UHGV virus genome: UHGV-0102822
Reading direction: 5' to 3' (one strand)
Length of the DNA: 18,997 nt
Origin: a virus
Shown: positions 1-18,997 of the stretch, in pieces
Layout of the letters: the number at the start of each line of letters is the position of its first letter
How positions within the stretch are numbered: the first letter of the stretch is position 1
Program-made: the position numbers and the translations under genes
The notes under the pieces: model-generated
Told to the model about the DNA's origin: nothing
The model's database searches: none
The model's input: the letters and a program-made list of their open reading frames with translations, nothing else

Positions 1-49
1 ATTACCAATCTCCTATTATTACGATTAAAGCGAGGTTCAATAATCCGTC

Positions 50-1615
50 ATGAAATTTTTAGATTTTTTATTAAGACGTAAACCCGAAGTAAGTAAAATT
101 AAAAAGCGTCATAAACCAAAACTTATTATCGATAATGATACGGCTTTTGGTAATGAATTAAAGCGTCAACTTGGTCCAAGAACTGATCGTTTAGATGGTG
201 ACTTTGAGCAAAACCTGATTCGAACTGCAACAATTAATAACGAAATCCGAGCAAGTGCTGATAATATCAGGGCTATGTCCAGAACGATTAGCATTAATAC
301 TCCTTTGGGTAAACGTGCTGTGCAATATCAAGTTGATAACGTTATCGGTGAAGGAATAAACCCTCAACCTCGTTTGCTTGATTCAGAAGGAAAGCCTAAT
401 AAAGAACTGAATAGTTTAATTAGCGATAATTTCAATTATTGGTCGAATTCGGCAAGACGTTTCAGCAAAAATAAACGTATTAACTGGCGTCGTTTCCAAG
501 AAATCGTTGAACGCGCTCGTTTTATCGATGGTGAAGTTTTTATTCGTGTTCATGAAGGTGATGAATTTAAATTAGAAATTATCGAGGCTGCTCGTTGTAA
601 ATTCGGCGACAGACAACAAACCGATGATGGTTATATTCTTGATGGAATTGAATATGATAACGATGATTCTCCTATTCGTTACTGGTTCCAAGAGATTAAT
701 AAAACCACTCAGACGGAAGGTGGTAATTCTTACGGTGTTTCTGCTGATGAAATTATTCACTATTACAGAGAACTGTTTCCCGATCAACGCAGAGGAATTC
801 CAGAAGCTATCGCGAATATCGACACAATGAACCAATATAATCAGTTTGCTTTTGCGACTCTTGTCCAAAAGCGCGCTGCGGCAAGCTCTATGGGCTTTAT
901 TGTTCAAGACAAAGACGGTCAGGAATCTCTCGATTTAGGCATTGATGAAGATGAATCCGAAAATATAGAACAGCCTGAAATTATTCAAGAATTCGAAGCT
1001 GGTACGATTCATAAACTTCCTGCTGGTCATGATATTAAACAATTCAGTTCTACTCAAGGCGGTGATGATTTCTTGAGTTTTACGGATCGCTTGGAAGACC
1101 ATCTTGCAATGGGTTACGGCTTTTATAAGCAAGGATGGAAAGGTGACACCAGTAATATTAACTATTCTGCGGCTCGTTTCGGTGATCAAGCTCAGAGAGT
1201 AATGTTTAAATCTGTTCAACGAAATCTTAAAGAACAAGTTTTTGAGGTTATTTTTGAAAAATGGTTAGCATGGTCAATCATGAATGAAAAAATTAGTCTG
1301 AAAATGACTTCTATTCCTTCTGTTCTTAATCAGATTGTTTGGACATATCCAAAATGGGAATCTATCGACCCTATTAAAGATGCTCAGAAAGACCAAATTG
1401 ATGTTGATAACGGATTTAAATCTGCTTCCGACGTTATTATTTCTCGCGGTGAAGACCCAGAAATCGTATTTGCTCAGATTGAACAGGAAAAATCTCGTTA
1501 TATTCCTAAACATTCTCAGTCGATTGCGGTTGCTGCTGCACCTGCTGAATTAGCTGCTTATGCACAGGTAGAAGTTGCAGAAATTAATTCGGATAACTCT
1601 GGGAAGGACATCTAA
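50..1615 (+). CDS. phage portal protein (lambda gpB-like portal family)
   Basis: 521-aa ORF starting at ATG 50. The C-terminal half (FTDRLEDHLAMGYGFYKQGWKGDTSNINYSAARFGDQAQRV) resembles the conserved core of lambda-type portals as I recall it. It sits directly upstream of the prohead protease/capsid gene, the canonical position. Confidence 0.8.
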   Translation: MKFLDFLLRRKPEVSKIKKRHKPKLIIDNDTAFGNELKRQLGPRTDRLDGDFEQNLIRTATINNEIRASADNIRAMSRTISINTPLGKRAVQYQVDNVIGEGINPQPRLLDSEGKPNKELNSLISDNFNYWSNSARRFSKNKRINWRRFQEIVERARFIDGEVFIRVHEGDEFKLEIIEAARCKFGDRQQTDDGYILDGIEYDNDDSPIRYWFQEINKTTQTEGGNSYGVSADEIIHYYRELFPDQRRGIPEAIANIDTMNQYNQFAFATLVQKRAAASSMGFIVQDKDGQESLDLGIDEDESENIEQPEIIQEFEAGTIHKLPAGHDIKQFSSTQGGDDFLSFTDRLEDHLAMGYGFYKQGWKGDTSNINYSAARFGDQAQRVMFKSVQRNLKEQVFEVIFEKWLAWSIMNEKISLKMTSIPSVLNQIVWTYPKWESIDPIKDAQKDQIDVDNGFKSASDVIISRGEDPEIVFAQIEQEKSRYIPKHSQSIAVAAAPAELAAYAQVEVAEINSDNSGKDI

Positions 1616-1620
1616 ATAAA
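1612..1620 (+). promoter_or_regulatory. CTAAATAAA motif (candidate late-promoter element) overlapping the portal stop codon
   Basis: Exact CTAAATAA core, one of six intergenic or gene-end occurrences at + strand gene boundaries; resembles the T4 late promoter TATAAATA. Confidence 0.35.
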
Positions 1621-1634
1621 TCAGTAAAACAAAA

Positions 1635-1652
1635 GAGCGTCGAAAGACGCTC
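1635..1652 (+). promoter_or_regulatory. RNA hairpin with GAAA tetraloop between portal and protease/capsid genes, no U-tract
   Basis: GAGCGTC-GAAA-GACGCTC, a perfect 7-bp stem with a GNRA loop, followed by ATTCAAGAGGA (SD) and ATG 1669. Not a canonical intrinsic terminator; could be a processing or stability element. Confidence 0.45.
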
Positions 1653-1668
1653 ATTCAAGAGGACTAAA

Positions 1669-3606
1669 ATGCTCAAGTTAAAACGAGAATATACAGTCCA
1701 AGACGTTACTGAAACCGATGGCGTTTTTGAAATCGCATTCAGCTCTGAAACTCCTGTTGAGCGTCAGATTGAAGATGAATACGGACATCCAGTTACGGTT
1801 AATGAAATTCTTGTTCATGACGGTCCTCATAATGCAGACCTTACAAGAATTAATAACGGTGCTGCTTTGCTGTTTAATCACGATTTCGATAAACATCTCG
1901 GAAAAGTAATTCCTGGTTCTGTTCGAATTGATTCAGACCGTATCGGTCGCGCAAATGTCCAATTCAGTAAACATGGCTCTTTAGCCCAAGAAGTTTATGA
2001 AAAAGTCAAAGAAGGAACAATCAGCAAGATTTCTTTCGGATATGACTTGAATGAATATGAACTCAAGGGTCAAGACTTATTAGTTACGCTTTGGTCTCCA
2101 TATGAAATAAGTTTTGTAACTGTTCCTGCTGACGATTCCGTGGGGTTGGGAAGATTACTAAATACAAATAACAAAAGCGTTAAGAAATTACGCGAATTAA
2201 ATTTAACTAACAAAGGTACTCGAATGAAACGCATTGATGAAATGACGAAAGACGAACTGGTAGAAATGACCATTGACGAAATCGAAATGCTGTCCGAAGA
2301 AGATCGCGCGAAACGTGAAGAAATTCTGGAAGAAGTAAAAGTCGAAACTGAAAATTCTGGTGATTCTGCTGTTGTCGAAACTGACAATTCTCCTGCTGTT
2401 GTTCCTGCTGGTGATGAATTAACAGAAGAAGAACGCGAAGAAGAAACGGAAGAAATTCTTGAAATCGCACAGCGCTACAAAGTAGCACAAAAAGACGTTG
2501 CAAGCGCAATCGCTAAAGGCATGACCGCACGTCAATTTAAACGTTCTATTAAACCTAACAAAGCTCCGGCGGTAATTCGTAACATGACTAAAGATACTAA
2601 AGTAAATCTGGAAGATAAATTCGACCTTGGCGATGCTGTTCGCTCTATGATGAATGGTAAAGCTGTTCGTGGCGCTGCTGCTGAATATACACAAGAAATG
2701 ACTCGTAAGCGTCTACAACGTGGTCTTAGCGTTTCAACCGGTATCTATATGCCTGTAAATGCTATTGCTCAGAACTCACGCGCAATTAACACTGTTCCTA
2801 CTGTTTCTCCAATTCAGGAAACTGTTCAGCGTTATGATTCATTCGTTGAAATGCTATTGAAAGGTACTGTTGCTGATAAATTGGGTGTTAACTTCCTGAC
2901 TGGTTTGAAAACTCCGATTTCTGTACCAAAACAAACTAAATCTTCTGTTGAAGCATTCGGTTTCGTTGATGAAAACGGTGAATCTCCAGAAGGCGAAAGC
3001 GCATTCACCAACATTAAGTTTGAACCAAAAACATTTACTGGTGGTAACCCAATTTCTCGTCAAGCTCTGTTGACTCTGCCAAATCTGGGCGCTTTCATTT
3101 CTGACCACATTGTTAAGCACTCACGCGCTAAACTGGAAGGTCTGATGTTTGGTTCTCTGACTGATGCTAAAGCACCTGATTCAATCGTTGCTCAGTTGAC
3201 TGCACAGGCAATGGGAATGACCTACAAAGAGTTCATCGTTGAAGCTGCAAAAGCTAAAGGCAATGGCGTTGATATGGCTGCATTTAAATATCTGATGGCT
3301 GCTGCTCTTGAAGGTGATTTGAAAACCACTCTGCGTGATGCTGGTGTTTCTGGTTATATCATCGACGACATGAACAAAATCGGCGGACATGATGTTATCG
3401 GTTCTGGTCTGGTTAAAGATGGTCAGGTTATCTCTGGTGACTTCTCCGCTGTAACTGTAGCTGAATGGGAAGGTCTTGCTCTTGACCTAGACGACACAAC
3501 TTATCGTAACAAAGGCGCTATCGTTCCTCGCGTTTGGGCTGATATCGATTGGAAAGTTTGTGCTGACGATCGTCTGTTCCTGCACGAAAAAAAGACGGGA
3601 GCTTAA
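1669..3606 (+). CDS. prohead protease (HK97 gp4 / peptidase S78-like) fused to an acidic scaffold-like linker and an HK97-fold major capsid protein domain
   Basis: The N-terminal ~165 aa align by eye with HK97 gp4 protease, including the His (LFNHDFD) and Ser (ISKISFGYD) catalytic contexts and the ISFVTVPADD segment. The middle is an acidic helical stretch (EEEREEETEEILEIAQRY). The C-terminal ~370 aa have an HK97-type capsid character (GDFSAVTVAEWEGLALDLDD, DDRLFLHEKK tail). The gene is followed by a strong terminator, as expected for a highly expressed capsid gene. Confidence 0.75.
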   Translation: MLKLKREYTVQDVTETDGVFEIAFSSETPVERQIEDEYGHPVTVNEILVHDGPHNADLTRINNGAALLFNHDFDKHLGKVIPGSVRIDSDRIGRANVQFSKHGSLAQEVYEKVKEGTISKISFGYDLNEYELKGQDLLVTLWSPYEISFVTVPADDSVGLGRLLNTNNKSVKKLRELNLTNKGTRMKRIDEMTKDELVEMTIDEIEMLSEEDRAKREEILEEVKVETENSGDSAVVETDNSPAVVPAGDELTEEEREEETEEILEIAQRYKVAQKDVASAIAKGMTARQFKRSIKPNKAPAVIRNMTKDTKVNLEDKFDLGDAVRSMMNGKAVRGAAAEYTQEMTRKRLQRGLSVSTGIYMPVNAIAQNSRAINTVPTVSPIQETVQRYDSFVEMLLKGTVADKLGVNFLTGLKTPISVPKQTKSSVEAFGFVDENGESPEGESAFTNIKFEPKTFTGGNPISRQALLTLPNLGAFISDHIVKHSRAKLEGLMFGSLTDAKAPDSIVAQLTAQAMGMTYKEFIVEAAKAKGNGVDMAAFKYLMAAALEGDLKTTLRDAGVSGYIIDDMNKIGGHDVIGSGLVKDGQVISGDFSAVTVAEWEGLALDLDDTTYRNKGAIVPRVWADIDWKVCADDRLFLHEKKTGA

Positions 3607-3611
3607 CTGAT

Positions 3612-3634
3612 ACAGGAGCACAAGCTGCTCCTGT
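3612..3634 (+). promoter_or_regulatory. perfect 9-bp hairpin just after the capsid stop codon, no U-tract
   Basis: ACAGGAGCA-CAAGC-TGCTCCTGT. The stem sequesters an AGGAG; candidate RNase III or mRNA-stability element. Confidence 0.4.
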
Positions 3635-3671
3635 CAGAAAGCCACGCGCTCTTAAGGTAACAAAATAAATT

Positions 3672-3696
3672 AGGGACTCTTCGGAGTCCCTTTTTT
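3672..3696 (+). terminator. rho-independent terminator after the capsid gene
   Basis: GGGACTC-TTCG-GAGTCCC, a perfect 7-bp GC-rich stem with a UUCG tetraloop, followed by TTTTTT. Confidence 0.75.
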
Positions 3697-3706
3697 CGTT
3701 TTGGAA

Positions 3707-3716
3707 CTAAATAAAG
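3707..3716 (+). promoter_or_regulatory. CTAAATAAAG motif (candidate late promoter) with AAAAAGGAGA Shine-Dalgarno directly downstream
   Basis: Part of a 27-bp cassette, CTAAATAAAGAAAAAGGAGACAACATG, that is 24/27 identical to the one at 14626-14652. Confidence 0.45.
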
Positions 3717-3730
3717 AAAAAGGAGACAAC

Positions 3731-4033
3731 ATGCTTTTTCCATACACACAAAAACAAAAACAAGAATTCTTAAAACGATTTGGTCAAACGCTATTAATCG
3801 ATAATAAAGAAACTCTGGCTATTGTCGAAATTGAAATTACTAACGTTGATGGACAAGTATCAGAAACGTTTTATATAACAATTGATGAAGTAATAGCTCG
3901 CCAAGATCTCGAAGTTCATTACAAAGAAAACATCTACCGAATTGCTTATATCGTTAACGATGGTTCAGGACTTGTTAATGCTTATTTGTCTTTAATTGGT
4001 GATAACAGCGGAAGGACTAGCAAATATGAATAA
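3731..4033 (+). CDS. hypothetical virion protein, connector/head-completion candidate by position
   Basis: 100-aa ORF from ATG 3731, preceded by AAAAAGGAGA with 5-nt spacing. The track's 3701 start is a TTG lying inside the promoter/SD region. No recognisable motif; the role is inferred only from position after the capsid gene. Confidence 0.55.
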   Translation: MLFPYTQKQKQEFLKRFGQTLLIDNKETLAIVEIEITNVDGQVSETFYITIDEVIARQDLEVHYKENIYRIAYIVNDGSGLVNAYLSLIGDNSGRTSKYE

Positions 4034-4424
4034 TTTACCGCGTTTAGGAATTAAACGCGCTTTTGAAGAAATCATTCAGAACGAACTTAAATTAAAATAT
4101 GTTCAAGATGCTTTCACGACAGGCGTTAAAAAAGAGATTCAAGTAATGATTCCAGAAATGACGGAAGAATACACAAGAATCCAAATGCAATCAAAACTCG
4201 GTTGCACATTGAATATGACCATCGACATTTTCTCGGAAATCAATGAAACGGGAGTTCATAAAGCTGTATACGATTTAATTTCTATTACTGCTATTCATCC
4301 GAAACTTCGTGAATTCAAAATTAATAAAATTTATCCAAGTTCAAGTTTCACCTCTTACAATAACGAGTCCTCAAATGGTCAAGTTTCTGCTCAAGTCGTG
4401 TTAACTCTTGAATACTTAATGTGA
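4026..4424 (+). CDS. hypothetical virion protein, neck/tail-joining candidate by position
   Basis: ATG 4026 overlaps the upstream stop (ATGAATAA), with GGAAGGA about 10 nt upstream. The track's 3996 start is a TTG without an SD. No recognisable motif. Confidence 0.5.
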   Translation: MNNLPRLGIKRAFEEIIQNELKLKYVQDAFTTGVKKEIQVMIPEMTEEYTRIQMQSKLGCTLNMTIDIFSEINETGVHKAVYDLISITAIHPKLREFKINKIYPSSSFTSYNNESSNGQVSAQVVLTLEYLM

Positions 4425-4431
4425 GGACACT

Positions 4432-5460
4432 ATGACAAATGATATTTTTGTGGCTAATCTCGTCCGTGTTTCTGTAAATGAAGAAGCAACGTCGGAGATT
4501 CCTAGCTACTTTGACCCAGGATATATTGAAACTGAAAATGTTGCTGCTTTTCCGGTAATAGGATTTTCAAATCAAGTTCAATCACTCGAAGATTATCGAG
4601 AAGATTTTGAAGTTAAATTATCAGGTGATCAAACAATTGATAACACTGTTTTAAGCATATTTGAATCTGATGATGAAGTTTCCGAATTGTTAGACAATGC
4701 GTTAATGAATAAGAAAAAACTTCGATTTAGAAATCTTTATGTTGTCGATTCAGAACATACAAGAGAAAGACAATCCGGTCTTTATCATATCTTTGATGCT
4801 TATGTTACGAAGAAAGAAACAAACGGGTCTGAGAGTTCCGCTGTAATTAACAACTATACTTTAAGTCCAGACGGTAAATTATTTTCAGGTTACGCTGAGT
4901 ATTCAACTCCGTTAAACGTTGGCGATTATGGTGTTGGTGCAGGAACAGAAGAAATCGAAGGTGTAAAAGATTTAGGTCTTTTGACTGGTAACAGATGGAT
5001 AACTGTTGATGGGGTTAACACTGATAATCCATATAACTCTGGCACGTCTGCTATGGCAATTCAGCATCCAAGTGGTCAAGGATGGGAACTGATTGGAGCA
5101 AGTATCGGTAATCCTAGCATACGTATTCGTAACAAGCAGATGAATCCCGACGGGACAATCAATGAATCGAATTGGGTTAAGGTCTATACAGAACTTGAAC
5201 GTCCTACAACAGAAGACATTGGAGCGCTTCCTATTACGGGAGGAACGTTACAAGGTTCACTGACGATTCAGGATTATTTGACTGTACGCAAAAAGATAAA
5301 CGCCCCGCTTGTTGAAATCGACAATCTAAATACTAAAGAAATTCAATCTGATTCGGTGAAAGTCAAAGGTCAAGAAGTTTATTCTCCTACGAATAAACCA
5401 ACTCCTGTTGATGTTAACGCAGTAGCTCAAGGTGAAACGTTAGACGCCGGAACATTCTAA
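4432..5460 (+). CDS. putative tail structural protein carrying a tail-fiber-type GGT-x-x-G-x-L motif in its C-terminal part
   Basis: 342 aa, with GTGAGGA SD before ATG 4432. The C-terminal region contains DIGALPITGGTLQGSLTIQDY, the motif class seen in phage tail fibers and also present in the 951-aa fiber downstream (SKAGDTMTGDLTV). Confidence 0.45.
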   Translation: MTNDIFVANLVRVSVNEEATSEIPSYFDPGYIETENVAAFPVIGFSNQVQSLEDYREDFEVKLSGDQTIDNTVLSIFESDDEVSELLDNALMNKKKLRFRNLYVVDSEHTRERQSGLYHIFDAYVTKKETNGSESSAVINNYTLSPDGKLFSGYAEYSTPLNVGDYGVGAGTEEIEGVKDLGLLTGNRWITVDGVNTDNPYNSGTSAMAIQHPSGQGWELIGASIGNPSIRIRNKQMNPDGTINESNWVKVYTELERPTTEDIGALPITGGTLQGSLTIQDYLTVRKKINAPLVEIDNLNTKEIQSDSVKVKGQEVYSPTNKPTPVDVNAVAQGETLDAGTF

Positions 5461-5473
5461 AAAATTTGATTAA

Positions 5474-5482
5474 TTAAATAAC
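5474..5482 (+). promoter_or_regulatory. TTAAATAAC, a weaker variant of the recurring TAAATAA motif upstream of the tail fiber gene
   Basis: Lies 31 nt upstream of ATG 5513 and is followed by the CAGGAGAA SD; one mismatch to the CTAAATAA core. Confidence 0.25.
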
Positions 5483-5512
5483 AAGGATGTTATTTTTCAA
5501 CAGGAGAATGAA

Positions 5513-8368
5513 ATGGCTAATAACAAAGTCAAACACTATAGGACTGATGTCGCAGGACGTAAACCTGATGCTTCAAAAATGCTTGAAGGTGAAATTGCTA
5601 TTAACATGACCGATAAAAGCATTTTCACGAAACGTGGAACTGAAATCGTTAATATCGGTAATGGTGCTGATTCTGTCGTCGAAGGTGGACAGACTTTTAT
5701 CGGTGACGTTCAAGCAAATAAATTAAAATCTGACACTGATATTTCTCTGAAAAATTCCGAGAAAAGTTCTATCGTTTTTGAAGATGAACACGGTAAAGCA
5801 AAAGTCGAATTGAAATCTGAAAAGCAAACTGATTCCGAAGGCTCTTTGAAAGTTGTTGTTTCGAACGGTAAAAACGCTTCAACAGGTTATTCAACTTATG
5901 ATTTCGTTAATGGTCGTTTACGTTTACCAGTTGCACCAATTGAAGCTGATAACGCAACGCGTAAAGACTATGTTGATTCAGAGATTAAGAAAGTCTCCGA
6001 CGCAACAGGAACGAATCTGACAGCTTTAGAGAATAAAGTTAACGCTAACGACACGAAACAGACCGAAGCGAACACCGAGCTGGACAATCGTCTTAACGCT
6101 AAGATTGATTTAAACAATACGACTATTAACACGAAAGTTGACGCTAACAAAGCCGACGCAGATTCAAAGATTAAAGCTGTTAATGATCGTTTGACTGTTG
6201 ATAATCAGACTTTGACCGACATGATTAATACCAAGGTTTCAAAAGCTGGTGACACAATGACTGGCGACTTGACTGTTCCTAAATTGAATGCCGACGGTAT
6301 CAAAGCAAATTATATTAACTTGGGTCCTAATCCTAATAGTTTAGGTGCTAACAGTATTATGATGGGAGATTCCGATACAGGATTTAAATGGAGAGAAGAC
6401 GGTTGGTTAGACACTTATTCCAATAATGTTGTTGTATCAAGTGTTGCAGGATCTCAAAACTTTTTTAATCGTCAAGTTACGATTAGATATAGAAGCGATG
6501 GTGCAGGAAACGTTAACGGTCTGGCACCTGCTGGCACATCTTTGCTTAAAATCGATACAACGACCGATGGAAACGGAATCGGAGACGGATACACTTATTT
6601 CGGATTATCAAATGCCGGTAAATATCATAACTATCTGAGAGGAACCGGTGCAACGTTCATCGATTCTCATGACGGTGTGAGAATAAGTGGTCAGACTCAT
6701 ACTCTTGCGGGAGTTGTGACTTCTGGTAAATCAGTAGGAACTTATGATACTTATTCCATGGTCAACTGGACTCAAGACACACAAGCTTTCAACCGTCTGA
6801 GACATTTCAGAGCGTGTGGTGCGTCGACCTGGTGGCATGAACTTGTATGGGCACATCATGATAATCCAAAATATTCGGATTCATTAACTTGGTGGCAGGG
6901 TATCGGGGCTGATAACTGGATTGCATCATTGCACCAAAGCGGTAATTATAAGACAAACCGATTCGAAGCACACGGCAGAAGTGCCGCTTATAAGCTTTTC
7001 AGTGCGACAAGTGAAGCTGCTTATATTTCTGGTAACAACGATGGAAAAGAAAACTCATGGCTGTTAGGTAAAACAGATGCCGGAACAAACATCATGTTTC
7101 AGAATAATATGGTTACGGGTCAAAGTTCCGCCGTAGTTCTGAGACAGAACCATGTGCAGCTTAACGCTAATGGTTATAATACCCTGACAGTTCTTGATAA
7201 CAGAATTGAAATCGACGGTTCAAGATGGGCAGCAACAAACAGTCACGCTTGGTCAGATCAGTGGAATCAATTGCCTCCTGTTCTGCTTAATTTCGGAACA
7301 TCTTCAGGTGCAAGTGATTATTATCCTGGATTTGCATTGCAGCAAACGACTTCCCAGGCGGGATATCATACTCGTTTTGAAATGGGAATAATTCGAGCCG
7401 GTGCACAGTACGGAAAAGGTGTAATACGTGTTTCTGAACCGAACCATGCTGCGATGGCCGGAAAAAATCAGTCCATTTATGAATTTGATATAAACGGAAG
7501 ATTCGCATCACCGAATATTGTTGATACTCCTAAAGTTGAAACCCGACAGATAACAAGTTTCGGTGTTAATACTCTTAACGTGCTAGGCGGAAACTCAATT
7601 GCGTTTGGTGATGGTGACACCGGTATTCGTCAAAGAACTGATGGAAACTTAGAAATTCTGGCAAATAGCGTTCATGTTGCAACATTCGACCACGCGGGAA
7701 TTAATTCATTAACCACTATGCGCGTTTCTTCTCCAAACGATTCTCGTGGCGTATATGTTCATAATATCAGAACAGGCAGCGCAAACGCATTAATTGCTGG
7801 TCAAGTTGATGGCTGGGCTGATTGGGGAGCATGGCGTGAACGTCCTGCTGGAATGATCGTAGAAGCGGGTTCAACTGATAAATGCATTAACATTTGGAAA
7901 TCTGTTCAGTGGGGAACCGAATGGTCTGCTGGAATGGACATTTATAATCCAGCAGGCGGCGCTTATGAAGCCATGCTTCATGTTAGAGGTGCAAACTTTA
8001 CATTTAGAAGCGTTGATGGTGCTGCCCATGCTGTTTCTTGGGTTTCAACTTCCGATAAACGTCTGAAATCAAATCTTGAAAAAATCGAAAACGCAGTTGA
8101 TAAGGTTAATACGTTAACTGGTTACGTTTACGATAAGAAATCAGATTTGAAAGAAACTGAATATTCGTTCGTAACTCGCGAAGCAGGTATTATTGCTCAA
8201 GAACTGAAAGAAGTATTACCAGAAGCTGTTAGTTCTTTCGGCGAAGATGAAATTCTTGGTGTTAACTCTGCTGCTGTAAACGCGTTGCTTGTTAATGCTA
8301 TCAAGGAATTAAGTGCTGATTTGAAAGAAACAAAAGCGCGTCTTGATGCTTTAGAACTTGCTAAATAA
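5513..8368 (+). CDS. tail fiber protein with C-terminal intramolecular chaperone / autoproteolysis domain (peptidase S74-like)
   Basis: 951 aa. The shaft region has P2 gpH / T-even-fiber-like motifs (KAGDTMTGDL; MMGDSDTGFKWREDGW and AFGDGDTGIRQRTDGN repeats). The C-terminal ~105 aa (SDKRLKSNLEKIENAVDKVNTLTGYVYDKK...GIIAQELKEVLPEAV...ALLVNAIKEL...LKETKARLDALE) match the signature of the self-cleaving chaperone domain known from endosialidase and T5 pb1-type fibers. Confidence 0.8.
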   Translation: MANNKVKHYRTDVAGRKPDASKMLEGEIAINMTDKSIFTKRGTEIVNIGNGADSVVEGGQTFIGDVQANKLKSDTDISLKNSEKSSIVFEDEHGKAKVELKSEKQTDSEGSLKVVVSNGKNASTGYSTYDFVNGRLRLPVAPIEADNATRKDYVDSEIKKVSDATGTNLTALENKVNANDTKQTEANTELDNRLNAKIDLNNTTINTKVDANKADADSKIKAVNDRLTVDNQTLTDMINTKVSKAGDTMTGDLTVPKLNADGIKANYINLGPNPNSLGANSIMMGDSDTGFKWREDGWLDTYSNNVVVSSVAGSQNFFNRQVTIRYRSDGAGNVNGLAPAGTSLLKIDTTTDGNGIGDGYTYFGLSNAGKYHNYLRGTGATFIDSHDGVRISGQTHTLAGVVTSGKSVGTYDTYSMVNWTQDTQAFNRLRHFRACGASTWWHELVWAHHDNPKYSDSLTWWQGIGADNWIASLHQSGNYKTNRFEAHGRSAAYKLFSATSEAAYISGNNDGKENSWLLGKTDAGTNIMFQNNMVTGQSSAVVLRQNHVQLNANGYNTLTVLDNRIEIDGSRWAATNSHAWSDQWNQLPPVLLNFGTSSGASDYYPGFALQQTTSQAGYHTRFEMGIIRAGAQYGKGVIRVSEPNHAAMAGKNQSIYEFDINGRFASPNIVDTPKVETRQITSFGVNTLNVLGGNSIAFGDGDTGIRQRTDGNLEILANSVHVATFDHAGINSLTTMRVSSPNDSRGVYVHNIRTGSANALIAGQVDGWADWGAWRERPAGMIVEAGSTDKCINIWKSVQWGTEWSAGMDIYNPAGGAYEAMLHVRGANFTFRSVDGAAHAVSWVSTSDKRLKSNLEKIENAVDKVNTLTGYVYDKKSDLKETEYSFVTREAGIIAQELKEVLPEAVSSFGEDEILGVNSAAVNALLVNAIKELSADLKETKARLDALELAK

Positions 8369-8371
8369 TAA

Positions 8372-8391
8372 AAAGGGACGAAAGTCCCTTT
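8372..8391 (+). terminator. hairpin terminator after the tail fiber gene (A-tract / stem / T-tract, possibly bidirectional)
   Basis: AAAGGGAC-GAAA-GTCCCTTT with a GNRA loop. The T-run is short (TTT then C), so termination is probably partial. Confidence 0.5.
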
Positions 8392-8394
8392 CAT

Positions 8395-8405
8395 CTAAAT
8401 AATAA
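8395..8405 (+). promoter_or_regulatory. CTAAATAATAA motif (candidate late promoter) upstream of the 162-aa gene
   Basis: Second copy of an 11-bp direct repeat (first copy 8361-8371, overlapping the fiber stop) flanking the terminator hairpin. Followed by a 14-bp palindrome and the AAGGAT SD. Confidence 0.35.
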
Positions 8406-8433
8406 CGTTATTACTTAATAAAGGATATTTAAA

Positions 8434-8922
8434 ATGGCTGATAAAGCATATGATATTTTCGCTGGCTCTTACGTCAGTGTATTTTTCAACTCTGACGTAT
8501 TGAACAAAGATATCGACTCAGAGAAATTCGTAGAAGTTCCTGAAGTTGGCGCATTTCCTACGACTGGTATCGAACGTGAGGTAATCGTTGCTCCTAACTT
8601 TACTCACAAATACAGCCGTAAACTGGTTGGTCGTGGTTCTGTTCCTGATATCGATTTGACTGTTAACTATATTCCTGGGTCTATTCATGATCAGCTTTAT
8701 AAGCTTGCGGAAGATGGTAAACGTGGTCAGTTCAAAATCGTTTATTGGATGGATGCTTCTAAAGAAATCGGTGTTGCAAAAATGTATAACGGTTTCCTGT
8801 CAAGCGCTACTTATTCCGGTGGTGAATCAGAAGTTGCTGCACAGGCTATGACTCTGAGTGTTGATGGTGGTCCAATTGCCGAAGCTTTGGTTGATTTGAC
8901 TGCTCCAACTCCAGAAGGCTAA
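8434..8922 (+). CDS. putative tail tube or minor tail protein
   Basis: 162 aa, acidic, with a pattern loosely reminiscent of tail-tube-fold proteins (DIDLTVNYIPGS...KRGQFKIVYW...GGESEV). Flanked by a terminator on each side, suggesting an abundantly expressed structural gene. Assignment is weak. Confidence 0.35.
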   Translation: MADKAYDIFAGSYVSVFFNSDVLNKDIDSEKFVEVPEVGAFPTTGIEREVIVAPNFTHKYSRKLVGRGSVPDIDLTVNYIPGSIHDQLYKLAEDGKRGQFKIVYWMDASKEIGVAKMYNGFLSSATYSGGESEVAAQAMTLSVDGGPIAEALVDLTAPTPEG

Positions 8923-8943
8923 TCGTTTTATTGTTCAATCTTA

Positions 8944-8969
8944 AAAGACTCCTAACGGGGTCTTTTTTT
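8944..8969 (+). terminator. rho-independent terminator after the 162-aa gene
   Basis: AAAGACTCC-TAAC-GGGGTCTTT, a 9-bp stem with one G-U pair, followed by a run of seven T (three of them in the stem). Confidence 0.7.
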
Positions 8970-8973
8970 GGCT

Positions 8974-8983
8974 CTAAATAAAG
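8974..8983 (+). promoter_or_regulatory. CTAAATAAAG motif (candidate late promoter) upstream of the gpK-like gene
   Basis: Exact CTAAATAAAG immediately after the terminator, then AGAGG SD and ATG 9002. Confidence 0.4.
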
Positions 8984-9001
8984 TCAGAGGTGAATCTTAA
9001 A

Positions 9002-9418
9002 ATGTTTAAATTTCAAGCTGACTTATCAAAATTATTAAATCGTTATATCAACAAAGAACACAAATACGGTCAAAACGACTGTAATATCCTTGTCGCTGAA
9101 TATATCGATATGACTTGCGGAACAGATTACGCAAGCAAACTTATTTCCAAATATGACTCTGTTCAATCGGGTTTAAAACACTGCAAAGAACTTACAGGTT
9201 TTAATAACGTTTTAGAAGCTTGTGAAAAGCATTTCGAAAAATCAAACATTATCGAAACAGGGTCAATTGTCTTAATTAAAAAAACATACAGACGCCGAGT
9301 TTATTACGTTGCGTCGATTGTCTTTAACGACAAAGCAATTATTGAACACAACAACAAATACGCTTTGATAAACGTAAAAGATTTTGAATACGAATTAATT
9401 TTTAACAGGAGAAAATAA
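9002..9418 (+). CDS. NlpC/P60-type tail assembly protein (lambda gpK C-terminal domain-like)
   Basis: 138 aa from ATG 9002; the track's GTG 8990 overlaps the SD. Cys-His-His spacing typical of NlpC/P60 (QNDCNILVAEY ... IIEHNNKYALI). Sits directly upstream of the gpJ-like gene, as gpK does in lambda. Confidence 0.55.
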   Translation: MFKFQADLSKLLNRYINKEHKYGQNDCNILVAEYIDMTCGTDYASKLISKYDSVQSGLKHCKELTGFNNVLEACEKHFEKSNIIETGSIVLIKKTYRRRVYYVASIVFNDKAIIEHNNKYALINVKDFEYELIFNRRK

Positions 9419-12400
9419 TGGCTATTGTCGCAATTGGTGCAATCATCGCTGGTGCTTCTGCTGGTCTTGCTGCTTATGCCGCTGGGATGGCATTAGCTAT
9501 TTCAATCGGTATTGGTGTTGCTGTTGCTGCTGTTTCCGCTTTAATGTCAACAGCTATGCAACCAACTGTTCCTCGATTTAATACAAGTGATACCGCAACA
9601 ACATTAGGAACAACGTCTGATCCTTCAACTGTATTACCGATTATCTACGGTGAACAACGCACAGGAACAATTAACGTTTGGGATGCTGTAGGAAATGATA
9701 CGACTTATTTGGTGCAAATTTTTGCAATTGCCGAAGGTGAAGTTGATAGCTTTAAAAACCTTTATATCGATAACAAGCGTATTCTGAATGATGCCGTTTA
9801 TCGTGATGGAATTGTTTCAAGAGGTTCAATCGTTTCTCAATATCAAGACTATGTGCAAGTTGAATTCTCTGTTGGTAAAGAACAAGGTCATCATTTCAAA
9901 CTTGCTGAACAATACTTAGGAAATGACCCAAGTGGCTGGCCTGTTTCTGCTACAGGTAACGGTGTCGCTTCTTGCTGTATCGTAATGCAGAAACGAAATT
10001 CAGACTTACAAAACCAAGCTGATATCCTACAACCTAACAGTCAGGTCGCTGTTGATGTTAGAGGACGTTTGATTACTGACTTAAACACGGGACAAATCGT
10101 TCCATCTCGCAACGGTGCAAGTCAGATTGTCGATTATCTGACGAACGAACGATACGGATTAGGAGTTTCACTTGATAAAATTAACCTTGATAGTTTTAAA
10201 GCTGCTGCAAATTATGCTTTAAGCAATCAACTATTTTCCGATGGTGCAACAGACCCTAACGCAACGTTTAAAGAAAACTTAACTCAGCTTGCAGGTGCTT
10301 TTAACGGAATGATTTTCGAATCATTCGGACAAGTTTATTGCAAAATCGATGGTCCTGATGTTGTTTCATTTGATTTCGATGAAGAAAATATTTCTGCTGG
10401 TTCAGTTTCGTTGAATTCAGGTGGTTCAGAGGAATATTACAATACGCTGAACGTGAAATATCAAGATCCTGCAATCGATTATTCCGAGCAAGTTCTTCGT
10501 TATCCATCTGACGTGACGACCGACAAAACAATTCAATATGATAAACGTATTATCGCGAAAGATGTTAATTATCGTTTTGTGAAATCTAAAGACCAATTGG
10601 ACAAACTTGCTTCAATCGAACGTAACAAATCACTGTTAAAACAGATTATCAGCTTTAGTTCTCCTGATTCCTATACTATTCAAGTTTGGGATGTTATCAG
10701 AGTTAACTTTGATGAATTAAATTTGCAAGATTCGTTATGGCGCGTTACTAACGTTAGTCGTTCAATGAATAAGGGCGTTGCTGGTATCGTTAACATCACA
10801 GCTACTGAATATATTGAAGAAGTTTATACCGATTTAGACTATGCGAAAGATCCTAATAACAACGGTTCAAACGTACCAAACAAAGGATACTTGATTGCTC
10901 CTACGAATCTTAAAGTTTCAAGCGTTTCAGAAACAGCTTTAGGAAGAACTTTTAAAGTTTCATGGAATTCAGAGCAAGATTTTAACCGTTCAGGTTTTTA
11001 TATTCAATATGCAGTTGCAGGAACAAACCAATGGACTCAAGCAGGATTCACATCAGGAAATTCTTACTTGATTATGAACATGGACCCATTGCAGAAATAT
11101 GATATTCGTGTTTGTGCTTCTGGTGTTTTCTATACGTCTGAATGGGTTTATTCAATGAATGTTAACCCTGATGTCGTTTATAATCTGCCTAAAGTTCGTG
11201 GTCTAAGACTTGTTAACTCTGAGTTTAATAACAACGTTACGCAACAAACGCAATTTGAATTTGCATGGGATAATCAGAGTTCAGAGAAATTCGAAGTTGA
11301 CGGCGTTCAACAGACTTTCGAACAAGTATTTCAGTATTACGAAATCAAAATCACTGGACAAAGACCTGTTGTATACAGAACTAAAGATTTGAGCTTCATT
11401 TATGATTTACGAATGAACCAGCAAAACGGTATCAGTCGTGAAATTAAATTTGAAATCACTGCTGTTGGTTATTCAGGTTTAAGATCTGAACCTACTGAAT
11501 TAATCGTAAGAAATAATCAAGCTCCTGCAATAATCGGTTTTACTGCTTCGAATGGTCCTGGATTATTGATGTGTTCTTGGAACGATCCAATGAGTGTTGC
11601 ACCTGATTATTCTGGAACTGTTATTCAAGTTTCAAATAATCCTGAATTCACTGACATTAATCAAGTTCAGTTGAGTTCTAGCCAGTTCATTGAAAACTTC
11701 CCGTTAGTTGACGGTGAATATTATGTTCGAGCTGCATGGTATGACGTTTTCGGACAAGACCAATTAGTTTGGACTGAATCAGTTTATATCAACATGAAAT
11801 GGGATATTCCATGGACAGAAGATATGAAAGACCAGTTAAACGACTTGCTTGATTTAGACCAACGAGTTGATGGTGCTATCGAGGACGCTTTAGAACTCGC
11901 AAATGCTTATACCGATACTCAGATAACATCAACTAAGCAGGAAGTAACAACCGAGATTGATCAGAAGATCAGCACGTCTAATACAACGTTGCATACTCAG
12001 ATAACGAATGAAACGCAAGGCGCTATCAATCAGGCTATTACGATTCAAACGGCTGATTTTGACGGTAAGTTAAACTCTGCTATAACCGAAGTTGAGAAAA
12101 CCCAAGCGGATGATCGTGCTGCAACAGCTTCACAAATCAGCCAATTAAAAGCTGAAACTACGGATATGGTCGCGACTGTTTCTACCGAAGCAAAAGCAAG
12201 CGTTGACGATTTAGCAGGAACTGTTAACAGTAAATGGGCTGTTTCTACAAACGCCGATGGTGTCGTAGCTGGTATTAGTATGTTGGCATCTAAGGACGCT
12301 GCGGGAAATAAAGCCTCAAGCATTATTTTTAACGCTGATAAGATTGCTATAACAAATAATAACACTGCTCCTAATGCTGTTCCACCGTTCATGGTCGCAG

Positions 12401-13098
12401 ATGATAGAGTTTATTTACAAAGCGCGATGATTCGCAATGCTTCGATCGGTAATGCTCAAATTGCTAATGCTGCAATTGATAATGCCAAAATTGCTAATGC
12501 TGCAATTAATAACGCGCAGATTCAAGACGGTGCTATTACAACAGCGAAAATTGGTAATGCTCAAATCGGTTCAGCACAAATTGCCTGGGAAATATCCTCT
12601 GATAACTGGGTTCCTTCCGGTGGTACTCAAGGATGGACAATTAGAAAAGATGGTTGGGCTTCATTCCAAAACGTTACAGTTAAAGGAAATATTCAAGCTG
12701 ATTCTGGTTATTTCTCAGGAGAAATCAGAGGTGGTTCTGGTTATTTCACAGGGACTGTTTACGCTGACAGAATCGAAGGTGACGTTATCAAAATGGGATT
12801 TGTCGATCCGTGGGGATCTGTTCATATTCCTGCTGTTGGTTGGAGAAGAATGATTGCTATTCCTAACGTTGCAATCGCCGGAAGAACTTATTCTGGTGGT
12901 ACTGGTTGGGGTGGTGGCAAAGCGTGGTTAAGACTCTCAAACGGCCAAGAAGTTGTTTACGTTCAATCTCAATCTCTAAACGGTTCAAACGGTGGTGTCG
13001 CATACATCGAAGCGGGACAAGCTGTTGATTTAACTTATACGGTCGAATTAAACCGAGCAGAAGCCTCAAGGGCAGTTTATTTTATCAGTAAAGTTTGA
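9418..13098 (+). CDS. central tail fiber / tip attachment protein (lambda gpJ-like) with a fused hydrophobic Gly/Ala-rich N-terminus
   Basis: 1226 aa. After a ~45-aa hydrophobic stretch comes a gpJ-type N-terminal domain (VLPIIYGEQRTGTINVWDAVGN...LVQIFAIAEGEVDSF), then fibronectin-III-like repeats (APTNLKVSSVSETALGRTFKVSWN...), a coiled region, a 5-residue-period repeat tract and a C-terminal domain. The start ATG overlaps the gpK-like stop (TAATG). Confidence 0.75.
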   Translation: MAIVAIGAIIAGASAGLAAYAAGMALAISIGIGVAVAAVSALMSTAMQPTVPRFNTSDTATTLGTTSDPSTVLPIIYGEQRTGTINVWDAVGNDTTYLVQIFAIAEGEVDSFKNLYIDNKRILNDAVYRDGIVSRGSIVSQYQDYVQVEFSVGKEQGHHFKLAEQYLGNDPSGWPVSATGNGVASCCIVMQKRNSDLQNQADILQPNSQVAVDVRGRLITDLNTGQIVPSRNGASQIVDYLTNERYGLGVSLDKINLDSFKAAANYALSNQLFSDGATDPNATFKENLTQLAGAFNGMIFESFGQVYCKIDGPDVVSFDFDEENISAGSVSLNSGGSEEYYNTLNVKYQDPAIDYSEQVLRYPSDVTTDKTIQYDKRIIAKDVNYRFVKSKDQLDKLASIERNKSLLKQIISFSSPDSYTIQVWDVIRVNFDELNLQDSLWRVTNVSRSMNKGVAGIVNITATEYIEEVYTDLDYAKDPNNNGSNVPNKGYLIAPTNLKVSSVSETALGRTFKVSWNSEQDFNRSGFYIQYAVAGTNQWTQAGFTSGNSYLIMNMDPLQKYDIRVCASGVFYTSEWVYSMNVNPDVVYNLPKVRGLRLVNSEFNNNVTQQTQFEFAWDNQSSEKFEVDGVQQTFEQVFQYYEIKITGQRPVVYRTKDLSFIYDLRMNQQNGISREIKFEITAVGYSGLRSEPTELIVRNNQAPAIIGFTASNGPGLLMCSWNDPMSVAPDYSGTVIQVSNNPEFTDINQVQLSSSQFIENFPLVDGEYYVRAAWYDVFGQDQLVWTESVYINMKWDIPWTEDMKDQLNDLLDLDQRVDGAIEDALELANAYTDTQITSTKQEVTTEIDQKISTSNTTLHTQITNETQGAINQAITIQTADFDGKLNSAITEVEKTQADDRAATASQISQLKAETTDMVATVSTEAKASVDDLAGTVNSKWAVSTNADGVVAGISMLASKDAAGNKASSIIFNADKIAITNNNTAPNAVPPFMVADDRVYLQSAMIRNASIGNAQIANAAIDNAKIANAAINNAQIQDGAITTAKIGNAQIGSAQIAWEISSDNWVPSGGTQGWTIRKDGWASFQNVTVKGNIQADSGYFSGEIRGGSGYFTGTVYADRIEGDVIKMGFVDPWGSVHIPAVGWRRMIAIPNVAIAGRTYSGGTGWGGGKAWLRLSNGQEVVYVQSQSLNGSNGGVAYIEAGQAVDLTYTVELNRAEASRAVYFISKV
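12430..12585 (+). repeat. tandem 15-bp / 5-residue periodic repeat tract inside the gpJ-like gene
   Basis: About nine consecutive pentapeptide units: IGNAQ IANAA IDNAK IANAA INNAQ IQDGA ITTAK IGNAQ IGSAQ. The underlying DNA repeats AATGCTCAAATTGCT / AATGCTGCAATTGAT. Confidence 0.7.
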
Positions 13099-13122
13099 TT
13101 TCTTTCCCCCAAATCCGTTTTT

Positions 13123-13132
13123 CTAAATAAGA
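13123..13132 (+). promoter_or_regulatory. CTAAATAAGA motif (candidate late promoter) upstream of the small-gene cluster
   Basis: Lies 28 nt upstream of ATG 13160; AAAGGAGAAAG SD in between. Confidence 0.35.
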
Positions 13133-13159
13133 CATGGAGGTCTTAAAAGGAGAAAGAAA

Positions 13160-13456
13160 ATGGGTGTTGAAGCCATCATTTCTTTCGCGGGACTGCTATG
13201 CGCTGGCTTTGGATGGATTTGGTCTCAAAAGAACGCAATGGAAGCCGACGCTTTAAAAATCGAACAGAGACTATCTGAAATCGAGAAAAGCGTTGCTCTT
13301 AATAGTGCGACCGATTCAAACGCAAATACTGAATTAACCAACGTTCGTGATTCGTTTAAGGAGTTTAAAGGTGATATGAAAAGTATAGACAATCGAATTA
13401 GAGAAATCGAAATTCGATTAGCGGTGATAGACAGTGAAACGAAAAGAAATAAATAA
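13160..13456 (+). CDS. small membrane-anchored coiled-coil protein (N-terminal TM helix plus helical domain)
   Basis: 98 aa. N-terminal hydrophobic segment AIISFAGLLCAGFGWIW, followed by heptad-like charged helical sequence (ALKIEQRLSEIEKS ... IDNRIREIEIRLAVID). The architecture resembles an i-spanin or other signal-anchored periplasmic protein, but function is unassigned. Confidence 0.5.
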   Translation: MGVEAIISFAGLLCAGFGWIWSQKNAMEADALKIEQRLSEIEKSVALNSATDSNANTELTNVRDSFKEFKGDMKSIDNRIREIEIRLAVIDSETKRNK

Positions 13457-13889
13457 TTACAAGAAAACCCTTTTTGATAAACAAAATAAAAGATGTGCTT
13501 TAACTGGGATAGAAATTACCGATGTTAATAAAGCCCATTTAGACCATGACCACGCTCTTGATGGTTCTCAAGCTGGACGATGCCGAGGATTATTACTCGC
13601 ACAGGCAAACGTCCTTGAGGGCAGATTAAAACATCAATTCATGTATTCAGGTTTAGCGAAGCACATCGAATATATTGATTTTTTAAAAAGATTGGTAACT
13701 TATCTCGAAAAAGATAATTCTAAAAATCCTATTCATCCTCAACTTGTAACAGACCTATCAAAGCGCTTTTCGAAAATGACGTTAAAGCAAATGAAAGAGA
13801 CTTTATTAGCAGAGGACATAAATCCAGTTGGTGATAAAAAATCTCTCATTAACTTGTACAAACAAAATTTAAAGGTGAAGTATGATTGA
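13434..13889 (+). CDS. recombination endonuclease VII homolog (T4 gp49-like, His-Me/HNH-type junction resolvase)
   Basis: 151 aa from GTG 13434, overlapping the upstream ORF by 23 nt. Clear similarity to T4 endonuclease VII as I recall it: HLDHDH, AG-x-x-RGLL, N...LEG..KH.F, SGL, and LVTYLEKDNSKNPIHPQLV versus T4 LLTYLKSDYTQNNIHPNFV. Confidence 0.8.
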   Translation: MKRKEINNYKKTLFDKQNKRCALTGIEITDVNKAHLDHDHALDGSQAGRCRGLLLAQANVLEGRLKHQFMYSGLAKHIEYIDFLKRLVTYLEKDNSKNPIHPQLVTDLSKRFSKMTLKQMKETLLAEDINPVGDKKSLINLYKQNLKVKYD

Positions 13890-14094
13890 AAAAATGAAAG
13901 CTGCATTCAAGAAACTTCCAGCAATGACAGGGGACTTTAAAAAGAAATTCATTTACGCGATGATTGCAATGGCTGTTTATAATTACATCGTTGTTCCGTG
14001 TGCATTGAGTTTCTTCGGAATAGTTCTTCCTATCGTTCCTCTTGATGAAGCTATGAAATATATCTTTGCAATTGTTTCATTTGGGAGTATGTAA
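13882..14094 (+). CDS. small hydrophobic membrane protein (holin-like size, possible dual start)
   Basis: 70 aa. N-terminus MIEKMK has two in-frame ATGs (13882 and 13894) separated by a Lys-containing tripeptide. A ~30-residue hydrophobic core (FIYAMIAMAVYNYIVVPCALSFFGIVLPIV) and a short hydrophobic C-terminus. Start overlaps the endo VII stop; AAAGGTGA SD. Confidence 0.45.
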   Translation: MIEKMKAAFKKLPAMTGDFKKKFIYAMIAMAVYNYIVVPCALSFFGIVLPIVPLDEAMKYIFAIVSFGSM

Positions 14095-14633
14095 TGGCGA
14101 AACTTGGTGGAGTTAAAAAAGACTTAGACAAATGGCGAATAAAAGAATCTGATCAGTTCTCTAAAAGAGTAACTAAAGCGTCTAAACTCGCTTCTGTTGA
14201 GTTACAACGAAAGATTAATCGACGTGTTGAAGGACCTGTGAATTTCACCAAGAACGCCGTTGGGTTCAGATTTAAGATTGATAAAGAAGGAACAACTAAC
14301 AGAATCTTTATCAAAGACGTTCAGGCGAATTATCTTTCACACTTGATAGATGATAACAGTCCGATTAACAAATATGTTCCAACAGGGGTAAGAGGTTCGA
14401 CTAACCAGTTCGGTAACATTCCAGGATTAAAAACTCGTAGAAACCTAGAGGCAGTCAAACAAAAGAAAGATGGTATTAACAGAACGATTCTGATTAAGAC
14501 AAATGTTAAAAAACAGAACAAAAGAGTTATTGCTATTTTCAAACGTCATCAAACTCGTAAGAAATCTATTGGTTCTTGGACTGATATTGGTAATGACATC
14601 ATAAAAACGGTTCGTCGTGTTGCTACTAAATAA
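14094..14633 (+). CDS. hypothetical highly basic protein
   Basis: 179 aa, Lys/Arg-rich throughout. ATG overlaps the upstream stop (TAATG); GGGAG SD. No recognisable catalytic motif. Confidence 0.5.
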   Translation: MAKLGGVKKDLDKWRIKESDQFSKRVTKASKLASVELQRKINRRVEGPVNFTKNAVGFRFKIDKEGTTNRIFIKDVQANYLSHLIDDNSPINKYVPTGVRGSTNQFGNIPGLKTRRNLEAVKQKKDGINRTILIKTNVKKQNKRVIAIFKRHQTRKKSIGSWTDIGNDIIKTVRRVATK

Positions 14634-14636
14634 AAG
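14626..14636 (+). promoter_or_regulatory. CTAAATAAAAG motif (candidate late promoter) plus AAAAGGAGA Shine-Dalgarno
   Basis: Part of CTAAATAAAAGAAAAGGAGACAAAATG, 24/27 identical to the cassette at 3707-3733. Overlaps the stop codon of the preceding gene. Confidence 0.45.
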
Positions 14637-14649
14637 AAAAGGAGACAAA

Positions 14650-14970
14650 ATGAACTTAAATGATTTTGAAACATATCGTGTTGACGAACTCGATTCTATT
14701 TTTATCAAAGAGCACAATCCAGAGTCGATGACTATTCCTTATAGCTTTGAACTGGTGAAAGAAACTCGTATAAAAAGGAATCTTCAAAACGACCAAAACG
14801 TTTTTATTGTTAGCACTCAGAAAAAGAAACCTCGTTATCATTTCAAGAATAATGAAATCGTAGAAATCAATGGTCCTTTCTTTGAACAAAATGCTGTTTG
14901 TATTTTTCAGCAAGAATATATTCATAAAGGATTCAGAATGATTGGATATTTCTTCCAATTCATCGAGTAA
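14650..14970 (+). CDS. hypothetical protein
   Basis: 106 aa from ATG 14650; the track's 14617 start is a GTG inside the promoter/SD cassette. Followed by a strong terminator. Confidence 0.5.
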   Translation: MNLNDFETYRVDELDSIFIKEHNPESMTIPYSFELVKETRIKRNLQNDQNVFIVSTQKKKPRYHFKNNEIVEINGPFFEQNAVCIFQQEYIHKGFRMIGYFFQFIE

Positions 14971-14973
14971 TCA

Positions 14974-15005
14974 AAAGGAGTTATCTTCGTGATAGCTCCT
15001 TTTTC
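14974..15005 (+). terminator. rho-independent terminator
   Basis: AAAGGAGTTATC-TTCGT-GATAGCTCCTTT, a 12-bp stem with one G-U pair, followed by a T-run. Confidence 0.65.
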
Positions 15006-15007
15006 GG

Positions 15008-15018
15008 CATAAATAAAG
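15008..15018 (+). promoter_or_regulatory. CATAAATAAAG motif (candidate late promoter) upstream of the chaperone / tape measure operon
   Basis: Variant of the recurring motif, immediately after the terminator and 31 nt before ATG 15050. Confidence 0.35.
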
Positions 15019-15049
15019 TAAACATTTAAATTAACTATAGGATTAAGAA

Positions 15050-15346
15050 ATGAAATTCGAAGAAATGATCGCCGCTCTCGGAGCAAAACGAGAAGTTGTA
15101 GAAATCAAAGGTTTTAAATTTTATGTTCGCGCAATGACCGTTGAAGAATTTGGTAAATTCTTTTTTATGGAAGACCAGACCGATAATATGATTCTGAAAT
15201 GCATTGAGAACGAAGACGGATCCCCTGTTTTTGAAAATATCGAACAAGTCAAACAACTTTATACCACCGTTCGCGCTCAACTTTCTGCTGCTGTTTCTGC
15301 TGCTTCTGTTATGAAAGAAGAAACTCACGCTGTGGAAAAGAATTAA
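15050..15346 (+). CDS. tail assembly chaperone (lambda gpG-like) by position and frame relationship
   Basis: 98-aa acidic ORF directly upstream of the tape measure gene. The downstream ORF is open in the -1 frame across its 3' end (from 15235). Confidence 0.5.
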   Translation: MKFEEMIAALGAKREVVEIKGFKFYVRAMTVEEFGKFFFMEDQTDNMILKCIENEDGSPVFENIEQVKQLYTTVRAQLSAAVSAASVMKEETHAVEKN

Positions 15347-15381
15347 GGCAGAATCCTTATAAAATATTCAAATTCAGAACC

Positions 15382-15729
15382 ATGTTGCGTAGAGGTTTTA
15401 CCGAACGTGAAATTCTGGATATGAGTATTAAGGATTTCTATGAACTGTGGATATATGAAACTTTCATTGAACCTCAAGGTCCTGCTGTAAATGACTTACA
15501 TCAAGCGCATATAGCATTTTCTGTTTTTGCTAATAATCCAAATATTACAAAAGAAGGTTCGAAGAAATTAAAACTGAAAGATTTCATGTTCATCAAGGAT
15601 AAAGTTTTTAAATCTCCTGAAGAACTGGAAGAAGAACAGAAAAAAGCCGCAGAAGCCAACAGAAAGAAAATGGAATCTATGTTCGACCCGAAACTTCTTG
15701 CGAAAGCAAAAGCTAAAAATAGGAAATAA
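15382..15729 (+). CDS. tail assembly chaperone extension (gpT-like part), probably expressed as a G-T fusion by -1 frameshifting
   Basis: The reading frame is open from 15235, in the -1 frame relative to 15050-15346. There is no Shine-Dalgarno before ATG 15382. The product has a basic C-terminus and the gene ends 2 nt before the tape measure start. Coordinates are as given in the ORF track; the true product probably starts at 15050 and shifts frame near 15334-15340. Confidence 0.4.
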   Translation: MLRRGFTEREILDMSIKDFYELWIYETFIEPQGPAVNDLHQAHIAFSVFANNPNITKEGSKKLKLKDFMFIKDKVFKSPEELEEEQKKAAEANRKKMESMFDPKLLAKAKAKNRK

Positions 15730-15731
15730 TA

Positions 15732-18077
15732 ATGGCGAATTCTCGTTATGATGTTGAGATTCGCGGAGATAATAAAGGACTGTCTACTGCTGTAAAAGAC
15801 TCTATGGACGAACTGAATAAACTTGATTCAGCCGCTCAGGGTCTTTTTAGTAATTTCACAGGTCCACTAAATGGTCTCAGCGATGGTCTCAGCACGATTC
15901 AAAGTATGTCCCCTGCGTTACGCGCATTGGGTGCAGCGGGGTTAGTTGCAGGTGCTGGTTTTGCTGCAATTAATAAAGCTGCTGAAACTGTTAACGTATT
16001 AAATCAGGTTAACACAACAACTGGCGTTTCTATTGAAATGCTTCAACAGTTGCAATCAACGTTCAAAGCTACCGGAATGGACGTTGAGAAATTCGGTGAT
16101 TTAAACAAAGACGCAATGGATAAACTCGGTGATTCTTTGAGAGCTGGCGGTGGTGGTATTGCCGACGACTTAGAAGAATGGGGTTTAAAACTTGAAGATT
16201 ATGCAAAATATGCTGGTGATGCCGAAGGTGGTATTAAAGCATTAATCGACACGTTCTATCAATTAAGAGCCGCTGGTAAATCATCTGCTGAAATTACTAA
16301 CGCAATGGAATCAATGGCGTCTGATGGTTCTCATTTGATTTCAACATTACAGAATTTTTCTAATACCCAAGACGCATTAAACGCAATTCAAGGTCAAACA
16401 GTTTCAATTACTCAAGACGTTGCCGACGAATTCAAAGAATATGAAAGAAACATGAATTCTTTGAAGAAAGCAACTAATGAATTCACGGTCGAAGCTGCTA
16501 GTCCATTAGTTCGTGAATTTAACAATCTTTATGAGTGGATGGATGGTATTGATTGGAGTGAAACGTCTTTTGCGAAATGGCTAAGAGAGAATAACAAAAA
16601 GGGTATAACTCCTTCTGGTATGTCCTCTGGTCAAGTGCAGAATATCGGAAAGTCTGTTGAAGCAATCGAAATTGAAAAGCGTCAGGCGTTTATTGCAGAA
16701 AATGCCAAGTTGCTTAAAAAACAAGTTAATCAGCTAGTTCGTTTAGCTGAACAAGAAACGATGGCAAATAAGGCTCGCCAGAAAGTCTTAGAAGAAAAAG
16801 CGAAGAAAGAAAAAGACGCTGCTGATAAAGCTGAACGTGAAAGAAAATCTGCTGCTGATAAAGCCGAAAGGGAACGTAAAGCTGCAATGGCTAAAGCCAA
16901 AGCTGATTATGACAAAATGATGGCTGATCGTGCTCAGGCAGTTGAATCTCTGAAACAGTTAGACGTTGCGGTTATTGCTCAAGAAGGACGTTCATATGCT
17001 TCTCAGATTAATCAGACTCAGCAAGCACTAACAAAGCTTCAAGAACTAAGAGACAAAGGGATAATCTCACAGGAGCAATTCCTAGAACGTCGTAATTCTC
17101 TATTGATTAACTCGTCAAAAGAATTCTCCGACAGTCTTAAGGCTAATCCTGCTGACATTGGCATTATCACTCAGTCGATGAATCAAATGTTCGATATTCA
17201 AAAGCAAGAACTGGATATTAAACGTCAACAGAACTTGATTTCAGAACAGCAATACAACGAACAGTTAGAGAATCTCCAAATTGCACATCAAGAGAAGATG
17301 AAAGCAATTAAAGAGATTGATGCTAATCAGGTGAATATGCAGAACTTGAATTCAATTGGTTTCGCAACTGATGAAGAAAGAATGGCATTAGAGCAAGAAG
17401 CATTAAATCAACAGTTCGAAAGGTTCAGAGAACAGAATCAGAAAATGTACGAATCTGGACTTTTGTCGCATGAACAATTTTTAGAGCAAAAAAGACGACT
17501 AGACAAGGCTTATTCTGTTCAGTCTGAAAATATTGCTATGATGGAAATTCAAACGAAAATGGGAATGTATAACGGTTTTGCTCAAGGCATGGCTGGTGTT
17601 ATTTCCGGTATTTCGGGTGAAAACTCTAAAGCCGCTCAAGCTGCGTTTGCAGTAGCTAAAGGAACAGCTATCGCAAATGGTATGTTAAACGCATATCAAT
17701 CTGCAACTAAAGCAATGGCAACTTATCCTGGTCCTTTGGGATACGCATTAGCCGCATCAAGTTATGCGCAAGTTTTAGGACAAGTTATGTCCATGAAATC
17801 TGTGAATATGACTGGTATGGCTCACGATGGCATTTCTGAAATTCCAAGAGAAGGAACATGGCTGCTTGATGGTGGTGAAAGAGTCGTTGATCAGAGAACT
17901 AACGGAGATTTGAAAGACTTCTTGAATAATCAAAGCGAGTCTAAGACTCAGCCTATTGATGCTCGTGTAATCGTACAAGGAAACGTGACTGATCAGCGTT
18001 GGTTTGCTGAACAACTCAAGAAGCAAGAAAAGATTATCACATCAATTGTTCAATCAGGAAACAGACGCAAAATGTAA
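15732..18077 (+). CDS. tail tape measure protein
   Basis: 781 aa. Long predicted helical, charged coiled-coil central region with an internal tandem repeat (AADKAERERK x2), and a Gly/Ala-rich hydrophobic segment near the C-terminus (AQAAFAVAKGTAIANGMLNAYQSATKAMATYPGPLGYALAASSYAQVLG). Preceded by the chaperone pair. Confidence 0.8.
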   Translation: MANSRYDVEIRGDNKGLSTAVKDSMDELNKLDSAAQGLFSNFTGPLNGLSDGLSTIQSMSPALRALGAAGLVAGAGFAAINKAAETVNVLNQVNTTTGVSIEMLQQLQSTFKATGMDVEKFGDLNKDAMDKLGDSLRAGGGGIADDLEEWGLKLEDYAKYAGDAEGGIKALIDTFYQLRAAGKSSAEITNAMESMASDGSHLISTLQNFSNTQDALNAIQGQTVSITQDVADEFKEYERNMNSLKKATNEFTVEAASPLVREFNNLYEWMDGIDWSETSFAKWLRENNKKGITPSGMSSGQVQNIGKSVEAIEIEKRQAFIAENAKLLKKQVNQLVRLAEQETMANKARQKVLEEKAKKEKDAADKAERERKSAADKAERERKAAMAKAKADYDKMMADRAQAVESLKQLDVAVIAQEGRSYASQINQTQQALTKLQELRDKGIISQEQFLERRNSLLINSSKEFSDSLKANPADIGIITQSMNQMFDIQKQELDIKRQQNLISEQQYNEQLENLQIAHQEKMKAIKEIDANQVNMQNLNSIGFATDEERMALEQEALNQQFERFREQNQKMYESGLLSHEQFLEQKRRLDKAYSVQSENIAMMEIQTKMGMYNGFAQGMAGVISGISGENSKAAQAAFAVAKGTAIANGMLNAYQSATKAMATYPGPLGYALAASSYAQVLGQVMSMKSVNMTGMAHDGISEIPREGTWLLDGGERVVDQRTNGDLKDFLNNQSESKTQPIDARVIVQGNVTDQRWFAEQLKKQEKIITSIVQSGNRRKM
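16818..16883 (+). repeat. imperfect 33-bp tandem duplication inside the tape measure gene
   Basis: GCTGCTGATAAAGCTGAACGTGAAAGAAAATCT followed by GCTGCTGATAAAGCCGAAAGGGAACGTAAAGCT, encoding AADKAERERKS / AADKAERERKA. The Arg codons are swapped between synonymous forms. Confidence 0.7.
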
Positions 18078-18106
18078 ATAATCTTCAAGTTATTCACAGG
18101 CAATAC

Positions 18107-18142
18107 GGGCGATTAAAATCGCCCATTAATTATTTTCTTTTT
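18107..18142 (+). terminator. terminator between the convergent tape measure gene and the minus-strand cassette
   Basis: GGGCGAT-TAAA-ATCGCCC hairpin followed by ATTAATTATTTTCTTTTT on the + strand. It lies in the 70-bp gap between the two convergent stop codons, so it may act on both strands. Confidence 0.6.
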
Positions 18143-18147
18143 AAAAA

Positions 18148-18504
18148 CTAAAGCACAGCCTGAAAACTTTGCCACTCAGGTGCATGCATAAGTACCGCGC
18201 TTTGTTCATTTCTATTCCAAATAGGAATCGCTTTCCCTATATAGAAAAAATGTGATGTTGCATCATTACTTTTCTTTTCACTACTTTTTCCTGCTTTTGT
18301 ATATACGACAACAAGATCGCCAGCGCGAACAGGTTTATCCGGAAACCAAAATGTTTCGTAAATACCAGTGTTTACCGACTCATTCTCAAATCCCGTTTGT
18401 AGCAGTATAAACTCTCCAATATTGCATGAACTGTCAACTCGAATGACAATTCGTTCCTTATCTAAGTTTCCAGGTTCGCGAATTGCTGTAATATTAACTT
18501 TCAT
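18148..18504 (-). CDS. hypothetical small soluble protein, second gene of the minus-strand cassette
   Basis: 118 aa. Its ATG overlaps the stop of the upstream membrane-protein gene by 4 bp, suggesting translational coupling. No recognisable motif. Confidence 0.55.
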   Translation of the reverse strand: MKVNITAIREPGNLDKERIVIRVDSSCNIGEFILLQTGFENESVNTGIYETFWFPDKPVRAGDLVVVYTKAGKSSEKKSNDATSHFFYIGKAIPIWNRNEQSAVLMHAPEWQSFQAVL

Positions 18505-18947
18505 GGCTTGACCACCTTTGCAGCTATCCCCCCGACAGTGAGCACACTACCAAAAGCTAACGCGAGCACAGCGGCAGTCGGCTGAGTTGACCAGTTTGAA
18601 GTGGCATATCCAAAGGCAGAGCCTGAAATTAGAAAACATGTCACATGCATTATTTCCAAAGCAATTTTTGTTTTGAATTTTTCTTCTAATACTCCTACAA
18701 GTTTATCGGATGTATGAAACTTATCGCGAATCACACGCAAATCATTGCATTCACCATCTAATCTTTCAATCTCATCAAGCAACATTCGTTGTACCGCAGC
18801 AGAGCTAAGCTCCTCATCAGTTAGCTCTCTGCGAAGATTTGAGAATGATTTGCGTCCAGAATTCCCCTTGGGAACAGCTGTTGGTATCCCCACACTTACA
18901 GGCTCTTCTGGTTCCGTATCAGGTTGATGCCTATTCCCAAAAACCAC
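18501..18947 (-). CDS. hypothetical membrane protein (cytoplasmic helical N-domain plus two C-terminal TM helices), first gene of the minus-strand cassette
   Basis: Probable GTG start at 18947, 6 nt after a perfect AAGGAG; the track's TTG 18971 lies upstream of that SD. C-terminal hydrophobic helices IALEIMHVTCFLISGSAFGYA and TAAVLALAFGSVLTVGGIAAKVV. Uses GC-ending codons (ccg, gcg, gcc, cag, ctc, ggg) that are unusual for the phage late genes. Confidence 0.55.
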   Translation of the reverse strand: MVFGNRHQPDTEPEEPVSVGIPTAVPKGNSGRKSFSNLRRELTDEELSSAAVQRMLLDEIERLDGECNDLRVIRDKFHTSDKLVGVLEEKFKTKIALEIMHVTCFLISGSAFGYATSNWSTQPTAAVLALAFGSVLTVGGIAAKVVKP

Positions 18948-18972
18948 GAAATGCTCCTTTCGTATATTCAAA

Positions 18973-18978
18973 ATTGTA
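18973..18978 (-). promoter_or_regulatory. sigma70-type -10-like hexamer TACAAT upstream of the minus-strand cassette
   Basis: On the minus strand, TACAAT lies about 26 nt upstream of the GTG start, with AAGGAG in between. The -35 region would fall outside the window. No CTAAATAA late motif is present here. Confidence 0.3.
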
Positions 18979-18997
18979 GCTAATTAATCGAAGGATC

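Follow-up and report, generated by a model that had tools for sequence, protein, structure and literature searches.

Conserved candidate internal start sites in a phage gene that fuses a protease, a scaffold-like segment and the major capsid protein

Introduction

Nested genes for a protease and a scaffold have been described in lambda, HSV-1 and HFTV1 (bioRxiv 10.64898/2026.09.13.751334). In these systems (lambda C/Nu3, HSV-1 UL26/UL26.5 and HFTV1 gp17/gp17.5), an in-frame start past the protease gives rise to an abundant truncated product, and the C-terminus common to both forms targets the rare protease form into the procapsid. What the nested start of the lambda C/Nu3 type yields is a free scaffold, whose frame stops before the capsid gene. 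Mu I/Z is a further nested protease/scaffold pair. HK97 (gp4 and gp5) and T5 (pb11/pb8) have no separate scaffold gene, and the N-terminal helical propeptide of the capsid protein acts as the scaffold, which the protease then removes. The HK97 protease and capsid protein are encoded by separate genes, and the protease is encapsidated non-covalently via its C-terminal tail.

Fusions of protease and capsid protein form a well-known family (PHROG 617 and 4523) with a standard annotation term, “major capsid and protease fusion protein” in SEA-PHAGES, and are known from the Rhodobacter RcC cluster, roseophage R4C (gp6), VP882, phiHAP-1 and ECO1230-10. With more than 2000 homologues, the fused genes pose a puzzle of stoichiometry: a procapsid normally takes hundreds of capsid subunits and far fewer proteases. 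The searchable literature on these genes treats each as encoding a single product, and the R4C structure paper mentions neither a protease nor cleavage. No internal start in a protease–capsid fusion was found in the searchable literature, and an earlier description is possible.

Here we analyze a prophage gene of this family, which is not peculiar to the genome in question, in an 18,997-nt stretch of the virus genome UHGV-0102822 (the window). An initial annotation made from the sequence had proposed that an internal ATG at position 2224 (Met186) starts a shorter, protease-less product.

Results

The fusion gene lies directly downstream of the portal gene (50-1615; PHROG 21, E 6e-63), and this gene order within the head-morphogenesis module recurs in relatives. 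The + strand ORF list contains no further ORF between the two genes and none nested inside the fusion. As the initial annotation had described, an S78 protease, an acidic helical middle and an HK97-fold capsid domain occupy a single 645-aa frame (Table 1), on which Pfam, an AF2 model and Foldseek agree. Pfam places Peptidase_S78 (PF04586, E 1e-11) at residues 65-156 and Phage_capsid (PF05065, E 4e-7) at residues 401-632. In the AF2 model, the protease fold comprises residues 1-150 and is followed by a conserved VPADDxVGLGR motif at 152-162; a disordered stretch (369-390) after the helices leads into the HK97 fold (391-645). We take His71 and Ser122 to be the catalytic residues, an assignment that draws on knowledge of HK97 gp4. 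The interdomain linker up to Met186 (~152-186) is variable and disordered (pLDDT <50), and Met186 stands at its end. This residue was earlier placed exactly at the end of the protease domain, which is therefore right to within about 25-35 residues, as Met186 marks the end of the linker that follows the protease core.

Table 1. Coordinates of features in and around the fusion gene, numbered from the first nucleotide of the window
Feature	Position	Strand	Description
SD of the full-length 645-aa product	1657..1663	+	AAGAGGA; spacer 5 nt; duplex -5.8 kcal/mol
Protease-scaffold-major capsid protein fusion ORF	1669..3606	+	645 aa plus stop; no internal stops
Protease segment, residues 1-185	1669..2223	+	PF04586, AF2 model; variable disordered linker at 163-185; low codon adaptation (CAI 0.24)
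His71 codon, putative catalytic histidine	1879..1881	+	CAC; invariant in 118/118 distinct family members
Ser122 codon, putative catalytic serine	2032..2034	+	TCT; invariant in 118/118 distinct family members
SD-like AAAGGT	2212..2217	+	Spacer ACTCGA (2218-2223, 6 nt) before ATG 2224
Candidate nested start 1, Met186	2224..2226	+	In frame; would give a 460-aa scaffold-capsid product
Acidic helical scaffold-like segment, residues 186-305	2224..2583	+	Helices 194-229 and 253-294; CAI 0.57
SD-like GGCGGT	2568..2573	+	10 nt before ATG 2584; energy -6.3
Candidate nested start 2, Met306	2584..2586	+	In frame; would give a 340-aa capsid precursor
Helical propeptide, short delta-like domain, residues 306-378	2584..2802	+	Helices 311-368; removal at maturation predicted
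Predicted mature HK97-fold major capsid protein, residues ~379-645	2803..3603	+	8gta match; cleavage site inferred
Terminator-like hairpin and T-run	3672..3691	+	Downstream of the fusion ORF

Like the known fusions, the gene directly follows the portal gene and encodes, in one ORF, an S78 protease at the N-terminus, an HK97-fold capsid domain at the C-terminus and a variable acidic stretch between them. The PHROG 617 profile (626 positions) matches residues 3-630 (E 1e-80), 2096 homologues scored at E <= 1e-10, and the S78 and Phage_capsid Pfam domains (precomputed) are both present in 119 of the 120 homologues among the matches listed. The ORF is genuine and not the result of a sequencing error: a protein identical to the 645-aa product is present in NCBI E. 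coli records, and fused homologues are numerous. A megablast search of phage records with the window found just a 188-bp match, and tblastn was used instead; a genome-contig scan yielded 5 loci, and DNA of relatives came from viral and metagenome scans and from 11 contigs.

The capsid domain matches the solved R4C capsid chain (PDB 8gta) both by sequence (E 1.6e-18) and in Foldseek (E 2e-16, target TM-score 0.72), and Foldseek also aligns it with HK97 gp5 (target TM-score 0.71-0.75). The 8gta chain comprises residues 362-629 of the 629-aa R4C product, and its start aligns to about Val379 here; as in R4C, the mature capsid protein would be the C-terminal ~270 residues only. Homology to this chain, which begins at Gly362 of a fused precursor, is what backs the proteolytic release of the capsid protein suggested in the initial annotation.

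Codon adaptation steps up about twofold at residue 186. The CAI is 0.24 for residues 1-185, close to the values of the portal (0.32) and tail (0.18-0.34) genes, and 0.57 and 0.56 for residues 186-305 and 379-645, resembling the major tail protein (0.51). Optimal and poor codons are distributed differently in residues 1-185 vs. 186-305 (Fisher, p = 0.002) and vs. 306-645 (p = 7e-10), and the difference between 186-305 and 306-645 is not significant (p = 0.31). When Glu and Lys codons are left out, the CAI of residues 186-305 is 0.45, and the best change point falls at residue 195, on a plateau spanning 180-201. These values use E. coli codon weights; control weights derived from the window alone gave the same pattern (-0.33, -0.07 and +0.075 for the three segments). 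GC3 is almost flat along the ORF (0.276, 0.292 and 0.315).

The step is found in all 19 distinct members of the clade (segment medians 0.23, 0.46 and 0.55), and in 13 of them the change point lies about 10 codons or less from the Met186-type ATG. In an E. coli clade of ~40% identity and in clades of 30-37% identity, the step sits instead at a Met306-type AAGGA and ATG, indicating that it tracks the RBS and not the domain boundary. The ~40% clade has a conserved GGAGG and ATG at the Met186-type position and no codon-bias step there, so conservation of an SD and ATG is insufficient to prove heavy use.

At ATG 2224, the in-frame start codon, the AAAGGT hexamer and the 6-nt spacer reported in the initial annotation are confirmed in the sequence. 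With an energy of -3.9 kcal/mol, this SD is the weakest of the clade; two other in-frame ATGs score better, and synonymous-codon resampling gives P = 0.82, which has no significance alone. The identical AAAGGT hexamer occurs as the SD of gene 13882 in the same stretch.

All 37 homologues of 50-100% identity have a Met no more than 3 residues from the Met186 position, and the ~25 residues before it vary among them in both length and sequence. Among the 17 distinct DNA contexts of the Met186 clade (L117 excluded), 14 have an AAGGA-type SD of -5.4 to -6.2 kcal/mol, 7-11 nt before the Met186-type ATG, and a fifteenth has one before a second ATG, two codons downstream; the remaining two, UHGV-0102822 included, have AAAGGT at -3.9. 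The AAGGA motif is found across codon phases (AAA-GGA, AAG-GAA, GAA-GGA, GAG-GAA and AGG-AAA) and is encoded as five dipeptides (K-G, K-E, E-G, E-E and R-K). In these genes, an SD energy of -5.4 is reached at just 4.7% of in-frame positions, and resampling at Met186 in the relatives gives P = 0.08-0.25 per sequence; clade sequences are not independent, so p-values pooled across the clade are inflated. At -3.0 kcal/mol (ORF mean -8.7), the predicted fold of the 60 nt around ATG 2224 ranks in the weakest 3% of the ORF. In a single sequence the pair of ATG and SD at 2224 is weak evidence, and comparison with relatives and codon usage lifts this candidate far above chance. The proposed internal start at 2224 is thus backed by conservation of the ATG and AAGGA, by the codon-adaptation step and by weak predicted mRNA structure.

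A second conserved candidate start, ATG 2584 (Met306), had been overlooked. An ATG occupies this position in 25 of 26 clade sequences, and a GG at -13/-12 before it is kept in all relatives, although its first G falls in the codon of A, T, M, K, S, V or Q, depending on the sequence. Synonymous resampling at this SD gives P <= 0.01 in most clade members. Lys is encoded by AAG in 22 of 22 cases at Met306-type SD positions, vs. AAA in 45 of 46 nearby, and the predicted mRNA structure at ATG 2584 is among the weakest 6% of the ORF. Comparison across the family identifies the Met306-type ATG as the probable main internal start in the more distant clades and, family-wide, as the more widespread candidate. 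Its SD and ATG look like a retained capsid-gene start.

Across 32 family representatives (<70% identity), in-frame pairs of ATG and SD between the two domains are 3.6-fold enriched (p = 3e-7). At least one such pair is present in 25 representatives and none in the other 7, and the fusion is thus apparently functional without one. In the R4C fused gene, an ATG lying 16 residues past the protease GYGR motif is preceded by GGAGG with a 5-nt spacer.

Two further in-frame ATGs, Met493 (3145, SD-like energy -6.1) and Met536 (3274, -3.3; clade mean -4.4), were rejected as starts because their SD-likeness matches what the conserved peptide yields under synonymous resampling (P 0.3-1.0); at Met493 the motif also stands just 3 nt away from its ATG. 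The sequence gave no support to an internal promoter like that of HSV UL26.5, with 0 sigma-70-like sites in 1400-3800 vs. 4.1 expected by chance, in a scan whose reach covers sigma-70-like sites and not phage-specific late promoters.

Discussion

Taken as sequence evidence, these results make it most likely that the fusion gene is translated from nested starts, and protease-less capsid chains would then probably outnumber protease-bearing ones. The following scheme goes beyond the sequence in its use of 2224 and 2584 as starts, its ratio of products, its co-assembly and its cleavage position, all of which we infer. Initiation at 1669 would yield a minor 645-aa protease-scaffold-capsid chain, which would co-assemble as a capsid subunit and bring the protease into the procapsid. 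A start at ATG 2224 would give rise to an abundant 460-aa scaffold-capsid chain, a precursor like HK97 gp5 with a long N-terminal scaffolding domain, and ATG 2584 probably contributes a 340-aa capsid precursor. In the assembled procapsid, the tethered protease (His71/Ser122) would strip everything upstream of about residue 379, leaving a mature capsid protein of ~267 aa. The short form would be in large excess, which the rise in codon adaptation after residue 186 supports indirectly; RBS strength alone does not account for it, since the upstream start has an SD (-5.8) no weaker than that at 2224.

If the 645-aa polyprotein were the only product, protease and capsid domains would be made 1:1, the protease would remove itself after assembly, and the internal ATGs would be ordinary Met codons. 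The single CDS given by gene callers and PGAP fits this, as do the representatives that lack an interdomain ATG and SD (7/32) and the weak SD at 2224, which is not significant under codon resampling. We nevertheless regard it as quite unlikely, since it leaves several observations unexplained: the codon-adaptation step at residue 186 throughout the clade, the move of this step to another SD and ATG in other clades, the AAGGA kept despite changing peptide contexts, the uniform AAG lysines at the Met306-type site, and the local minimum of mRNA structure. Mosaic origin, with the protease module drawn from a different genome and the SD-like motifs as by-products of a Lys/Glu/Gly-rich linker, would account for the codon step in another way, and is highly improbable. 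Phage genomes are indeed mosaic, a linker of this composition does yield purine-rich DNA, and the resampling values at Met186 are just 0.08-0.25 per sequence. However, GC3 is nearly flat, the protease segment resembles low-copy genes of the same stretch and the remainder its major tail gene, and the age of the fusion, which is shared by homologues as distant as 25% identity, should have left time for codon usage to equilibrate. Moreover, the step differs in position from clade to clade, always falling at an SD and ATG, and the choice of AAG at SD positions differs from the AAA used nearby.

An alternative within the nested scheme is that ATG 2584 is the main internal start and ATG 2224 a minor one, giving an abundant 340-aa precursor and confining the acidic helical part to the rare protease form. 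In its favor, no candidate site is conserved more widely than the Met306-type one; within this clade the SD-like GG there persists over seven residue types with resampling P <= 0.01, its SD energy is better (-6.3 vs. -3.9 at 2224), and a smaller second rise in codon adaptation occurs at residue 306 (medians 0.46 to 0.55; control -0.07 to +0.075). We consider this unlikely for the present gene, whose own change point lies at 180-201, with no significant difference between residues 186-305 and 306-645; most clade members (13/19) likewise change near the Met186-type ATG, and GGCGGT is non-canonical and 10 nt from its ATG. Nested translation with ATG 2224 as the main internal start is the reading we favor for this clade.

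The protease family and capsid fold are those of HK97 gp4 and gp5 and T5 pb11/pb8. Like HK97, the locus has helices (194-368) before the capsid fold and no separate scaffold gene; unlike in HK97, protease and capsid protein share one frame, the stop codon between them being missing. The analogy to lambda C/Nu3 drawn in the initial annotation holds for a candidate internal RBS and start after the protease domain, and fails in that the nested product would not be a free scaffold. No stop separates the scaffold-like part from the capsid domain; the frame continues into the latter, so both forms would be capsid subunits. The fusion may also differ from the lambda C/Nu3 type in having two nested starts.

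A broader proposal, which we put forward tentatively and consider less likely than not, is that three-tier nested genes extend across a large phage family, with the Met306-type RBS as the original capsid start, the Met186-type RBS as a Nu3-like scaffold start, and the dominant internal start shifted between clades. If so, the Met306-type start would have been kept after an HK97 gp4-like protease gene lost its stop codon. One ORF would then supply protease-tethered, scaffold-bearing and plain capsid precursors in ratios set by three RBSs, and shifts of the dominant internal start between clades would alter the scaffold dose per procapsid.

The combination of SD, ATG and codon-bias step offers a sequence rule for hidden starts. 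If the conserved internal starts are used, they would solve the stoichiometry puzzle of the fused genes, and gene callers would be missing the main product. The principle of lambda C/Nu3 and herpesvirus UL26/UL26.5 would then reach the capsid protein itself as the nested product.

A protease–capsid fusion gene with a scaffold-like middle

The ORF at 1669–3606 (+) consists of 645 codons and a stop codon without an internal stop, so that protease, linker and capsid protein share one frame, as the initial annotation had claimed. Both domains postulated there, an HK97-type protease and an HK97-fold capsid domain, were matched with Pfam, the capsid domain also with Foldseek, and the ATG at 2224 (Met186) is in frame, with AAAGGT at 2212–2217 followed by the 6-nt spacer ACTCGA. 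Given these matches and the layout of an AlphaFold2 model (input 30 homologues, mean pLDDT 72.6), that description is accurate. The compact C-terminal domain of the model matches the capsid protein of roseophage R4C (PDB 8gta; E 2e-16, target TM-score 0.72) and HK97 gp5 (target TM-score 0.71–0.75). His71 and Ser122, which we take from HK97 gp4 to be the catalytic pair of S78 proteases, are invariant in 118 of 118 distinct family sequences collected.

Features of the fusion gene, its product and the tail region, with codon adaptation index (CAI)
Feature	Position	Strand	CAI	Basis or remark
Peptidase_S78 (caudovirus prohead serine protease)	residues 65–156	+		Pfam, E 1e-11
Phage_capsid PF05065	residues 401–632	+		Pfam, E 4e-7
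Beta-rich protease domain	residues 1–150			AlphaFold2 model
Disordered stretch	residues 152–186			AlphaFold2 model
Helices	residues 194–229			AlphaFold2 model
Disordered acidic stretch	residues 229–250			AlphaFold2 model
Helices	residues 253–294			AlphaFold2 model
Disordered stretch	residues 296–307			AlphaFold2 model
Helices	residues 311–368			AlphaFold2 model
Disordered stretch	residues 369–390			AlphaFold2 model
Compact domain	residues 391–645			AlphaFold2 model
Segment	residues 1–185		0.24
Segment	residues 186–305		0.57
Segment	residues 379–645		0.56
Portal gene			0.32
Tail genes			0.18–0.34
T4 gp36/gp37-like long tail fibre genes	4432–8368			between head genes and major tail protein gene
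Major tail protein gene	8434–8922		0.51	the window's only other high-copy structural gene
J-like tip protein gene	9418–13098
Endonuclease-domain ORF	13434–13889			inside tail module
Tape measure gene	15732–18077			downstream of J-like tip protein gene

Protease–capsid fusions are already known as a family. Residues 3–630 align with the 626-position profile of PHROG 617 ("major head protein"; E 1e-80), and PHROG 4523 carries the name "major head and protease protein". Announcements of actinophage genomes routinely use the term "Major capsid and protease fusion protein". With tblastn, one-ORF homologues turn up in many phages, where they carry the annotation major capsid protein; identity is 62% in DCP80 and 24–32% in MQ-4, ECOO78, VP882, phiHAP-1, FoX1, RcCronus, R4C, S-CBS1 and others. 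A large protein database holds 2096 homologues at E ≤ 1e-10, among them an identical E. coli protein named "HK97 family phage prohead protease" by NCBI. As an E. coli prophage the window is rare: it matches 7 of 5426 complete genomes (best 85.6% identity, adjoining ldtB).

The closest phage record (PQ671644.1, Escherichia phage DCP80, 1–19780) belongs to a 141-kb genome classified as Straboviridae/Tevenvirinae; its left end nevertheless carries this lambdoid/HK97-type terminase–portal–protease–capsid module, in which every gene is annotated "hypothetical protein". The record may have been misclassified or assembled as a chimera. Two relatives' loci carry a small ORF matching Pfam GP57 (T4 gp57-type chaperone family) between the portal and fusion genes (L124, 779–991; L130, 790–990); this ORF is absent from the window. 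The tail gene order at 4432–18077 is also unusual.

Codon adaptation

Of the lines of evidence for a nested start, codon adaptation is both the strongest and the most independent. With the E. coli relative adaptiveness values of Sharp and Li 1987, CAI over 40-codon sliding windows climbs from 0.14–0.21 (windows 131–200) to 0.60–0.65 (windows 181–230). Glu and Lys codons were then excluded because an AT-rich genome would favour them anyway; the three segments score 0.20, 0.45 and 0.50, and a single change point fits best at residue 195 (plateau 180–201). Optimal and poor codons stand at 57:55, 40:12 and 181:35 in 1–185, 186–305 and 306–645 (Fisher p = 0.002 for the first vs. the second, 7e-10 for the first vs. 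the third and 0.31 for the second vs. the third). A control independent of these weights, which scores segments by the log-odds of codon use between the major tail gene and the low-copy genes of the window, gave the same pattern (–0.33 ± 0.06, –0.07 ± 0.05 and +0.075 ± 0.03; other low-copy genes, –0.20 to –0.43).

The step is present in 19 of 19 distinct members of the window's clade (segment medians 0.23, 0.46 and 0.55); in 13 of them the change point is no more than about 10 codons from the Met186-type ATG. The clade has a second, smaller rise at 306 (0.46 to 0.55), also seen in the log-odds control and not significant in the window alone. A compositional mosaic was considered as the source of the step and rejected, GC3 being nearly flat (0.276/0.292/0.315). 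In an E. coli prophage clade of about 40% identity (segment CAI 0.27, 0.30 and 0.64) and in clades of 30–37% identity, the step falls at the Met306-type site. It thus moves with whichever ribosome-binding site (RBS) is present rather than staying at a fixed domain border, which argues that it reports translation flux.

The candidate start at ATG 2224

By itself, the ATG 2224 site in the window is weak. Its anti-SD duplex energy is –3.9 kcal/mol vs. –5.8 at the ORF's own start, the in-frame ATGs 2584 and 3145 have better energies, and its SD is the weakest within the clade. The window's real gene starts span –4.0 to –8.7, and gene 13882 uses the same AAAGGT hexamer.

A Met lies within 3 residues of the Met186 position in 37 of 37 homologues of 50–100% identity, in which the stretch of about 25 residues from VPADDxVGLGR to this Met varies in both length and sequence. 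Clade DNA gave 17 distinct contexts, excluding L117, a locus with no Met at this position. An AAGGA-type motif precedes the ATG by 7–11 nt in 14 of the 17 (–5.4 to –6.2 kcal/mol); two (the window and one other) have AAAGGT (–3.9), and in locus L127 the motif is properly spaced for a second ATG two codons downstream. The motif is encoded as Lys-Gly (AAA-GGA), Lys-Glu (AAG-GAA), Glu-Gly (GAA-GGA), Glu-Glu (GAG-GAA) or Arg-Lys (AGG-AAA); since it spans varied residues and codon phases, what is conserved is the nucleotide sequence rather than the peptide. An energy of –5.4 is reached at only 4.7% of in-frame positions in clade genes. Synonymous resampling per sequence was not decisive (P 0.08–0.25 in relatives, 0.82 in the window). 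Because the clade's members are related to one another, its pooled statistics make them look more independent than they are.

A 60-nt interval with ATG 2224 at its centre has a folding energy of –3.0 kcal/mol vs. an ORF mean of –8.7, among the least structured 3% of such intervals; ATG 2584 (–3.7) is among the least structured 6%, and structure is weak at both in most relatives. No sigma-70-like promoter was found inside the ORF. A 7-bp GC-rich stem-loop with no T-run on the + strand (1635–1652) follows the portal stop codon and precedes the fusion gene RBS, and a terminator-like hairpin with a T-run (3672–3691) lies downstream of the fusion gene; bracketing the capsid gene, they might set mRNA stability or partial termination.

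A second candidate start at ATG 2584

The initial annotation missed a further site, Met306, whose codon is ATG in 25 of 26 clade sequences. GGCGGT (2568–2573) lies 10 nt 5′ of ATG 2584 (–6.3 kcal/mol), replaced by AAGGAA in DCP80. The first G of the GG at –13/–12 is an invariant wobble base across relatives (Ala GCG, Thr ACG, Met ATG, Lys AAG, Ser TCG, Val GTG, Gln CAG), and resampling gave P ≤ 0.01 in most members. The equivalent site is unmistakable in more distant clades, as an ATG 9–22 residues before a conserved FSL..IRS motif with AAGGA 6–12 nt upstream. All 22 distinct contexts spell the Lys of its K[D/E] pair AAG, whereas 45 of 46 Lys codons nearby are AAA; gene-wide AAG use is 20–25%. 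Use of 2584 as a start in this phage as well is a tentative reading, which we place slightly short of even.

Candidate nested starts across the family

Among 32 representatives below 70% identity, the stretch between the two domains is 3.6-fold enriched in in-frame ATGs with an SD (35 in 4753 codons vs. 31 in 15149, p = 3e-7), and 25 representatives have at least one there. One cluster of these sites lies 24–52 residues past the conserved VPAD proline of the protease (Pro153 of the window's product), the other immediately ahead of the propeptide motif. R4C, a phage studied by experiment, carries GGAGG spaced 5 nt from an ATG at Met189, 16 residues past the protease GYGR motif (–9.5 kcal/mol). 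Seven representatives have neither site; nesting is therefore common in the family and not universal.

Mu I/Z is one protease/scaffold gene with a nested start. Others are lambda C/Nu3, HSV-1 UL26/UL26.5 and HFTV1 gp17/17.5 (bioRxiv 10.64898/2026.09.13.751334). The window differs from the lambda type in one defining property: there the nested product is a free scaffold, whereas here it would not be. No description of nested starts within a protease–capsid fusion was found in the searchable literature, whose coverage was incomplete for one key paper.

Proposed expression and maturation

In 8gta, the R4C capsid chain spans residues 362–629 of a 629-aa gene product. Its first residue is Gly rather than Met, so the mature protein is cut from a precursor. 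The start of this chain aligns with about Val379 in the window, inside the predicted disordered stretch at 369–390, and the window's product is predicted to be cut near this position.

On sequence evidence, initiation at 1669 would yield a minor protease–scaffold–capsid chain; being a capsid subunit in its own right, this chain would bring its protease into the shell. ATG 2224 is probably in use as a start and the source of the more abundant product, a 460-aa scaffold–capsid chain; a large excess of this short form is not predicted by RBS strengths alone. A 340-aa precursor may also be made from 2584. Once the shell has assembled, the protease would trim every form, leaving a capsid protein about 267 aa long. 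Plausibly, the stop codon between HK97 gp4-like and gp5-like genes was lost, the Met306-type site being the capsid gene's own RBS, retained, and the Met186-type site an added Nu3-like start.

The clade of about 40% identity (L014–L020, L092–L103) has a strong GGAGG (11-nt spacer) and ATG directly after the protease domain without a codon-bias step, the only step being at the downstream AAGGA and ATG ("KMEKTFDL"); if the abundant product starts there, the acidic helical middle would be present only on the rare protease-bearing form. A helical module at residues 253–294 (2425–2550; EEILEIAQRYKV...MTARQFKRSIK), upstream of Met306, can be recognised in every clade down to 25% identity. Where a clade's abundant product begins at the Met306-type site, this module would be carried only by the protease-bearing chain, and it may be the counterpart of the capsid-targeting tail of HK97 gp4.

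Follow-up and report, generated by a model that had tools for sequence, protein, structure and literature searches.

The window, an 18,997-nt stretch of virus genome UHGV-0102822, is the virion module of a ∼34-kb integrated element, located between ybiT and ldtB in E. coli, with a G+C content of 38%, against ∼51% for the host. The element is found in E. coli, Citrobacter, and Enterobacter, with integration by a serine recombinase; carriers include E. coli PSS-15 and the E. coli strain of assembly GCA_030203045.1. The host was recognized from exact protein matches and the identity of the flanks; a contig scan with the capsid protein gave distant, irrelevant hits only. It is siphovirus-like, with a lambda-type terminase and portal, an HK97-type capsid, and its own set of head, tail, fibre, tape-measure, packaging, and lysozyme/lysis genes; the nearest phage homologs of its endonuclease VII and tail fibre are T4-like gp49 and gp37. 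The left, non-structural arm varies among relatives, and the only non-structural genes conserved in most of them encode the small terminase subunit, a 69-aa zinc-ribbon protein, and an adjacent coiled-coil protein. The last two genes are fused in some relatives, and alignments of their products are shallow and confined to enterobacteria. The zinc-ribbon protein matches Zn_ribbon_8 (FmdB) and not Ogr_Delta. No function could be assigned to ∼10 ORFs of the complete element. The sole relative in phage databases, DCP80, is a single, visibly misassembled GenBank record in which a 25-kb copy of the element is jumbled together with T4-like DNA.

Distribution of the motif in the window

The word CTAAATAA occurs exactly seven times in the window (at 1612, 3707, 8361, 8395, 8974, 13123, and 14626), always on the + strand and at a gene boundary, and is absent from the − strand. 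These are the seven sites given in a preliminary description of this DNA, and the two variants listed there, CATAAATA at 15008 and TTAAATAA at 5474, are likewise real. That description placed all copies 20 to 50 nt upstream of a start codon; the gene-boundary and strand parts of the statement hold, whereas the start codon lies 24 to 73 nt from the first base of the motif. Its finding of no motif inside genes does not extend to the 7-mer CTAAATA (nine copies in the window), which lies in coding sequence at 2158 and 5326. The region upstream of the minus-strand genes past the tape measure, described as lacking the motif, indeed has none. The stop codon of the upstream gene is contained in three of the seven exact copies (1613–1615, 8366–8368, and 14631–14633), and the other four are fully intergenic. 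The invariant core is TAAATA, always directed at the downstream gene.

In shuffles of the whole window, CTAAATAA occurred on average 1.32 times, and none of 200 shuffles reached seven. For the 651 nt of intergenic DNA and gene ends, an order-1 Markov model predicts 0.087 copies, and the highest count in 20,000 intergenic simulations was three; CTAAATAA is the top intergenic 8-mer, with the Shine-Dalgarno word AAAAGGAG (four copies) behind it. The enrichment and positional bias that the preliminary description had offered for checking are thus found, at seven copies against 0.087 expected intergenically and none on the − strand. Over the whole window, CTAAATAA ranks third among over-represented 8-mers, with a p value of 6.5e-6 that fails significance once corrected for 65,536 words. 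The signal lies in the placement of the word and not in its raw count. The word is allowed in only one reading frame, and ∼0.12 in-frame copies are expected inside genes.

Conservation among relatives and the base at −12

Relatives with capsid protein identities of 39 to 85% retain the TAAATA core at orthologous positions, while the flanks and nearby hairpin stems diverge. In the window, PSS-15 (a complete 34-kb relative), L002/3, L006-9, L011, and L012 (C-type), the base preceding the core, at −12 in promoter numbering, is almost always C; in L004/5, L010, L013-17, and the DCP80 copy (A/T-type) it is A or T throughout. The DCP80 copy has the exact T4-type word TATAAATA seven times, at orthologous sites, and L010 also has exact TATAAATA at orthologous sites. 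The lineage rule holds even at a box buried in the capsid gene, and such an element-wide change of the −12 base points to a reader that acts in trans.

In the complete PSS-15 element, 12 of the 15 CTAAATA copies face a start codon that is at most 75 nt further downstream; these well-placed copies include ones before minus-strand genes, with matching orientation, and a palindromic divergent region of 48 nt, free of any stop codon, bears boxes on both strands. The genes preceded by boxes, minus-strand ones included, encode capsid, connector, major tail, fibre, chaperone, distal tail protein, lysozyme, and small terminase. No box was found before the recombinase gene, the GntR-like/YadA-like operon, or the minus-strand cargo genes. 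Across 77 and 51 aligned sites, information content is limited to the box and the −12 base, and no −35 element, TGn, or conserved upstream element was seen near the boxes. The A+T fraction is 0.68 to 0.71 at +6 to +12 past the core against ∼0.60 in the flanks, a difference in the direction expected for T4-type late promoters, though a modest one for an element that is already A/T-rich.

Features of individual sites

All features described here are on the + strand, and the usual order of a cassette is terminator, box, optional hairpin, Shine-Dalgarno sequence, and ATG. The first CTAAATAA box (1612–1619; predicted start ∼1624) precedes the protease/major-capsid gene (ATG 1669) and overlaps the portal stop codon; its core is held in L002-L009, L025, and DCP80 despite differing flanks. 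Between this box and the capsid-gene Shine-Dalgarno sequence lies a leader stem-loop, GAGCGTC-GAAA-GACGCTC (1635–1652), that is not followed by a U-tract on the + strand. Its 7-bp stem is 100% paired across six distinct sequences, with compensatory changes in three pairs, and similar hairpins occur in late leaders of T4-like phages. Within the protease/capsid fusion gene, an internal CTAAATA box (2158–2164) has AAAGG and the in-frame start codon ATG 2224 (MKR...) downstream of it (unit 2158–2226). This box is present in all relatives, each with the −12 base of its own lineage (C, A, or T), and is exact TATAAATA in DCP80, and the peptide encoded at the box varies across the relatives. Judged from these sequences, it probably gives rise to a nested late transcript, with its own start, for production of the scaffold/capsid part.

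The capsid gene is followed by an intrinsic terminator (AGGGACTC-TTCG-GAGTCCCT plus a T-run; 3672–3691); its counterparts in relatives differ in the stem but are again hairpins of the C(UUCG)G type. Directly beyond lies the first of two near-identical 27-nt cassettes (3707–3733), with a CTAAATAA box, a predicted leader of 12 nt (start ∼3719), AAGGAG, and ATG 3731. The second (14626–14652), which is kept in L025, has its CTAAATAA box over the stop codon at 14631–14633, again a predicted 12-nt leader and AAGGAG, and ATG 14650. Their similarity, already noted in the preliminary description, amounts to 24 of 27 positions. Analogs of the first cassette in T4-like phages are 'TATAAATAtctttaaaggagaaaagtATG', Ci1 gp37, and tail-tube genes with 14 to 17 nt spacing.

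The CTAAATA copy at 5326–5332, in the 3′ part of a 342-aa fibre gene and 187 nt ahead of the next start, may be a chance occurrence; the equivalent position in PSS-15 reads agcTAAATA. The variant box TTAAATAA (5474–5481) stands before the 951-aa tail fibre gene (ATG 5513), is also present in L025, and is taaTAAATA at the same place in L010. Before the major tail gene (ATG 8434) are tandem CTAAATAA boxes (8361–8368 and 8395–8402; unit 8361–8402) that flank a hairpin, GGGAC-GAAA-GTCCC (8375–8388). The first of these overlaps the fibre stop codon, and its predicted start at 8373 would place the hairpin at the 5′ end of the RNA. The box-hairpin-box order is retained in L004, L006, L009, and L025 with other stems (GGGGA/TCCCC, GCCGG/CCGGC).

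A terminator-like hairpin with a T-run (8943–8969) follows the major tail gene, and relatives have other stems in the same place. The CTAAATAA box after it (8974–8981), before the DUF6950 gene (ATG 9002), corresponds to cTAAATAaagtcagaggtga in C-type relatives and to tatTAAATA in L004/L010. The next box, at 13123–13130, precedes a 98-aa gene (ATG 13160) that is the first of the endonuclease VII cluster. Finally, a terminator-like hairpin (14973–15004) is followed by the variant box CATAAATA (15008–15015; unit 14973–15015) before the tail chaperone gene (ATG 15050); at this site L012 has a hairpin and ttcTAAATA, and L025 has gcaTAAATA.

Search for a factor that could read the boxes

A phage-encoded late sigma-like factor had been proposed in the preliminary description. 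Our search covered the window, the DNA upstream of it, and the complete 34-kb relative PSS-15, and detected no gp55, gp33, gp45, MotA, sigma, or replication protein by Pfam, PHROGs, phmmer (queries DCP80 gp55, gp33, and gp45; threshold E ≤ 10), or PDB sequence search. The proposal is therefore not borne out, either in the window or in the further DNA searched, where a gp55/gp33-like factor might have been encoded. In PSS-15 neither a replication gene nor a late-activation gene was detected, with ∼10 ORFs lacking function calls. The boxes would thus work like T4 late promoters, but the element is not a T4-family genome.

We also looked for phages with C at −12 that could act as helper. In CBA120, Ci1, Serratia WSPA, and Cronobacter S13 the −12 base was mostly A/T, or the stretch examined was an early region in which boxes were few; natural C(−12) variants turned up only here and there, in phT4A and Banach, where they occupy orthologous late promoters. 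Literature searches yielded neither a satellite of T4-like phages nor a prophage with TATAAATA promoters, and a search for the bare word CTAAATA returned primers only. For Felix O1, a CTAAATA-type motif found no confirmation in the paper on that phage; rV5 has a different motif and lacks gp55.

Comparison with known late promoters

In T4 the late promoter reads TATAAATA and spans −13 to −6, the base at −13 being variable (PMC1524935, PMC2988020), and the late consensus of phage Aeh1 is CTAAATA, starting at −12 (PMC1524935; PMC2988020). Known coliphage T4-likes mostly have A at −12 (PMC1524935), as was also seen in the phages sampled here; the different base of the C-type elements was counted against supply of the factor in trans. 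The resemblance to T4 late promoters remarked on in the preliminary description is upheld by the conserved, oriented TAAATA core, the lack of a −35 element, exact TATAAATA in one relative, the match to the Aeh1 consensus, and the layout of the cassettes. Like the boxes described here, T4 late promoters are 8-bp TATA-type boxes with a TAAATA core and no −35 element; they precede virion and lysis genes on either strand, in many cases directly after a C(UUCG)G-type terminator, and 14 to 70 nt from the ATG. The DNA downstream of T4 late promoters is A/T-rich, a trait toward which the present boxes lean modestly. T4-like and ViI-like phages have terminator, box, Shine-Dalgarno sequence, and ATG in matching order, with 14 to 55 nt spacing, and share post-box hairpins and face-to-face divergent boxes with the element.

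The element differs from T4 in that its boxes lie on integrated, siphovirus-like DNA of ∼34 kb without detectable gp55, gp33, gp45, or replisome, and the window's lineage differs further in preferring C at −12. The discriminating C(−12) and the identical 7-mer are shared with Aeromonas phage Aeh1 (Nolan et al. 2006, PMC1524935). However, Aeh1 is a 233-kb T4-like myovirus of Aeromonas with its own diverged gp55, whereas the element, in E. coli/Citrobacter, has none, and in the enterobacterial T4-likes sampled C(−12) is only occasional, unlike in the window's lineage.

A late-promoter interpretation and its alternatives

Our preferred interpretation, to which we give about even credence, is that the boxes are T4-family late promoters of the virion genes and are read by a gp55-like factor most likely supplied in trans. 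We infer promoter function, start sites, and trans supply from the enrichment, placement, orientation, and conservation of the boxes, the lineage-wide change at −12, the lack of a −35 element, the match to a published consensus, and the failure to detect gp55, gp33, or gp45. CTAAATA(A) would be the sole sequence-specific element of the promoter class read by the sigma-like gp55 with the help of gp33 and the sliding clamp gp45, a class that has a TATA-type box at ∼−13/−12 to −6 but lacks a −35 element, and in which the A/T-rich DNA immediately past the box melts. Late transcripts would then begin ∼6 nt past each box, with predicted starts at 1624, 2170, 3719, 5486, 8373, 8407, 8986, 13135, 14638, and 15021, and terminators just upstream would insulate the transcription units. 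The predicted leaders are 12 to 61 nt long, some with a stem-loop, and would bear a strong Shine-Dalgarno sequence; with the upstream terminators, they suggest that the “reused cassette” of the preliminary description is a minimal late expression unit. That two of these leaders would be only 12 nt long counts against the late-promoter interpretation.

Because no recognizable gp55, gp33, clamp, or sigma gene was found in the DNA searched, the factor would most likely come from outside. Its source could be a superinfecting virulent phage that encodes gp55, either a T4-like member of the Straboviridae or a ViI-like member of the Ackermannviridae; the structural genes would be silent in the lysogen and turned on by the late machinery of the invader. 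Ties to T4-like phages that favor such a source are the gp49-like endonuclease VII, the gp37-like tail fibre, the low G+C content, and the DCP80 record, the sole hint of a helper, although this record is a single and misassembled one. T-even phages that contain hmC prevent cytosine DNA from being transcribed late (Alc) and degrade it, which would restrict the range of possible helpers.

The main alternative, which we consider unlikely, retains the same late promoters and makes the element an autonomous temperate phage with its own unrecognized reader, which might be a sigma-like protein that has diverged very far or a small activator that acts together with host RNA polymerase. Temperate phages normally encode their late activator; the element has ∼10 ORFs without assignable function that could include one, and the left arms also differ between the C-type and A/T-type lineages. 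The obvious candidate is the conserved pair of FmdB-type zinc-ribbon and coiled-coil proteins, common to most relatives and sometimes fused, and in the ViI-like phage CBA120 an FmdB-family gene adjoins the gp33 homolog. At 69 aa, the conserved zinc ribbon is about the size of the P2 late activator Ogr and could be an activator encoded by the element, a point counted against trans supply. However, the zinc-ribbon gene lies behind a CTAAATA box and therefore looks like a late gene and not the switch, and no gp55, gp33, sigma, or Ogr/Delta family match was obtained for the element. Activation of the P2 Ogr/Delta kind, by a zinc-finger activator with TGT-N12-ACA at ∼−55, is not matched, as the ribbon is of FmdB type and no conserved activator site lies upstream beside the boxes. 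The lack of a detectable replication module would also be odd for an autonomous phage.

It is very improbable, in our judgment, that the motif instead acts in RNA, as an intercistronic endonuclease processing site, a ribosomal protein S1 site, or a translation enhancer ahead of the Shine-Dalgarno sequence, on a long polycistronic late mRNA. An RNA element would fit a motif that is A/U-rich, always on the coding strand, and near ribosome-binding sites; orientation specificity suits RNA as well as it does a promoter, and the stable hairpins that adjoin the motif could protect processed ends. However, the distance from box to Shine-Dalgarno sequence or ATG ranges from ∼9 to 60 nt, the motif sits past U-tract terminators that would end the transcript carrying it, and its presence on both strands of the 48-nt divergent region would require transcripts that begin inside the opposite gene. 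A one-base switch across whole lineages and identity with a DNA promoter consensus are unexpected for an S1 or RNase site, and an Rfam search matched no known RNA family.

About equally improbable is the reading of the boxes as weak −10 elements for host sigma-70 (or sigma-S), that is, as ordinary host-dependent promoters in A/T-rich DNA. TAAATA and TATAAA do resemble TATAAT, and sigma-S prefers C at −13 followed by TA, but every register of CTAAATAA misses A(−11) or T(−7), and the boxes have no −35 or TGn partner. A sigma-70 consensus scan of the window called none of them, and consensus matches were if anything depleted (34 against 50 ± 7.5 expected); constitutive host promoters before all virion and lysis genes would, moreover, harm a prophage. 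Lastly, a functionless by-product of composition, with two-frame TAA stops and an A-rich spacer before strong ribosome-binding sites, would explain why the word holds TAA twice and supplies a real stop codon in three of its seven copies, but it is effectively refuted by the seven copies where the intergenic model predicts 0.087, the four that are wholly intergenic, the copies in the stop-free divergent region and, in matching orientation, before minus-strand genes, and a core conserved while adjoining bases drift, in one case within a reading frame.

Implications for the biology of the element

T4-type late transcription is regarded as a hallmark of the large virulent T4-like and ViI-like phages. 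That its promoter grammar runs through the virion module of a small integrated element in which gp55, gp33, and clamp went undetected could have two explanations, a gp55-type reader in a family so far unrecognized or wiring to an invading T4-like phage. It is possible, although on balance we doubt it, that the element is a virophage-like hitch-hiker of virulent T4-type phages that outsources late transcription, and perhaps replication, to a superinfecting phage encoding gp55. The late-promoter box of the invader would then stand in every morphogenetic transcription unit, the helper's gp55, gp33, and clamp would switch the element on and its own siphovirus particles would be built at the helper's expense, and the C-type and A/T-type lineages would follow the promoter preferences of different helper groups. 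In that case T-even-type phages would have a first satellite-like parasite, comparable among bacteria to the virophages and possibly serving as a natural defense against, or interference with, phages that are widely used in therapy.

Helper late transcription is borrowed by P4 (with P2 Ogr) and by Sputnik-type virophages (mimivirus late promoter). The proposed likeness is that a late-promoter signal of the helper stands ahead of parasite genes, which would be expressed only with the helper's machinery. Unlike P4, PICIs, and PLEs, the element has a complete head, tail, and lysis set, and it would presumably rely on a virulent T4-like phage as helper. The cf-PICIs are integrated enterobacterial elements that have their own capsid and packaging genes and take the remainder from another phage; they are ∼10 to 15 kb long and have no tail genes, whereas the present element, at ∼34 kb, has tail, fibre, tape-measure, and lysozyme genes. 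T4-type late promoters are not known in cf-PICIs. For annotation of this prophage family, xTAAATA boxes would mark the late transcription units and the nested start in the capsid gene.

Placement and anatomy of the TAAATA boxes

Seven exact copies of the 8-mer CTAAATAA, all on the + strand, lie at 1612, 3707, 8361, 8395, 8974, 13123 and 14626, as the preliminary description had reported, and the two variants that it named are also present. Dinucleotide-preserving shuffles of the window contained 1.32 copies on average, and none of 200 reached seven. Intergenic sequence and gene ends (651 nt) form a fairer background; there 0.087 copies are expected (order-1 Markov), the maximum in 20,000 simulations was 3, and CTAAATAA is the most frequent 8-mer, ahead of the Shine-Dalgarno word AAAAGGAG. 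Since CTAAATAA holds TAA twice, only one reading frame can accommodate it within a gene, and ~0.12 in-frame copies are expected inside genes; three of the seven copies themselves provide the upstream gene's stop codon. The two 27-nt cassettes are real and identical at 24 of 27 positions, and the minus-strand cargo genes past the tape measure gene lack the motif, as had been observed. Two earlier claims need revision: the distance from motif start to start codon, put at 20-50 nt, is 24-73 nt, and confinement outside genes does not extend to the 7-mer CTAAATA, which occurs within genes at 2158 and 5326.

Orthologous upstream regions were compared in at least 12 relatives (capsid protein identity 39-85%). 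TAAATA emerged as the invariant core; around it bases drift and adjacent hairpin stems are replaced. Sites are usually laid out as a G+C-rich hairpin, in many cases with a C(UUCG)G or GAAA tetraloop, and a T-run, followed after 3-15 nt by xTAAATA (the core with its preceding base, at -12), then 9-60 nt with a stem-loop in some cases, a strong Shine-Dalgarno sequence and ATG. Information content in the aligned sites is limited to the box, the preceding base and the two A's that follow, with no -35 or TGn element among them. In the element of E. coli PSS-15, 12 of the 15 CTAAATA copies face a start codon at most 75 nt downstream, including those of the minus-strand zinc-ribbon and distal tail protein genes. 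The divergent lysozyme and distal-tail-protein genes of this element are separated by a palindromic 48-nt spacer (L025 1941-1988, ACGCCTCGCTAAATAAG...CTTATTTAGCGAGGCGT) with one box and one Shine-Dalgarno sequence on each strand, and these boxes are putative face-to-face late promoters. The spacer contains no stop codon, which disposes of an explanation of the box as a stop codon plus A-rich spacer.

The capsid and major tail genes, the two most abundant among the virion genes, each have a conserved stem-loop between box and ribosome-binding site. The 7-bp hairpin of the capsid-gene leader (1635-1652) occurs as six distinct sequences, all 100% paired, with compensatory changes in three pairs. 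In the major tail gene leader, a hairpin at 8375-8388 lies between two boxes, an arrangement kept in relatives with different stems; it would lie 2 nt away from the 5' end predicted at 8373, where an mRNA-stabilising 5' hairpin would be expected.

The base before the core is uniform in each element but varies among lineages: nearly all sites have C in the window, PSS-15 and relatives L002/3, L006-9, L011 and L012, and all sites have A or T in L004/5, L010 and L013-17; the copy of the element in the 'Escherichia phage DCP80' record has the exact TATAAATA. An element-wide switch at every site points to one trans-acting reader.

The internal CTAAATA box at 2158 (region 2158-2226, + strand), within the protease/capsid fusion gene, is kept in all relatives with the lineage-specific base, despite differences in the encoded peptide. 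About 54 nt past it, AAAGG is followed by an in-frame ATG at 2224 (MKR...). This appears to be a start of late expression nested in the gene and serving the scaffold/capsid portion of the fusion, which would imply that this portion is made separately, as in lambda C/Nu3.

Comparison with T4-like and ViI-like phages

The T4 late promoter is TATAAATA at -13 to -6, with position -13 variable, no -35 element and A/T-rich downstream DNA; it is read by the sigma-like gp55 and activated via gp33 and the gp45 clamp (PMC2988020; PMC1524935). In the T4-like Aeromonas phage Aeh1 the late consensus is CTAAATA from -12 (PMC1524935; PMC2988020), exactly the word in the window. The T4-like part of DCP80 has TATAAATA 18-72 nt ahead of late-gene starts (for example, 'TATAAATAtctttaaaggagaaaagtATG'), Citrobacter phage Ci1 has 'GGACTCCTTCGGGAGTCCttttttaTAAATAaagataaaaggagctcctaATG' ahead of gp37, the same cassette as the window's at 3707, and phT4A, Phi1 and Banach have 14-55-nt spacings, with hairpins between box and Shine-Dalgarno sequence. 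In the ViI-like phage CBA120, xTAAATA stands ahead of genes for baseplate and tail, among them a divergent pair (gp2/tail tube) whose boxes are face to face like those of PSS-15. Because the same layout recurs in T4-like and ViI-like genomes that we checked directly, the resemblance to the T4 late promoter noted earlier is borne out, and the element follows the regulatory grammar of gp55-type late transcription. The motif class is already known.

The G+C content of the element is also T4-like, and among phage proteins its endonuclease VII is closest to gp49 of T4-like phages (42-51% identity) and its long fibre to gp37 proteins (31-37%). Its only relative in the phage database is a siphovirus-like element that forms the first 25 kb of DCP80 (GenBank PQ671644, L027-L029); the remainder consists of scrambled T4-like fragments with rIIA in three copies and many other genes in two, so the record is clearly a chimeric assembly of a lysate. 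Duplicated genes include ndd, primase, spackle and gp46/47; DCP80 gp23 shares 97.7% identity with its IME08 counterpart, although the record is filed under Gaprivervirus.

Search for a reader and alternative explanations

The search covered the complete PSS-15 element, the 8 kb that precede the window and, in A/T-type relatives, the left arms. In this DNA no gp55, gp33, clamp, MotA, sigma factor or replication protein was recognisable by Pfam or PHROGs, phmmer with DCP80 gp55, gp33 and gp45 gave no match at E<=10, and PDB sequence searches found no late-transcription reader; the proposal that the element encodes its own late sigma-like factor is thus not upheld. Repressor/Cro, replication and late-activator genes were likewise not recognisable in the PSS-15 element (L025 1-33400).

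We propose that a gp55-like specificity factor reads the boxes as late promoters, with transcription predicted to start 6 nt past the box, giving leaders of 12-61 nt, and terminators upstream of the boxes that would insulate the transcription units. As no reader is recognisable in the element, its simplest source would be a superinfecting gp55-encoding phage, and we infer supply in trans. The virion genes would be silent in the lysogen and fire only once the invader is in late phase, a satellite-like or virophage-like lifestyle. Late transcription of hmC-containing T-evens excludes cytosine DNA, which counts against this mechanism; it is further weakened by the confinement of the evidence for co-occurrence of element and T4-like DNA to a single, misassembled record, and by the lack of any known C-type helper among coliphages. 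This last point is softened by tolerance of C(-12) at some natural late promoters: at orthologous sites phT4A has 'aggcTAAATA' and Banach 'gtcaTAAATA', and in the reverse case Banach has 'tctcTAAATA' and phT4A 'gctaTAAATA'. We found no literature report of a small, integrated siphovirus-like element that has T4-type late boxes throughout but lacks the cognate factor, and we see a substantial, though less than even, chance that this is a new kind of helper-dependent element.

The foremost alternative is an unrecognised activator encoded by the element. The non-structural arm is poorly conserved, and the only three genes that are widespread in it are those for the small subunit of terminase, for a zinc ribbon of FmdB type (69 aa) and for a coiled-coil protein; the latter two, the best conserved non-structural genes of the family, adjoin (L025 6610-7663, - strand), are fused in some relatives and occur in Enterobacterales only. 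A link between them and late transcription is possible, with the zinc ribbon as candidate activator; however, the zinc-ribbon gene is itself behind a box. CBA120 has an FmdB-family protein directly beside its gp33 homologue (L034 43094-43339). The boxes might instead be an RNA-level signal, or weak host promoters, although a sigma-70 consensus scan of the window called no box. Matches to that consensus (34 vs 50 +/- 7.5 expected from shuffling) are, if anything, depleted, which would fit selection acting in the virion module against promoters that the host recognises. Composition alone, the weakest rival, has to face the shuffled and simulated counts.

Genomic setting of the element

The + strand of the window (38% G+C) encodes portal, protease/major-capsid fusion, two tail fibres, major tail protein, J-like tip protein, endonuclease VII, tail chaperones and tape measure protein. 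E. coli chromosomes carry its exact capsid protein and one cargo protein, GCA_030203045.1 is 100% identical to it over 8148-18997, and the flanking ldtB-ybiR-mntR-ompX-dps DNA has 98.5-99.6% identity to E. coli. A second copy, 96% identical, occupies the same site in a genome whose flanking DNA has only 78% identity to E. coli; on that contig the coiled-coil protein is labelled Citrobacter freundii. The complete PSS-15 relative (85% identical, 34 kb) lies between ybiT and ldtB, with a serine recombinase at its start and the tape measure gene at its finish. It also contains (L025 1-33400) a CAP12/Pycsar-type TIR effector gene adjoining an IS2 insertion, a YadA-like anchor protein and a GntR-like winged-helix gene.

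The tail gene order of the window (9418-18077) is unusual, the J-like tip gene coming ahead of both chaperones and tape measure. Distal tail protein and hub are encoded on the other strand, at the far end of the integrated element (L025 727-1940). The DCP80 copy has the canonical order of tape measure, distal tail protein, hub and J. Between the tape measure gene and host ldtB, two cargo ORFs on the - strand (18148-18971; 118 and 148/156 aa) have no family match and no upstream TAAATA box; the PSS-15 relative lacks these ORFs, and the lysogen probably expresses them. A gene-free 1.1-kb stretch of 35% G+C (L024 1460-2571, corresponding to L025 7830-9010), some 6-7 kb before the window begins, is dense in short repeats, both direct and inverted (GCGCGAAGCGC in three copies, CAATTGATAACAAT in two and AA(G/A)TGCATCGC in tandem), has numerous GATC-containing words and may serve as an origin, for packaging or in regulation.

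What the first reader, a model, noticed from the sequence alone, without database searches (positions are those of the whole stretch)
4432..18077. Non-canonical tail gene order: fiber, gpK-like and gpJ-like genes lie upstream of the chaperone pair and tape measure
In lambda-like and most siphovirus modules the order is tube, G/GT chaperones, tape measure, then distal tail proteins, K, I, J and side fibers. Here the fibers, the gpK-like gene and the gpJ-like gene come first. They are followed by an accessory cluster, and only then by the chaperone pair and tape measure, which end against a convergent cassette. Either this lineage has a rearranged tail module or the tape measure block was displaced by recombination. 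No Dit/Tal (gpM/gpL-type) genes are visible after the tape measure in the window.
Basis: inference. Interest (0 to 1): 0.45.

Follow-up and report, generated by a model that had tools for sequence, protein, structure and literature searches.

The report
Scrambled tail-gene order in a prophage
This is the tail-gene region of a roughly 34-kb prophage of E. coli and Citrobacter whose lineage has moved the tape-measure block behind the tail-tip genes and put the two "missing" tail-tip genes at the far end of the prophage on the other strand; it is a real, inherited rearrangement of an otherwise very conserved gene order, not an assembly error.

Summary

The window is a prophage integrated in the 5' end of ybiT, next to ldtB. 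It ends about 90 nt before attR. The same order occurs in complete chromosomes and in more than 200 assemblies, so it is not an artefact.

The Dit and hub (gpM/gpL-type) genes do exist. They lie about 30 kb away, next to a large serine recombinase at the other prophage end, on the opposite strand.

The nearest phage record (DCP80) and about 45 sister prophage loci keep the canonical order: tube, G, T, tape measure, Dit, hub, K, J. The scrambled prophages form one clade with at least three arrangements of the same cassettes.

All displaced genes are under purifying selection. Each cassette starts with a hairpin terminator followed by a CTAAATAA/CATAAATA motif, which matches DCP80's TATAAATA sites in position. 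I infer that these are self-contained late transcription units, which would make reshuffling tolerable.

Verdict: a new variant of a known kind, of moderate interest.

The parts
50..1615 (+). Portal protein (lambda family)
   Evidence: phrog_21 at 6e-63 and Pfam Phage_portal_2 at 1e-59.
1669..3606 (+). Prohead protease fused to the major capsid protein (645 aa)
   Evidence: phrog_617 at 1e-80; Pfam Peptidase_S78 plus Phage_capsid. It is 62% identical to the DCP80 homologue.
3731..4424 (+). Two small conserved genes (c1 3731-4033, c2 4026-4424) of unknown role; possibly head-tail connector or completion proteins
   Evidence: Conserved in position in all relatives. No family hits.
4432..5460 (+).
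   Evidence: Residues 4-148 are 23% identical to the 162-aa tube protein, E = 2e-9. The C-terminal part gives weak PHROG tail-fibre hits.
5513..8368 (+). Long tail fibre (951 aa) with a gp37-like distal part and a C-terminal S74 intramolecular chaperone
   Evidence: phrog_1699 at 8e-103; Pfam Peptidase_S74 at 1e-13. The tube-to-TMP genes are identical between the window and L002, so nearly all of the 173 mismatches must lie in this gene, apart from short intergenic stretches and the cargo genes, which were not compared separately.
8434..8922 (+). Tail tube protein (162 aa)
   Evidence: phrog_158 major tail protein at 1e-12. The sister-family homologue gives a weak Pfam Phage_TTP_11 hit and lies directly upstream of G/T in every canonical relative. 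It is 56% identical to the DCP80 gene at 13211-13705.
8923..8989 (+). Junction 1 (tube|K): hairpin plus T-run, followed by CTAAATAA 27 nt before the K start
   Evidence: (repeat families D7 and D13). DCP80 has TATAAATA at the homologous place upstream of its DUF6950 gene.
9002..9418 (+). DUF6950 protein with an NlpC/P60 (C40) papain-like fold; gpK-like
9418..13098 (+). Tail tip / central fibre protein, gpJ and T5 pb3-like (1226 aa)
   Evidence: phrog_31 at 2.5e-68; Pfam Phage-tail_3, fn3, Phage_Tail_Tip. tblastn hits to T5 pb3/pb4 and to the J proteins of 9g and Seurat. PDB J-like gp24 at 1e-6.
13160..14970 (+). Post-J cluster: 98-aa coiled-coil protein (13160-13456), T4-type endonuclease VII (13434-13889), 70-aa protein (13882-14094), 179-aa 'minor tail' protein (14094-14633), 106/117-aa protein (14650-14970)
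   Evidence: phrog_423 at 4e-35 and Pfam Endonuclease_7; phrog_1924 at 2e-7. The same genes follow J in DCP80 and in canonical relatives.
14971..15049 (+). Junction 2 (Z|G): hairpin plus T-run, followed by CATAAATAA 40 nt before the G start
   Evidence: (D13).
15050..15346 (+). Tail assembly chaperone, G-like (98 aa)
   Evidence: phrog_344 at 2e-6; weak Pfam Phage_TAC_13 hit.
15334..15340 (+). Putative -1 slippery site G GAA AAG, three codons before the G stop
   Evidence: The -1 frame is open from 15235 to 15729. The same or a similar heptamer (GGAAAAG, AGAAAAG or AAAAAAG) ends G in L009, L010, S2a, S3 and L083. Frameshifting itself is inferred.
15382..15729 (+). T-like part of the chaperone (product of the -1 frame)
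   Evidence: phrog_337 at 1e-8; Pfam Phage_tail_T at 2e-4.
15732..18077 (+). Tape measure protein (781 aa)
   Evidence: phrog_13674 at 9e-62 over residues 7-780. It is 37-42% identical to the DCP80 gene at 14463-16877.
18107..18124 (+). Terminator-like hairpin after the tape measure gene
18148..18971 (-). Two convergent cargo genes (118 aa and 148/156 aa) between the tape measure gene and attR; function unknown
   Evidence: No significant hits in PHROGs, Pfam, PADLOC or NCBIfam; the only match is a sub-threshold NCBIfam GIVxVP domain hit on the 156-aa protein (E 4e-4, 20 bits against a cut-off of 35). Absent from the E. coli PSS-15 and MS115-1 prophages, where the tape measure gene is followed directly by attR and ldtB. 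attR maps about 90 nt beyond the window end.

Best explanation
The window is the right-hand 19 kb of a temperate siphovirus prophage of about 34 kb. It integrates by a large serine recombinase into the 5' end of ybiT, next to ldtB.

In its lineage the ancestral tail operon order was tube, G/GT, tape measure, Dit, hub (gpL-like), NlpC/P60 (gpK-like), J. That order has been broken into cassettes and rearranged. The K-J-EndoVII-Y-Z unit now follows the tube gene. The G-T-tape-measure unit comes last, against attR. The Dit-hub pair lies beside the recombinase at attL on the opposite strand, sharing a 46-bp divergent control region with the lysozyme gene.

Shown: the arrangement is real and inherited by a whole clade, the clade has at least three variants (S1, S2, S3), and all displaced genes evolve under purifying selection.

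Inferred: the arrangement is tolerated because every cassette is a self-contained late transcription unit. Each begins with a hairpin terminator and then a (C/A)TAAATA(A) motif 23-56 nt before the start codon. This motif is the counterpart of the T4-type late promoter TATAAATA found at the homologous positions in phage DCP80. Tail assembly depends on protein-protein recognition, not on gene order.

More speculative: recombination between these repeated terminator-promoter cassettes, as proposed for PeSL elements of T4-type phages, produced the block exchange and the inversions.
For: 1. Gene identities.

2. Prophage context and integration site. Host genes ldtB, ybiR, mntR, ompX and dps lie to the right. 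The empty K-12 site maps the crossover to GTGA inside ybiT codons 7-8, and attR lies 60 nt after the tape measure stop in MS115-1.

3. Location of Dit and hub. In MS115-1 they are at 4224-4787(-) and 3577-4224(-), beside the recombinase. They match DCP80 16902-17462 (38%) and 17477-18118 (46%), directly after its tape measure gene. The window-type prophage has the same left end: L098 overlaps L011 at 99.5% identity.

4. Canonical order in DCP80, in the E. coli sister family and in about 45 of 60 loci.

5. Three scrambled layouts, S1, S2 and S3, form one clade in the tree of the hub protein.

6. dN/dS is 0.08-0.29 for G, T, tape measure, Dit, hub, K and J.

7. The same prophage, more than 98% identical, occurs in E. 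coli and in a second genus whose flanking DNA is about 79% identical to E. coli. An S3 contig spans attP.

8. Motif statistics. CTAAATAA occurs 7 times on the + strand and 0 times on the - strand, against 1.3 expected. TAAATA occurs 8 times in 732 intergenic nt against 7 times in 17,415 coding nt, p = 3e-8, at a fixed distance from start codons and after hairpins. Variants occur at the same places in S1, S2, S3 and canonical relatives, including two inverted copies between Dit and the lysozyme gene.

9. DCP80 has TATAAATA 11 times on the + strand and 0 times on the - strand, upstream of the tube, G, DUF6950 and capsid genes.

10. The junction cassettes resemble one another (repeat families D7, D12, D13).
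Against: - No promoter activity has been measured.
- The exact T4 motif TATAAATA is absent from the window.
- No gp55- or gp33-like factor was recognised among 10 early-region proteins.
- AT-rich intergenic DNA and TAA stop codons inflate the TAAATA counts; 3 of the 7 CTAAATAA sites overlap stop codons.
- Breakpoints that keep all genes intact must be intergenic anyway, so their coincidence with the cassettes is weak evidence for cassette-mediated recombination.
- Virion production by these prophages has not been shown. MS115-1 has an IS3-family insertion in its terminase gene, and no replication module is recognisable.
Confidence: 0.65

Rival explanations
1. Assembly artefact or chimeric contig: the junctions near 13100-15050 and 18080-18150 are misjoins.
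For: None found.
Against: The identical tape measure is indexed in 213 blocks of the assembly collection, and the places shown keep the same neighbours, among them the 5.37-Mb record CP101082.1 and 1.08-1.12-Mb contigs. Complete E. coli chromosomes (PSS-15, MS115-1 and others) have the same order at 76-86% nucleotide identity. Independent IMG/VR contigs agree.
Confidence: 0.01
2. The order is scrambled because the element is a decaying, defective prophage remnant, so the arrangement has no functional meaning.
For: No recognisable replication module or CI/Cro-type switch was found in the roughly 34-kb element. The MS115-1 copy has an IS3-family element in its terminase gene. No virions have been documented.
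Against: All structural ORFs are intact in many genomes. dN/dS is 0.08-0.29 for every tail gene, including the displaced ones. Copies more than 98% identical occur in two genera at the orthologous site, which implies recent horizontal transfer. An attP-spanning contig exists for the S3 variant. The G/T frameshift signal is conserved.
Confidence: 0.1
3. The G-T-tape-measure block was imported from an unrelated phage and simply landed at the prophage end (mosaic acquisition rather than an internal rearrangement).
For: This block is much more diverged between close relatives than the rest. Window against PSS-15: portal 99%, capsid 97%, J 88%, but G 64% and tape measure 58%. DNA matches to MS115-1-type prophages stop at 14512. 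So alleles of the cassette are exchanged within the clade.
Against: G, T and the tape measure protein are homologous to those of DCP80 and of the canonical sister clades at divergence similar to the other tail genes. No second, vestigial chaperone/tape-measure set lies after the tube gene. Dit and hub moved as well, which an import does not explain.
Confidence: 0.1
4. The order is the ordinary norm of a known phage family (for example T5-like or 9g/Seurat-like), so nothing is rearranged.
For: J is distantly similar to T5 pb3/pb4 and to the J proteins of 9g and Seurat.
Against: Megablast finds no close phage record. Every sister lineage sampled, and DCP80, has tube-G-T-TMP-Dit-hub-K-J. Only one clade departs from it.
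Confidence: 0.03

Closest known systems
Lambda-type siphovirus tail module (V, G/GT, H, M, L, K, I, J)
   Same: All functional classes are present: tube, a G/T chaperone pair with a -1 slippery heptamer, tape measure, Dit-like protein, hub, NlpC/P60 K-like protein and J-like tip protein. The lambda order was read from NC_001416.
   Different: The order is tube, K, J..., G, T, tape measure. Dit and hub are about 30 kb away on the other strand. No gpI homologue was seen. Profile comparison with lambda K, L and M was not significant, so the relationship rests on fold and position.
Escherichia phage DCP80 (PQ671644), bases 1-25,000, and the E. coli sister prophage family (loci L014-L016)
   Same: The structural genes are homologous: capsid 62%, tube 56%, J 46%, tape measure 37-42%. 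Fibres lie before the tube gene, EndoVII and the Y/Z genes lie after J, and a serine recombinase is present in the temperate relatives.
   Different: They keep the canonical order tube-G-T-TMP-Dit-hub-K-J. DCP80 uses the exact TATAAATA motif. The rest of the DCP80 record has inverted duplicates of T4-like genes and may be misassembled.
PeSL promoter-stem-loop cassettes that mediate modular shuffling in T4-type phages (PMC2839356, PMC4122927)
   Same: Short composite hairpin-plus-promoter-like cassettes are repeated at module boundaries, and modules have moved or inverted between close relatives.
   Different: PeSLs are described with early promoters in hyperplastic regions of large myoviruses. 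Here the motif resembles a late promoter and the shuffled modules are core tail genes of a small temperate siphovirus. Recombination at the cassettes has not been demonstrated.
RcGTA / T5 tail-tip architecture (Dit, DUF2163 hub, peptidase, large tip protein)
   Same: The Dit-like protein gives a weak hit to the T5 pb9 B-domain. The hub carries Pfam PF09931 (DUF2163). Then come an NlpC/P60 protein and a J-like protein. The correspondence to the RcGTA gene set is from my own knowledge.
   Different: In the window's clade the genes are split over three places. The hub profile matches the T5 pb3 N-terminus only at E = 0.28.
P2-like myovirus late region (baseplate and fibre genes ahead of sheath, tube, chaperones and tape measure)
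   Same: Tip or baseplate genes precede the chaperone/tape-measure genes (own knowledge; not tested here).
   Different: P2 is a contractile-tail phage with a sheath and unrelated baseplate genes. Here the tube gene is separated from its chaperones, and no sheath gene is present.

Membership tests
Lambda-like siphovirus tail module | Tube protein, tape measure and a J-like tip protein are present | tested here: met
   phrog_158 at 1e-12, phrog_13674 at 9e-62, phrog_31 at 2.5e-68; Pfam Phage-tail_3 and Phage_Tail_Tip.
Lambda-like siphovirus tail module | Chaperone pair expressed through a -1 frameshift just upstream of the tape measure gene | tested here: met
   G (15050-15346) and T (15382-15729) lie directly before the tape measure gene. 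The -1 frame is open from 15235 to 15729. The heptamer G GAA AAG sits three codons before the G stop and is conserved in relatives. Frameshifting itself has not been measured.
Lambda-like siphovirus tail module | Gene order tube, G/GT, tape measure, Dit/M, L, K, (I), J | tested here: not met
   The window has tube, K, J..., G, T, tape measure. Dit and hub are at the other prophage end on the opposite strand.
Lambda-like siphovirus tail module | Dit and hub proteins are encoded by the phage | tested here: met
   A 186-187-aa protein with weak or faint precomputed Pfam hits to the T5 pb9 B-domain, and a 215-217-aa DUF2163 'baseplate hub' protein. Both match the genes that follow the tape measure gene in DCP80. 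They lie outside the window.
gpK-type NlpC/P60 (C40) tail protein | Papain-like NlpC/P60 fold with a conserved Cys and His | tested here: met
gpK-type NlpC/P60 (C40) tail protein | Sequence homology to lambda gpK, including its N-terminal MPN/JAB domain | tested here: not met
   hhalign probability 0.3%, E = 0.2; only the G-x-x-D-C motif aligns. The protein has 138 aa and a single domain.
PeSL-type modular shuffling | Repeated composite stem-loop plus promoter cassettes at module boundaries | tested here: met
   A hairpin plus T-run followed by a (C/A)TAAATA(A) motif lies before c1, tube, K, G and, with less clear hairpins, other units. The cassettes are similar to one another (D7, D12, D13).
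PeSL-type modular shuffling | Recombination between cassettes, or circular intermediates, produces the rearrangements | not testable with these tools
   The relatives are too diverged to map breakpoints to the base. This needs closely related pairs that differ in order, or experiments.
T4-type late transcription (gp55/gp33-dependent promoters) | TATAAATA at about -10 of late genes | tested here: inconclusive
   There are 0 exact matches in the window, but the variants CTAAATAA and CATAAATA are enriched and occupy the positions where the DCP80 module has TATAAATA.
T4-type late transcription (gp55/gp33-dependent promoters) | Phage-encoded gp55-like sigma factor and gp33-like co-activator | tested here: not met
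   No such hit among 10 early-region proteins in PHROGs or Pfam or for two candidates against PDB sequences. A few small ORFs were not scanned.
Prophage integrated by a large serine recombinase | Resolvase plus Recombinase domain protein at one end, with definable attL, attR and attB | tested here: met
   A 499-501-aa protein with PF00239 and PF07508. The K-12 empty site splits at GTGA within ybiT. attL lies about 60 nt before the recombinase start and attR 60 nt after the tape measure stop.

The most novel reading that the evidence does not exclude
The roughly 34-kb element carries a complete head-and-tail gene set whose cassettes are each driven by T4-late-promoter-like sites, yet it has no recognisable late sigma factor (gp55/gp33) and no replication module. 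The most novel reading not excluded is that its morphogenetic genes are switched on, and perhaps its DNA is replicated, by a superinfecting T4-like or DCP80-like phage. That would make it a 'reverse satellite' that borrows transcription and replication rather than structural proteins. In that case the promoter-per-cassette design that permits free shuffling of core tail genes would be a general property of this phage group.
Probability: 0.1. Interest if true: 0.75.

Novelty: new variant of a known kind. Interest (0 to 1): 0.42.

Why it matters
The order tube, chaperones, tape measure, Dit, tip genes is among the most conserved features of long-tailed phages and is routinely used to annotate genes that have no sequence similarity to anything.

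Here a widespread clade of enterobacterial prophages (E. coli, Citrobacter, probably also Klebsiella and Enterobacter) breaks that rule in at least three ways while keeping every gene under selection. Three consequences follow.

- The order is not mechanically required for tail assembly.
- Synteny-based annotation and prophage-boundary tools can miss Dit and hub genes, or call such prophages incomplete.
- The clade offers a natural system for testing whether promoter-terminator cassettes drive module shuffling outside T4-type myoviruses.

Tried and rejected
1. I suspected the element was the classical 34-kb retron-Ec67 element, because MS115-1 carries an Ec67-family reverse transcriptase. Rejected: that retron lies in a 186/P2-related prophage (PMC7826664, citing Dodd and Egan 1996).

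2. The exact T4 late promoter TATAAATA has 0 matches in the window. Only variants are present.

3. A search for gp55- or gp33-like factors among early-region proteins found nothing.

4. Profile comparisons of the DUF6950, hub and Dit-like alignments with lambda K, L and M were not significant. The K-like call therefore rests on the predicted fold.

5. I took a 33,969-bp Logan contig for an excised genome. Its end runs into ybiT, so it is an integrated copy.

6. Megablast against phage records found only a 188-bp match.

7. The genome-contig scan returned only 3 loci.

8. PADLOC, NCBIfam, Pfam and PHROGs gave no significant hit for the two convergent cargo genes.

9. A sigma-70 promoter scan found fewer sites than shuffled sequence, and terminator-like sites at about the shuffled level. 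It was of no use for defining transcription units.

10. No simple series of one or two inversions converts the canonical order into S1. At least one block exchange plus one inversion is needed, and S2 and S3 need further steps (my reasoning).

Full report
**1. What is in the window**

All long ORFs up to 18077 lie on the + strand. PHROG and Pfam scans give the following genes.

| Coordinates | Gene |
|---|---|
| 50-1615 | portal |
| 1669-3606 | prohead protease fused to the capsid protein |
| 3731-4424 | two small genes (c1, c2) |
| 4432-5460 | 342-aa fibre-like protein |
| 5513-8368 | 951-aa long fibre with a gp37-like distal part and an S74 chaperone |
| 8434-8922 | 162-aa tube protein |
| 9002-9418 | 138-aa DUF6950 protein |
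| 9418-13098 | 1226-aa J/pb3-like tip protein |
| 13160-13456 | 98-aa coiled-coil protein |
| 13434-13889 | T4-type endonuclease VII |
| 13882-14094 | 70-aa protein |
| 14094-14633 | 179-aa 'minor tail' protein |
| 14650-14970 | 106-aa protein |
| 15050-15346 | G-like chaperone |
| 15382-15729 | T-like ORF |
| 15732-18077 | 781-aa tape measure |

Two genes converge on the - strand at 18148-18971. The real break in synteny is therefore tube|K, not 'fibres first'.

**2. The chaperone pair and the gpK-like gene**

The G ORF ends in GTG GAA AAG AAT TAA. The -1 frame is open from 15235 through the T ORF to 15729, directly before the tape measure start codon. The same or a similar heptamer (GGAAAAG, AGAAAAG or AAAAAAG) closes the G gene in six relatives. 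That fits a lambda-like G/GT programmed frameshift, although frameshifting itself is inferred.

**3. The window is a prophage and the order is not an artefact**

The exact tape measure protein is indexed in 213 blocks of the public assembly collection. The seven places shown, the largest being the 5.37-Mb record CP101082.1, all have the same neighbours. Downstream lie ldtB, ybiR, mntR, mntS, opgE, ompX, rhtA, dps and glnH.

From the tube gene to the tape measure gene the window is identical to GCA_030203045.1. Nearly all differences must therefore lie in the long fibre gene, apart from short intergenic stretches and the cargo genes, which I did not compare separately.

Complete E. coli genomes carry prophages 76-86% identical in nucleotides, at the same site and with the same order.

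Comparison with the empty K-12 site places the crossover at GTGA inside codons 7-8 of ybiT. attL lies about 60 nt upstream of a gene for a 499-501-aa serine recombinase. attR lies 60 nt after the tape measure stop in MS115-1. In window coordinates attR falls at about 19087, so the window stops about 90 nt short of it. The 'convergent cassette' is strain-specific cargo inside the prophage end. It is absent from PSS-15 and MS115-1 and gives no significant family hit.

**4. Where the 'missing' Dit and gpL-type genes are**

In E. coli MS115-1 the element runs from ybiT to ldtB and is about 34 kb long. It begins: recombinase (+), a 246-aa gene (+), a 215-aa DUF2163 'baseplate hub' gene (-), a 187-aa gene (-), lysozyme (+).

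The 187-aa and 215-aa proteins match DCP80 at 16902-17462 (38%) and 17477-18118 (46%). Those are the two genes directly after the DCP80 tape measure gene. The sister-family homologue of the 187-aa protein carries a weak precomputed Pfam hit to the T5 pb9 (Dit) B-domain.

The window's own prophage type has the same left end. Contig L098 overlaps the upstream part of the window's genome (L011) at 99.5% identity. It reads ybiT, recombinase, a 58-aa gene, hub (opposite strand), Dit (opposite strand), lysozyme, YuaX, TIR, small terminase.

**5. Comparison with relatives**

No phage record is close in DNA. By protein the nearest is Escherichia phage DCP80. Its order is tube 13211, G 13777, T 14202, tape measure 14463, Dit-like 16902, hub 17462, DUF6950 18264 (unannotated), J 18679, EndoVII 22959, and the Y and Z homologues at 23593 and 24158.

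A hub-protein search found 92 clusters in E. coli, Citrobacter, Klebsiella, Enterobacter, Pantoea, Serratia, Rahnella and Salmonella. I fetched 60 loci around this gene and 18 around J, and mapped marker genes on them. About 45 loci are canonical, including an E. coli temperate sister family and the loci. Their order is fibres, tube, G, T, tape measure, Dit, hub, DUF6950, J..., recombinase(-).

The rest fall into three scrambled layouts, written here in the terminase orientation.

- **S1** (the window, PSS-15, MS115-1): rec+ (h+) hub- Dit- lys+ ... terL ... tube K J X EndoVII Y Z G T TMP.
- **S2**: rec+ lys- Dit+ hub+ ... terL ... Z G T TMP. This differs from S1 by an inversion of the hub-Dit-lys segment.
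- **S3**: tube K J EndoVII Y Z rec- | attP | hub- Dit- lys+ G T TMP.

In a neighbour-joining tree of the hub protein, S1, S2 and S3 form one clade and the canonical loci form the sister clade. DCP80 was set as the outgroup for that tree, so its position is not a result. The simplest reading is that the canonical order is ancestral. Converting it to S1 needs at least one block exchange plus one inversion, and the clade has kept rearranging the same four cassettes: [G T TMP], [Dit hub], [lys] and [rec/attP].

**6. Are the rearranged genes functional?**

Between the window and PSS-15, dN/dS is 0.09-0.29 for tube, K, J, Y, G, T and tape measure. For Dit and hub it is 0.08-0.17.

The same prophage, more than 98% identical, sits at the orthologous site in E. 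coli (flanks 98-99.5% identical to E. coli MS115-1) and in another genus (flanks about 79% identical). Identical hub proteins are named from both E. coli and Citrobacter. This implies recent horizontal movement.

For S3, one metagenomic contig (L028) has phage DNA on both sides of the recombinase-proximal junction, whereas L017 has host DNA on one side. L028 therefore spans attP.

These data argue for a working, mobile phage, but no virions have been shown. Some copies are damaged: MS115-1 has an IS3-family insertion in its terminase gene.

**7. Why a scrambled order may be tolerated (inference)**

Every unit in the window starts with a GC-rich hairpin plus T-run, followed by a short motif.

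- CTAAATAA occurs 7 times, all on the + strand and at gene boundaries, against 1.3 expected; 0 of 200 shuffles reach 7.
- TAAATA occurs 8 times in 732 intergenic nt against 7 times in 17,415 coding nt (Fisher p = 3e-8).
- The motif lies 23-56 nt before the start codons of the capsid, c1, fibre, tube, K, X98, Z and G genes.

Both junctions created by the rearrangement, tube|K (8923-8989) and Z|G (14971-15049), are such cassettes, and they resemble each other and the cassette before c1 (repeat families D7, D12, D13).

The same design recurs in S1, S2, S3 and canonical relatives with variants such as TATAAATA, TTAAATA and CATAAATA. The 46-bp region between the divergent Dit and lysozyme genes holds two inverted CATAAATA copies.

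In DCP80 the exact T4 late-promoter sequence TATAAATA occurs 11 times on the + strand and never on the - strand of the structural module, upstream of the tube, G, DUF6950 and capsid genes. The blocks that moved therefore correspond to whole late transcription units.

This resembles the promoter-stem-loop cassettes (PeSLs) proposed to mediate modular shuffling in T4-type phages (PMC2839356, PMC4122927). I have no direct evidence that recombination occurred at the cassettes.

Caveats:

- The exact TATAAATA is absent from the window.
- No gp55- or gp33-like protein was found among 10 early-region proteins.
- Three of the seven CTAAATAA sites overlap stop codons.

**8. Mosaicism**

The G-T-tape-measure cassette is far more diverged between close relatives than its surroundings. 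Window against PSS-15: portal 99%, capsid 97%, J 88%, Y 90%, but G 64%, T 77% and tape measure 58%. DNA matches to MS115-1-type prophages end at 14512. Alleles of this cassette are evidently exchanged within the clade. The cassette is still homologous to that of DCP80 and the sister clades, so a foreign origin is not supported.

**9. Verdict**

The finding is real and correctly interpreted. It is a lineage-specific variant of the lambda-like tail module, not a new kind of system. I found no description of it in the searchable literature, but that search was shallow.

**10. Leads that failed**

- The link to the retron-Ec67 34-kb element.
- A contig I first took for an excised genome.
- Lambda K, L and M profile comparisons.
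- The genome-contig scan, which gave only 3 loci.

The DCP80 record as a whole looks unreliable, because it has inverted duplicate sets of T4-like genes. I use only its first 25 kb, and the order there agrees with about 45 independent loci.

Noticed in passing
window 4432-5460 and 8434-8922: The N-terminal ~150 residues of the 342-aa 'fibre' are a paralogue of the 162-aa tube protein (23% identity, E = 2e-9). It may be a tube-fold collar or fibre-anchoring protein rather than a plain fibre.
   Followed up: partly
window 1669-3606: The prohead protease (Peptidase_S78) and the HK97-type capsid protein are fused in one 645-aa ORF. The fusion is conserved in all relatives and in DCP80.
   Followed up: no
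window 13434-13889: A T4 gp49-type endonuclease VII gene lies inside the tail gene cluster. Canonical relatives also carry UvsW and UvsY next to the tail module (L015, L016, L101-L103).
   Followed up: partly
window 12430-12583: Seven copies of a 15-nt (five-codon) repeat lie in the C-terminal part of the J-like gene (repeat finder family D1).
   Followed up: no
window 15732-18077 (residues 432-458): The tape measure protein contains a SHOCT domain match (Pfam E = 4e-10).
   Followed up: no
window 18148-18971 (- strand): A two-gene convergent cargo cassette lies between the tape measure gene and attR. It has no significant match in Pfam, PHROGs, PADLOC or NCBIfam and is absent from the E. coli PSS-15 and MS115-1 prophages.
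   Followed up: partly
L010 1061-1147 and 35041-35104; K-12 locus L095: The prophage integrates inside codons 7-8 of ybiT (core GTGA). The phage side supplies a look-alike N-terminus, so ybiT stays 530 aa long. The recombinase start codon is only about 60 nt from attL.
   Followed up: partly
L010 1100-16400; L011 1-9500; L098: The ~34-kb element has no recognisable replication module or CI/Cro-type switch. Its small terminase gene lies about 6 kb upstream of the large terminase gene, with opposite-strand genes between them. The space between holds variable cargo: a CAP12-PCTIR TIR protein, a YadA-like adhesin and, in MS115-1, a retron Ec67-family reverse transcriptase.
   Followed up: partly
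L100 (DCP80 32001-82000): The DCP80 record holds inverted duplicate sets of T4-like genes: two rIIA, two spackle, two exonuclease subunit 2 and two 15-kDa RNA-polymerase-binding protein genes. It is classified as Straboviridae although its first 25 kb is a siphovirus-type module. The assembly or the classification looks doubtful.
   Followed up: partly
L029, L080, L093: S3-type prophages are inserted in a ybjQ-like host gene, and in both orientations. The recombinase end abuts the 3' part of the gene in L093 but the inverted 5' part in L080.
   Followed up: no
L017 (JBEBQJ010000175.1): A contig binned as a Sphingobacterium yanglingense MAG carries an S3-type prophage end that closely matches a metagenomic S3 contig of this enterobacterial prophage clade (L028). 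This is probably a binning error.
   Followed up: no
L082, L083, L059, L060: One canonical lineage has the post-J genes (lysozyme, Z-like, Y, 70-aa) inverted as a block. Cassette inversions are therefore not confined to the scrambled clade.
   Followed up: no

Follow-up and report, generated by a model that had tools for sequence, protein, structure and literature searches.

A gpJ-like tail-tip protein of a siphovirus-like prophage probably carries a built-in gpI-type hydrophobic module

The gpJ-like open reading frame at positions 9418–13098 (+) of virus genome UHGV-0102822, analysed here as a window of 18,997 nucleotides, probably encodes a Megatron-type tail-tip protein (baseplate hub plus central fibre) of a siphovirus-like prophage, with a built-in gpI-type module of hydrophobic helices, plug-like linker and strand that would plug the lumen, dock the tape measure protein and, as a proposal, insert into the outer membrane. 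The first ~95 residues appear to be a built-in version of a module that, in phage lambda, forms the C-terminal half of the separate protein gpI. This module would consist of two hydrophobic helices (residues 1–47), a polar plug-like linker (48–71) and a β-strand, VLPIIYGEQRTG (72–88), leading to the hub domains. The sequence evidence shows a single module to underlie both the iris/penetration domain of Megatron and the hydrophobic helices of lambda gpI.

Start codon and composition of the N-terminal segment

The gpJ-like ORF (1226 aa) initiates at ATG 9418, and translation of 9418–9558 yields MAIVAIGAIIAGASAGLAAYAAGMALAISIGIGVAVAAVSALMSTAM, 47 residues, as quoted in the initial annotation. That annotation had described a Gly/Ala-rich hydrophobic start of 45 residues at 9418–9560; translation, composition and the Kyte–Doolittle profile confirm that the feature is real and the sequence correct, while its length is 47 residues and its last full codon ends at 9558. 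The segment comprises 17 Ala, 7 Ile, 6 Gly, 4 Val, 4 Met, 4 Ser and 3 Leu, with no D, E, K, R or H; Ala accounts for 36% of it versus 8% of the remaining protein. When the whole 1226 aa were scanned, all Kyte–Doolittle 19-residue windows with a mean ≥1.6 began within residues 1–30, and residues 1–47 are the sole strongly hydrophobic stretch of the protein (19-residue mean up to 2.32). The charge-free run extends to 52 residues, the longest among the window's 19 proteins. DNA repetition within the segment is limited to a weak 12-nt repeat (2.2 copies, 9448–9474), and a tandem-repeat artefact was therefore rejected as its origin.

A Shine–Dalgarno sequence, AGGAG (9407–9411, +; read from the sequence), lies 6 nt 5′ of ATG 9418 in a context identical to that of the Citrobacter homologue, and the TAA of the upstream DUF6950 gene (9416–9418) overlaps the ATG (TAATG); E. 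coli homologues in RefSeq are annotated with the same overlapping start. In-frame ATGs at codons 24, 43 and 47 would allow the real start to lie downstream, at Met24, Met43 or Met47, making the hydrophobic stretch an annotation artefact. However, the strong Shine–Dalgarno and the stop/start overlap are found only at ATG 9418, and no Shine–Dalgarno-like sequence precedes any of the three internal methionines. Compared with the Citrobacter homologue, codons 1–47 include 24 identical, 17 synonymous-only and 6 amino-acid-changing positions, similar to codons 48–100 (24/20/9), so that the synonymous-to-replacement ratio of the segment equals that of the codons that follow. The segment is also kept from residue 1 in relatives of 45–77% identity and in the majority of distant relatives; all seven database homologues (7/7) and phage DCP80 have the same segment, beginning at residue 1. 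A downstream start, rejected on the ribosome-binding site and codon-substitution evidence, is thus extremely improbable. The hydrophobic segment is translated from ATG 9418 and conserved under purifying selection.

Being N-terminal and hydrophobic, the segment might alternatively be read as a cleaved Sec-type signal peptide, or as a signal anchor directing the protein to the inner membrane of the producing cell; a cleaved signal sequence had also been raised in the initial annotation. Typical signal peptides have a hydrophobic core of ~7–15 residues; the run of ~47 residues here is too long, and the start (MAIVAIG...) lacks a positively charged n-region, with no K or R occurring before residue 53. 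Segment length and n-region led us to reject this reading. Further arguments against it are that phage tails generally assemble in the cytoplasm, that the homologous N-terminal helix of Megatron is resolved in mature particles (residues 7–16), and that lambda gpI H1 and H2 are present in virions; we give it almost no weight.

Homology to lambda gpI

A likeness of the segment to the hydrophobic ends of gpI-type proteins had been noted initially, and it was borne out. In BLASTP, the C-terminal half of lambda gpI matched the segment together with the ~45 next residues (E = 3e-5); hhalign aligned residues 46–93 with gpI 156–209 (probability 93.4%, E = 2.5e-7), and a second hhalign comparison with gpI reached a probability of 95.7% (E = 8.8e-9). 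PDB profile searches retrieved gpI at E = 2e-4 and 2.6e-5 with a span of gpI 110–212 that includes H1 and H2, the latter value being obtained with a 38-sequence N-terminal family profile against lambda gpI 110–211. Part of the profile scores over residues 1–47 may be due to shared Gly/Ala-rich composition; the composition-independent signal in the profile comparisons sits in residues ~46–95. On the strength of these alignments, residues ~1–95 are shown to be homologous to gpI ~110–212, covering H1, H2, the plug and the strand LPVLYGEMRVG. For tape measure proteins, another resemblance put forward initially, no link with the segment emerged.

The N-terminal domain of gpI (PF06805), which gpI homologues do have, gave no match in residues 1–150 even at E ≤ 10, nor in any ORF of the window. 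A check of relatives for a separate gpI-like gene, recommended in the initial annotation, found none between the DUF6950 and gpJ-like genes in the window or in six related loci; the loci include DCP80, Vibrio phage 2.058.O, Citrobacter and E. coli prophages, and the related locus L006. The gpI–gpJ fusion suggested at the outset is upheld in part: the C-terminal half of gpI appears to be built in, but its N-terminal domain PF06805 is absent, and the change may have been either a fusion or a fission.

Organization of the gpJ-like protein

Residues 1–47 (9418–9558, +) were delimited as a charge-free Gly/Ala/Ile/Val segment by Kyte–Doolittle hydropathy, composition, selection and the family profile. 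They probably form two helices, at about 2–22 and 24–46, and by homology are the counterpart of lambda gpI helices H1/H2 and of the Megatron iris/penetration domain. Invariant positions in the alignment of this segment are mostly Gly and Ala. AlphaFold2 placed helices at 7–13 and 27–46 with low confidence; the models (residues 1–460 from 8 sequences, pLDDT 46.5; residues 1–134 from 38 sequences, pLDDT 55.7) were too poor for a fold search.

Residues 48–71 (9559–9630, +) make up a polar Thr/Ser/Pro-rich linker (QPTVPRFNTSDTATTLGTTSDPST) that aligns with the gpI plug region (gpI 156–187). The conserved strand at residues 72–88 (9631–9681, +), VLPIIYGEQRTGTINVW, matches gpI LPVLYGEMRVGSRVV, T5 pb3 FIPVVYGVQKIPGIPIF (from residue 263) and RcGTA Megatron GRLWGRMRVAGQVIW, with P74, Y77 and G78 invariant or nearly so in the 38-sequence alignment. 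Neither Pfam (E up to 10) nor NCBIfam had a match in the first 150 residues.

The rest of the protein (9682–13098, +) contains the hub domains, an FN3-like region, and the C-terminal tail-tip fibre and receptor-binding part, identified through phrog_31, PF13550, PF09327 and T5 pb3. The match to phrog_31 (central tail fiber J) has an E of 2.5e-68, PF13550 scores 24.3 bits (cut-off 23), and PF09327, the C-terminal tail-tip fibre domain, covers residues 926–1024 (E = 2e-23); the fn3 match falls below the fn3 cut-off. In a PDB profile search the hub region matched T5 pb3 (E = 1.7e-11), and the C-terminal part of gpJ in 8iyk_J and 8xcj_Z is matched as well.

Gene neighbourhood

The DUF6950 gene (8990–9418, +; 142 aa; PF22262, E = 9.9e-13; phrog_2134) lies directly upstream of the gpJ-like gene, is translationally coupled to it, and occupies the position of gpK in lambda and of g14 in RcGTA. 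Its comparison with lambda gpK was not significant (E = 1.9, with only the G-x-x-DC motif aligned); a PDB search found no relative of DUF6950, and a literature search found no mention of it. The DUF6950–gpJ pairing recurs in DCP80, Vibrio phage 2.058.O and the related loci L005, L006, L007 and L008. The gene order in DCP80 and L006 is tape measure, distal tail protein, hub (PF09931), DUF6950 and gpJ-like, mirroring RcGTA g12 to g15. The window keeps the DUF6950–gpJ pair alone of this order, with the tape measure gene downstream (15732–18077, +; 781 aa; phrog_13674, E = 9.1e-62), whose product shares 33% identity with its DCP80 counterpart. The window has no homologues of the distal tail and hub genes, which in E. 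coli PSS-15 are located elsewhere in the prophage. By analogy with lambda gpH and gpI (PMC10721106, PMC12617516), the hydrophobic and plug module would be expected to provide, within the tail tip, the docking site for the tape measure C-terminus.

Occurrence of the hydrophobic start in the family

The initial premise that gpJ proteins normally lack such a start is true for lambda itself but fails for the family. We sampled 148 full-length representatives of 3516 related protein clusters. A hydrophobic segment stands ahead of the conserved (I/V)P(V/I)(V/I)YG strand in 117 of the 148, with two helices in 54 and one helix in 63; as most relatives begin likewise, the hydrophobic start is ordinary for the family. 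In this sample (n = 148) the module, in a one- or two-helix version, is usually part of the gpJ-like protein itself. When gpJ-like proteins are annotated, an N-terminal hydrophobic stretch should be interpreted as the gpI/Megatron module and not as a signal peptide or a misplaced start. The P0150 lineage in L006 lacks both the segment and a separate gpI gene. Relatives of this sort imply that the module is not indispensable, and lineages without it offer natural controls for its role.

Proposed role of the helices

Helices H1 and H2 of lambda gpI are predicted to be transmembrane and have been proposed to enter the outer membrane, with the plug domain at gpI 159–175; H1, H2 and the plug are no longer visible in the open state (PMC11101478). 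The gpI tripod holds up the gpH C-terminus (PMC10721106, PMC12617516). By analogy, we infer that the helices of the gpJ-like protein serve as plug and dock and may insert into the outer membrane. Judging from the solved homologues, the helices of three copies would reside inside the tail-tip lumen of the virion, closing the channel and supporting the tape measure C-terminus; once the receptor is bound, the hub domains would swing open and release the helices towards the cell. The released helices might then penetrate the host's outer membrane and contribute to forming or anchoring a pore through which the tape measure protein and DNA leave. This last step is a proposal only, as membrane insertion is for every homologue, gpI and Megatron included, and the T5 authors argue that it cannot be general for siphophages.

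The helices could instead act only inside the particle, plugging the lumen and docking the tape-measure C-terminus, to be expelled on triggering without ever spanning a membrane. The closed lambda and RcGTA structures are compatible with such a role, their homologous helices lying in the lumen and touching the tape measure or closing the channel; membrane insertion has so far never been seen, its generality is doubted by the T5 authors, and certain relatives do without the segment. However, a 47-residue charge-free stretch with a Kyte–Doolittle mean of up to 2.3 exceeds the needs of a soluble coiled-coil plug, and in the open lambda–LamB complex the helices exit the tip and point at the membrane (PMC11101478). 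We consider a role confined to the particle unlikely, and favour a plug and dock whose helices may subsequently insert into the outer membrane.

A broader reading is possible, and we offer it tentatively. Lambda gpI, the GTA/roseophage Megatron and the large enterobacterial/marine gpJ-like family might share one ancient unit, for which fusion would be the usual condition while the free-standing gpI of lambda would derive from a split; upon triggering, the two-helix version from three subunits might assemble into a six-helix outer-membrane pore or anchor. If true, the six-helix pore would be the outer-membrane route of the tape measure protein and DNA in many siphophages. The present finding adds no new mechanism for the crossing of the outer membrane by non-contractile tails.

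Comparison with known systems

Given its N-terminal homology to gpI and Megatron, together with the lack of a separate gpI gene and of the gpI N-terminal domain, the gpJ-like protein is best described, on sequence grounds, as a Megatron-type tail-tip protein with a built-in gpI-like module. The 38-sequence family profile matched residues 4–142 of RcGTA Megatron (6tba_8A, the sequence being taken from the PDB) at E = 8.3e-6. Compared directly, the RcGTA Megatron N-terminus gave no significant match, either by BLASTP (E = 4) or with an 8-sequence profile (hhalign probability 3.5%), and it is the broader family profile that carries the Megatron link. Like the protein described here, Megatron of RcGTA (g15) and of roseophage R4C (PDB 6TEH/6TBA, 8GTC) is a hub/fibre protein that starts with a ~45-residue Gly/Ala-rich hydrophobic segment, followed by a linker, a G-x-x-R-V-x-G strand and an (A/C)EGEI motif. 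Its iris/penetration domain, at residues 1–46 and 1–45 (PMC7296036, PMC10276861), is described as two helices and is comparable to window-encoded residues 1–47. A literature search for a stated equivalence of gpI and the iris found nothing specific; RcGTA genes 13-14-15 have been described as paralleling lambda L-K-I-J (PMC10721106). The systems also differ. As only PF13550, fn3 and PF09327 were matched, the large peripheral domain of Megatron has no counterpart in the gpJ-like protein; the gene upstream is DUF6950, with no recognisable NlpC/P60 peptidase, and the hub and distal-tail genes are not adjacent.

Among solved structures, T5 pb3 (PDB 7ZHJ, 7ZQB) is the one most closely related to the hub part, and its residues 262–314, where the strand and AEGEID motif align, match the N-terminal family profile at E = 1.3e-9. 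In pb3 the alignable strand begins only at about residue 262, after a long N-terminal region without counterpart here; pb3 lacks N-terminal hydrophobic helices, and the tube is shut by an internal plug domain that, according to the T5 authors, refolds into β-hairpin legs anchoring in the membrane.

Lambda gpI (PDB 8IYK, 8XCG, 9E7M) resembles residues 1–88 in the order of its parts: a pair of hydrophobic helices, then a polar plug, then the strand LPVLYGEMRVGS. Unlike the gpJ-like protein, gpI forms a polypeptide of its own (223 aa) and has PF06805 as an additional N-terminal domain; in lambda the chain ends after the strands and gpJ restarts with MGKGSSKG.

Gene content and order of the tail module

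The window carries a phage structural module on the plus strand. It opens with a lambda-family portal gene (50-1615) and a single 645-aa ORF (1669-3606) in which a prohead protease is fused to the major capsid protein, with Peptidase_S78 at residues 65-156, Phage_capsid at residues 401-632 and a phrog_617 match over the whole length. Two fibre genes (4432-5460 and 5513-8368), a major-tail-like gene (8434-8922), a DUF6950 gene (8990-9418) and the gpJ-like ORF of 1226 aa (9418-13098) follow. Further downstream lie genes for a 98-aa small membrane protein (13160-13456; N-terminal membrane helix plus coiled coil), a T4-type endonuclease VII (13434-13889) and a 70-aa small membrane protein matching phrog_2024 (13882-14094), whose strongly hydrophobic stretches may form one or two membrane helices; the endonuclease gene is found within the tail module, between the two membrane-protein genes. 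Two tail-chaperone-like genes (15050-15729) and the tape measure gene (15732-18077) come next. Beyond it, on the minus strand (18148-18971), are ORFs for two proteins of 118 and 156 aa, neither with a Pfam or PHROG match; the 156-aa product has a charge-free C-terminal stretch of 42 residues, and in E. coli 2017.06.05CC homologous ORFs are located between the tape measure gene and host ldtB.

The tail gene order (window 8434-18077; L007, an E. coli locus of the same prophage family, 3-940) is scrambled relative to Escherichia phage DCP80 (L001, 4317-13543). DCP80 carries an uninterrupted series running from major tail through chaperones, tape measure, distal tail protein and hub to DUF6950 and gpJ. 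In the window, DUF6950 and gpJ come immediately after the major-tail gene, with ~2 kb separating gpJ from the downstream chaperones and tape measure. The window has no homologue of the distal-tail gene or of the hub gene; E. coli PSS-15 carries both on the opposite strand, in a position ~11 kb upstream of terminase. DUF6950 always immediately precedes the gpJ-like gene, the slot of lambda gpK and of g14 in the Rhodobacter capsulatus gene transfer agent (RcGTA), and its conserved G-x-NDC-N motif aligns with the G-V-TDC motif of gpK. Its similarity to gpK is not significant, and neither a PDB relative nor a mention in the literature was found. The DCP80 record (PQ671644.1) has the classification Straboviridae, Tevenvirinae, Gaprivervirus, and motA is among its genes; despite that classification, it encodes a siphovirus-type tail tip with tape measure, distal tail protein, PF09931 hub, DUF6950 and gpJ-like protein, which puts the taxonomic assignment or the composition of the genome in question.

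A translated hydrophobic segment at the gpJ-like N-terminus

Residues 1-47 of the gpJ-like ORF are exactly the peptide quoted in the initial annotation and contain 36% Ala and no charged residue. Only here does the 19-residue Kyte-Doolittle mean reach 1.6 or more (maximum 2.32), and at 52 residues its charge-free run is unmatched in length among the window's 19 proteins. An AGGAG lies 6 nt before the ATG, which overlaps the DUF6950 stop, and internal Met codons lack a comparable ribosome-binding or overlap context; the start at 9418 is well supported, and the E. coli prophages carry the same overlapping start in their RefSeq annotation. Of codons 1-47, 24 are identical to those of the Citrobacter homologue, 17 differ only synonymously and 6 change the amino acid. 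Because this pattern matches that of the following 53 codons, the segment is translated and under purifying selection. The ribosome-binding site, the stop/start overlap and the codon substitutions reject a wrongly assigned start, and a signal peptide was rejected on the 47-residue length and the missing positively charged n-region. The annotated hydrophobic opening is thus confirmed by translation, hydrophobicity, start context and selection. AlphaFold2 placed helices at residues 7-13 and 27-46 with low confidence.

Close homologues formed only 7 clusters (46-77% identity) in a 5.8-billion-protein collection, all from Enterobacterales and all opening at residue 1 with the same segment, whose invariant positions are mostly Gly and Ala. 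The sole phage record with a long match, DCP80 (45% identity), begins MAVVAIGVIVAAASAG...

The window's prophage family is rare: among 5426 complete E. coli genomes, 7 carry related DNA, as a chromosomal prophage beside ldtB-ybiR-mntR, and the family is also present in Citrobacter portucalensis; the insertion site adjoins ldtB-ybiR-mntR-mntS (loci of the family: L005, L007 and L008). The element's right edge is at or close to the tape measure gene. Several copies are probably defective, since the Citrobacter gpJ-like gene (L005, 10001-13690) is split into 720-aa and 424-aa ORFs and an IS3 element disrupts the protease-capsid gene in some E. coli copies.

Distribution of the hydrophobic start

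A profile of residues 1-460 retrieved 3516 clusters at 50% identity (E<=1e-3), and a fixed Kyte-Doolittle rule, scoring the segment ahead of the (I/V)P(V/I)(V/I)YG strand, was applied to the best 150 of these, 148 of them full-length. The two-helix type of the window protein, with a hydrophobic span of >32 residues, accounted for 54 of the 148 representatives; 63 had a single helix of ~20-25 residues, the form seen in Vibrio phage 2.058.O. A hydrophobic start is therefore the norm in this gpJ-like branch, and its description as unusual for gpJ-like proteins was wrong, as the N-terminus is non-hydrophobic or weakly so in just 31/148. P0150, a 3055-aa gpJ-like protein (L006, 4237-15168), lacks a hydrophobic N-terminus and starts straight at its IPVCYGE strand, which makes it a naturally occurring deletion of the module. 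In its locus the genes for tape measure, distal tail protein, hub, DUF6950 and gpJ follow one another, with no separate gpI-like gene and no room for one; the module can evidently be lost.

Homology to lambda gpI and Megatron

Residues 1-88 share their element order with lambda gpI (...GGVFQIVLGAAAIAGSFFTAGATLAAWGAAIGAGGMTGILFSLGASMVLGGVAQMLAPKARTPRIQTTDNGKQNTYFSSLDNMVAQGNVLPVLYGEMRVGSRVV...), a Gly/Ala-rich hydrophobic stretch leading through a polar linker to LPxxYGExRxG. BLASTP matched residues 1-150 to gpI at E 3e-5. With hhalign, an 8-sequence family alignment paired residues 46-93 with gpI 156-209 of a 13-sequence gpI alignment (93.4% probability, E 2.5e-7), and a 38-sequence N-terminal alignment reached 95.7% and E 8.8e-9. 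In profile searches of the PDB, gpI chains aligned over residues 110-212 (E 2e-4 and 2.6e-5). The proposed gpI-gpJ link is largely right, whether the change was a fusion or a fission: these searches place a gpI-like module within the gpJ-like protein, but only as the C-terminal half of gpI, the N-terminal domain PF06805 of lambda gpI being absent from the window. The segment is translated, conserved, hydrophobic and homologous to both gpI and Megatron, the gpJ-like hub/fibre protein of RcGTA and roseophage R4C. The 38-sequence profile matched RcGTA Megatron residues 4-142 (E 8.3e-6) and T5 pb3 residues 262-314 (E 1.3e-9); the Megatron link depends on this family profile, because direct comparison with the Megatron N-terminus was not significant.

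In the closed lambda tail gpI is resolved from residue 101 onwards, and after LamB binding only from residue 167, with outer-membrane insertion proposed for its helices H1 and H2 (PMC11101478). In Megatron, the name iris/penetration domain is given to residues 1-46 (RcGTA) or 1-45 (R4C); the channel is shut by helix 1 from three subunits, and an outer-membrane pore made by the N-termini has been proposed (PMC7296036, PMC10276861). By homology, the gpJ-like N-terminal helices would lie in the tail-tip lumen, serve as plug and tape-measure dock, and be freed upon hub opening; their subsequent insertion into the outer membrane is a proposal, and its main rival is a purely internal plug/dock role without membrane insertion.

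RcGTA genes 13-14-15 parallel lambda L-K-I-J (PMC10721106). Judged from sequence, the window protein is the Megatron arrangement, with a gpI-like module built into a gpJ-like protein. The added value is modest: gpI is connected to the Megatron iris domain at the level of sequence, and one-helix, two-helix and absent N-terminal forms are surveyed.

What the first reader, a model, noticed from the sequence alone, without database searches (positions are those of the whole stretch)
12430..12585. Five-residue periodic repeat tract (x-N-A-x-I) in the gpJ-like protein
About nine tandem pentapeptides with a fixed hydrophobic Ile, and Asn-Ala at conserved positions, encoded by near-identical 15-bp DNA units. 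The period matches beta-solenoid-forming pentapeptide repeats, but the register differs from the classic A-(D/N)-L-x-x consensus. The DNA repeats also make a hotspot for slippage or recombination that could change fiber length or host range. The repetitiveness creates a spurious alternative-frame ORF at 12437-12853.
Basis: seen in the sequence. Interest (0 to 1): 0.4.

Follow-up and report, generated by a model that had tools for sequence, protein, structure and literature searches.

The report
Pentapeptide shaft repeat in tail fibre
The five-residue repeat is real, but it is an ordinary, very widespread building block of phage central tail fibres, most likely a rigid three-chain beta-helix spacer and not a classic pentapeptide-repeat solenoid or a DNA slippage hotspot.

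Summary
The gpJ-like central tail-fibre gene (9418-13098) contains 11 in-register pentapeptides ending in Ile (aa 1001-1055, nt 12418-12582), far beyond chance. At the DNA level the units are only 56% alike on average. The tract is an expansion of a conserved 4-unit element found at the same position in solved central fibres (F2 pyocin and 23gd gp24; also readable in lambda gpJ). In the related F7 pyocin fibre, a "short intertwined beta-helix" follows the beta-prism at the corresponding place. AlphaFold2 monomer models give the tract pLDDT of about 90 with no intrachain beta-ladder. Fold searches return only chains of intertwined trimeric fibres and spikes, never pentapeptide-repeat proteins, and no Pfam pentapeptide model reaches threshold. 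The best reading is a narrow trimeric beta-helix shaft segment that sets fibre length; the trimer geometry is inferred, not shown. Copy number is fixed at 11 in every close relative examined, down to 45% identity, with many synonymous changes, so the slippage-hotspot idea is not supported in this lineage. Across the wider family, tracts run from 4 to 177 units. The receptor-binding module is exchanged about 65 residues downstream, not in the tract. The ORF at 12437-12853 is spurious. Ordinary member of a known family; low interest.

The parts
9418..13098 (+). gpJ-like central tail fibre (tail tip) protein, 1226 aa
   Evidence: ORF. phrog_31 'central tail fiber J' E 2.5e-68. Pfam Phage_Tail_Tip PF09327 83 bits, Phage-tail_3 and fn3. 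PDB sequence hits to J-like tail tip proteins and lambda gpJ.
11821..12231 (+). Predicted helical/coiled-coil region upstream (about aa 802-938), carrying F7-pyocin-type SxSxxMxxLxS motifs; context only
   Evidence: 5 of the protein's 10 pattern matches fall at aa 828-930. The pattern and the fold switch are described in 10.64898/2026.01.28.702463. Not tested further.
12193..12417 (+). Phage_Tail_Tip (PF09327) beta-prism 'seed' and conserved lead-in PPFMVADDRVYL that precedes the repeat
   Evidence: PF09327 matches aa 926-1024. The lead-in aligns with F2 pyocin 25vf_A, T1 gp33 9l9p_S and 23gd_D.
12418..12582 (+). Pentapeptide tract: 11 units x-[N/D/T/S]-A-x-I (aa 1001-1055); proposed trimeric intertwined beta-helix shaft segment
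   Evidence: sequence and chance. (position-specific conservation, 11 units in six orthologues). (pLDDT 88-94, no DSSP strand or helix). (fold hits to chains of trimeric fibres and spikes only).
12436..12512 (+). The only part of the tract that is repetitive at the DNA level (30-bp period = two pentapeptides); 20-bp exact repeats at 12458-12477 and 12488-12507
   Evidence: Tandem Repeats Finder; exact-repeat scan; the repeat finder family D1.
12583..12792 (+). Conserved distal shaft segment homologous to lambda gpJ 939-1001, ending in YADRIEGDVIK; contains an 11-aa tandem duplication (nt 12684-12749)
   Evidence: phmmer alignments to 8iyk_J, 8xcj_Z, 9wca_J and 23gd_D; D7 repeat; coordinates.
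12793..13098 (+). Variable C-terminal domain (presumed receptor-binding part), exchanged relative to phage DCP80
   Evidence: Identity to DCP80 falls from about 60% to about 15% from aa 1121 onward. The tblastn alignment to DCP80 stops at aa 1124. AlphaFold2 confidence is low here.
12437..12853 (+). Alternative (+1) frame ORF, 138 aa: not a gene
   Evidence: 14% of codon-permuted versions of the gene have a +1-frame open stretch of at least 138 codons. The ORF is interrupted by stops in DCP80 and shortened in L002 and L003.

Best explanation
The tract is the expanded middle of the distal shaft of the trimeric central tail fibre. A short element (lead-in ...PFxVxxGxVY[ILM], then about 4 period-5 units) is conserved in gpJ-type fibres directly after the beta-prism encoded by the Phage_Tail_Tip domain. 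In this lineage it has been lengthened to 11 units. The three chains most likely wind around one another in a narrow triangular, triple-stranded beta-helix. Each pentapeptide forms one side of one layer, Ile (position 5) and Ala (position 3) point into the core, and positions 1, 2 and 4 are exposed. The two alternating unit types (such as ANAAI / TNAKI) would then form alternate layers. By analogy with T4 gp5 (about 4.7-4.8 A rise per repeat; my own knowledge), 11 units would give a rod of about 5 nm, roughly 3.4 nm longer than the 4-unit version. Its job would be mechanical: to set the reach of the receptor-binding tip and to couple it rigidly to the prism and helical region above. In lambda and the F7 pyocin that upper region rearranges on receptor binding to open the tail tip. 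Shown here: the repeat, its conservation pattern, its homology to the short element of solved fibres, its confident partner-less conformation in AlphaFold2 models, its failure to behave as a pentapeptide-repeat protein, and its length variability across the family. Inferred: the trimeric beta-helix geometry, the rise per unit, and the spacer and torque-rod function.
Confidence: 0.65

Rival explanations
1. Each chain folds its tract into its own right-handed four-sided (Rfr) solenoid like bacterial pentapeptide-repeat proteins. Eleven units would give about 2.75 coils and only about 1.3 nm of length, with three such solenoids lying side by side in the fibre.
For: Period 5 with a small residue at i-2 and a hydrophobic residue at i. 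phmmer aligns A-x-I on A-(D/N)-L: window tract against designed repeat proteins E 5e-4 to 5e-3, and long-tract homologue P0009 against 4yfo 1.5e-12, Np275/276 7.5e-8, All3740 and DotG. Pfam Pentapeptide_4 matches 21/50 tract-rich relatives at E<=1e-3, and some sources name relatives 'YjbI with pentapeptide repeats'.
Confidence: 0.12
2. The tract forms some other regular trimeric beta structure, or a metastable element that changes conformation during infection, for example an extension of the coiled-coil-to-prism fold switch.
For: The region just upstream carries the F7-type fold-switch pattern. Central fibres of lambda and the F7 pyocin undergo large rearrangements. The geometry of the tract was not determined here.
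Against: A hydrophobic period of 5 is incompatible with heptad coiled-coil packing (inference). The F7 paper places the switch upstream and describes the downstream parts as non-switching. A single-chain antiparallel meander would show as DSSP strands in the monomer models, and none are seen.
Confidence: 0.15
3. The tract is mainly a DNA-level contingency locus: slippage or unequal recombination between 15/30-bp repeats frequently changes unit number, and with it fibre length or host range.
For: A 20-bp exact repeat 30 bp apart could mediate in-frame loss or gain of two units. Unit number varies from 4 to 177 over the whole family.
Against: Eleven units are present in the window, phage DCP80 (45% identity), E. 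coli PSS-15 and MS 115-1, L002, L003, and every complete tract in six 90%-identity clusters from E. coli, Citrobacter and Enterobacter. There are 15-27 synonymous differences per 55 codons. The longest DNA repeats are 9-20 bp and lie at different places in each lineage. Mean unit identity is 56%. The host-range module boundary lies downstream, at about aa 1121.
Confidence: 0.04
4. The ORF at 12437-12853 in the +1 frame is a real overlapping gene.
For: 138 codons with an ATG start. Largely open in two relatives of about 76% identity.
Against: 14% of codon-permuted versions of the gene give an equal or longer open +1-frame stretch. The ORF is broken by stops in DCP80 and truncated in L002 and L003. 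Its product is a low-complexity Leu/Met/Lys string read from the Asn-Ala-Ile codons.
Confidence: 0.02

Closest known systems
Phage_Tail_Tip / DUF1983 (Pfam PF09327) C-terminal region of gpJ-type central tail fibres (lambda gpJ, T1 gp33, F2/F7 pyocin central fibre, 23gd gp24)
   Same: Same protein type and domain order: hub domains, FN3, helical region, prism, short period-5 element, conserved distal shaft, variable tip. PF09327 scores 83 bits. The lead-in and first units align with solved fibres.
   Different: The solved and model fibres have about 4 period-5 units, whereas this one has 11. Lambda's units have lost the Ala/Asn signature.
Pentapeptide-repeat proteins (Pfam PF00805/PF13599; Rfr fold: MfpA, Qnr, Np275/276)
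   Same: Five-residue period, small residue at i-2 and hydrophobic residue at i. Weak to moderate HMMER similarity.
   Different: The centre is I/V, not L/F. The polar N/D/T sits at i+2, not at i-1. There is a 10-residue super-period. The window protein is below the Pfam thresholds. The predicted conformation is not a compact four-sided solenoid. The context is a trimeric fibre.
Triple-stranded beta-helices of phage spikes and fibres (T4 gp5 C-terminal VxGxxxxx helix, HylP hyaluronidase, VgrG, Mu/R2 spikes)
   Same: This is the proposed architecture: three chains sharing one triangular beta-helix built from short repeats, used as a rigid rod. Chains of these proteins are what the fold searches return.
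   Different: The repeat is 5 residues, not 8 or irregular, so the prism would be much narrower. There is no sequence homology. The geometry was not verified here.
SU10 (Kuravirus) tail needle gp18, PDB 7z4b_EA
   Same: Best PDB sequence match over the tract itself (E 9.6e-6), with about 7 homologous units (IKNVNITTAQIANARIQWAQIDNVSISNAQIQ) after a coiled-coil.
   Different: It is a podovirus needle and not a gpJ. The deposited model of this part is an AlphaFold2-multimer prediction fitted into a 15 A map.

Membership tests
Phage_Tail_Tip (PF09327) gpJ-type central tail fibre | Profile match above Pfam's curated threshold | tested here: met
   83.2 bits against a cutoff of 22, aa 926-1024; 41/44 and 30/50 relatives also match.
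Phage_Tail_Tip (PF09327) gpJ-type central tail fibre | Located at the C-terminus of a large tail-tip/hub protein with Phage-tail_3 and FN3 domains, within a tail gene cluster | tested here: met
   PF13550 and fn3 hits; phrog_31 central tail fiber J; neighbouring tail fibre, tail and tape-measure genes.
Phage_Tail_Tip (PF09327) gpJ-type central tail fibre | Conserved lead-in PFxV..G.VY[ILM] followed by period-5 units, then the GW..I / IEGD shaft segment, as in solved fibres | tested here: met
   Alignments to 25vf_A, 9l9p_S, 23gd_D and lambda gpJ.
Phage_Tail_Tip (PF09327) gpJ-type central tail fibre | Homotrimer forming the central fibre of the tail tip | not testable with these tools
Pentapeptide-repeat proteins (PF00805/PF13599, Rfr fold) | Tandem five-residue repeats, at least about 8 copies | tested here: met
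   11 uninterrupted units.
Pentapeptide-repeat proteins (PF00805/PF13599, Rfr fold) | Consensus A(D/N)LXX: L/F at the centre, D/N at i-1 | tested here: not met
   Centre I 11/11 in the window and I+V 96% / 85% family-wide; i-1 is K/A/Q; N/D/T sits at i+2.
Pentapeptide-repeat proteins (PF00805/PF13599, Rfr fold) | Profile match above the curated threshold | tested here: not met
   PF13599 13.2 bits against a cutoff of 38; PF00805 no hit. Relatives: P0009 32.2 bits. 21/50 tract-rich proteins match at E<=1e-3, and P0162 reaches 38.4 bits.
Pentapeptide-repeat proteins (PF00805/PF13599, Rfr fold) | Monomeric right-handed quadrilateral beta-helix | tested here: not met
Triple-stranded (intertwined trimeric) beta-helix fibres | Three chains share one beta-helix, each repeat forming one side of a layer | not testable with these tools
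   No multimer prediction and no access to coordinates. Supported indirectly by the F7 description and the SU10 multimer model.
Triple-stranded (intertwined trimeric) beta-helix fibres | An isolated chain is an open spiral resembling single chains of known trimeric beta-helices | tested here: inconclusive
Triple-stranded (intertwined trimeric) beta-helix fibres | Short repeat with conserved inward hydrophobic and small residues and variable outward positions | tested here: met
   Mean number of different residues per column by repeat position 1-5: 1.91, 2.18, 1.18, 1.55, 1.00.
Simple-sequence contingency locus | Near-identical DNA units and copy-number polymorphism among close relatives | tested here: not met
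   56% mean unit identity; 11 units in all close relatives; many synonymous differences.
Diversity-generating retroelement target | A template repeat copy of the variable region nearby | tested here: not met
   No second copy of the tract or C-terminus anywhere in the window.

The most novel reading that the evidence does not exclude
The x-[N/D/T]-A-x-[I/V] repeat may define a structurally uncharacterised class: the narrowest triple-stranded beta-helix, with five residues per side. It would be convergent in sequence with, but topologically different from, monomeric pentapeptide-repeat solenoids. Phages would use it as a modular molecular ruler, at about 0.5 nm per unit, from about 2 nm (4 units) to more than 80 nm (177 units), in thousands of tail-tip proteins. 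If so, Pfam's Pentapeptide_4 would currently lump two different folds together.
Probability: 0.5. Interest if true: 0.45.

Novelty: new member of a known kind. Interest (0 to 1): 0.22.

Why it matters
For this window it matters little: the tract is a routine structural spacer in a routine tail-tip protein. There are three practical lessons. Such tracts should not be annotated as pentapeptide-repeat (YjbI/Qnr-like) proteins on the strength of weak HMM hits. The host-range module of this fibre starts after the conserved IEGD(V/I)xK motif and not in the repeat, which is relevant for fibre engineering. Unit number is a simple, in-frame adjustable length parameter that could be used to design central fibres of defined reach. 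More generally, no experimental structure of a long tract of this very abundant repeat turned up in the sources searched here.

Tried and rejected
- Literature searches for '7Z4B', 'J-like tail tip protein', 'F2 pyocin', pentapeptide repeat plus tail fiber, and triple beta-helix plus pentapeptide found nothing specific to this repeat. The RBPseg atlas and the Brochothrix phage paper do not mention it.
- Megablast against phage genomes found nothing. The nearest isolated phage, DCP80, is only 45% identical at the protein level.
- NCBIfam has no model for the protein.
- A DGR target (AAY-rich codons) was considered and rejected: there is no template copy in the window.
- An overlapping gene was considered and rejected.
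- The tract as a recombination junction was considered and rejected: there is no identity breakpoint at the tract.
- SU10 7z4b_EA and T1 9l9p_S were considered as experimental evidence for the fold and rejected. The first is a fitted prediction and the second is unresolved in that region.
- An argument from Lys ladders (period-2 alternation favouring a three-sided helix) was considered too weak to use.
- The Logan contig L003 looked like a separate 317-aa gene but is a frameshifted assembly of the same gene.

Full report
**Observation.** The CDS 9418-13098 (+) encodes a 1226-aa protein. Residues 1001-1055 (nt 12418-12582) read QSAMI RNASI GNAQI ANAAI DNAKI ANAAI NNAQI QDGAI TTAKI GNAQI GSAQI. 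That is 11 uninterrupted pentapeptides, preceded by a lead-in unit DRVYL. Ile is at position 5 in 11/11 units, Ala at position 3 in 10/11 and Asn at position 2 in 7/11. In 5000 shuffles of the protein the longest Ile-only period-5 run never exceeded 5.

The claim of 'near-identical 15-bp units' is not borne out. The eleven 15-mers are 56% identical on average, only one pair is identical, and the longest exact repeat is 20 bp at a 30-bp spacing. Tandem Repeats Finder detects DNA periodicity only at 12436-12512, with the stronger period being 30 bp.

**What the protein is.** It is a gpJ-type central tail fibre (tail tip) protein. It matches phrog_31 'central tail fiber J' and Pfam Phage_Tail_Tip PF09327 (83 bits, aa 926-1024), along with Phage-tail_3 and fn3. 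Its neighbours are portal, head, tail-fibre, tail and tape-measure genes. The window is a prophage found in 7 of 5426 complete E. coli genomes. In strain PSS-15 it lies next to ldtB/mntR/ompX. The nearest isolated phage, DCP80, is only 45% identical in this protein.

**Relation to solved fibres.** PDB sequence searches hit J-like tail tip proteins, and their alignments cover the start of the tract. After the same lead-in (PFxV..G.VY[ILM]), the F2-pyocin fibre 25vf_A has MFI KNALI QDGAI DNAKI, 23gd_D has VYI DTARI KNASI NFAQI, and T1 gp33 (9l9p_S) has VIL SSAII KNGFI TNAMI. Lambda gpJ reads GNQI FMNDV FLKRL TAPTI. So the window's tract is an expansion of a conserved element of about 4 units. 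Downstream, aa 1066-1127 align with lambda gpJ 939-1001.

The F7 pyocin paper describes the central fibre as a fold-switching coiled-coil, then the bottom of a beta-prism, then 'a short intertwined beta-helix', then a narrower prism. The lambda paper describes this part as a prism-like straight fibre that transmits a twist from the receptor-binding domain to the helix bundle above it. Two apparent structural precedents are not experimental for this region. SU10 7z4b_EA, the best sequence match to the tract, is an AlphaFold2-multimer model fitted to a 15 A map. The C-terminus of T1 gp33 was not resolved.

**Fold: two candidates.** The first candidate is a monomeric four-sided solenoid, as in pentapeptide-repeat proteins.
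- For it: a long-tract homologue (P0009, 31 units) matches designed and natural pentapeptide-repeat proteins at E 1.5e-12 to 7.5e-8, with A-x-I aligned on A-(D/N)-L. The window tract matches designed ones at E of about 1e-3 but natural ones only at E 0.14. In addition, 21 of 50 tract-rich relatives match Pfam Pentapeptide_4 at E<=1e-3, and P0162 scores just above its curated threshold.
- Against it: the window protein scores 13 bits against a cutoff of 38, and PF00805 does not match. The centre is I/V and not L/F, and the polar residue is at i+2 and not i-1.
- Also against it: AlphaFold2 models of the window's C-terminal 301 residues and of P0009 give the tract pLDDT 88-94 and about 90 respectively, yet DSSP finds no strand, bridge or helix anywhere in it. 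A compact solenoid, or a single-chain meander, would have intrachain ladders.

**Conservation and copy number.** Six orthologues all have exactly 11 units: the window, DCP80, E. coli PSS-15, E. coli MS 115-1, L002 and L003. Position 5 is invariant and position 3 nearly so, while positions 1, 2 and 4 vary. Between 15 and 27 of the 55 codons differ synonymously. The longest DNA repeats (9-20 bp) lie at different places in different lineages. Every complete tract in six 90%-identity clusters from E. coli, Citrobacter and Enterobacter has the same number of units. The tract is thus old and maintained at the protein level. It is not a slippage hotspot in this lineage.

Over larger distances the number of units is highly variable. 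It ranges from 4 to 45 among 88 homologues. An exhaustive search finds 6607 representative clusters at E<=1e-3, including giant proteins with up to 419 units and one uninterrupted run of 177 units. The family shows a 10-residue super-period: Lys at position 4 recurs at lag 2 with frequency 0.79 against 0.37 at lag 1. This matches the 30-bp DNA period in the window.

**Recombination and host range.** Identity profiles against relatives show no breakpoint at the tract. Against DCP80, identity collapses from about 60% to about 15% at aa ~1121-1126, right after the conserved YADRIEGDVIK. The receptor-binding module is therefore exchanged about 65 residues downstream of the tract.

**Alternative-frame ORF.** The ORF 12437-12853 is open for 140 codons in the +1 frame. 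Permuting the codons of the gene gives an equally long +1-frame open stretch in 14% of trials. The ORF is broken by stops in DCP80 and shortened in two closer relatives. On the minus strand only ORFs of 49 and 34 aa overlap the tract. No second copy of the tract exists in the window, which excludes a DGR template.

**Mechanism (inferred).** The tract is a rigid three-chain rod. By analogy with T4 gp5 (about 4.7-4.8 A per repeat, from my own knowledge), it would be about 5 nm long. It sets the distance between the receptor-binding tip and the prism and helical region whose rearrangement opens the tail tip, and it transmits the binding signal mechanically.

**Verdict.** This is a real repeat and an ordinary member of a very large family that Pfam PF09327 already partly captures. 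The pentapeptide-repeat-protein reading and the slippage-hotspot reading are not supported. The one point of wider interest is that no experimental structure of a long tract of this abundant repeat turned up. Such tracts may represent a trimeric five-residue-per-side beta-helix that is currently conflated with monomeric pentapeptide-repeat solenoids.

Noticed in passing
window 11899-12207 (aa 828-930 of the gpJ-like protein): Five of the protein's ten matches to the F7-pyocin fold-switch pattern SxSxxMxxLxS (or its reverse) cluster here, just upstream of the prism and tract. This fibre may have the coiled-coil-to-beta-prism switch described in 10.64898/2026.01.28.702463.
   Followed up: partly
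window 12684-12749: A 33-nt tandem duplication (76% identical) encodes GNIQADSGYFS / GEIRGGSGYFT inside the shaft segment homologous to lambda gpJ (family D7).
   Followed up: no
window 12760-12813 (aa 1115-1132): There is a module boundary after the conserved YADRIEGDVIK. Identity to phage DCP80 drops from about 60% to about 15%, so this is the likely exchange point for the receptor-binding domain.
   Followed up: partly
window 3696-3733 and 14615-14652: A 38-nt near-repeat (84%) of the form ...ACTAAATAAAGAAAAAGGAGACAAnATG spans a stop codon, a Shine-Dalgarno sequence and a start codon at two gene junctions. It may be a shared regulatory or translational-coupling element (family D4).
   Followed up: no
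window 9418-18077; L004: The gene order is unusual. The gpJ-like gene lies upstream of the tape-measure-like gene (15732-18077), which is the last phage gene before host genes ldtB/ybiR/mntR in E. coli PSS-15. The prophage occurs in only 7 of 5426 complete E. coli genomes.
   Followed up: partly
Yet it carries a lambda-type gpJ central fibre, so the classification or the mosaic origin looks odd.
   Followed up: no
window 1669-3606: The 645-aa 'major head protein' also matches head maturation protease families, and the PSS-15 orthologue is annotated as an HK97 family prohead protease. This suggests a protease-capsid fusion.
   Followed up: no
L004 8068-10563, compared with window 5513-8368: The region equivalent to the 951-aa long-tail-fibre-like gene is largely unannotated in E. 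coli PSS-15; only a 135-aa 'tail fiber domain-containing protein' is called. The gene may be a pseudogene or highly divergent there.
   Followed up: no
proteins P0106, P0110, P0113, P0114 (relatives): Several database relatives are fragments whose short contigs end inside the pentapeptide tract, so short-read assemblies tend to break at this region.
   Followed up: no
relatives P0135-P0282: There are giant proteins (up to 4696 aa) made largely of this repeat, with up to 419 units and one uninterrupted run of 177 units in P0170. Two of 50 tract-rich relatives also hit a Pfam 'Decapeptide repeat region' family, PF25296.
   Followed up: partly

Follow-up and report, generated by a model that had tools for sequence, protein, structure and literature searches.

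Can an enzyme of the endonuclease VII family do without the structural zinc site by which the family is usually recognised? Junction-resolving enzymes have T4 endonuclease VII as their founding member, and it is in wide use as a reagent for mismatch and branch cleavage. In the literature its four-cysteine zinc site counts as part of the signature of the family, and in T4 the site is required for DNA binding. The question is raised by a gene of the virus genome UHGV-0102822, in an 18,997-nucleotide stretch that was analysed as a whole (hereafter, the window). A preliminary description of this DNA had read the gene product as an endonuclease VII homolog that appears to have lost three of the four zinc-ligand cysteines, and took it for either a junction-resolving enzyme with a zinc-independent variant of the fold, or a copy that had degenerated or been repurposed.

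The gene and its place in the phage

The window covers the late genes of a temperate siphophage. Its gene order begins with a lambda-family portal, a prohead protease-capsid fusion, a tail fibre with an S74 chaperone, a major tail protein and DUF6950, continues with a 1226-aa J-like tail tip protein, a 98-aa TM/coiled-coil protein, the endonuclease VII homolog and a 70-aa two-TM protein, and closes with a minor tail protein, TAC-like and T-like proteins and a 781-aa tape measure. The nuclease gene therefore lies between the J-like tail tip gene and the minor-tail, TAC and tape-measure genes, with the following features:

13434..13889, plus strand: endonuclease VII homolog gene, 151 aa, GTG start and TGA stop (ORF list)
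13423..13427, plus strand: Shine-Dalgarno-like GGTGA, 6 nt 5' of the GTG start, read from the sequence and of presumed function
13434..13456, plus strand: overlap of 23 nt between the endonuclease VII gene and the upstream 98-aa TM/coiled-coil ORF (13160..13456)
13882..14094, plus strand: 70-aa two-TM ORF (phrog_2024) downstream of the endonuclease VII gene, its ATG overlapping the end of that gene by 8 nt

The GTG at 13434 is the earliest start codon available downstream of the previous stop, and the ortholog in E. coli PSS-15 starts at the same GTG. This start and the 23-nt overlap with the upstream gene, both already noted in the preliminary description, were confirmed from the ORF list (13160..13456 against 13434..13889). 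The overlap suggests translational coupling with the 98-aa ORF, and at the orthologous Pantoea and Klebsiella loci the nuclease gene overlaps its upstream ORF to a similar extent. On the other side, the 8-nt overlap places the 70-aa ORF in a common operon with the nuclease gene. The gene is thus bracketed and overlapped by two small membrane-protein ORFs (13160-13456, with an N-terminal TM segment and a coiled coil, and 13882-14094), which could be holin- or spanin-like or tail-associated.

No near-identical DNA was found in phage and plasmid collections, and the related element is so far known from bacterial assemblies alone, where it is a prophage; the best match is in E. coli PSS-15 (85.6% nucleotide identity). 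The PSS-15 prophage spans about 34 kb (NZ_AP027709, about 3,347,000-3,381,300; loci L001/L012) and is bounded by ybiT and a large serine recombinase on one side and by ldtB on the other. Its annotation contains no other recognisable recombination nuclease and no replication genes. An ldtB-adjacent prophage end was found in most of the loci examined, including those of Enterobacter and Klebsiella (L007, L008, L010, L011), which implies that the integration site is conserved from genus to genus. The gene order and the slot of the endonuclease VII gene are common to the four prophages examined, from E. coli PSS-15, Enterobacter, Pantoea stewartii and Klebsiella aerogenes, which makes the gene a stable part of this phage lineage, transcribed together with its neighbours. 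About 11.8 kb separate its start from the end of the portal gene upstream (50-1615), and in PSS-15 the terminase is upstream of the portal.

Several other features of the window deserve mention. In lambda-like phages, the TAC and tape measure genes normally precede the tip genes. The tail module here (5513-18077) has an unusual order, with the tape measure last and beside the prophage end, and this order is kept in Enterobacter, Pantoea and Klebsiella (L007-L011). Just past the tape measure gene lie two overlapping minus-strand ORFs, 18148-18504 (118 aa) and 18501-18971 (156 aa), neither of which has a Pfam match; in PSS-15 the host ldtB stands directly at their position, and they may be cargo genes or mark a different junction. 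The ORF at 1669-3606 (645 aa) encodes a fusion of a prohead serine protease (Peptidase_S78) with a major capsid domain of the HK97 type.

Homology to T4 endonuclease VII and the fate of the zinc ligands

The homology to endonuclease VII that had been proposed for the 151-aa protein is borne out over its full length. Matches were obtained to Pfam PF02945 (Endonuclease_7; 42.2 bits against a cut-off of 23.6), to PF09124 (Endonuc-dimeris; 26.9 bits against a cut-off of 22, E=5e-6, residues 100-147) and to PHROG 423, 'endonuclease VII' (E=4e-35). In phmmer, residues 9-147 aligned with residues 11-153 of T4 endonuclease VII (PDB chains 1e7d/1en7; E=1.3e-27), and hhalign matched the profile of the enterobacterial clade described below to T4 with a probability of 99.9% (E=2e-32, 38% identity over 150 columns). 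The UHGV-0102822 protein itself is 37-38% identical to the T4 enzyme over 139-150 residues.

The predicted structure leads to the same assignment. An AF2 model with the clade alignment as input reached a mean pLDDT of 78, and its comparison with experimental structures by Foldseek returned the T4 endonuclease VII fold (1e7l_A and 2qnf_A, TM 0.74, E about 1e-10, 150 columns), with no significant match in the PDB beyond T4 endonuclease VII chains. In this model the C-terminal dimerisation region is helical (pLDDT 85-89), the beta-hairpin loop 41-50 is poor (about 47), and the former knuckle region reaches about 86 without any metal, although AF2 is blind to metal occupancy. No NCBIfam model matched the protein, and PADLOC gave no meaningful match, nothing beyond a trivial Cas9-HNH similarity of 14 bits. 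By sequence and predicted fold, then, the protein belongs to the Endonuclease_7 homology family, in which the following parts can be recognised:

13494..13505, plus strand: former zinc knuckle C21-A-L-T24 (T4 C23-L-I-C26), the first Cys retained and the second ligand replaced by Thr (alignments)
13536..13553, plus strand: catalytic segment H35-L-D37-H38-D-H40 (T4 H38..H43), with D37 as the Mg ligand and H38 as the general base by homology
13581..13586, plus strand: C50-R51, where R51 is the invariant active-site T4 R54 and C50 an extra Cys at T4 V53
13596..13619, plus strand: helix N-terminus L55-A-Q-A58-N59-V-L-E62 (T4 C58-N-L-C61-N62-A-A-E65; alignments)
13731..13874, plus strand: C-terminal T4-type dimerisation domain, residues 100-147 (PF09124; T4 alignment to residue 153/157)

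Residues were mapped in three independent alignments (phmmer, MAFFT and hhalign), which were identical and placed no gap beside any ligand column. The zinc ligands that the preliminary description had given for T4 (Cys23/26 and Cys58/61) are correctly numbered. C23, C26, C58 and C61 of T4 correspond here to C21, T24, L55 and A58, so its view that a single cysteine stands at a T4 ligand position holds, and formal alignment with T4 gp49 and the family found no set of four Cys or His ligands at the zinc site. It had also been right about the catalytic segments: all three alignments keep HLDHDH (residues 35-40, T4 38-43) and the N...E motif (ANVLEG at residues 58-63 against CNAAEG at T4 61-66). 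In full, T4 D40/H41/H43 correspond to D37/H38/H40, R54 to R51, N62 to N59 and E65 to E62; the roles of the T4 residues as Mg ligand and general base are summarised in PMC6083498 and PMC5481773. At the helix N-terminus, aliphatic L55 and A58 stand in place of both Cys ligands, with the catalytic N59 and E62 retained. No other Cys or His was found near either former CxxC of the protein, in which the sole further Cys is C50. The family has been described by a conserved 'CX2-4C ... DHDH ... CX2C' pattern (PMC6083498). Since C21 alone aligns with the structural zinc site CX2-4C...CX2C, the protein is a homolog by sequence and fold, not a canonical zinc-type endonuclease VII.

This state is fixed among the close relatives of the window protein. 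A search of 5.8 billion clustered proteins yielded 19 such relatives with 54-99% identity, making a clade of 20 analysed sequences; where a source is named, it is a genome of Escherichia, Enterobacter, Klebsiella or Pantoea. In all 20, residue 21 is Cys, 24 is Thr or Ser and 58 is Ala. At 55, 18 members carry Leu, Ile or Val, and the two from Klebsiella aerogenes carry Cys. The clade alignment has 39 invariant columns, A58, N59, V60 and L61 among them, and the catalytic residues are invariant with the exception of E62, which is Asp in one member. Relative to the E. coli PSS-15 ortholog (88% amino acid and 85.6% nucleotide identity), dN/dS is 0.19 (dN 0.07, dS 0.37; Nei-Gojobori), and the gene is under purifying selection.

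The two K. aerogenes proteins, P0016 and P0017 (L010 and L011, 8001-8492), combine Cys at the T4-C58 position with Ile at the C50 position. They retain two of the four T4 ligands, and may represent an intermediate or a reversion.

Could the gene nevertheless be a catalytically dead or decaying remnant of endonuclease VII, kept in the tail operon as a structural passenger or a pseudo-enzyme? In T4, DNA binding does not survive the loss of the zinc site, and the gene does sit among tail genes. Such a fate is nonetheless very improbable in view of the dN/dS of 0.19, of a full-length ORF in four genera with no frameshifts or truncations, of the 39 invariant positions that include every catalytic residue but E62, and of the conservation of D, H, H, R and N in essentially all of the roughly 100 ligand-less relatives described below. 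Judged from its sequence, the homolog is not a decayed copy. Of the either/or reading given in the preliminary description, it is thus the zinc-independent variant that the evidence favours over the degenerate or repurposed copy, given the intact catalytic set and dimerisation domain, the fold match over 150 columns, the fixed state in the clade, the synteny and the dN/dS. Zinc independence and nuclease activity are both predictions here, drawn from sequence comparison and modelling.

Ligand loss across the family and its origin in the clade

An exhaustive HMMER scan of 1.84 billion representatives of 50%-identity clusters gave 178 matches at E<=1e-3, and the ligand columns were tabulated for 167 homologs aligned with T4, the 19 of the clade included (168 sequences counting P0001, which is 99% identical to the UHGV-0102822 protein). 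Four Cys or His ligands were present in 64 of the 167 (CCCC in 40, CCHC in 23), three ligands in 3, and two or fewer in 99, or 81 once the enterobacterial clade is collapsed; about 60% of the recovered relatives thus lack at least two ligands, counts that are biased by a search query that is itself ligand-less. Among homologs that cover these columns, D40 and H41 are invariant and H43 is missing from a single sequence, which has a gap there; R54 and N62 are invariant or close to it, in the zinc-type and ligand-less groups alike. Schizo-T4 phage VH7D and the T4-like matches retain CCCC. Ligand-less proteins were found in the isolated lytic phages PMBT16 (an rV5-like Escherichia phage), Vibrio S4-7 and Vibrio BD5; these phages are viable, and the subtype is therefore not restricted to prophages.

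Because the ligand-less state is common among its relatives, the 151-aa protein exemplifies a widespread subtype and is no one-off. By these sequence counts, ligand-less endonuclease VII is a natural subtype of considerable size, not an isolated event. Endonuclease VII has been placed among the His-Me fingers that have a zinc knuckle, many other His-Me fingers having none (PMC5714182). In the literature searched, no description of or biochemical data on ligand-less endonuclease VII were found, and the subtype, widespread in sequence data, is unremarked there; one match to 'zinc-independent' concerned endonuclease VIII and is irrelevant to endonuclease VII.

The ligand columns also vary within each group. 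Among the zinc-type relatives, 23 of 64 have His for Cys at the T4-C58 position (the CCHC site). Among the ligand-less relatives, the first ligand position is Cys in 78% and Asp in 21%, and where it is Asp, the T4-C58 position is nearly always D, N, Q, S or T, a covarying polar pair.

Where did the enterobacterial clade lose its ligands? With the ligand columns removed, the 20 closest sequences outside the clade are all zinc-type and T4-like (p-distance 0.56-0.64), the closest ligand-less sequence outside it being at 0.65, and the nearest neighbour of the clade was zinc-type in 499 of 500 column bootstraps. An NJ tree, shallow evidence used here for the distribution of the zinc state while the nearest neighbours are taken from the distance bootstrap, shows that state to be clustered (16 changes, against about 51 with shuffled states); on it the clade adjoins the T4 group. 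That the nearest relatives are all zinc-type and T4-like suggests an independent loss in a lineage derived from a T4-like gp49, a pattern in the sequences that unequal rates could mimic. It is tempting to go further and speculate that the zinc site has been discarded repeatedly, the clade being a recent independent loss that gave a fully active zinc-free resolvase in which the retained Cys or Asp has a non-metal role; we hold this wider scenario tentatively, as having slightly less than an even chance of being correct.

What may replace the zinc, and what the protein may do

According to a passage of PMC6083498 that cites Giraud-Panis (1995), the T4 mutants C23S and C61S and the double mutant C26S/C58S have DNA binding and activity abolished. 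A zinc-free enzyme would therefore need compensating changes. In the present protein, small or aliphatic residues have taken the three vacated ligand positions. The clade-invariant V60 and L61 stand where T4 has A63 and A64, and across the family the T4-64 position is L, F or W in about 78% of ligand-less relatives against L or F in about 38% of the zinc group. Residue frequencies in the two groups revealed no clear compensating residue outside the three ligand columns, and the group differences at positions 64, 79, 84 and 108 are weak and phylogenetically confounded. Presumably, to judge from the residues at these positions, hydrophobic packing substitutes for the zinc clamp. C21, for its part, is probably a hydrogen-bonding residue or one that packs against and caps the helix N-terminus, a conjecture that fits the alternation of Cys and Asp at this position.

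A different solution would be a re-wired structural metal site, in which C21 and C50 bind the metal together with a nearby His, Asp or Glu, possibly from the partner subunit. C21 is invariant in the clade, and a Cys at the first ligand position is found in 78% of the ligand-less relatives; C50 is present in 17 of the 20 clade members, and both of the K. aerogenes proteins that lack it have Cys at the T4-C58 position. However, Cys in the C50 column does not track ligand loss, occurring in 30% of zinc-type and 33% of ligand-less relatives. P0007 has neither C50 nor a Cys at 55, there is no further Cys or His inside the two former CxxC segments, and the first position is Asp in 21% of the ligand-less relatives. 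In addition, C50 lies five residues before position 55 in an extended strand, which by treble-clef geometry would put it too far away. A re-wired site is accordingly a poor prospect, though not quite so poor as that of a dead remnant. C50 as a substitute ligand, or as half of a C21-C50 pair, was rejected because Cys is equally frequent in that column with or without the zinc ligands. The apparent swap of a cysteine from 50 to 55 in P0016 and P0017 was likewise set aside as a single event in two near-identical Klebsiella proteins.

The explanation we prefer, and consider likely on the strength of sequence and model, is that the protein is an active, zinc-free, dimeric junction or branch nuclease with T4-type chemistry that debranches DNA concatemers for packaging. 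A hallmark of T4 gp49-type enzymes is a domain-swapped homodimer that in Mg2+ cuts four-way junctions and other branched DNA. This protein, too, would be an endonuclease that works as a homodimer, depends on Mg2+, has the beta-beta-alpha-Me (His-Me finger) fold and recognises DNA by its structure, its substrates being branched molecules such as Holliday junctions, Y-junctions and heteroduplex loops. By homology, H38 would activate water and D37 and N59 would hold the catalytic Mg2+, with R51, H40 and E62 completing the site. The catalytic module would lack the Cys4 zinc clamp and be held instead by aliphatic packing, with V60 and L61 replacing T4 A63 and A64, and the long helices and C-terminal domain would form the dimer that holds the junction open. 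Replicated or recombined phage DNA could in this way be debranched so that a lambda-type terminase can package it. Expression with the late structural genes would place this debranching before packaging; since the gene is in the tail module, away from replication and packaging genes, the packaging role is proposed by analogy with T4 gp49.

Alternatively, the nuclease may have been repurposed, as an F-CphI-like homing endonuclease, as an HNH-type enzyme that assists the terminase, or as a weapon directed at competing phage or host DNA. Both F-CphI, a homing endonuclease, and Hpy99I, a restriction enzyme, do use the endonuclease VII catalytic motif (PMC6083498, PMC2699513). The gene also has the look of an inserted cassette, lying between tail genes and flanked by two small membrane-protein ORFs. 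The terminase-associated HNH endonucleases of cos phages are encoded by genes that adjoin the terminase or portal genes. Here the nuclease gene is inside the tail module, with the terminase not adjacent. Nor does the protein resemble an F-CphI-like homing endonuclease, since its motif is N-terminal, its position is syntenic in the four genera examined and the CxxC pairs are absent. A T4-like architecture preserved from end to end, N-terminal helix and PF09124 domain included, a position that is stable across the genera examined, unlike that of a sporadic homing element, and the lack of a meaningful match in PADLOC to a defence system all argue against such repurposing. We regard it as unlikely, if the least unlikely of the three alternatives.

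Implications and comparison with known systems

If full-length homologs work without zinc, and most detectable relatives lack the site, the description of the family needs changing. If zinc-free homologs function, specific compensating substitutions become testable; should the zinc-free reading be true, the clade would be a test case for how a packed core replaces treble-clef zinc knuckles. Zinc-free enzymes could also better tolerate chelators and oxidants and provide a template for metal-independent mismatch or junction nucleases, a practical interest that is modest. The biology is incremental, as other members of the His-Me finger superfamily are already known to have lost the zinc knuckle, and the likely role, DNA debranching before packaging, is an ordinary one.

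A precedent for such loss exists among the zinc-ribbon ribosomal proteins L31, L33, L36 and S14, in which C+ and C- paralogs reflect a recurrent loss of the Cys4 site with fold and function retained. The C+/C- concept is summarised in PMC3872050. These proteins differ from endonuclease VII in that their fold and function are unrelated, and their loss of zinc ligands is tied to a Zur-regulated zinc economy, whereas nothing here shows such regulation.

Within the wider superfamily, the 'DHHRN' enzymes F-CphI and Hpy99I share the D-H-x-H...R...N motif and the beta-beta-alpha-Me fold (PMC6083498). Unlike the protein described here, which combines a resolvase architecture with the absence of a zinc site, they keep CX2-4C...CX2C, occur in other domain contexts and cut specific duplex sequences. 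In F-CphI, moreover, the motif is C-terminal behind another domain (PMC6083498), whereas here it is N-terminal in a T4 architecture.

The closest well-characterised counterpart is T4 endonuclease VII itself (gp49; 1en7, 1e7d, 1e7l, 2qnc, 2qnf). The two proteins have the same length, conserved catalytic residues and a common order of elements: an N-terminal helix, the beta-beta-alpha-Me module, long helices and a C-terminal dimerisation domain. They differ in that C26, C58 and C61 of T4 are replaced by T, L and A. Their settings differ as well, T4 being a large lytic myovirus and the present phage a temperate siphophage of the ~34-kb class with the gene inside its tail module. The proteins of PMBT16, Vibrio S4-7 and Vibrio BD5 have the same catalytic set and likewise lack the zinc ligands, and that of Vibrio phage S4-7 has the identical C/T/L/A pattern. 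These three proteins are 29-36% identical to that of UHGV-0102822, and by distance the clade is closer to the zinc-type, T4-like enzymes than to any of the three.

Follow-up and report, generated by a model that had tools for sequence, protein, structure and literature searches.

A PHROG 2024 small membrane protein from the late block of an E. coli prophage as a tentative minimal holin-like lysis protein

Does the short open reading frame (ORF) that follows an endonuclease gene among the tail genes of an E. coli prophage encode a holin, and does it yield its own antiholin from a second start codon? Both had been proposed in a first-pass annotation made from the sequence. The stretch of DNA analysed (the window; 18,997 nt) is the right half of a prophage of ~34 kb that is integrated between ybiT and ldtB. 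It begins with genes for a portal protein, a protease/major-capsid fusion, fibres, a tail tube, a DUF6950 protein and a 1226-aa tail-tip protein. These are followed by genes for a 98-aa transmembrane (TM)/coiled-coil protein, a T4 gp49-type endonuclease VII (EndoVII), the 70-aa protein in question and a minor tail protein, and then by those for a tail assembly chaperone, a lambda gpT-like minor tail protein with a sub-threshold Phage_tail_T match and a tape measure, up to the prophage end. No near-identical DNA matching the window was found among phage records, and a literature search on the Ec67-associated prophage gave nothing of use. The features at and immediately upstream of the 70-aa gene are as follows.

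13160-13456, plus strand: gene for the 98-aa partner, which combines a Gly/Ala-rich TM segment at its N-terminus with a coiled coil; candidate for a further membrane protein in lysis
13434-13889, plus strand: gene for the T4 gp49-type EndoVII, lying between the two membrane-protein genes (PF02945 and PF09124; phrog_423, E = 4e-35)
13872-13878, plus strand: Shine-Dalgarno (SD) sequence AAGGTGA, by sequence reading; the gap is 3 nt to the ATG at 13882 and ~15 nt to the ATG at 13894
13882-14094, plus strand: coding sequence of the small 70-aa membrane protein, assigned to PHROG 2024 (phrog_2024 profile match, E = 4.4e-10; dN/dS ~0.09)
13894-13896, plus strand: second in-frame ATG (Met5), best taken for a hydrophobic position in an amphipathic helix rather than for a start (homologue alignment, lack of an SD, chance-level count)

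That the 70-aa protein (MIEKMKAAFKKLPAMTGDFKKKFIYAMIAMAVYNYIVVPCALSFFGIVLPIVPLDEAMKYIFAIVSFGSM) is the product of a real gene is established. Against the copy in the E. coli PSS-15 prophage dN/dS is 0.086, and against a copy of 70% identity it is 0.098, which shows purifying selection. Together with the conserved synteny, these values ruled out that the ORF is not a gene. An earlier span of 13871-14094 was correct at its end; its first base lies one base upstream of the SD, and the coding sequence starts at 13882. The same AAAGGTGAAxT-ATG layout recurs in homologous prophages, and the SD precedes the first ATG in all of their copies. The gene overlaps both of its neighbors: its start shares 8 nt with the end of the EndoVII gene, and its TAA stop codon shares its final base with the ATG of the following gene, which begins at 14094. 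No promoter or terminator signal rose above background inside the late block. By this layout, the gene is part of what reads as a translationally coupled late block, right behind the tail-tip gene.

The first of the two questions to be settled is the dual start. As had been described, the ORF has in-frame ATGs at 13882 and 13894, a few codons (12 nt) apart, with Lys4 between them, and a few homologues begin with MKMK, MKKM or MVQKLM. Lambda S105/S107 and phage 21 S68/S71 are likewise small membrane proteins of similar size with two early in-frame Met codons. In lambda S and phage 21 S, the extension places a positive charge beside a TM domain at the N-terminus, whose topology it thereby alters. 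The extension of the 70-aa protein, in contrast, is neutral, the N-terminus is a cytoplasmic segment of 22 residues with a charge of +5, the second Met lacks conservation, and neither system resembles the protein in sequence. The Glu and Lys of residues 1-4 (MIEK) sum to a net charge of zero, so products started at Met1 and Met5 would not differ in charge; residues 1-22 and residues 5-22 each carry +5, and both forms would retain this cytoplasmic N-terminus. Since these 22 residues are not the edge of an N-terminal TM domain, there is no such domain for an added charge to control, and an extra charge would switch no topology.

Initiation at the second codon fares no better. The SD spacing fits the first ATG only, and the ATG at 13894 has no SD of its own. 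Met5 is replaced by Leu in the 70%-identical homologue and by Leu or Ile in most others, because the position lies on the hydrophobic face of the N-terminal amphipathic helix. Of 25 family representatives, 6 carry a second Met at positions 2-9, where the Met frequency of the family predicts 5.9, and two early Met residues are to be expected by chance in about one quarter of small membrane proteins of this kind, which calls for caution wherever the pattern is met. Two features of a dual-start holin are thus lacking, namely an extra positive charge by an N-terminal TM domain and a conserved second start with ribosome access. We read the second ATG as having no role and the pairing as a coincidence, and a class I or class II holin gene whose starts at Met1 and Met5 yield antiholin and holin forms distinguished by a positive charge at the N-terminus is highly improbable. 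In one PHROG 2024 subfamily the proteins start with MKMK and in another with MKKM, which is closer to lambda S and phage 21 S; they have the same Lys-rich cytoplasmic N-terminus.

The second question is whether the protein is a holin of any kind, for which its anatomy is needed. The following segments were delimited.

13885-13947, plus strand: predicted cytoplasmic N-terminal segment, residues 2-22, net +5 by charge count, with an amphipathic helix at 2-10 (AlphaFold2) and a KKK membrane anchor at 20-22
13948-14016, plus strand: predicted TM helix, residues 23-45, with the motif [WY]-N-[YF]-x-x-x-P (hydropathy, AlphaFold2, family alignments)
14017-14040, plus strand: residues 46-53, a Pro-rich loop of the pattern G-[IV]-x-L-P-x-[VI]-P, with L-[DE] next to it; predicted to be periplasmic (conservation; non-helical in AlphaFold2)
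14041-14091, plus strand: predicted short C-terminal hydrophobic helix, residues 54-70, with no charged tail (AlphaFold2 helix 54-67)

Hydropathy agrees with the one long hydrophobic stretch (residues 23-52) and the short hydrophobic C-terminal tail (57-70) that had been noticed before, and a small membrane protein with at least one TM domain is what a holin would be. In the AlphaFold2 model (mean pLDDT 77), helices span residues 2-10, 17-45 (pLDDT 82-91) and 54-67, with a loop at 46-53. Across the PHROG 2024 relatives aligned, N34, P39, G46 and P50 are nearly invariant. The flank N-terminal to the TM helix has a positive or neutral net charge in all 25 family members and at least +1 in 23 of them, and the +5 of the window's protein would place the N-terminus inside for both putative start forms. 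Taken together, these features suggest an N-in protein with a single TM helix that buries an Asn, a periplasmic Pro-rich loop and a C-terminal helix that is too short to cross the full bilayer. The C-tail of the 70-aa protein (PLDEAMKYIFAIVSFGSM) is mostly hydrophobic with a net charge of -1; in the 25 family members the tail measures 12-19 aa with a net charge of -2 to 0, and in none of them is it a hydrophilic, highly charged domain. A charged C-terminal tail is typical of class I and class II holins.

Membership of the 70-aa protein in PHROG 2024 is established. Residues 7-65 align to positions 3-62 of the 65-position profile, and 24 of 25 relatives match it as well. Members of the family come from T4-like phages and from a group of enterobacterial prophages, and PHROG 2024 is annotated as being of 'unknown function'. 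It is narrow, since an exhaustive HMMER search with a 19-sequence profile against 1.8 billion representatives returned 20 proteins at E <= 1e-3, with no annotated relatives among them. Nearly all sources label the members hypothetical. One UniProt entry is named 'Holin', with no supporting evidence, and a Foldseek search of the AlphaFold2 model against BFVD returned family members only, including that one. PHROG 2024 is a known but uncharacterized family, and the 70-aa gene is neither an artefact nor a textbook holin.

Comparison with holin families gave a mixed answer to the earlier description of the protein as holin-like. Pfam and NCBIfam gave nothing usable for the 70-aa protein itself, PF11351 included, and scans of the protein together with 24 relatives found no match to a holin family, T4 holin T among them, beyond weak ones to PF11351 (GTA_holin_3TM). 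The latter came from 3 of 25 relatives at 14-15 bits (best E = 0.03), under the gathering cutoff of 24.8 bits. Four members also matched phrog_3427 ('holin'; best E = 5e-4) and two matched phrog_11161 ('holin'), all sub-threshold. In the members that were individually examined, the PF11351 and phrog_3427 matches fall on the C-terminal part of the profile.

A stronger link came from a tblastn search with one family member, which recovered the 'GTA-like holin' of Pseudanabaena phage Pan1 and the C-terminal end of a Rhodobacter phage RC1 protein of 170 aa, whose gene directly follows that of the endolysin. The family profile aligned to the RC1 protein in hhalign at 94% (E = 1e-7). Against an alignment of seven proteins (from RC1, RcWaterboi, StopSmel, POI1126, phiM5, OH and Atu_ph08), each encoded directly 3' of a lysozyme gene and two of them annotated as holins, the result was 93.5% (E = 2e-7, score 41.8, 48 columns). 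The reversed alignment scored 9.6 and the best of 180 column shuffles 31.7, including local shuffles that preserve the hydrophobicity profile. The last TM segment, the Pro-rich loop and the final helix line up with the proteins of RC1, RcapMu, RcWaterboi, phiM5 and Atu_ph08, with the shared motifs WRxG..LWN.II and LPP.P.D, and loop 46-53 aligns with the LPPMPFD loop of the RC1-type proteins. Whereas those proteins have ~170 aa, an N-terminal domain, a charged GGHT-K C-tail and an adjoining endolysin, the 70-aa protein corresponds to the 48-column core only. It ends where the GGHT-K tail begins, and the N-terminal two-thirds are absent; the full PF11351 architecture (an N-terminal domain, one or more further hydrophobic segments and a charged C-tail in ~120-180 aa) is therefore not present. 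From these alignments, the core of the 70-aa protein appears to be distantly homologous to the C-terminal membrane core of PF11351-like holin candidates encoded beside endolysins, a core made up of their last two hydrophobic segments. As far as our searches show, this link of PHROG 2024 to the PF11351-type holin core is not recorded in the databases and papers that were searched.

The RC1 protein itself matches PF11351 at E = 5e-5 and 24.2 bits, 0.6 bit under the cutoff. Going by the name of the Pfam family only, we take rcc00556 to be a PF11351 member. In RcGTA, lysis and release depend on the endolysin-holin locus rcc00555-rcc00556 (PMC5026251). TeaA of phage ICP1, a PF11351 protein, makes the proton motive force collapse and can be triggered with DNP (PMC7182436). 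An hhalign comparison of the family profile with ICP1 ORF137, the probable TeaA, gave no similarity, so the link to an experimentally tested holin runs through the Pfam family alone.

As for the endolysin, the first-pass annotation had stated that none is recognizable beside the 70-aa gene and that, if this gene encodes a holin, lysis genes would be dispersed. This held: the 18,997-nt window encodes no endolysin, and the 85%-identical prophage of PSS-15 carries a T4 e-like lysozyme at its other end, close to the gene for a large serine recombinase. That lysozyme has no signal-anchor-release (SAR) domain and no adjoining membrane protein. No other lysis PHROG was matched by the PSS-15 prophage proteins, and by PHROGs there is no further holin candidate. 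In related prophages the distance is shorter. A Phage_lysozyme gene lies 0.5 kb from the homologue in three of the loci (L013, L016 and L017) and 1.5 kb upstream of it in a fourth (L019).

The surroundings of the small TM gene recur in two forms. In the first, a TM/coiled-coil protein of ~95-100 aa, EndoVII and the small TM protein are encoded in this order (the window and loci L004, L007, L011, L012, L020, L023 and L033). In the second, at the late-gene end of L013, L016 and L017, the TM/coiled-coil gene is followed by a T4 e-type lysozyme gene on the opposite strand, a GIY-YIG SegE-like nuclease gene, which takes the place of EndoVII in related prophages, and the small TM gene. A TM/coiled-coil protein of the same architecture is encoded upstream of the small TM gene at L004, L011, L012, L020, L023, L033, L013, L016 and L019. 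Through these conserved, recurring modules, a second membrane protein consistently accompanies the small protein, as does an endolysin in three lineages. In most contexts the small TM gene lies just behind tail-tip or fibre genes, a common site for lysis genes.

The TM/coiled-coil neighbor was considered as a Mu-type releasin, an i-spanin, XhlA or BhlA, and all four identifications were rejected, as there are only sub-threshold matches amid generic coiled-coil noise. The matches to DUF2730 have E values of 1e-4 for the protein at L019 and 0.064 for the 98-aa protein of the window. No ORF for an o-spanin lipoprotein overlaps the TM/coiled-coil gene, and despite their common architecture the 98-aa protein and the 95-aa protein at L013 have no BLASTP similarity. 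In the lysis context of phage Mu, the releasin gp25 (DUF2730) has an N-terminal TM anchor followed by a coiled-coil domain (PMC9239132). A TM anchor and a coiled coil are found in both gp25 and the 98-aa neighbor (not in the 70-aa protein), and a lysis setting, putative for the neighbor, is a further point in common. The two differ in that the DUF2730 match of the 98-aa protein is under the Pfam cutoff and the lysozyme of the prophage has no SAR domain on which a releasin could act.

Taken together, we tentatively favor the reading that the 70-aa protein is a minimal, late-expressed holin-like lysis membrane protein, and we put its chances at a little short of even. For it we counted the profile link to endolysin-adjacent holin-like proteins, which exceeded all shuffle controls, the sub-threshold matches to holin families with the experimental record of PF11351, the lysozyme genes close by at four loci, the non-SAR lysozyme of PSS-15 with no other holin to serve it, the late-block position, and a late-promoter-like sequence upstream of four of six T4-like copies. 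Against it we counted the lack of a charged C-tail, of the PF11351-like N-terminal two-thirds and of the GGHT-K tail, the lack of a Pfam holin match of its own, the RC1-type family that itself stays under the cutoff, the lack of similarity to ICP1 ORF137, an endolysin that is not adjacent in this prophage type, and the use of holin T by T4-like phages. Of the original designation as holin-like, then, the remote profile homology, the weak holin matches of the relatives and the proximity of lysozyme genes in related prophages lend it real, though indirect, support, and the missing charged C-tail and the holin T of T4-like phages do not.

Under the favored reading, the 70-aa protein would be translated from the ATG at 13882 alongside the late tail genes. 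Its Lys-rich amphipathic N-terminus would stay in the cytoplasm, its TM helix would carry a buried Asn and a Pro, and the loop would reach the periplasm, with the short C-terminal helix folding back into the outer leaflet. The protein would then build up in the inner membrane and probably oligomerize via its polar Asn face, possibly acting jointly with the TM/coiled-coil protein encoded two genes upstream. Once the membrane was permeabilized, the soluble T4 e-type lysozyme encoded at the other prophage end would reach the cell wall. Hole formation, timing and partnership are inferred; on this reading, the 70-aa protein would probably serve this lysozyme as its gate or as a component of one.

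The constant pairing with a TM/coiled-coil protein of ~100 aa, seen at nine loci, can also be read in another way. The 70-aa protein may be a lysis accessory, a truncated relative of the holin core that uses the Asn face of its TM helix to tune another hole-former as an antiholin, co-holin or timing factor. The candidate hole-former would be the TM/coiled-coil neighbor in the prophages and holin T in T4-like phages. Such a role would suit a protein from which the charged C-tail and the N-terminal domain of its full-length relatives are absent, and the TM/coiled-coil proteins have weak matches to DUF2730, the Mu releasin family (PMC9239132), and to XhlA and BhlA. These matches are, however, all sub-threshold and mixed with generic coiled-coil noise, and an interaction between the two proteins is purely conjectural. 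The T4-like phages cut both ways: the family is kept there alongside holin T, with late-promoter-like sequence upstream, yet no TM/coiled-coil partner was identified in them. On balance, we consider the accessory role unlikely, if deserving of attention.

The T4-like copies compare with the window's gene as follows. The small ORF has gene 56 (or dam) on one side and gene 61 on the other, and it runs in the opposite direction to its early-gene neighbors. All six T4-like copies examined have a strong SD, and in four of them xATAAATA, which agrees with the T4 late-promoter consensus TATAAATA at 7 of 8 positions, lies 26-30 nt upstream. The proteins share with the 70-aa protein their length class, a basic N-terminus, a TM helix with the W/Y-N-F/Y...P motif, the loop G-x-x-L/I-P-x-V-P-L-D/E and a short hydrophobic C-terminus, at 25-40% identity. 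The T4-like ORF stands alone in a replication-gene region behind a late-promoter-like sequence, whereas the gene of the window is coupled into a siphovirus-type tail block behind EndoVII. The chief objection to the favored reading comes from here, since T4-like phages with a family member rely wholly on holin T, and t mutants fail to lyse. It follows that the T4 member is not a sufficient holin and that PHROG 2024 is not simply 'the holin' everywhere, which keeps alive both the accessory role and a role outside lysis.

In that last case, the protein would be an inner-membrane protein that serves, for instance, in superinfection exclusion or host modulation, or a factor that travels with mobile nuclease genes. 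The gene lies inside a tail module, with a minor tail gene next to it, and HK97 gp15 is a case for comparison as an exclusion or host-modulating factor encoded in a tail operon. In the prophages the small TM gene is always directly 3' of a nuclease gene (EndoVII or GIY-YIG SegE-like), and mostly overlaps it. T4 lysis is also genetically accounted for with no part for the PHROG 2024 ORF, the PHROG bears a function-unknown label, and the endolysin does not adjoin the gene in the window's prophage type. Against such a role stand the profile homology to endolysin-adjacent holin-like proteins, which outscored 180 of 180 shuffles, the homologues near a lysozyme gene in three other lineages, and PADLOC, which returned no hit. 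An exclusion gene would need to be expressed in the prophage state, and the translational coupling of the 70-aa gene and the lack of a promoter signal disfavor this. We regard a function outside lysis as rather improbable.

The favored holin-like reading can be carried further, into more speculative ground. PHROG 2024 might be an unrecognized class of minimal holin cores that consist of a TM helix and a re-entrant helix and have no charged tail. The prophage members and their TM/coiled-coil partner might then form a two-part gate for the T4 e-type lysozyme, and the T4-like member might be a missing late membrane component of lysis control. We think this wider proposal doubtful. If the holin-core reading holds, an uncharacterized family that is found in hundreds of T4-like genomes would acquire a role open to testing. 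The reading would also name the missing gate for the soluble lysozyme of this prophage family, show how small a holin-related protein can be, and point to a membrane player in T4-type lysis that had gone unnoticed. Among the family's members is the T4 copy itself, an ORF at 17738-17938 that is missing from the NC_000866 annotation. Similarly, the small ORF of one prophage locus (L011) was overlooked by PGAP.

The small transmembrane (TM) gene, a holin-like member of PHROG 2024, is accompanied across lineages by a gene whose product has a TM/coiled-coil architecture, without exception. Genes of this module in the window and in two related prophages (L013 and L016) include the following.

Window 13160-13456, +: 98-aa protein with an N-terminal, Gly/Ala-rich TM segment and a coiled coil
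Window 13434-13889, +: T4 gp49-type endonuclease VII with dimerisation domain, between the two membrane-protein genes
L013 7567-8004 and L016 5507-6004: GIY-YIG SegE-like gene, in the same place as the window endonuclease VII
L013 6580-6702 and L016 4565-4726: very small hydrophobic ORF of 40-53 aa with two short hydrophobic segments

Holin, releasin-like and spanin-like functions are all candidate roles for the 98-aa protein, whose matches (DUF2730, the Mu releasin family; XhlA; BhlA; Rz-like families) are all sub-threshold. The 40-53-aa ORF lies 5' of the TM/coiled-coil gene in prophages that have kept a lysozyme in the module, and is a possible further membrane component of lysis. Between the membrane-protein genes, the occurrence of endonuclease VII in the window and of a SegE-like gene, which overlaps the small TM gene, in related prophages looks like an exchange of mobile nuclease genes at a single site.

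Two PHROG 2024 members have been missed by annotation.

NC_000866 17738-17938 (L003 3739-3939), +: 66-aa ORF of T4, between dam and gene 61
L011 20436-20635: 65-aa small TM homologue, beginning MKMKYLQALAKHAK

The T4 ORF has AAAGGAGG as its Shine-Dalgarno sequence, and GATAAATA is found 29 nt 5' of it. It is absent from the T4 reference record's annotation, although it has been called in most T4-like genomes. PGAP skipped the L011 homologue in six complete E. coli genomes; its Met-Lys-Met N-terminus resembles that of lambda S.

L011, a related prophage with ISEc68 copies interrupting it, occupies the same ybiT/ldtB site.

L011 1-137 (E. coli 2021CK-01361, NZ_CP107720.1): retron Ec67-family reverse transcriptase/endonuclease

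Because an Ec67-family gene is carried by a relative at this site, the prophage family of the window and L011 may be the historical Ec67-bearing element.

The prophage tail genes are divided by the attachment site (window 15732-18077 and 28911-30124 of the comparison locus L008). At the right end the tape measure gene is the last late gene and adjoins ldtB. The left end carries, next to the lysozyme and serine recombinase genes, two tail genes on the other strand, one of which encodes the distal tail protein. An overlapping ORF pair lies at the prophage end.

Window 18148-18504, -: 118-aa ORF
Window 18501-18971, -: 156-aa ORF with a TM region at its C-terminal end

Neither had a match in Pfam, PHROG or PADLOC, and both may be cargo expressed in the lysogen.

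Two further structural genes of the window are as follows.

Window 9418-13098, +: J-like tail-tip protein (Phage_Tail_Tip), 1226 aa
Window 1669-3606, +: HK97-type prohead protease fused with the major capsid protein in a single ORF, 645 aa

The first ~45 residues of the tail-tip protein (MAIVAIGAIIAGASAGLAAYAAGMALAISIGIGVAVAAVSALMS) are hydrophobic and Gly/Ala/Ile-rich, an unusual start for a central tail fibre that is shared by the relatives L007 and L013.

What the first reader, a model, noticed from the sequence alone, without database searches (positions are those of the whole stretch)
15235..15382. Chaperone pair in -1 frame relationship with no canonical slippery heptamer
The downstream ORF is open in the -1 frame from 15235 and lacks its own Shine-Dalgarno, so expression as a G-T fusion by programmed -1 frameshifting is expected. 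I could not find an X-XXY-YYZ heptamer in the 15235-15346 overlap. The best candidate is G-GAA-AAG at 15334-15340, just before the zero-frame stop. There the A-site Lys tRNA can re-pair AAG to AAA, while the P-site Glu tRNA would need a G-U pair at the middle position. That is a non-standard site, or the fusion is made another way.
Basis: partly seen in the sequence, partly recalled or inferred. Interest (0 to 1): 0.4.

Follow-up and report, generated by a model that had tools for sequence, protein, structure and literature searches.

The report
Tail chaperone frameshift, non-standard slip site
An E. coli prophage almost certainly makes its tail-assembly chaperone fusion protein by a ribosome slipping back one base at G-GAA-AAG, a slip site that breaks the textbook rule but is kept across the whole gene family; this is a clear, so far unannotated example of a known trick rather than a new mechanism.

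Summary
G (15050-15346) and the T reading frame sit just upstream of the tape-measure gene. T is in the -1 frame and open from 15235. ATG 15382 has no Shine-Dalgarno. The overlap contains no X_XXY_YYZ heptamer. G_GAA_AAG lies at 15334-15340, one codon before the G stop.

I compared 85 related loci from IMG/VR, metagenomes, E. coli chromosomes and phage DCP80.
- T is in the -1 frame in all 85.
- 84 carry exactly one in-frame NNA_AAG in the overlap.
- In one relative the overlap is only 7 nt, which pins the shift to that motif.
- At 80% identity there are 20 clusters. Seven use canonical heptamers (A_AAA_AAG, T_TTA_AAG). Thirteen use [G/A]_G[A/T]A_AAG.
- The Lys codon at the site is always AAG, against 24% AAG elsewhere in these genes.
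- The window's Met codon is Ile or Leu in 7 of 13 representatives.
- Invariant residues (F107, R110 of the fusion) lie upstream of that Met.

The most likely mechanism is a -1 frameshift driven by tRNA-Lys re-pairing from AAG to AAA, with only partial re-pairing of the P-site tRNA-Glu. It would give a 226-aa GT fusion. Hexanucleotide and intermediate slip sites of this type are already known, so this is a new member of a known kind. No family-wide stimulator was found. Nothing here has been shown experimentally.

The parts
15050..15346 (+). G: tail assembly chaperone ORF (98 aa, 11.2 kDa), zero frame, stop TAA 15344-15346
   Evidence: ORF list. phrog_344 'tail assembly chaperone' E 2.4e-6. Pfam Phage_TAC_13 E 0.0028, below the curated cut-off, but 8 of 13 family members match it, best E 7.8e-7. 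SD duplex -4.0 kcal/mol. Mass.
15334..15340 (+). Proposed -1 slip site G_GAA_AAG. P-site codon GAA 15335-15337, A-site codon AAG 15338-15340.
   Evidence: Codon listing. The same place carries one in-frame NNA_AAG in 84 of 85 related loci. The Lys codon is always AAG, against 24% AAG elsewhere in G/T. Heptamer position 1 is G in 9 of 13 non-canonical clusters, against a 19% G3 background.
15340..15729 (+). T segment read in the -1 frame after the shift (129 codons, ELRQNPYKIFKFRTMLRRG...; stop TAA 15727-15729). Together with G residues 1-97 it gives the 226-aa GT fusion.
   Evidence: Translation. phrog_337 E 1.2e-8. In the fusion the phrog_337 match starts at residue 107, upstream of Met112. 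Pfam Phage_tail_T E 3.3e-4, sub-threshold, matched by 8 of 13 family members. F107 and R110 are invariant.
15232..15234 (+). TGA that closes the -1 frame upstream. The -1 frame is open from 15235, and this sets the 5' limit for any productive shift.
   Evidence: The -1-frame peptide between 15235 and the slip site (KYRTSQTTLYHRSRSTFCCCFCCFCYERRNSRCG) has no counterpart in relatives. In most of them the -1 frame opens only 0-15 nt before the heptamer.
15382..15384 (+). ATG (Met112 of the fusion). It is the first start codon in the T frame but is probably an internal Met, not a start.
   Evidence: No SD: +0.2 kcal/mol. The aligned codon is Ile or Leu in 7 of 13 representatives. Gene callers disagree on the start: 115 aa from 15382 or 102 aa from the next ATG.
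15351..15437 (+). Long imperfect hairpin starting 10 nt after the heptamer. It is a candidate lineage-specific stimulator and is unproven.
   Evidence: dG -31.1 kcal/mol, z -6.1 against mononucleotide shuffles. z -3.1 against dinucleotide shuffles for 15300-15460. It lies in the 1st percentile of 100-nt windows of the locus. It is not conserved across the GAA clade: RNAalifold finds no consensus, and 56% of cells pair against 54% in shuffles.
15732..18077 (+). Tape measure protein gene (781 aa), directly downstream of T
   Evidence: phrog_13674 'tail length tape measure protein' E 9e-62. Named 'SHOCT domain-containing protein' in NCBI records.
8434..8922 (+). Major tail (tube) protein gene. 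It is given for context because in relatives it lies immediately upstream of G.
   Evidence: phrog_158 'major tail protein' E 1e-12. 52% identical to the E. coli prophage gene annotated 'phage tail tube protein'.

Best explanation
The pair is the tail-assembly chaperone G/GT of an E. coli / Enterobacteriaceae siphovirus-type prophage.

Most ribosomes translate G (15050-15346) to its TAA and release the 98-aa chaperone. A minority shift to the -1 frame at G_GAA_AAG (15334-15340).
- Before the shift, tRNA-Glu sits on GAA in the P site and the single E. coli tRNA-Lys (anticodon mnm5s2UUU) sits on AAG in the A site.
- The Lys tRNA slips back one base onto AAA (15337-15339), which it pairs with better than with AAG.
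- The Glu tRNA re-pairs with GGA: G-C at position 1, G-U in the middle, A-U at position 3.
- Reading resumes at GAA 15340-15342 and runs to TAA 15727-15729.
- The product is a 226-aa, 26.4-kDa GT fusion with the junction ...THAVEK|ELRQNPYK....

ATG 15382 is an internal methionine, not a start.

By analogy with lambda gpG/gpGT, the G part would bind the tape-measure protein and the T part would recruit the tube protein.

Shown here: the anatomy, the homology, and family-wide conservation of the motif and of the -1-frame peptide.

Inferred:
- that the shift happens at all;
- its efficiency, which I expect to be low, around a per cent or less, because no conserved stimulator was found;
- whether both tRNAs slip or only tRNA-Lys;
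- the protein function.
For: Identity of the genes: PHROG and Pfam hits for G, T and the tape-measure protein. Host is E. coli / Enterobacteriaceae.

Frame relation: T is in the -1 frame in 85 of 85 related loci.

Motif conservation:
- 84 of 85 loci have exactly one in-frame NNA_AAG in the overlap.
- The 20 clusters at 80% identity split as GGAAAAG 5, GGTAAAG 4, AGAAAAG 2, AGTAAAG 2, AAAAAAG 6, TTTAAAG 1.
- Close relatives therefore have textbook A_AAA_AAG or T_TTA_AAG where the window has G_GAA_AAG.
- The overlap is only 7 nt in L059 and 13 nt in the large E. coli clade, which leaves room for little else.
- The motif sits 1-4 residues upstream of the conserved N-P of T in different clades. 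It is therefore maintained by selection and not merely inherited in place.

Synonymous-site selection:
- The Lys codon is always AAG, against 24% AAG elsewhere.
- The codon before it always ends in A.
- The codon before that ends in G in 9 of 13 non-canonical clusters, although it encodes V, L, S, T or E. The G3 background is 19%, binomial 1.2e-4. This fits first-position re-pairing of the P-site tRNA.

No independent start:
- No SD at ATG 15382.
- The Met is not conserved, and invariant F107 and R110 lie upstream of it.
- DCP80 has no start codon at the aligned position. The first start codon in its T frame after the slip site is a TTG at L001 8016, and its annotated T gene is truncated.

Literature:
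- A_AAG is the most shift-prone tetramer in E. coli (PMC4066793).
- NNA_AAG hexanucleotide sites and G_GA / G_GU intermediates are documented, E. coli has a single tRNA-Lys, and lambda G:GT is 30:1 (PMC5009743).
Against: There is no experimental evidence for the fusion.

No family-wide stimulator was found.
- There is no SD-like element 6-17 nt upstream of the motif.
- The 40 nt downstream are less structured than background, median percentile 0.80.
- RNAalifold finds no consensus structure.

In Sharma et al. the bare tetramers were barely above background without a stimulator (0.147% against 0.112%) and needed a pseudoknot to reach 5.6%. The efficiency here could therefore be very low.

Four clusters have A at heptamer position 1 (A_GAA_AAG, A_GTA_AAG), where the P-site tRNA cannot re-pair at position 1. 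Tandem re-pairing is thus not obligatory.

In the window the G-T-tape-measure block is displaced from the tube gene, and two distal-tail genes seen in relatives were not found. This particular prophage may not build tails.

The clusters are not phylogenetically independent, so the binomial figures overstate significance.
Confidence: 0.8

Rival explanations
1. T is made as a separate 115-aa (or 102-aa) protein. Initiation or termination-reinitiation would occur at ATG 15382 (or ATG 15421) after ribosomes finish G, and no fusion is made.
For: ATG 15382 lies 35 nt after the G stop, a distance compatible with reinitiation. Public gene callers annotate T as a separate gene with either start. No stimulator for frameshifting was found.
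Against: Neither ATG has an SD: +0.2 and -0.9 kcal/mol. The Met is Ile or Leu in 7 of 13 representatives, and invariant F107 and R110 lie upstream of it. The phrog_337 match starts upstream of the Met. The -1 frame is open back to the NNA_AAG in 85 of 85 loci, and the frame relation is always -1. DCP80 has no start codon at the aligned position; the first start codon in its T frame after the slip site is TTG at L001 8016.
Confidence: 0.07
2. A -1 shift does occur, but elsewhere in the 109-nt overlap of the window. One example is T_GAA_AAT at 15232-15238, right where the -1 frame opens. Another route would be a different event such as a +2 shift or a hop.
For: The window's overlap is unusually long, 109 nt against 7-25 nt in most relatives. 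Other positions are therefore formally available. A_AAT is a Z_ZZN tetramer.
Against: The -1-frame peptide between 15235 and 15333 is Cys-rich (…STFCCCFCCFCYERRNSRCG) and has no counterpart in any relative. In relatives that stretch is closed by stop codons. The conserved G C-terminus (..E.EK) would be lost. Only NNA_AAG is shared by the family. A_AA.U is not among the six tetramers that rose at least four-fold above background in E. coli.
Confidence: 0.04
3. The arrangement is a relic. In this rearranged prophage the chaperone pair is no longer used, and the motif is kept only by descent.
For: In the window the G-T-tape-measure block sits after the tail-tip block instead of after the tube gene. 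Homologues of two distal-tail genes of relatives are absent from the window. The tape-measure protein matches the relative's over only its first 293 aa.
Against: G, T and the tape-measure gene are intact ORFs. The exact G protein is on record on about 254 contigs from E. coli and Citrobacter. Near-identical copies differ only at a few mostly synonymous positions. Missing genes may simply lie outside the 19-kb window.
Confidence: 0.06
4. RNA polymerase slippage on the A run adds or removes a base in the mRNA, so the fusion comes from an edited transcript and not from ribosomal frameshifting.
For: The A_AAA_AAG relatives carry a run of 7 A, where low-level slippage is conceivable.
Against: The window and the 13 non-canonical clusters have only 3-4 consecutive A (GGAAAAG, GGTAAAG). 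From general knowledge, that is far below the roughly 8-9 needed for productive transcriptional slippage. The invariant G after the A run, and the AAG codon phase, are what ribosomal slippage predicts and not what polymerase slippage predicts.
Confidence: 0.01

Closest known systems
Phage lambda gpG / gpGT (slip site G_GGA_AAG), and the conserved tail-chaperone frameshift of dsDNA phages (Levin et al. 1993; Xu et al. 2004, as cited in PMC5009743)
   Same: Two small ORFs lie directly upstream of the tape-measure gene, and the second is in the -1 frame with no start of its own. The A-site codon is AAG, slipping to AAA. The shift lies close to the end of G. The T part is remotely similar to lambda T (Pfam PF06223, sub-threshold). 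Low-level shifting would be sufficient, since lambda G:GT is 30:1.
   Different: The P-site triplet is G_GA instead of G_GG, so the middle position re-pairs as G-U. G belongs to a different chaperone family (Phage_TAC_13 / phrog_344). In this window the pair is not adjacent to the tube gene. Nothing has been tested experimentally.
NNA_AAG hexanucleotide -1 sites: IS1222 G_CGA_AAG, Bacillus subtilis cdd A_CGA_AAG, IS3 C_CAA_AAG (PMC5009743)
   Same: The shift is driven by tRNA-Lys moving from AAG to AAA. The preceding codon need only end in A, and its tRNA re-pairs poorly or partly. The family here uses GAA, GTA, AAA and TTA as that codon. The level of shifting is described as relatively low.
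   Different: In the IS3 case I read about, a strong downstream pseudoknot stimulates the shift. No conserved stimulator was found here. Here position 1 is usually G, which gives the P-site tRNA a first-position pair. That makes most members 'intermediate' heptamers and not pure hexamers.
'Intermediate' heptamers with X_XX = G_GA (insect-specific flaviviruses, some umbraviruses and dianthoviruses, mesoniviruses) or G_GU (phage T7 gene 10) (PMC5009743)
   Same: The first three bases follow the same pattern as the window's G_GAA_AAG and as the E. coli clade's G_GTA_AAG.
   Different: Those sites are followed by other A-site codons and mostly operate in eukaryotic hosts. T7 gene 10 is a capsid gene.
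E. coli dnaX A_AAA_AAG
   Same: Same host, same A-site event, and the same heptamer as in six clusters of this family.
   Different: According to the abstracts listed, dnaX frameshifting is assisted by an upstream internal SD sequence and downstream mRNA structure. From my own recollection, its shifting is about 50% efficient. Neither element is conserved here.
PRFect 'twofour' (XXYYYY) slippery motif, catalogued among annotated tail-chaperone frameshifts of SEA-PHAGES genomes (PMC10885494)
   Same: GGAAAA fits the XXYYYY pattern. That paper also invokes G-U pairing to explain non-canonical chaperone slip sites.
   Different: That catalogue is computational and drawn from high-GC actinophages. 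It does not address AAG-specific slippage in enterobacteria.

Membership tests
Tail assembly chaperone G/GT pair expressed by -1 programmed frameshift | Two small ORFs immediately upstream of the tape-measure gene | tested here: met
   G 15050-15346, T to 15729, tape-measure gene 15732-18077 (phrog_13674, E 9e-62).
Tail assembly chaperone G/GT pair expressed by -1 programmed frameshift | Pair located directly after the major tail (tube) gene. This is usual synteny, not strictly defining. | tested here: not met
   In the window the tube gene is at 8434-8922, about 6 kb upstream, with the tail-tip block in between. In relatives L108 and DCP80 the order is tube-G-T-tape measure.
Tail assembly chaperone G/GT pair expressed by -1 programmed frameshift | Second ORF overlaps the end of the first in the -1 frame and lacks its own translation start | tested here: met
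   The -1 frame is open from 15235. T is in the -1 frame in 85 of 85 relatives. No SD at ATG 15382. The Met is not conserved.
Tail assembly chaperone G/GT pair expressed by -1 programmed frameshift | A slip-prone sequence conserved in the overlap | tested here: met
   84 of 85 loci have one in-frame NNA_AAG. Seven of 20 clusters are canonical and 13 of 20 are non-canonical.
Tail assembly chaperone G/GT pair expressed by -1 programmed frameshift | Sequence similarity of G to chaperone families and of T to T-domain families | tested here: met
   phrog_344 E 2.4e-6 and phrog_337 E 1.2e-8. The window's own Pfam hits are below the curated cut-offs: PF16459 at 18.4 bits against 28.8, PF06223 at 21.5 against 25.9. 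However, 8 of 13 family members match each at E <= 0.01, best 7.8e-7 and 4.6e-4.
Tail assembly chaperone G/GT pair expressed by -1 programmed frameshift | Chaperone fold of G | tested here: inconclusive
   Single-sequence AlphaFold2 model has mean pLDDT 62.6. No Foldseek match in the PDB at E <= 0.001. No PDB match by sequence profile.
Tail assembly chaperone G/GT pair expressed by -1 programmed frameshift | A fusion protein is actually produced at a low fixed ratio and is needed for tail assembly | not testable with these tools
   Needs western blot, mass spectrometry or a reporter assay.
Canonical tandem-slippage heptamer X_XXY_YYZ | Positions 1-3 identical, so the P-site tRNA re-pairs at two positions plus wobble | tested here: not met
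   Positions 1-3 are G, G, A. No canonical heptamer exists anywhere in the overlap.
Canonical tandem-slippage heptamer X_XXY_YYZ | Positions 4-6 identical (A or U), so the A-site tRNA re-pairs | tested here: met
   Positions 4-7 are A_AAG, and AAG to AAA is cognate for E. coli tRNA-Lys (PMC4066793).
NNA_AAG hexanucleotide / A_AAG tetranucleotide -1 sites of bacteria | In-frame AAG preceded by a codon ending in A | tested here: met
   GAA_AAG in the zero frame. This is invariant across the family, while the NN of the preceding codon varies: GA, GT, AA, TT.
NNA_AAG hexanucleotide / A_AAG tetranucleotide -1 sites of bacteria | Host decodes AAA and AAG with a single tRNA-Lys (UUU) | tested here: met
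   The element is in E. coli and Citrobacter chromosomes. E. coli has one lysine tRNA (PMC5009743).
NNA_AAG hexanucleotide / A_AAG tetranucleotide -1 sites of bacteria | A stimulator (downstream hairpin or pseudoknot, or upstream SD) that lifts the shift above background | tested here: inconclusive
   None is conserved across the family. The window and its three nearest clades have an unusually stable long hairpin on the 100-nt scale, in the 1st-7th percentile. The zero-frame stop follows AAG by 0-1 codons in 64 of 73 unique sequences.

The most novel reading that the evidence does not exclude
This enterobacterial prophage family may be a natural allelic series. The tail-chaperone frameshift would run on a bare NNA_AAG site with a freely exchangeable P-site codon (GAA, GUA, AAA, UUA) and no dedicated stimulator. 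The nearby zero-frame stop may help. In the window's own subclade, an 87-nt hairpin starting 10 nt downstream may have been recruited as a lineage-specific stimulator. If so, the family would allow a direct in vivo test of how much P-site re-pairing and how much stimulation a biologically sufficient -1 frameshift really needs.
Probability: 0.25. Interest if true: 0.45.

Novelty: new member of a known kind. Interest (0 to 1): 0.3.

Why it matters
Three practical consequences follow.

First, annotation. In this family G is named 'cytochrome' or 'hypothetical' in public records. T is called with two different arbitrary starts, and no record I inspected marks the frameshift. The family occurs in E. 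coli chromosomes. One clade is in 52 of 5426 complete genomes, and the window's exact G protein is on about 254 contigs.

Second, prediction tools. Programs that require X_XXY_YYZ would miss 13 of the 20 clusters.

Third, mechanism. Canonical and non-canonical heptamers alternate between close relatives, the AAG is invariant, and position 1 is biased to G. Together these give comparative support for rules derived from reporter constructs: the A-site AAG-to-AAA move is the driver, and P-site re-pairing is helpful but dispensable.

None of this changes the known picture of tail-chaperone recoding.

Tried and rejected
DNA and protein searches that found little or nothing:
- Megablast and blastn of the region against 50,697 phage records found no match.
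- tblastn of T, and of an E. coli-clade GT fusion, found only phage DCP80. The family is essentially absent from isolated phages.
- The plasmid collection gave no match.
- The search for homologous proteins with the hypothetical GT fusion returned nothing at E <= 0.01, although the exact G and T are in that collection.
- The genome-contig scan gave a single locus, a Sphingobacterium MAG contig that is probably a binning artefact.

Search for a conserved stimulatory RNA structure:
- RNAalifold on 8 GAA-clade sequences gave no consensus.
- The window's own hairpin pairs in 56% of cells across the clade, against 54% in shuffles.
- The 40- and 60-nt stretches downstream of the site are not more structured than background.
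- I looked by eye for an SD-like element 6-17 nt upstream and found none.

Structure of G: the single-sequence AlphaFold2 model was of low confidence, and Foldseek and PDB sequence searches were uninformative.

Literature:
- Full-text searches for the strings GGAAAAG and GGTAAAG returned only noise.
- Licznar et al. 2003, the paper that tested all NNA_AAG motifs, is not held. The ranking of GAA against GUA as the 5' codon could therefore not be read. It is cited only through the review.
- The dnaX thermodynamic-model paper does not cover a Glu P-site codon.

Rejected readings: transcriptional slippage, because the A run is only 4 long; and a shift at the start of the overlap, because the Cys-rich -1 peptide there is not conserved.
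Full report
OBSERVATION

The window carries a 98-aa ORF at 15050-15346 and a downstream ORF whose first start codon is ATG 15382, ending at 15729. The second frame is the -1 frame of the first. It is closed by TGA 15232-15234 and open from 15235.

The zero-frame codons at the end of the first ORF are GCT GTG GAA AAG AAT TAA. G_GAA_AAG therefore occupies 15334-15340, one codon before the stop. A scan of the overlap finds no in-frame X_XXY_YYZ heptamer.

ATG 15382 has no Shine-Dalgarno. Its best duplex with the 16S 3' end is +0.2 kcal/mol. G, the tape-measure gene and most other well-supported genes of the window score -4 to -8.7. A shift at the proposed site gives a 226-aa, 26.4-kDa product.

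Within the window alone the motif is weak evidence.
- In-frame NNA_AAG occurs 25 times in 5833 codons, so 0.16 is expected in the overlap.
- GGAAAAG is not enriched: 5 found against 3.9 expected.
- It is, however, the only one of 43 in-frame slippery-type sites in the window's genes that is followed by a long -1 ORF. It has 129 codons; the next longest has 39.

WHAT THE GENES ARE

- The first ORF matches phrog_344 'tail assembly chaperone' (E 2.4e-6).
- The second matches phrog_337 'tail protein' (E 1.2e-8).
- The 781-aa ORF that follows directly matches tape-measure families (E 9e-62).
- The window's own Pfam hits are below the curated cut-offs: Phage_TAC_13 at E 0.0028 and lambda Phage_tail_T at E 3.3e-4.
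- Of 13 diverse family members, 8 match each Pfam family at E <= 0.01, best 7.8e-7 and 4.6e-4. Ten match phrog_344 at E <= 0.001.

The rest of the window is a siphovirus-type structural module: a lambda-family portal, a protease-capsid fusion, tail fibres, a tube protein and a J-like tail tip.

The exact G, T and tape-measure proteins are on record in E. coli and Citrobacter chromosomes. There G is named 'cytochrome', T is 'hypothetical' (called as 115 or 102 aa), and the tape-measure protein is 'SHOCT domain-containing'. The host is therefore an enterobacterium with a single tRNA-Lys (PMC5009743).

COMPARATIVE TEST

The family is almost absent from isolated phages; only E. coli phage DCP80 has it. 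Locus scans with an alignment of the hypothetical fusion recovered relatives from IMG/VR, metagenomes and E. coli chromosomes. Together with the window and DCP80 this gave 85 analysable loci, of which 73 of the 84 carrying the motif are unique in nucleotide sequence. Results:

(i) T is in the -1 frame in 85 of 85 loci.

(ii) 84 of 85 have exactly one in-frame NNA_AAG inside the overlap. The exception, L105, has a GAA-to-TAA nonsense change immediately before an otherwise intact AAAAAAG.

(iii) In most loci the -1 frame opens only 0-15 nt before the motif. The whole overlap is 7 nt in L059 (gtTGAAAAAAAGTAA) and 13 nt in the large E. coli clade. The shift can hardly be anywhere else.

(iv) At 80% protein identity there are 20 clusters: GGAAAAG 5, GGTAAAG 4, AGAAAAG 2, AGTAAAG 2, AAAAAAG 6, TTTAAAG 1. 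Relatives of the window thus carry textbook A_AAA_AAG or T_TTA_AAG where the window has G_GAA_AAG. Two thirds of the family is non-canonical.

(v) Synonymous sites are constrained.
- The Lys codon is always AAG, although AAG is only 24% of Lys codons elsewhere in these genes (19% in the window).
- The preceding codon always ends in A.
- The codon before that ends in G in 9 of 13 non-canonical clusters, although it encodes Val, Leu, Ser, Thr or Glu. The G3 background is 19%, binomial 1.2e-4.
- The clusters are not independent, so these figures are upper bounds on significance.

(vi) The motif lies 1-4 residues upstream of the conserved Asn-Pro of T in different clades. It is therefore maintained, not merely inherited in place.

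(vii) The peptide encoded in the -1 frame between the motif and the window's ATG is conserved (ELRQNPYKxFKFR). F107 and R110 of the fusion are invariant in 13 representatives. Met112, which is ATG 15382, is Ile or Leu in 7 of them. DCP80 has no start codon at the aligned position. The first start codon in its T frame after the slip site is TTG at L001 8016, and its annotated T gene is a truncated fragment. The phrog_337 match also begins upstream of the Met.

MECHANISM

The most likely event is a -1 ribosomal frameshift, with tRNA-Glu on GAA in the P site and tRNA-Lys on AAG in the A site.
- tRNA-Lys (mnm5s2UUU), the only lysine tRNA in E. coli, re-pairs with AAA.
- tRNA-Glu re-pairs with GGA.

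A_AA.G is by far the most shift-prone tetramer in E. coli (PMC4066793). The efficiency of NNA_AAG sites depends on the 5' codon. Heptamers with X_XX = G_GA or G_GU are recognised 'intermediates' between hexa- and heptanucleotide sites (PMC5009743).

The G bias at position 1 suggests that first-position re-pairing of the P-site tRNA matters. The four clusters with A at position 1 show it is not obligatory. Whether both tRNAs slip, or only tRNA-Lys does, cannot be decided here. One possibility for the single-tRNA route is slippage in the P site while the following stop codon is read slowly. The zero-frame stop follows AAG by 0-1 codons in 64 of 73 unique sequences.

STIMULATORS

I found no SD-like element 6-17 nt upstream of the motif. 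The 40 nt downstream are less structured than background across the family, median percentile 0.80. RNAalifold finds no consensus structure in the GAA clade.

The window itself has a long hairpin at 15351-15437.
- Its dG is -31.1 kcal/mol, and it lies in the 1st percentile of 100-nt windows of the locus.
- Three nearby clades are also unusually stable at that scale, in the 5th-7th percentile.
- The window's pairs are not kept across the clade: 56% of cells pair, against 54% in shuffles.

I treat this hairpin as a possible lineage-specific stimulator. Bare tetramers are near background in reporter assays. Lambda needs only about one GT per 30 G. I therefore expect a low efficiency, around a per cent or less, and this is inference.

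RIVALS

- Independent initiation or reinitiation at ATG 15382 is contradicted by points (i), (iii) and (vii) and by the missing SD.
- A shift elsewhere in the window's unusually long overlap would add a Cys-rich peptide with no counterpart in relatives, and would delete the conserved G C-terminus.
- Transcriptional slippage is implausible on a run of four A.
- A relic reading is kept at low probability. In this prophage the G-T-tape-measure block is displaced, and two distal-tail genes of relatives were not seen.

COMPARISON AND NOVELTY

In function and architecture this is the lambda gpG/gpGT arrangement. The slip site belongs to the documented NNA_AAG / G_GA-intermediate class (IS1222, cdd, IS3, T7 gene 10, insect flaviviruses). 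It also fits the XXYYYY 'twofour' pattern that PRFect catalogued among chaperone frameshifts.

It fails the canonical X_XXY_YYZ test on positions 1-3. What is new is modest: an unannotated and partly mis-named enterobacterial prophage chaperone family in which most members use non-canonical heptamers. I rate it a new member of a known kind, interest 0.3.

SIDE OBSERVATION

The protease-capsid gene (1669-3606) has an in-frame A_AAA_AAG at 3588-3594, three codons before its stop. It is followed by a stable hairpin: dG -22.4 kcal/mol, z -3.4, and none of 200 shuffles folds as well. The -1 frame then runs 24 codons to a stop that lies just before an intrinsic terminator.

The basic Lys/Ala-rich tail it encodes appears in relatives in three different arrangements:
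- fused in frame in L114-L117 and L122;
- in the -1 frame in L120, whose extension is clearly homologous, and in DCP80 after C_GAA_AAG;
- after an in-frame TGA in L108.

This looks like a second recoding site of the T7 gene 10A/10B type and deserves its own check.

Noticed in passing
window 3588-3668 (heptamer 3588-3594, capsid stop 3604-3606, -1 stop 3666-3668, terminator about 3672-3697): This is a candidate second programmed -1 frameshift, at the end of the protease-capsid gene. An in-frame A_AAA_AAG lies 3 codons before the stop. A hairpin follows (dG -22.4 kcal/mol, z -3.4). The -1 extension is 24 codons (KKDGSLTDTGAQAAPVRKPRALKVTK) and ends just before a terminator. Relatives carry a similar basic Lys/Ala-rich tail in frame (L114-L117, L122), in the -1 frame (L120 is homologous; DCP80 after C_GAA_AAG), or after an in-frame TGA (L108). 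It resembles T7 gene 10A/10B..
   Followed up: partly
window 8434-18077, compared with L108 14548-24545 and L001 7082-15897: The gene order differs from relatives. Relatives have tube-G-T-tape measure-(two small distal tail genes, one DUF2163)-DUF6950-tail tip. The window has tube-DUF6950-tail tip-...-G-T-tape measure. It shows no homologues of the two small distal-tail genes, and the tape-measure protein is similar over only its first 293 aa. The same arrangement is present in several NCBI genomes (L109-L112)..
   Followed up: partly
window 15050-15346, 15382-15729 and 15732-18077 (public records): Public names look wrong or uninformative. G is called 'cytochrome'. T is 'hypothetical protein' with two different starts (115 aa from ATG 15382 or 102 aa from the next ATG). 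The tape-measure protein is 'SHOCT domain-containing protein'. No record inspected marks a ribosomal slippage.
   Followed up: yes
window 15351-15437: An 87-nt imperfect hairpin inside the T coding region is unusually stable. It lies in the 1st percentile of 100-nt windows of the locus. Three neighbouring clades are also stable at that scale, but the pairs are not conserved..
   Followed up: partly
L105 1783-1797, compared with L104: One metagenomic relative has GAA changed to TAA immediately before its A_AAA_AAG (TTC TAA AAA AAG). This would terminate G before the slip site. It is either an inactivating mutation or a sequencing error..
   Followed up: yes
L001 (PQ671644.1, Escherichia phage DCP80): The only isolated-phage record with this chaperone family is 141 kb and labelled Straboviridae / Tevenvirinae / Gaprivervirus. 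Yet it carries this siphovirus-type capsid-tube-G-T-tape measure-tail tip module, with every gene annotated 'hypothetical'. The classification or the assembly may need checking..
   Followed up: no
window 13434-13889; L108 19560-20333: Nuclease genes sit inside the tail modules. The window has an endonuclease VII gene (phrog_423, E 4e-35) that overlaps the preceding 98-aa ORF. The E. coli relative has a NUMOD3-domain gene at a different place in its tail module. These may be mobile insertions linked to the rearranged gene order..
   Followed up: no
L022 (JBEBQJ010000175.1): The single hit in the species-representative genome collection is a 10-kb contig of a 'Sphingobacterium yanglingense' MAG. 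It is nearly identical in its chaperone proteins to loci L009/L010 of this family, whose identified hosts are enterobacterial, which points to a binning artefact..
   Followed up: no

Follow-up and report, generated by a model that had tools for sequence, protein, structure and literature searches.

A minus-strand gene pair behind the tape measure gene

The DNA analysed here, referred to as the window, is a stretch of 18,997 nucleotides from the virus genome UHGV-0102822. Its plus strand carries a late operon that encodes the portal, a protease-capsid fusion, a tail fibre, a tail tip protein and the tape measure protein. The tape measure gene (15732–18077, plus strand), whose 781-residue product resembles annotated tape measure proteins, is faced by two genes on the minus strand, named here A and B. 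Gene A (18947..18501) has a GTG start and encodes a protein of 148 residues, predicted to reside in the inner membrane, and gene B (18504..18148) encodes a cytoplasmic all-β protein of 118 residues, an Ig-like sandwich of the lamin tail domain (LTD) type. The two genes are coupled by a 4-bp stop/start overlap, ATGA, at positions 18501..18504 of the minus strand. The original prediction, made from the letters of the window, had described A and B as the only minus-strand genes, overlapping by these four bases and converging on the tape measure gene, and all of this was confirmed, since every other minus-strand open reading frame of at least 95 residues falls inside plus-strand genes. All public copies of A and B are annotated as hypothetical.

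The longest open reading frame for A spans 18501–18971 on the minus strand and opens with a TTG at 18971. This start was rejected because it overlaps a candidate −10 element and lacks a Shine-Dalgarno sequence. The likely start is the GTG at 18947, which gives a product of 148 residues, the length called in public assemblies. Reading the sequence upstream of this GTG, a Shine-Dalgarno motif, AAAGGAG, is found six bases away (18954..18960, minus strand), and it is invariant in the four prophage copies of the cassette.

Between the stop codons of the tape measure gene (18077) and of gene B (18148) lies the hairpin GGGCGATTAAAATCGCCC (18107..18124), which forms on both strands, with folding energies of −12 kcal/mol on the plus strand and −13.8 kcal/mol on the minus strand (z about −2.5). 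A terminator scan reported it solely on the plus strand, on which it is followed by a T-run. On these features we regard the hairpin as a good candidate for the intrinsic terminator of the tape measure gene and the tail operon, and as a doubtful one for the cassette. The hairpin shared by the converging genes, as originally described, is therefore present between them, but its T-run serves the plus strand alone; a bidirectional terminator is unproven and was rejected because the T-run is missing on the minus strand. For the cassette itself, the search for a minus-strand terminator gave a weak consensus match only.

Upstream of A, the sigma70-like TACAAT that had been proposed as the promoter of the pair was located at 18978..18973 on the minus strand. 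It is conserved and could serve as a −10 element, but an acceptable −35 element is missing and the consensus scan, which found no full consensus promoter for the cassette, did not report it. A conserved extended −10 sequence, TGgTATTAT, lies about 30 bp past the end of the window (at about L001 9476–9484). The motif CTAAATAA, attributed beforehand to the structural genes, occurs seven times, always on the plus strand, versus 1.3 occurrences expected. Independent expression of the cassette is plausible.

Base composition and codon usage

The segment of gene A at 18505–18600, for which a GC content of about 56% had been counted, has a computed value of 56.25%, reached by only 0.11% of 96-bp windows. 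The peak is due to the first and second codon positions of the Ala/Gly-rich membrane helices (GC1 0.53, GC2 0.57, GC3 0.43). Over the whole genes, GC3 is 0.277 and 0.342 for the pair versus 0.23–0.35 for the phage genes, and the overall GC content of the cassette is 41% against 38.5%. Since GC3 is normal and the GC peak stems from amino-acid composition, GC3 was discarded as the basis of a codon anomaly. The anomaly itself is real, although it differs from the one described. When the codon log-likelihood, conditioned on the amino acids of each protein, was compared with that of the structural genes, the whole-gene z was −3.5 for B and −7.0 for A, while the 17 structural genes ranged from +2.5 to −2.7. 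Among the five codon preferences named in the original prediction, GGG was borne out (5 of 11 glycine codons versus 17 of 411 in the background) and the other four were not.

The cassette at the att end of a prophage in ybiT

The window corresponds to the right arm of a prophage whose insertion site is the 5′ end of ybiT. Exact matches to B were retrieved from many enterobacterial chromosomes, and in these ldtB, ybiR, mntR, mntS, opgE and ompX always come after the cassette. The complete genome of Escherichia coli L3Cip3 has a related prophage, about 36 kb long, in the interval from ldtB to ybiT; the cassette occupies its end next to ldtB, and a large serine recombinase is encoded at the opposite end, next to ybiT. 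When about 5,400 E. coli genomes that are prophage-free were used for comparison, the phage/host junction mapped within the first codons of ybiT, for which the far end of the prophage provides a substitute N-terminus. The carrier is a temperate siphophage that integrates by means of a large serine recombinase into the first ybiT codons. The suggestion that the cassette may continue beyond the window was not upheld: the prophage/host junction is found about 85 bp past position 18997, so the cassette consists of exactly two genes. Once the prophage is integrated, the native upstream region of ybiT, with a stub of nine ybiT codons, is directed into the cassette on its own strand, an arrangement which makes read-through from the ybiT promoter into A and B in the lysogen plausible.

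Seven complete E. coli genomes with a prophage of this family at the same ldtB/ybiT site were compared. The cassette is present in four of them and absent from the other three, where a short terminator, about 30 bp and then the att junction come after the tape measure stop. These three relatives have their own hairpin at the place occupied by 18107–18124, and their tail module is otherwise collinear within the stretch examined. Aligning prophages that have the cassette with those whose slot is empty delimited an insertion of about 900 bp, which starts just after the tape measure terminator and ends about 20 bp before the ybiT junction; it covers 18126..18997 of the window, with both genes on the minus strand, and extends about 65 bp past its end. 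A more distant relative, with a tape measure protein 56% identical, is homologous to the window up to the tape measure stop and no further, and has in the slot an unrelated convergent gene for a 474-residue protein, which matches the PADLOC candidate HEC-07 (E 2e-8). The presence of other cargo in this relative marks the slot as a cargo hotspot.

The divergence of the cassette differs from that of its flanks. Between the window and the L3Cip3 prophage, DNA identity is 91.0% for gene B and 93.7% for gene A, versus 54–73% for the final 1 kb of the tape measure gene and 60% for the intergenic hairpin region, and the same is seen in the proteins, A and B being 95% identical and the tape measure protein 53%. 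This contrast indicates that the cassette has its own recent history. The dN/dS ratios for the same pair of copies, 0.11 for A and 0.05 for B, indicate that both genes are under purifying selection.

In the sense of Hendrix and Juhala, a moron is extra DNA in one phage that is missing at the same position in close relatives (PMC3594210), which is how the cassette is distributed among the E. coli prophages. The comparison of these genomes identifies it as dispensable cargo, an autonomous moron of two genes located between the att end and the terminator of the tape measure gene. The original prediction of a horizontally acquired moron, set apart from the late structural operon, had named conservation across all related phages as the outcome that would speak against it; the three E. 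coli relatives without the cassette show the opposite, codon choice in both genes departs from that of the phage background, close homologues of the pair exist outside phages, and this part of the prediction is supported. Whatever its role, prophages with the cassette (L3Cip3, for example) and without it (2021CK-01361, for example) at one chromosomal site constitute natural controls, and even if the pair does not act in defence it is a cleanly delimited moron.

Predicted structures of A and B

Protein A begins with a disordered acidic N-terminus containing a conserved PDxEP motif, followed by a conserved basic/acidic stretch. A long helix (residues 50–117) continues into the first membrane helix and is connected through a short QPT loop to the second. 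The AlphaFold2 model has a pLDDT above 90 for residues 50–146, and together with hydropathy it confirms the two C-terminal membrane helices expected for this protein, at residues 95–113 and 125–143. An N-in/C-in topology, with both ends of A predicted to be cytoplasmic, is suggested by the lysines on either side of the hairpin and by the charged head of 90 residues. The A family comprises at least 209 clusters, all of about 140–150 residues and without a Pfam domain.

Regarding B, no membrane helix was found, in agreement with its description as a small soluble protein, and its fold is an Ig-like β-sandwich of the lamin tail type. The B of the window has no Pfam match at E≤1, LTD (PF00932) included. 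Among its relatives, 15 of 141 match LTD at E≤0.01, the best at 4e-7; the bit scores recorded for two of them (20.6 and 14.3) are below the gathering score of 34.3, and B does not reach the Pfam gathering threshold of PF00932. A Foldseek search with B against viral structures gave nothing at E≤0.001. The B family contains 1,119 clusters at 50% identity (E≤1e-3), nearly all of them stand-alone proteins of 115–130 residues. Two apparent fusions (P0082 and P0197) were set aside, as they look like frameshifted or mis-called A–B genes or read-throughs into a neighbour. Bacterial LTDs are usually portions of large secreted or surface proteins, whereas B is stand-alone, cytoplasmic and coupled to a membrane partner.

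Searches with both proteins against Pfam, PHROG and NCBIfam gave no usable match, and profile searches with three alignments against PDB sequences gave chance-level matches only. In PADLOC-DB v2, A has a chance-level match (E 0.064) and B none. The literature searched on the lamin tail domain in connection with phages or defence, on the protein accessions and on ybiT prophages does not describe the A–B pair, and the paper on Tai tail-assembly interference has no terms matching it. Neither the families nor their pairing has a match in these libraries and papers; the element itself is of a well-known kind, a prophage moron, probably with the logic of a sensor and a membrane effector.

The A–B pair beyond this phage

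From species-representative genomes, 46 B loci were recovered, 44 of which, from at least 10 phyla, were examined. A gene of the A family lies immediately upstream of B in 41 of the 44, and the 4-bp overlap is found in 31 of these 41 pairs. The 150 neighbouring genes fall into 127 Pfam families, the commonest being phage integrase with six matches, and they include neither a conserved third gene nor a defence-island neighbourhood. Such heterogeneous flanks, with no third gene conserved, indicate that the pair is a self-contained unit. A and B thus form a very widespread, strictly paired and translationally coupled module, which has no family match in the libraries searched.

Homologues of the pair with 72–79% amino-acid identity were found in Stutzerimonas, Achromobacter, Enterobacter and Symbiopectobacterium, the first two outside phages, and copies this similar across these genera point to recent transfer between orders. 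Within mobile elements the locations are diverse. In a P2-like phage, the pair is placed between the portal gene gpQ and the replication gene gpA, beside HEPN_AbiV and SMODS genes; the gpQ–gpA region is described as a validated P2 defence hotspot in PMC9122126. In a P4-like satellite, it adjoins the integrase on the side away from the primase gene, so that the pair resides in or beside two recognised kinds of defence locus (P2 gpQ–gpA and the P4-like int side). A Mu-like phage has it at the left end, adjoining the repressor. A Symbiopectobacterium lambdoid prophage, which also has Abi_alpha/PDC-S47 and a type IV restriction-like gene, carries it between antiterminator Q and the lysis genes. 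Further locations are the distal end, after umuDC, of a lambdoid prophage of Enterobacter, the gpS–gpV slot of an Aeromonas P2-like prophage and an integrase/antirepressor islet of Pseudomonas. In large collections the pair is seldom seen: IMG/VR contains six loci in 2.9 million contigs, no match to the region (megablast) or to B (tblastn) was obtained among 50,697 deposited phage genomes, and none to B (tblastn) on 72,556 plasmids.

A possible role in defence or superinfection exclusion

The moron status of the cassette, the autonomous pairing of its genes, their hotspot locations, the architecture of a membrane hairpin with a soluble partner and the orientation of ybiT together argue for a defence or exclusion module expressed in the lysogen, an anti-phage function to which we assign a probability of about 0.5. 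A favourable prior comes from P4 defence loci, where, according to PMC13586616, genes of unknown function gave phage protection in six of eight random tests. The genomic contexts of the pair favour defence or exclusion over anti-defence. Several observations weigh on the other side. The expression signals of the cassette lack a full consensus promoter and a strong terminator, neither protein is matched by PADLOC, Pfam, NCBIfam or PHROG models, no enzymatic or nucleic-acid-sensing domain is recognisable in either, the 44 chromosomal loci have many housekeeping neighbours and no clear enrichment in defence genes, and the pair is rare in viral collections.

In the mechanism that we propose, the pair would be transcribed in the lysogen from the weak sigma-70 signals of the cassette, possibly supplemented by the captured host ybiT promoter. 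A, acting as the membrane effector or gate, would span the inner membrane with a helical hairpin of N-in/C-in topology and extend a coiled-coil stalk into the cytoplasm, and B, acting as a sensor or regulator, would dock on this stalk or on the conserved N-terminal motif. Upon superinfection, the pair might block genome entry at the membrane; alternatively, A might oligomerise and depolarise the membrane, in a form of abortive infection. Either outcome would shield the lysogen population and the resident prophage. We infer both the A–B interaction and the pore or blocking activity.

A wider claim, whose odds in our judgement fall somewhat short of even, is that A and B found an undescribed, phylum-spanning family of two-gene anti-phage systems in which the LTD-fold protein B would sense infection and control A. 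At the membrane, B might be triggered by a phage structural protein or by incoming DNA. As a unit of 0.9 kb, the pair would be exchanged between chromosomes, satellites and temperate phages; in the prophage studied here, the ybiT promoter captured at integration would contribute to its activation in the lysogen. If a role in defence or exclusion is true, a cytoplasmic lamin-tail domain would constitute a new sensor fold in bacterial immunity, and a compact membrane effector in a 0.9-kb module would be quick to dissect. It would also provide a functional lead for two unannotated families, those of B (at least 1,100 clusters) and of A (at least 200 clusters).

Part of the evidence would suit a lysogenic-conversion or host-fitness factor unrelated to phages, for example a module for envelope or membrane stress, or a scaffold anchored in the membrane, composed of the coiled coil and the lamin-tail domain, that changes host physiology. 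Many chromosomal copies are solitary and lie among housekeeping genes (trmB, arfB-like, Hsp70, MreB and GatB), members of the family are found much more often in chromosomes than in viral contigs, and purifying selection on both genes is strong. Such a factor accounts poorly, however, for the recurrence of the pair in the cargo slots of at least five unrelated types of temperate phage or satellite, one of these slots being the validated defence hotspot beside AbiV and SMODS, and for a patchy distribution with recent transfer. We therefore consider a fitness factor unlikely, while keeping it as the first alternative.

A small, translationally coupled operon of two genes, with its overlap conserved, occurring as isolated copies beside unrelated genes across many phyla and frequently near integrases, also recalls a toxin-antitoxin or addiction module. 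Here A would be a membrane-damaging toxin and B a protein antitoxin, or the reverse, and the module would stabilise the prophage or small carrier islands, any phage defence being a by-product. Small membrane proteins that form a helical hairpin are frequent among toxins, and the Achromobacter copy of the pair adjoins a Fic/VbhA pair. Addiction is nevertheless improbable, given the lack of any match on the 72,556 plasmids, a gene order that puts the membrane protein first, the lack of a DNA-binding antitoxin domain, because B is an LTD sandwich, and the lack of a recognisable toxin-antitoxin domain or family match in Pfam, NCBIfam or PADLOC.

Finally, a part in the lytic programme of the phage itself, as a holin/antiholin, a tape-measure-linked injection or assembly accessory or an anti-defence pair, is very improbable, for although the pair adjoins the tape measure gene and A has two membrane helices like class II holins, the three close relatives without it keep their tail module otherwise collinear in the stretch examined, it is transcribed opposite to the structural operon, it is neither associated with endolysin or spanin genes (no endolysin gene is among those nearest the pair, and in the E. 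coli relative the endolysin is about 30 kb away) nor confined to phages, occurring in non-phage chromosomal contexts in many phyla, and it has no PHROG match.

Comparison with known systems

The defence or exclusion module proposed here has a close precedent in gp15 of phage HK97, a moron responsible for superinfection exclusion, in which a protein expressed by the lysogen blocks genome entry (Cumby et al. 2012, summarised in PMC3594210). Both are prophage morons beside the tape measure gene, both involve a small inner-membrane protein (predicted in the case of A), and both have homologues outside prophages. They differ in that gp15, which belongs to the YebO family, is one gene located inside the tail operon and co-oriented with it, whereas the cassette consists of two genes, is convergent, lies at the att end and includes an LTD-fold partner. 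No relation of A or B to gp15 was found through PHROG or Pfam matches.

The two-component logic of the pair resembles that of lambda RexA/RexB, of the CBASS and Pycsar systems with two-helix effectors and of a system of an HAD protein and a membrane protein from P4 hotspots (PMC9122126). In all of them a cytoplasmic protein is combined with a small multi-pass or hairpin membrane protein, in cargo slots of prophages or satellites, and the membrane proteins of such systems are thought to be suicide effectors (same source). The pair differs in the long cytoplasmic coiled coil of A, in having no sequence or profile match among the PADLOC models and in that B has neither a nucleotide-signalling nor an enzymatic domain. 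The likeness to these systems is one of logic alone, membership being unsupported.

With respect to location, the pair resembles the cargo of the P2 old/tin and P4 psu-int regions (Rousset et al. 2022, PMC9122126; PMC13586616), in being swapped among elements, and it is not among the families described in the parts of these papers that were consulted. Unlike the P2 and P4 cargo, the cassette of the window is carried by an unrelated siphophage with a serine recombinase, and its slot is the att-proximal end. This end of a serine-recombinase siphophage would represent a third type of cargo slot, beside the P2 and P4 hotspots, in which the act of integration may place the cargo under a host promoter.

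Conserved motifs of protein A

Two motifs are almost invariant across the family of protein A, the membrane protein of the cassette. The first, a short PDxEPxEP motif (residues 8–16; window 18924..18898), lies in the disordered head of the protein, and the second is an E-x-x-H-x-x-C triad (residues 98–104; window 18654..18634) located at the cytoplasmic start of TM1. This pattern of sequence conservation suggests that the first is a docking motif and the second a functional cluster of polar residues at the membrane interface.

Structural operon and tail module

The octamer CTAAATAA occurs seven times in the window, always on the plus strand (positions 1612, 3707, 8361, 8395, 8974, 13123 and 14626), and its copies coincide with gene boundaries in the structural operon or lie close to them. 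Shuffled sequences gave an expectation of 1.3 copies, and none of the 200 shuffles contained seven; one possibility is a phage-specific motif that serves as a late promoter or in regulation. Within the same window, the gene at 1669–3606 encodes a 645-aa protein, which looks like a fusion of prohead protease/scaffold and major capsid protein in which the acidic stretch around residues 200–270 is a linker. Its homologue in the E. coli relative is annotated just as major capsid protein.

A second mobile insertion may be present in the tail module (window 13160–13889), where a 98-aa ORF with a hydrophobic segment at its N-terminus (13160–13456) overlaps a 151-aa Endonuclease VII gene (13434–13889). 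The codon usage of both is mildly deviant (z −2.6 and −2.7, respectively), and the Endonuclease VII gene is uncalled in L001, an otherwise near-identical contig.

Integration site and cargo in related elements

The prophage is inserted within the first ~8 codons of the host gene ybiT, at a point beyond the window end (L001 9396–9423; L017, the E. coli L3Cip3 relative, 37625–37700). A stub ORF, MLVSSNVTI*, and the native promoter region of ybiT now point towards the cassette. The opposite prophage end provides a near-synonymous replacement N-terminus, with the serine recombinase gene starting only 40 bp away, and ybiT is thus cut off from its native upstream region.

In L030, a related prophage with a 56% identical tape measure, the slot past the tape measure gene holds a minus-strand 474-aa gene (6543–7967). 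This gene lacks a Pfam domain and matches HEC-07, a PADLOC candidate, at E 2e-8, so that in this phage family the att-proximal end is a hotspot for cargo. The L3Cip3 relative carries a gene for a TIR-domain protein with a small gene upstream (L017 30581–31764), probably another defence cargo, and two IS3 copies (16379–17607 and 33394–34622), one of which is inserted in the head-tail region. Finally, the gpQ–gpA hotspot of the P2-like viral contig L080 (9338–11784) contains several systems, since HEPN_AbiV and a SMODS cyclase gene are found there alongside the A-B pair.
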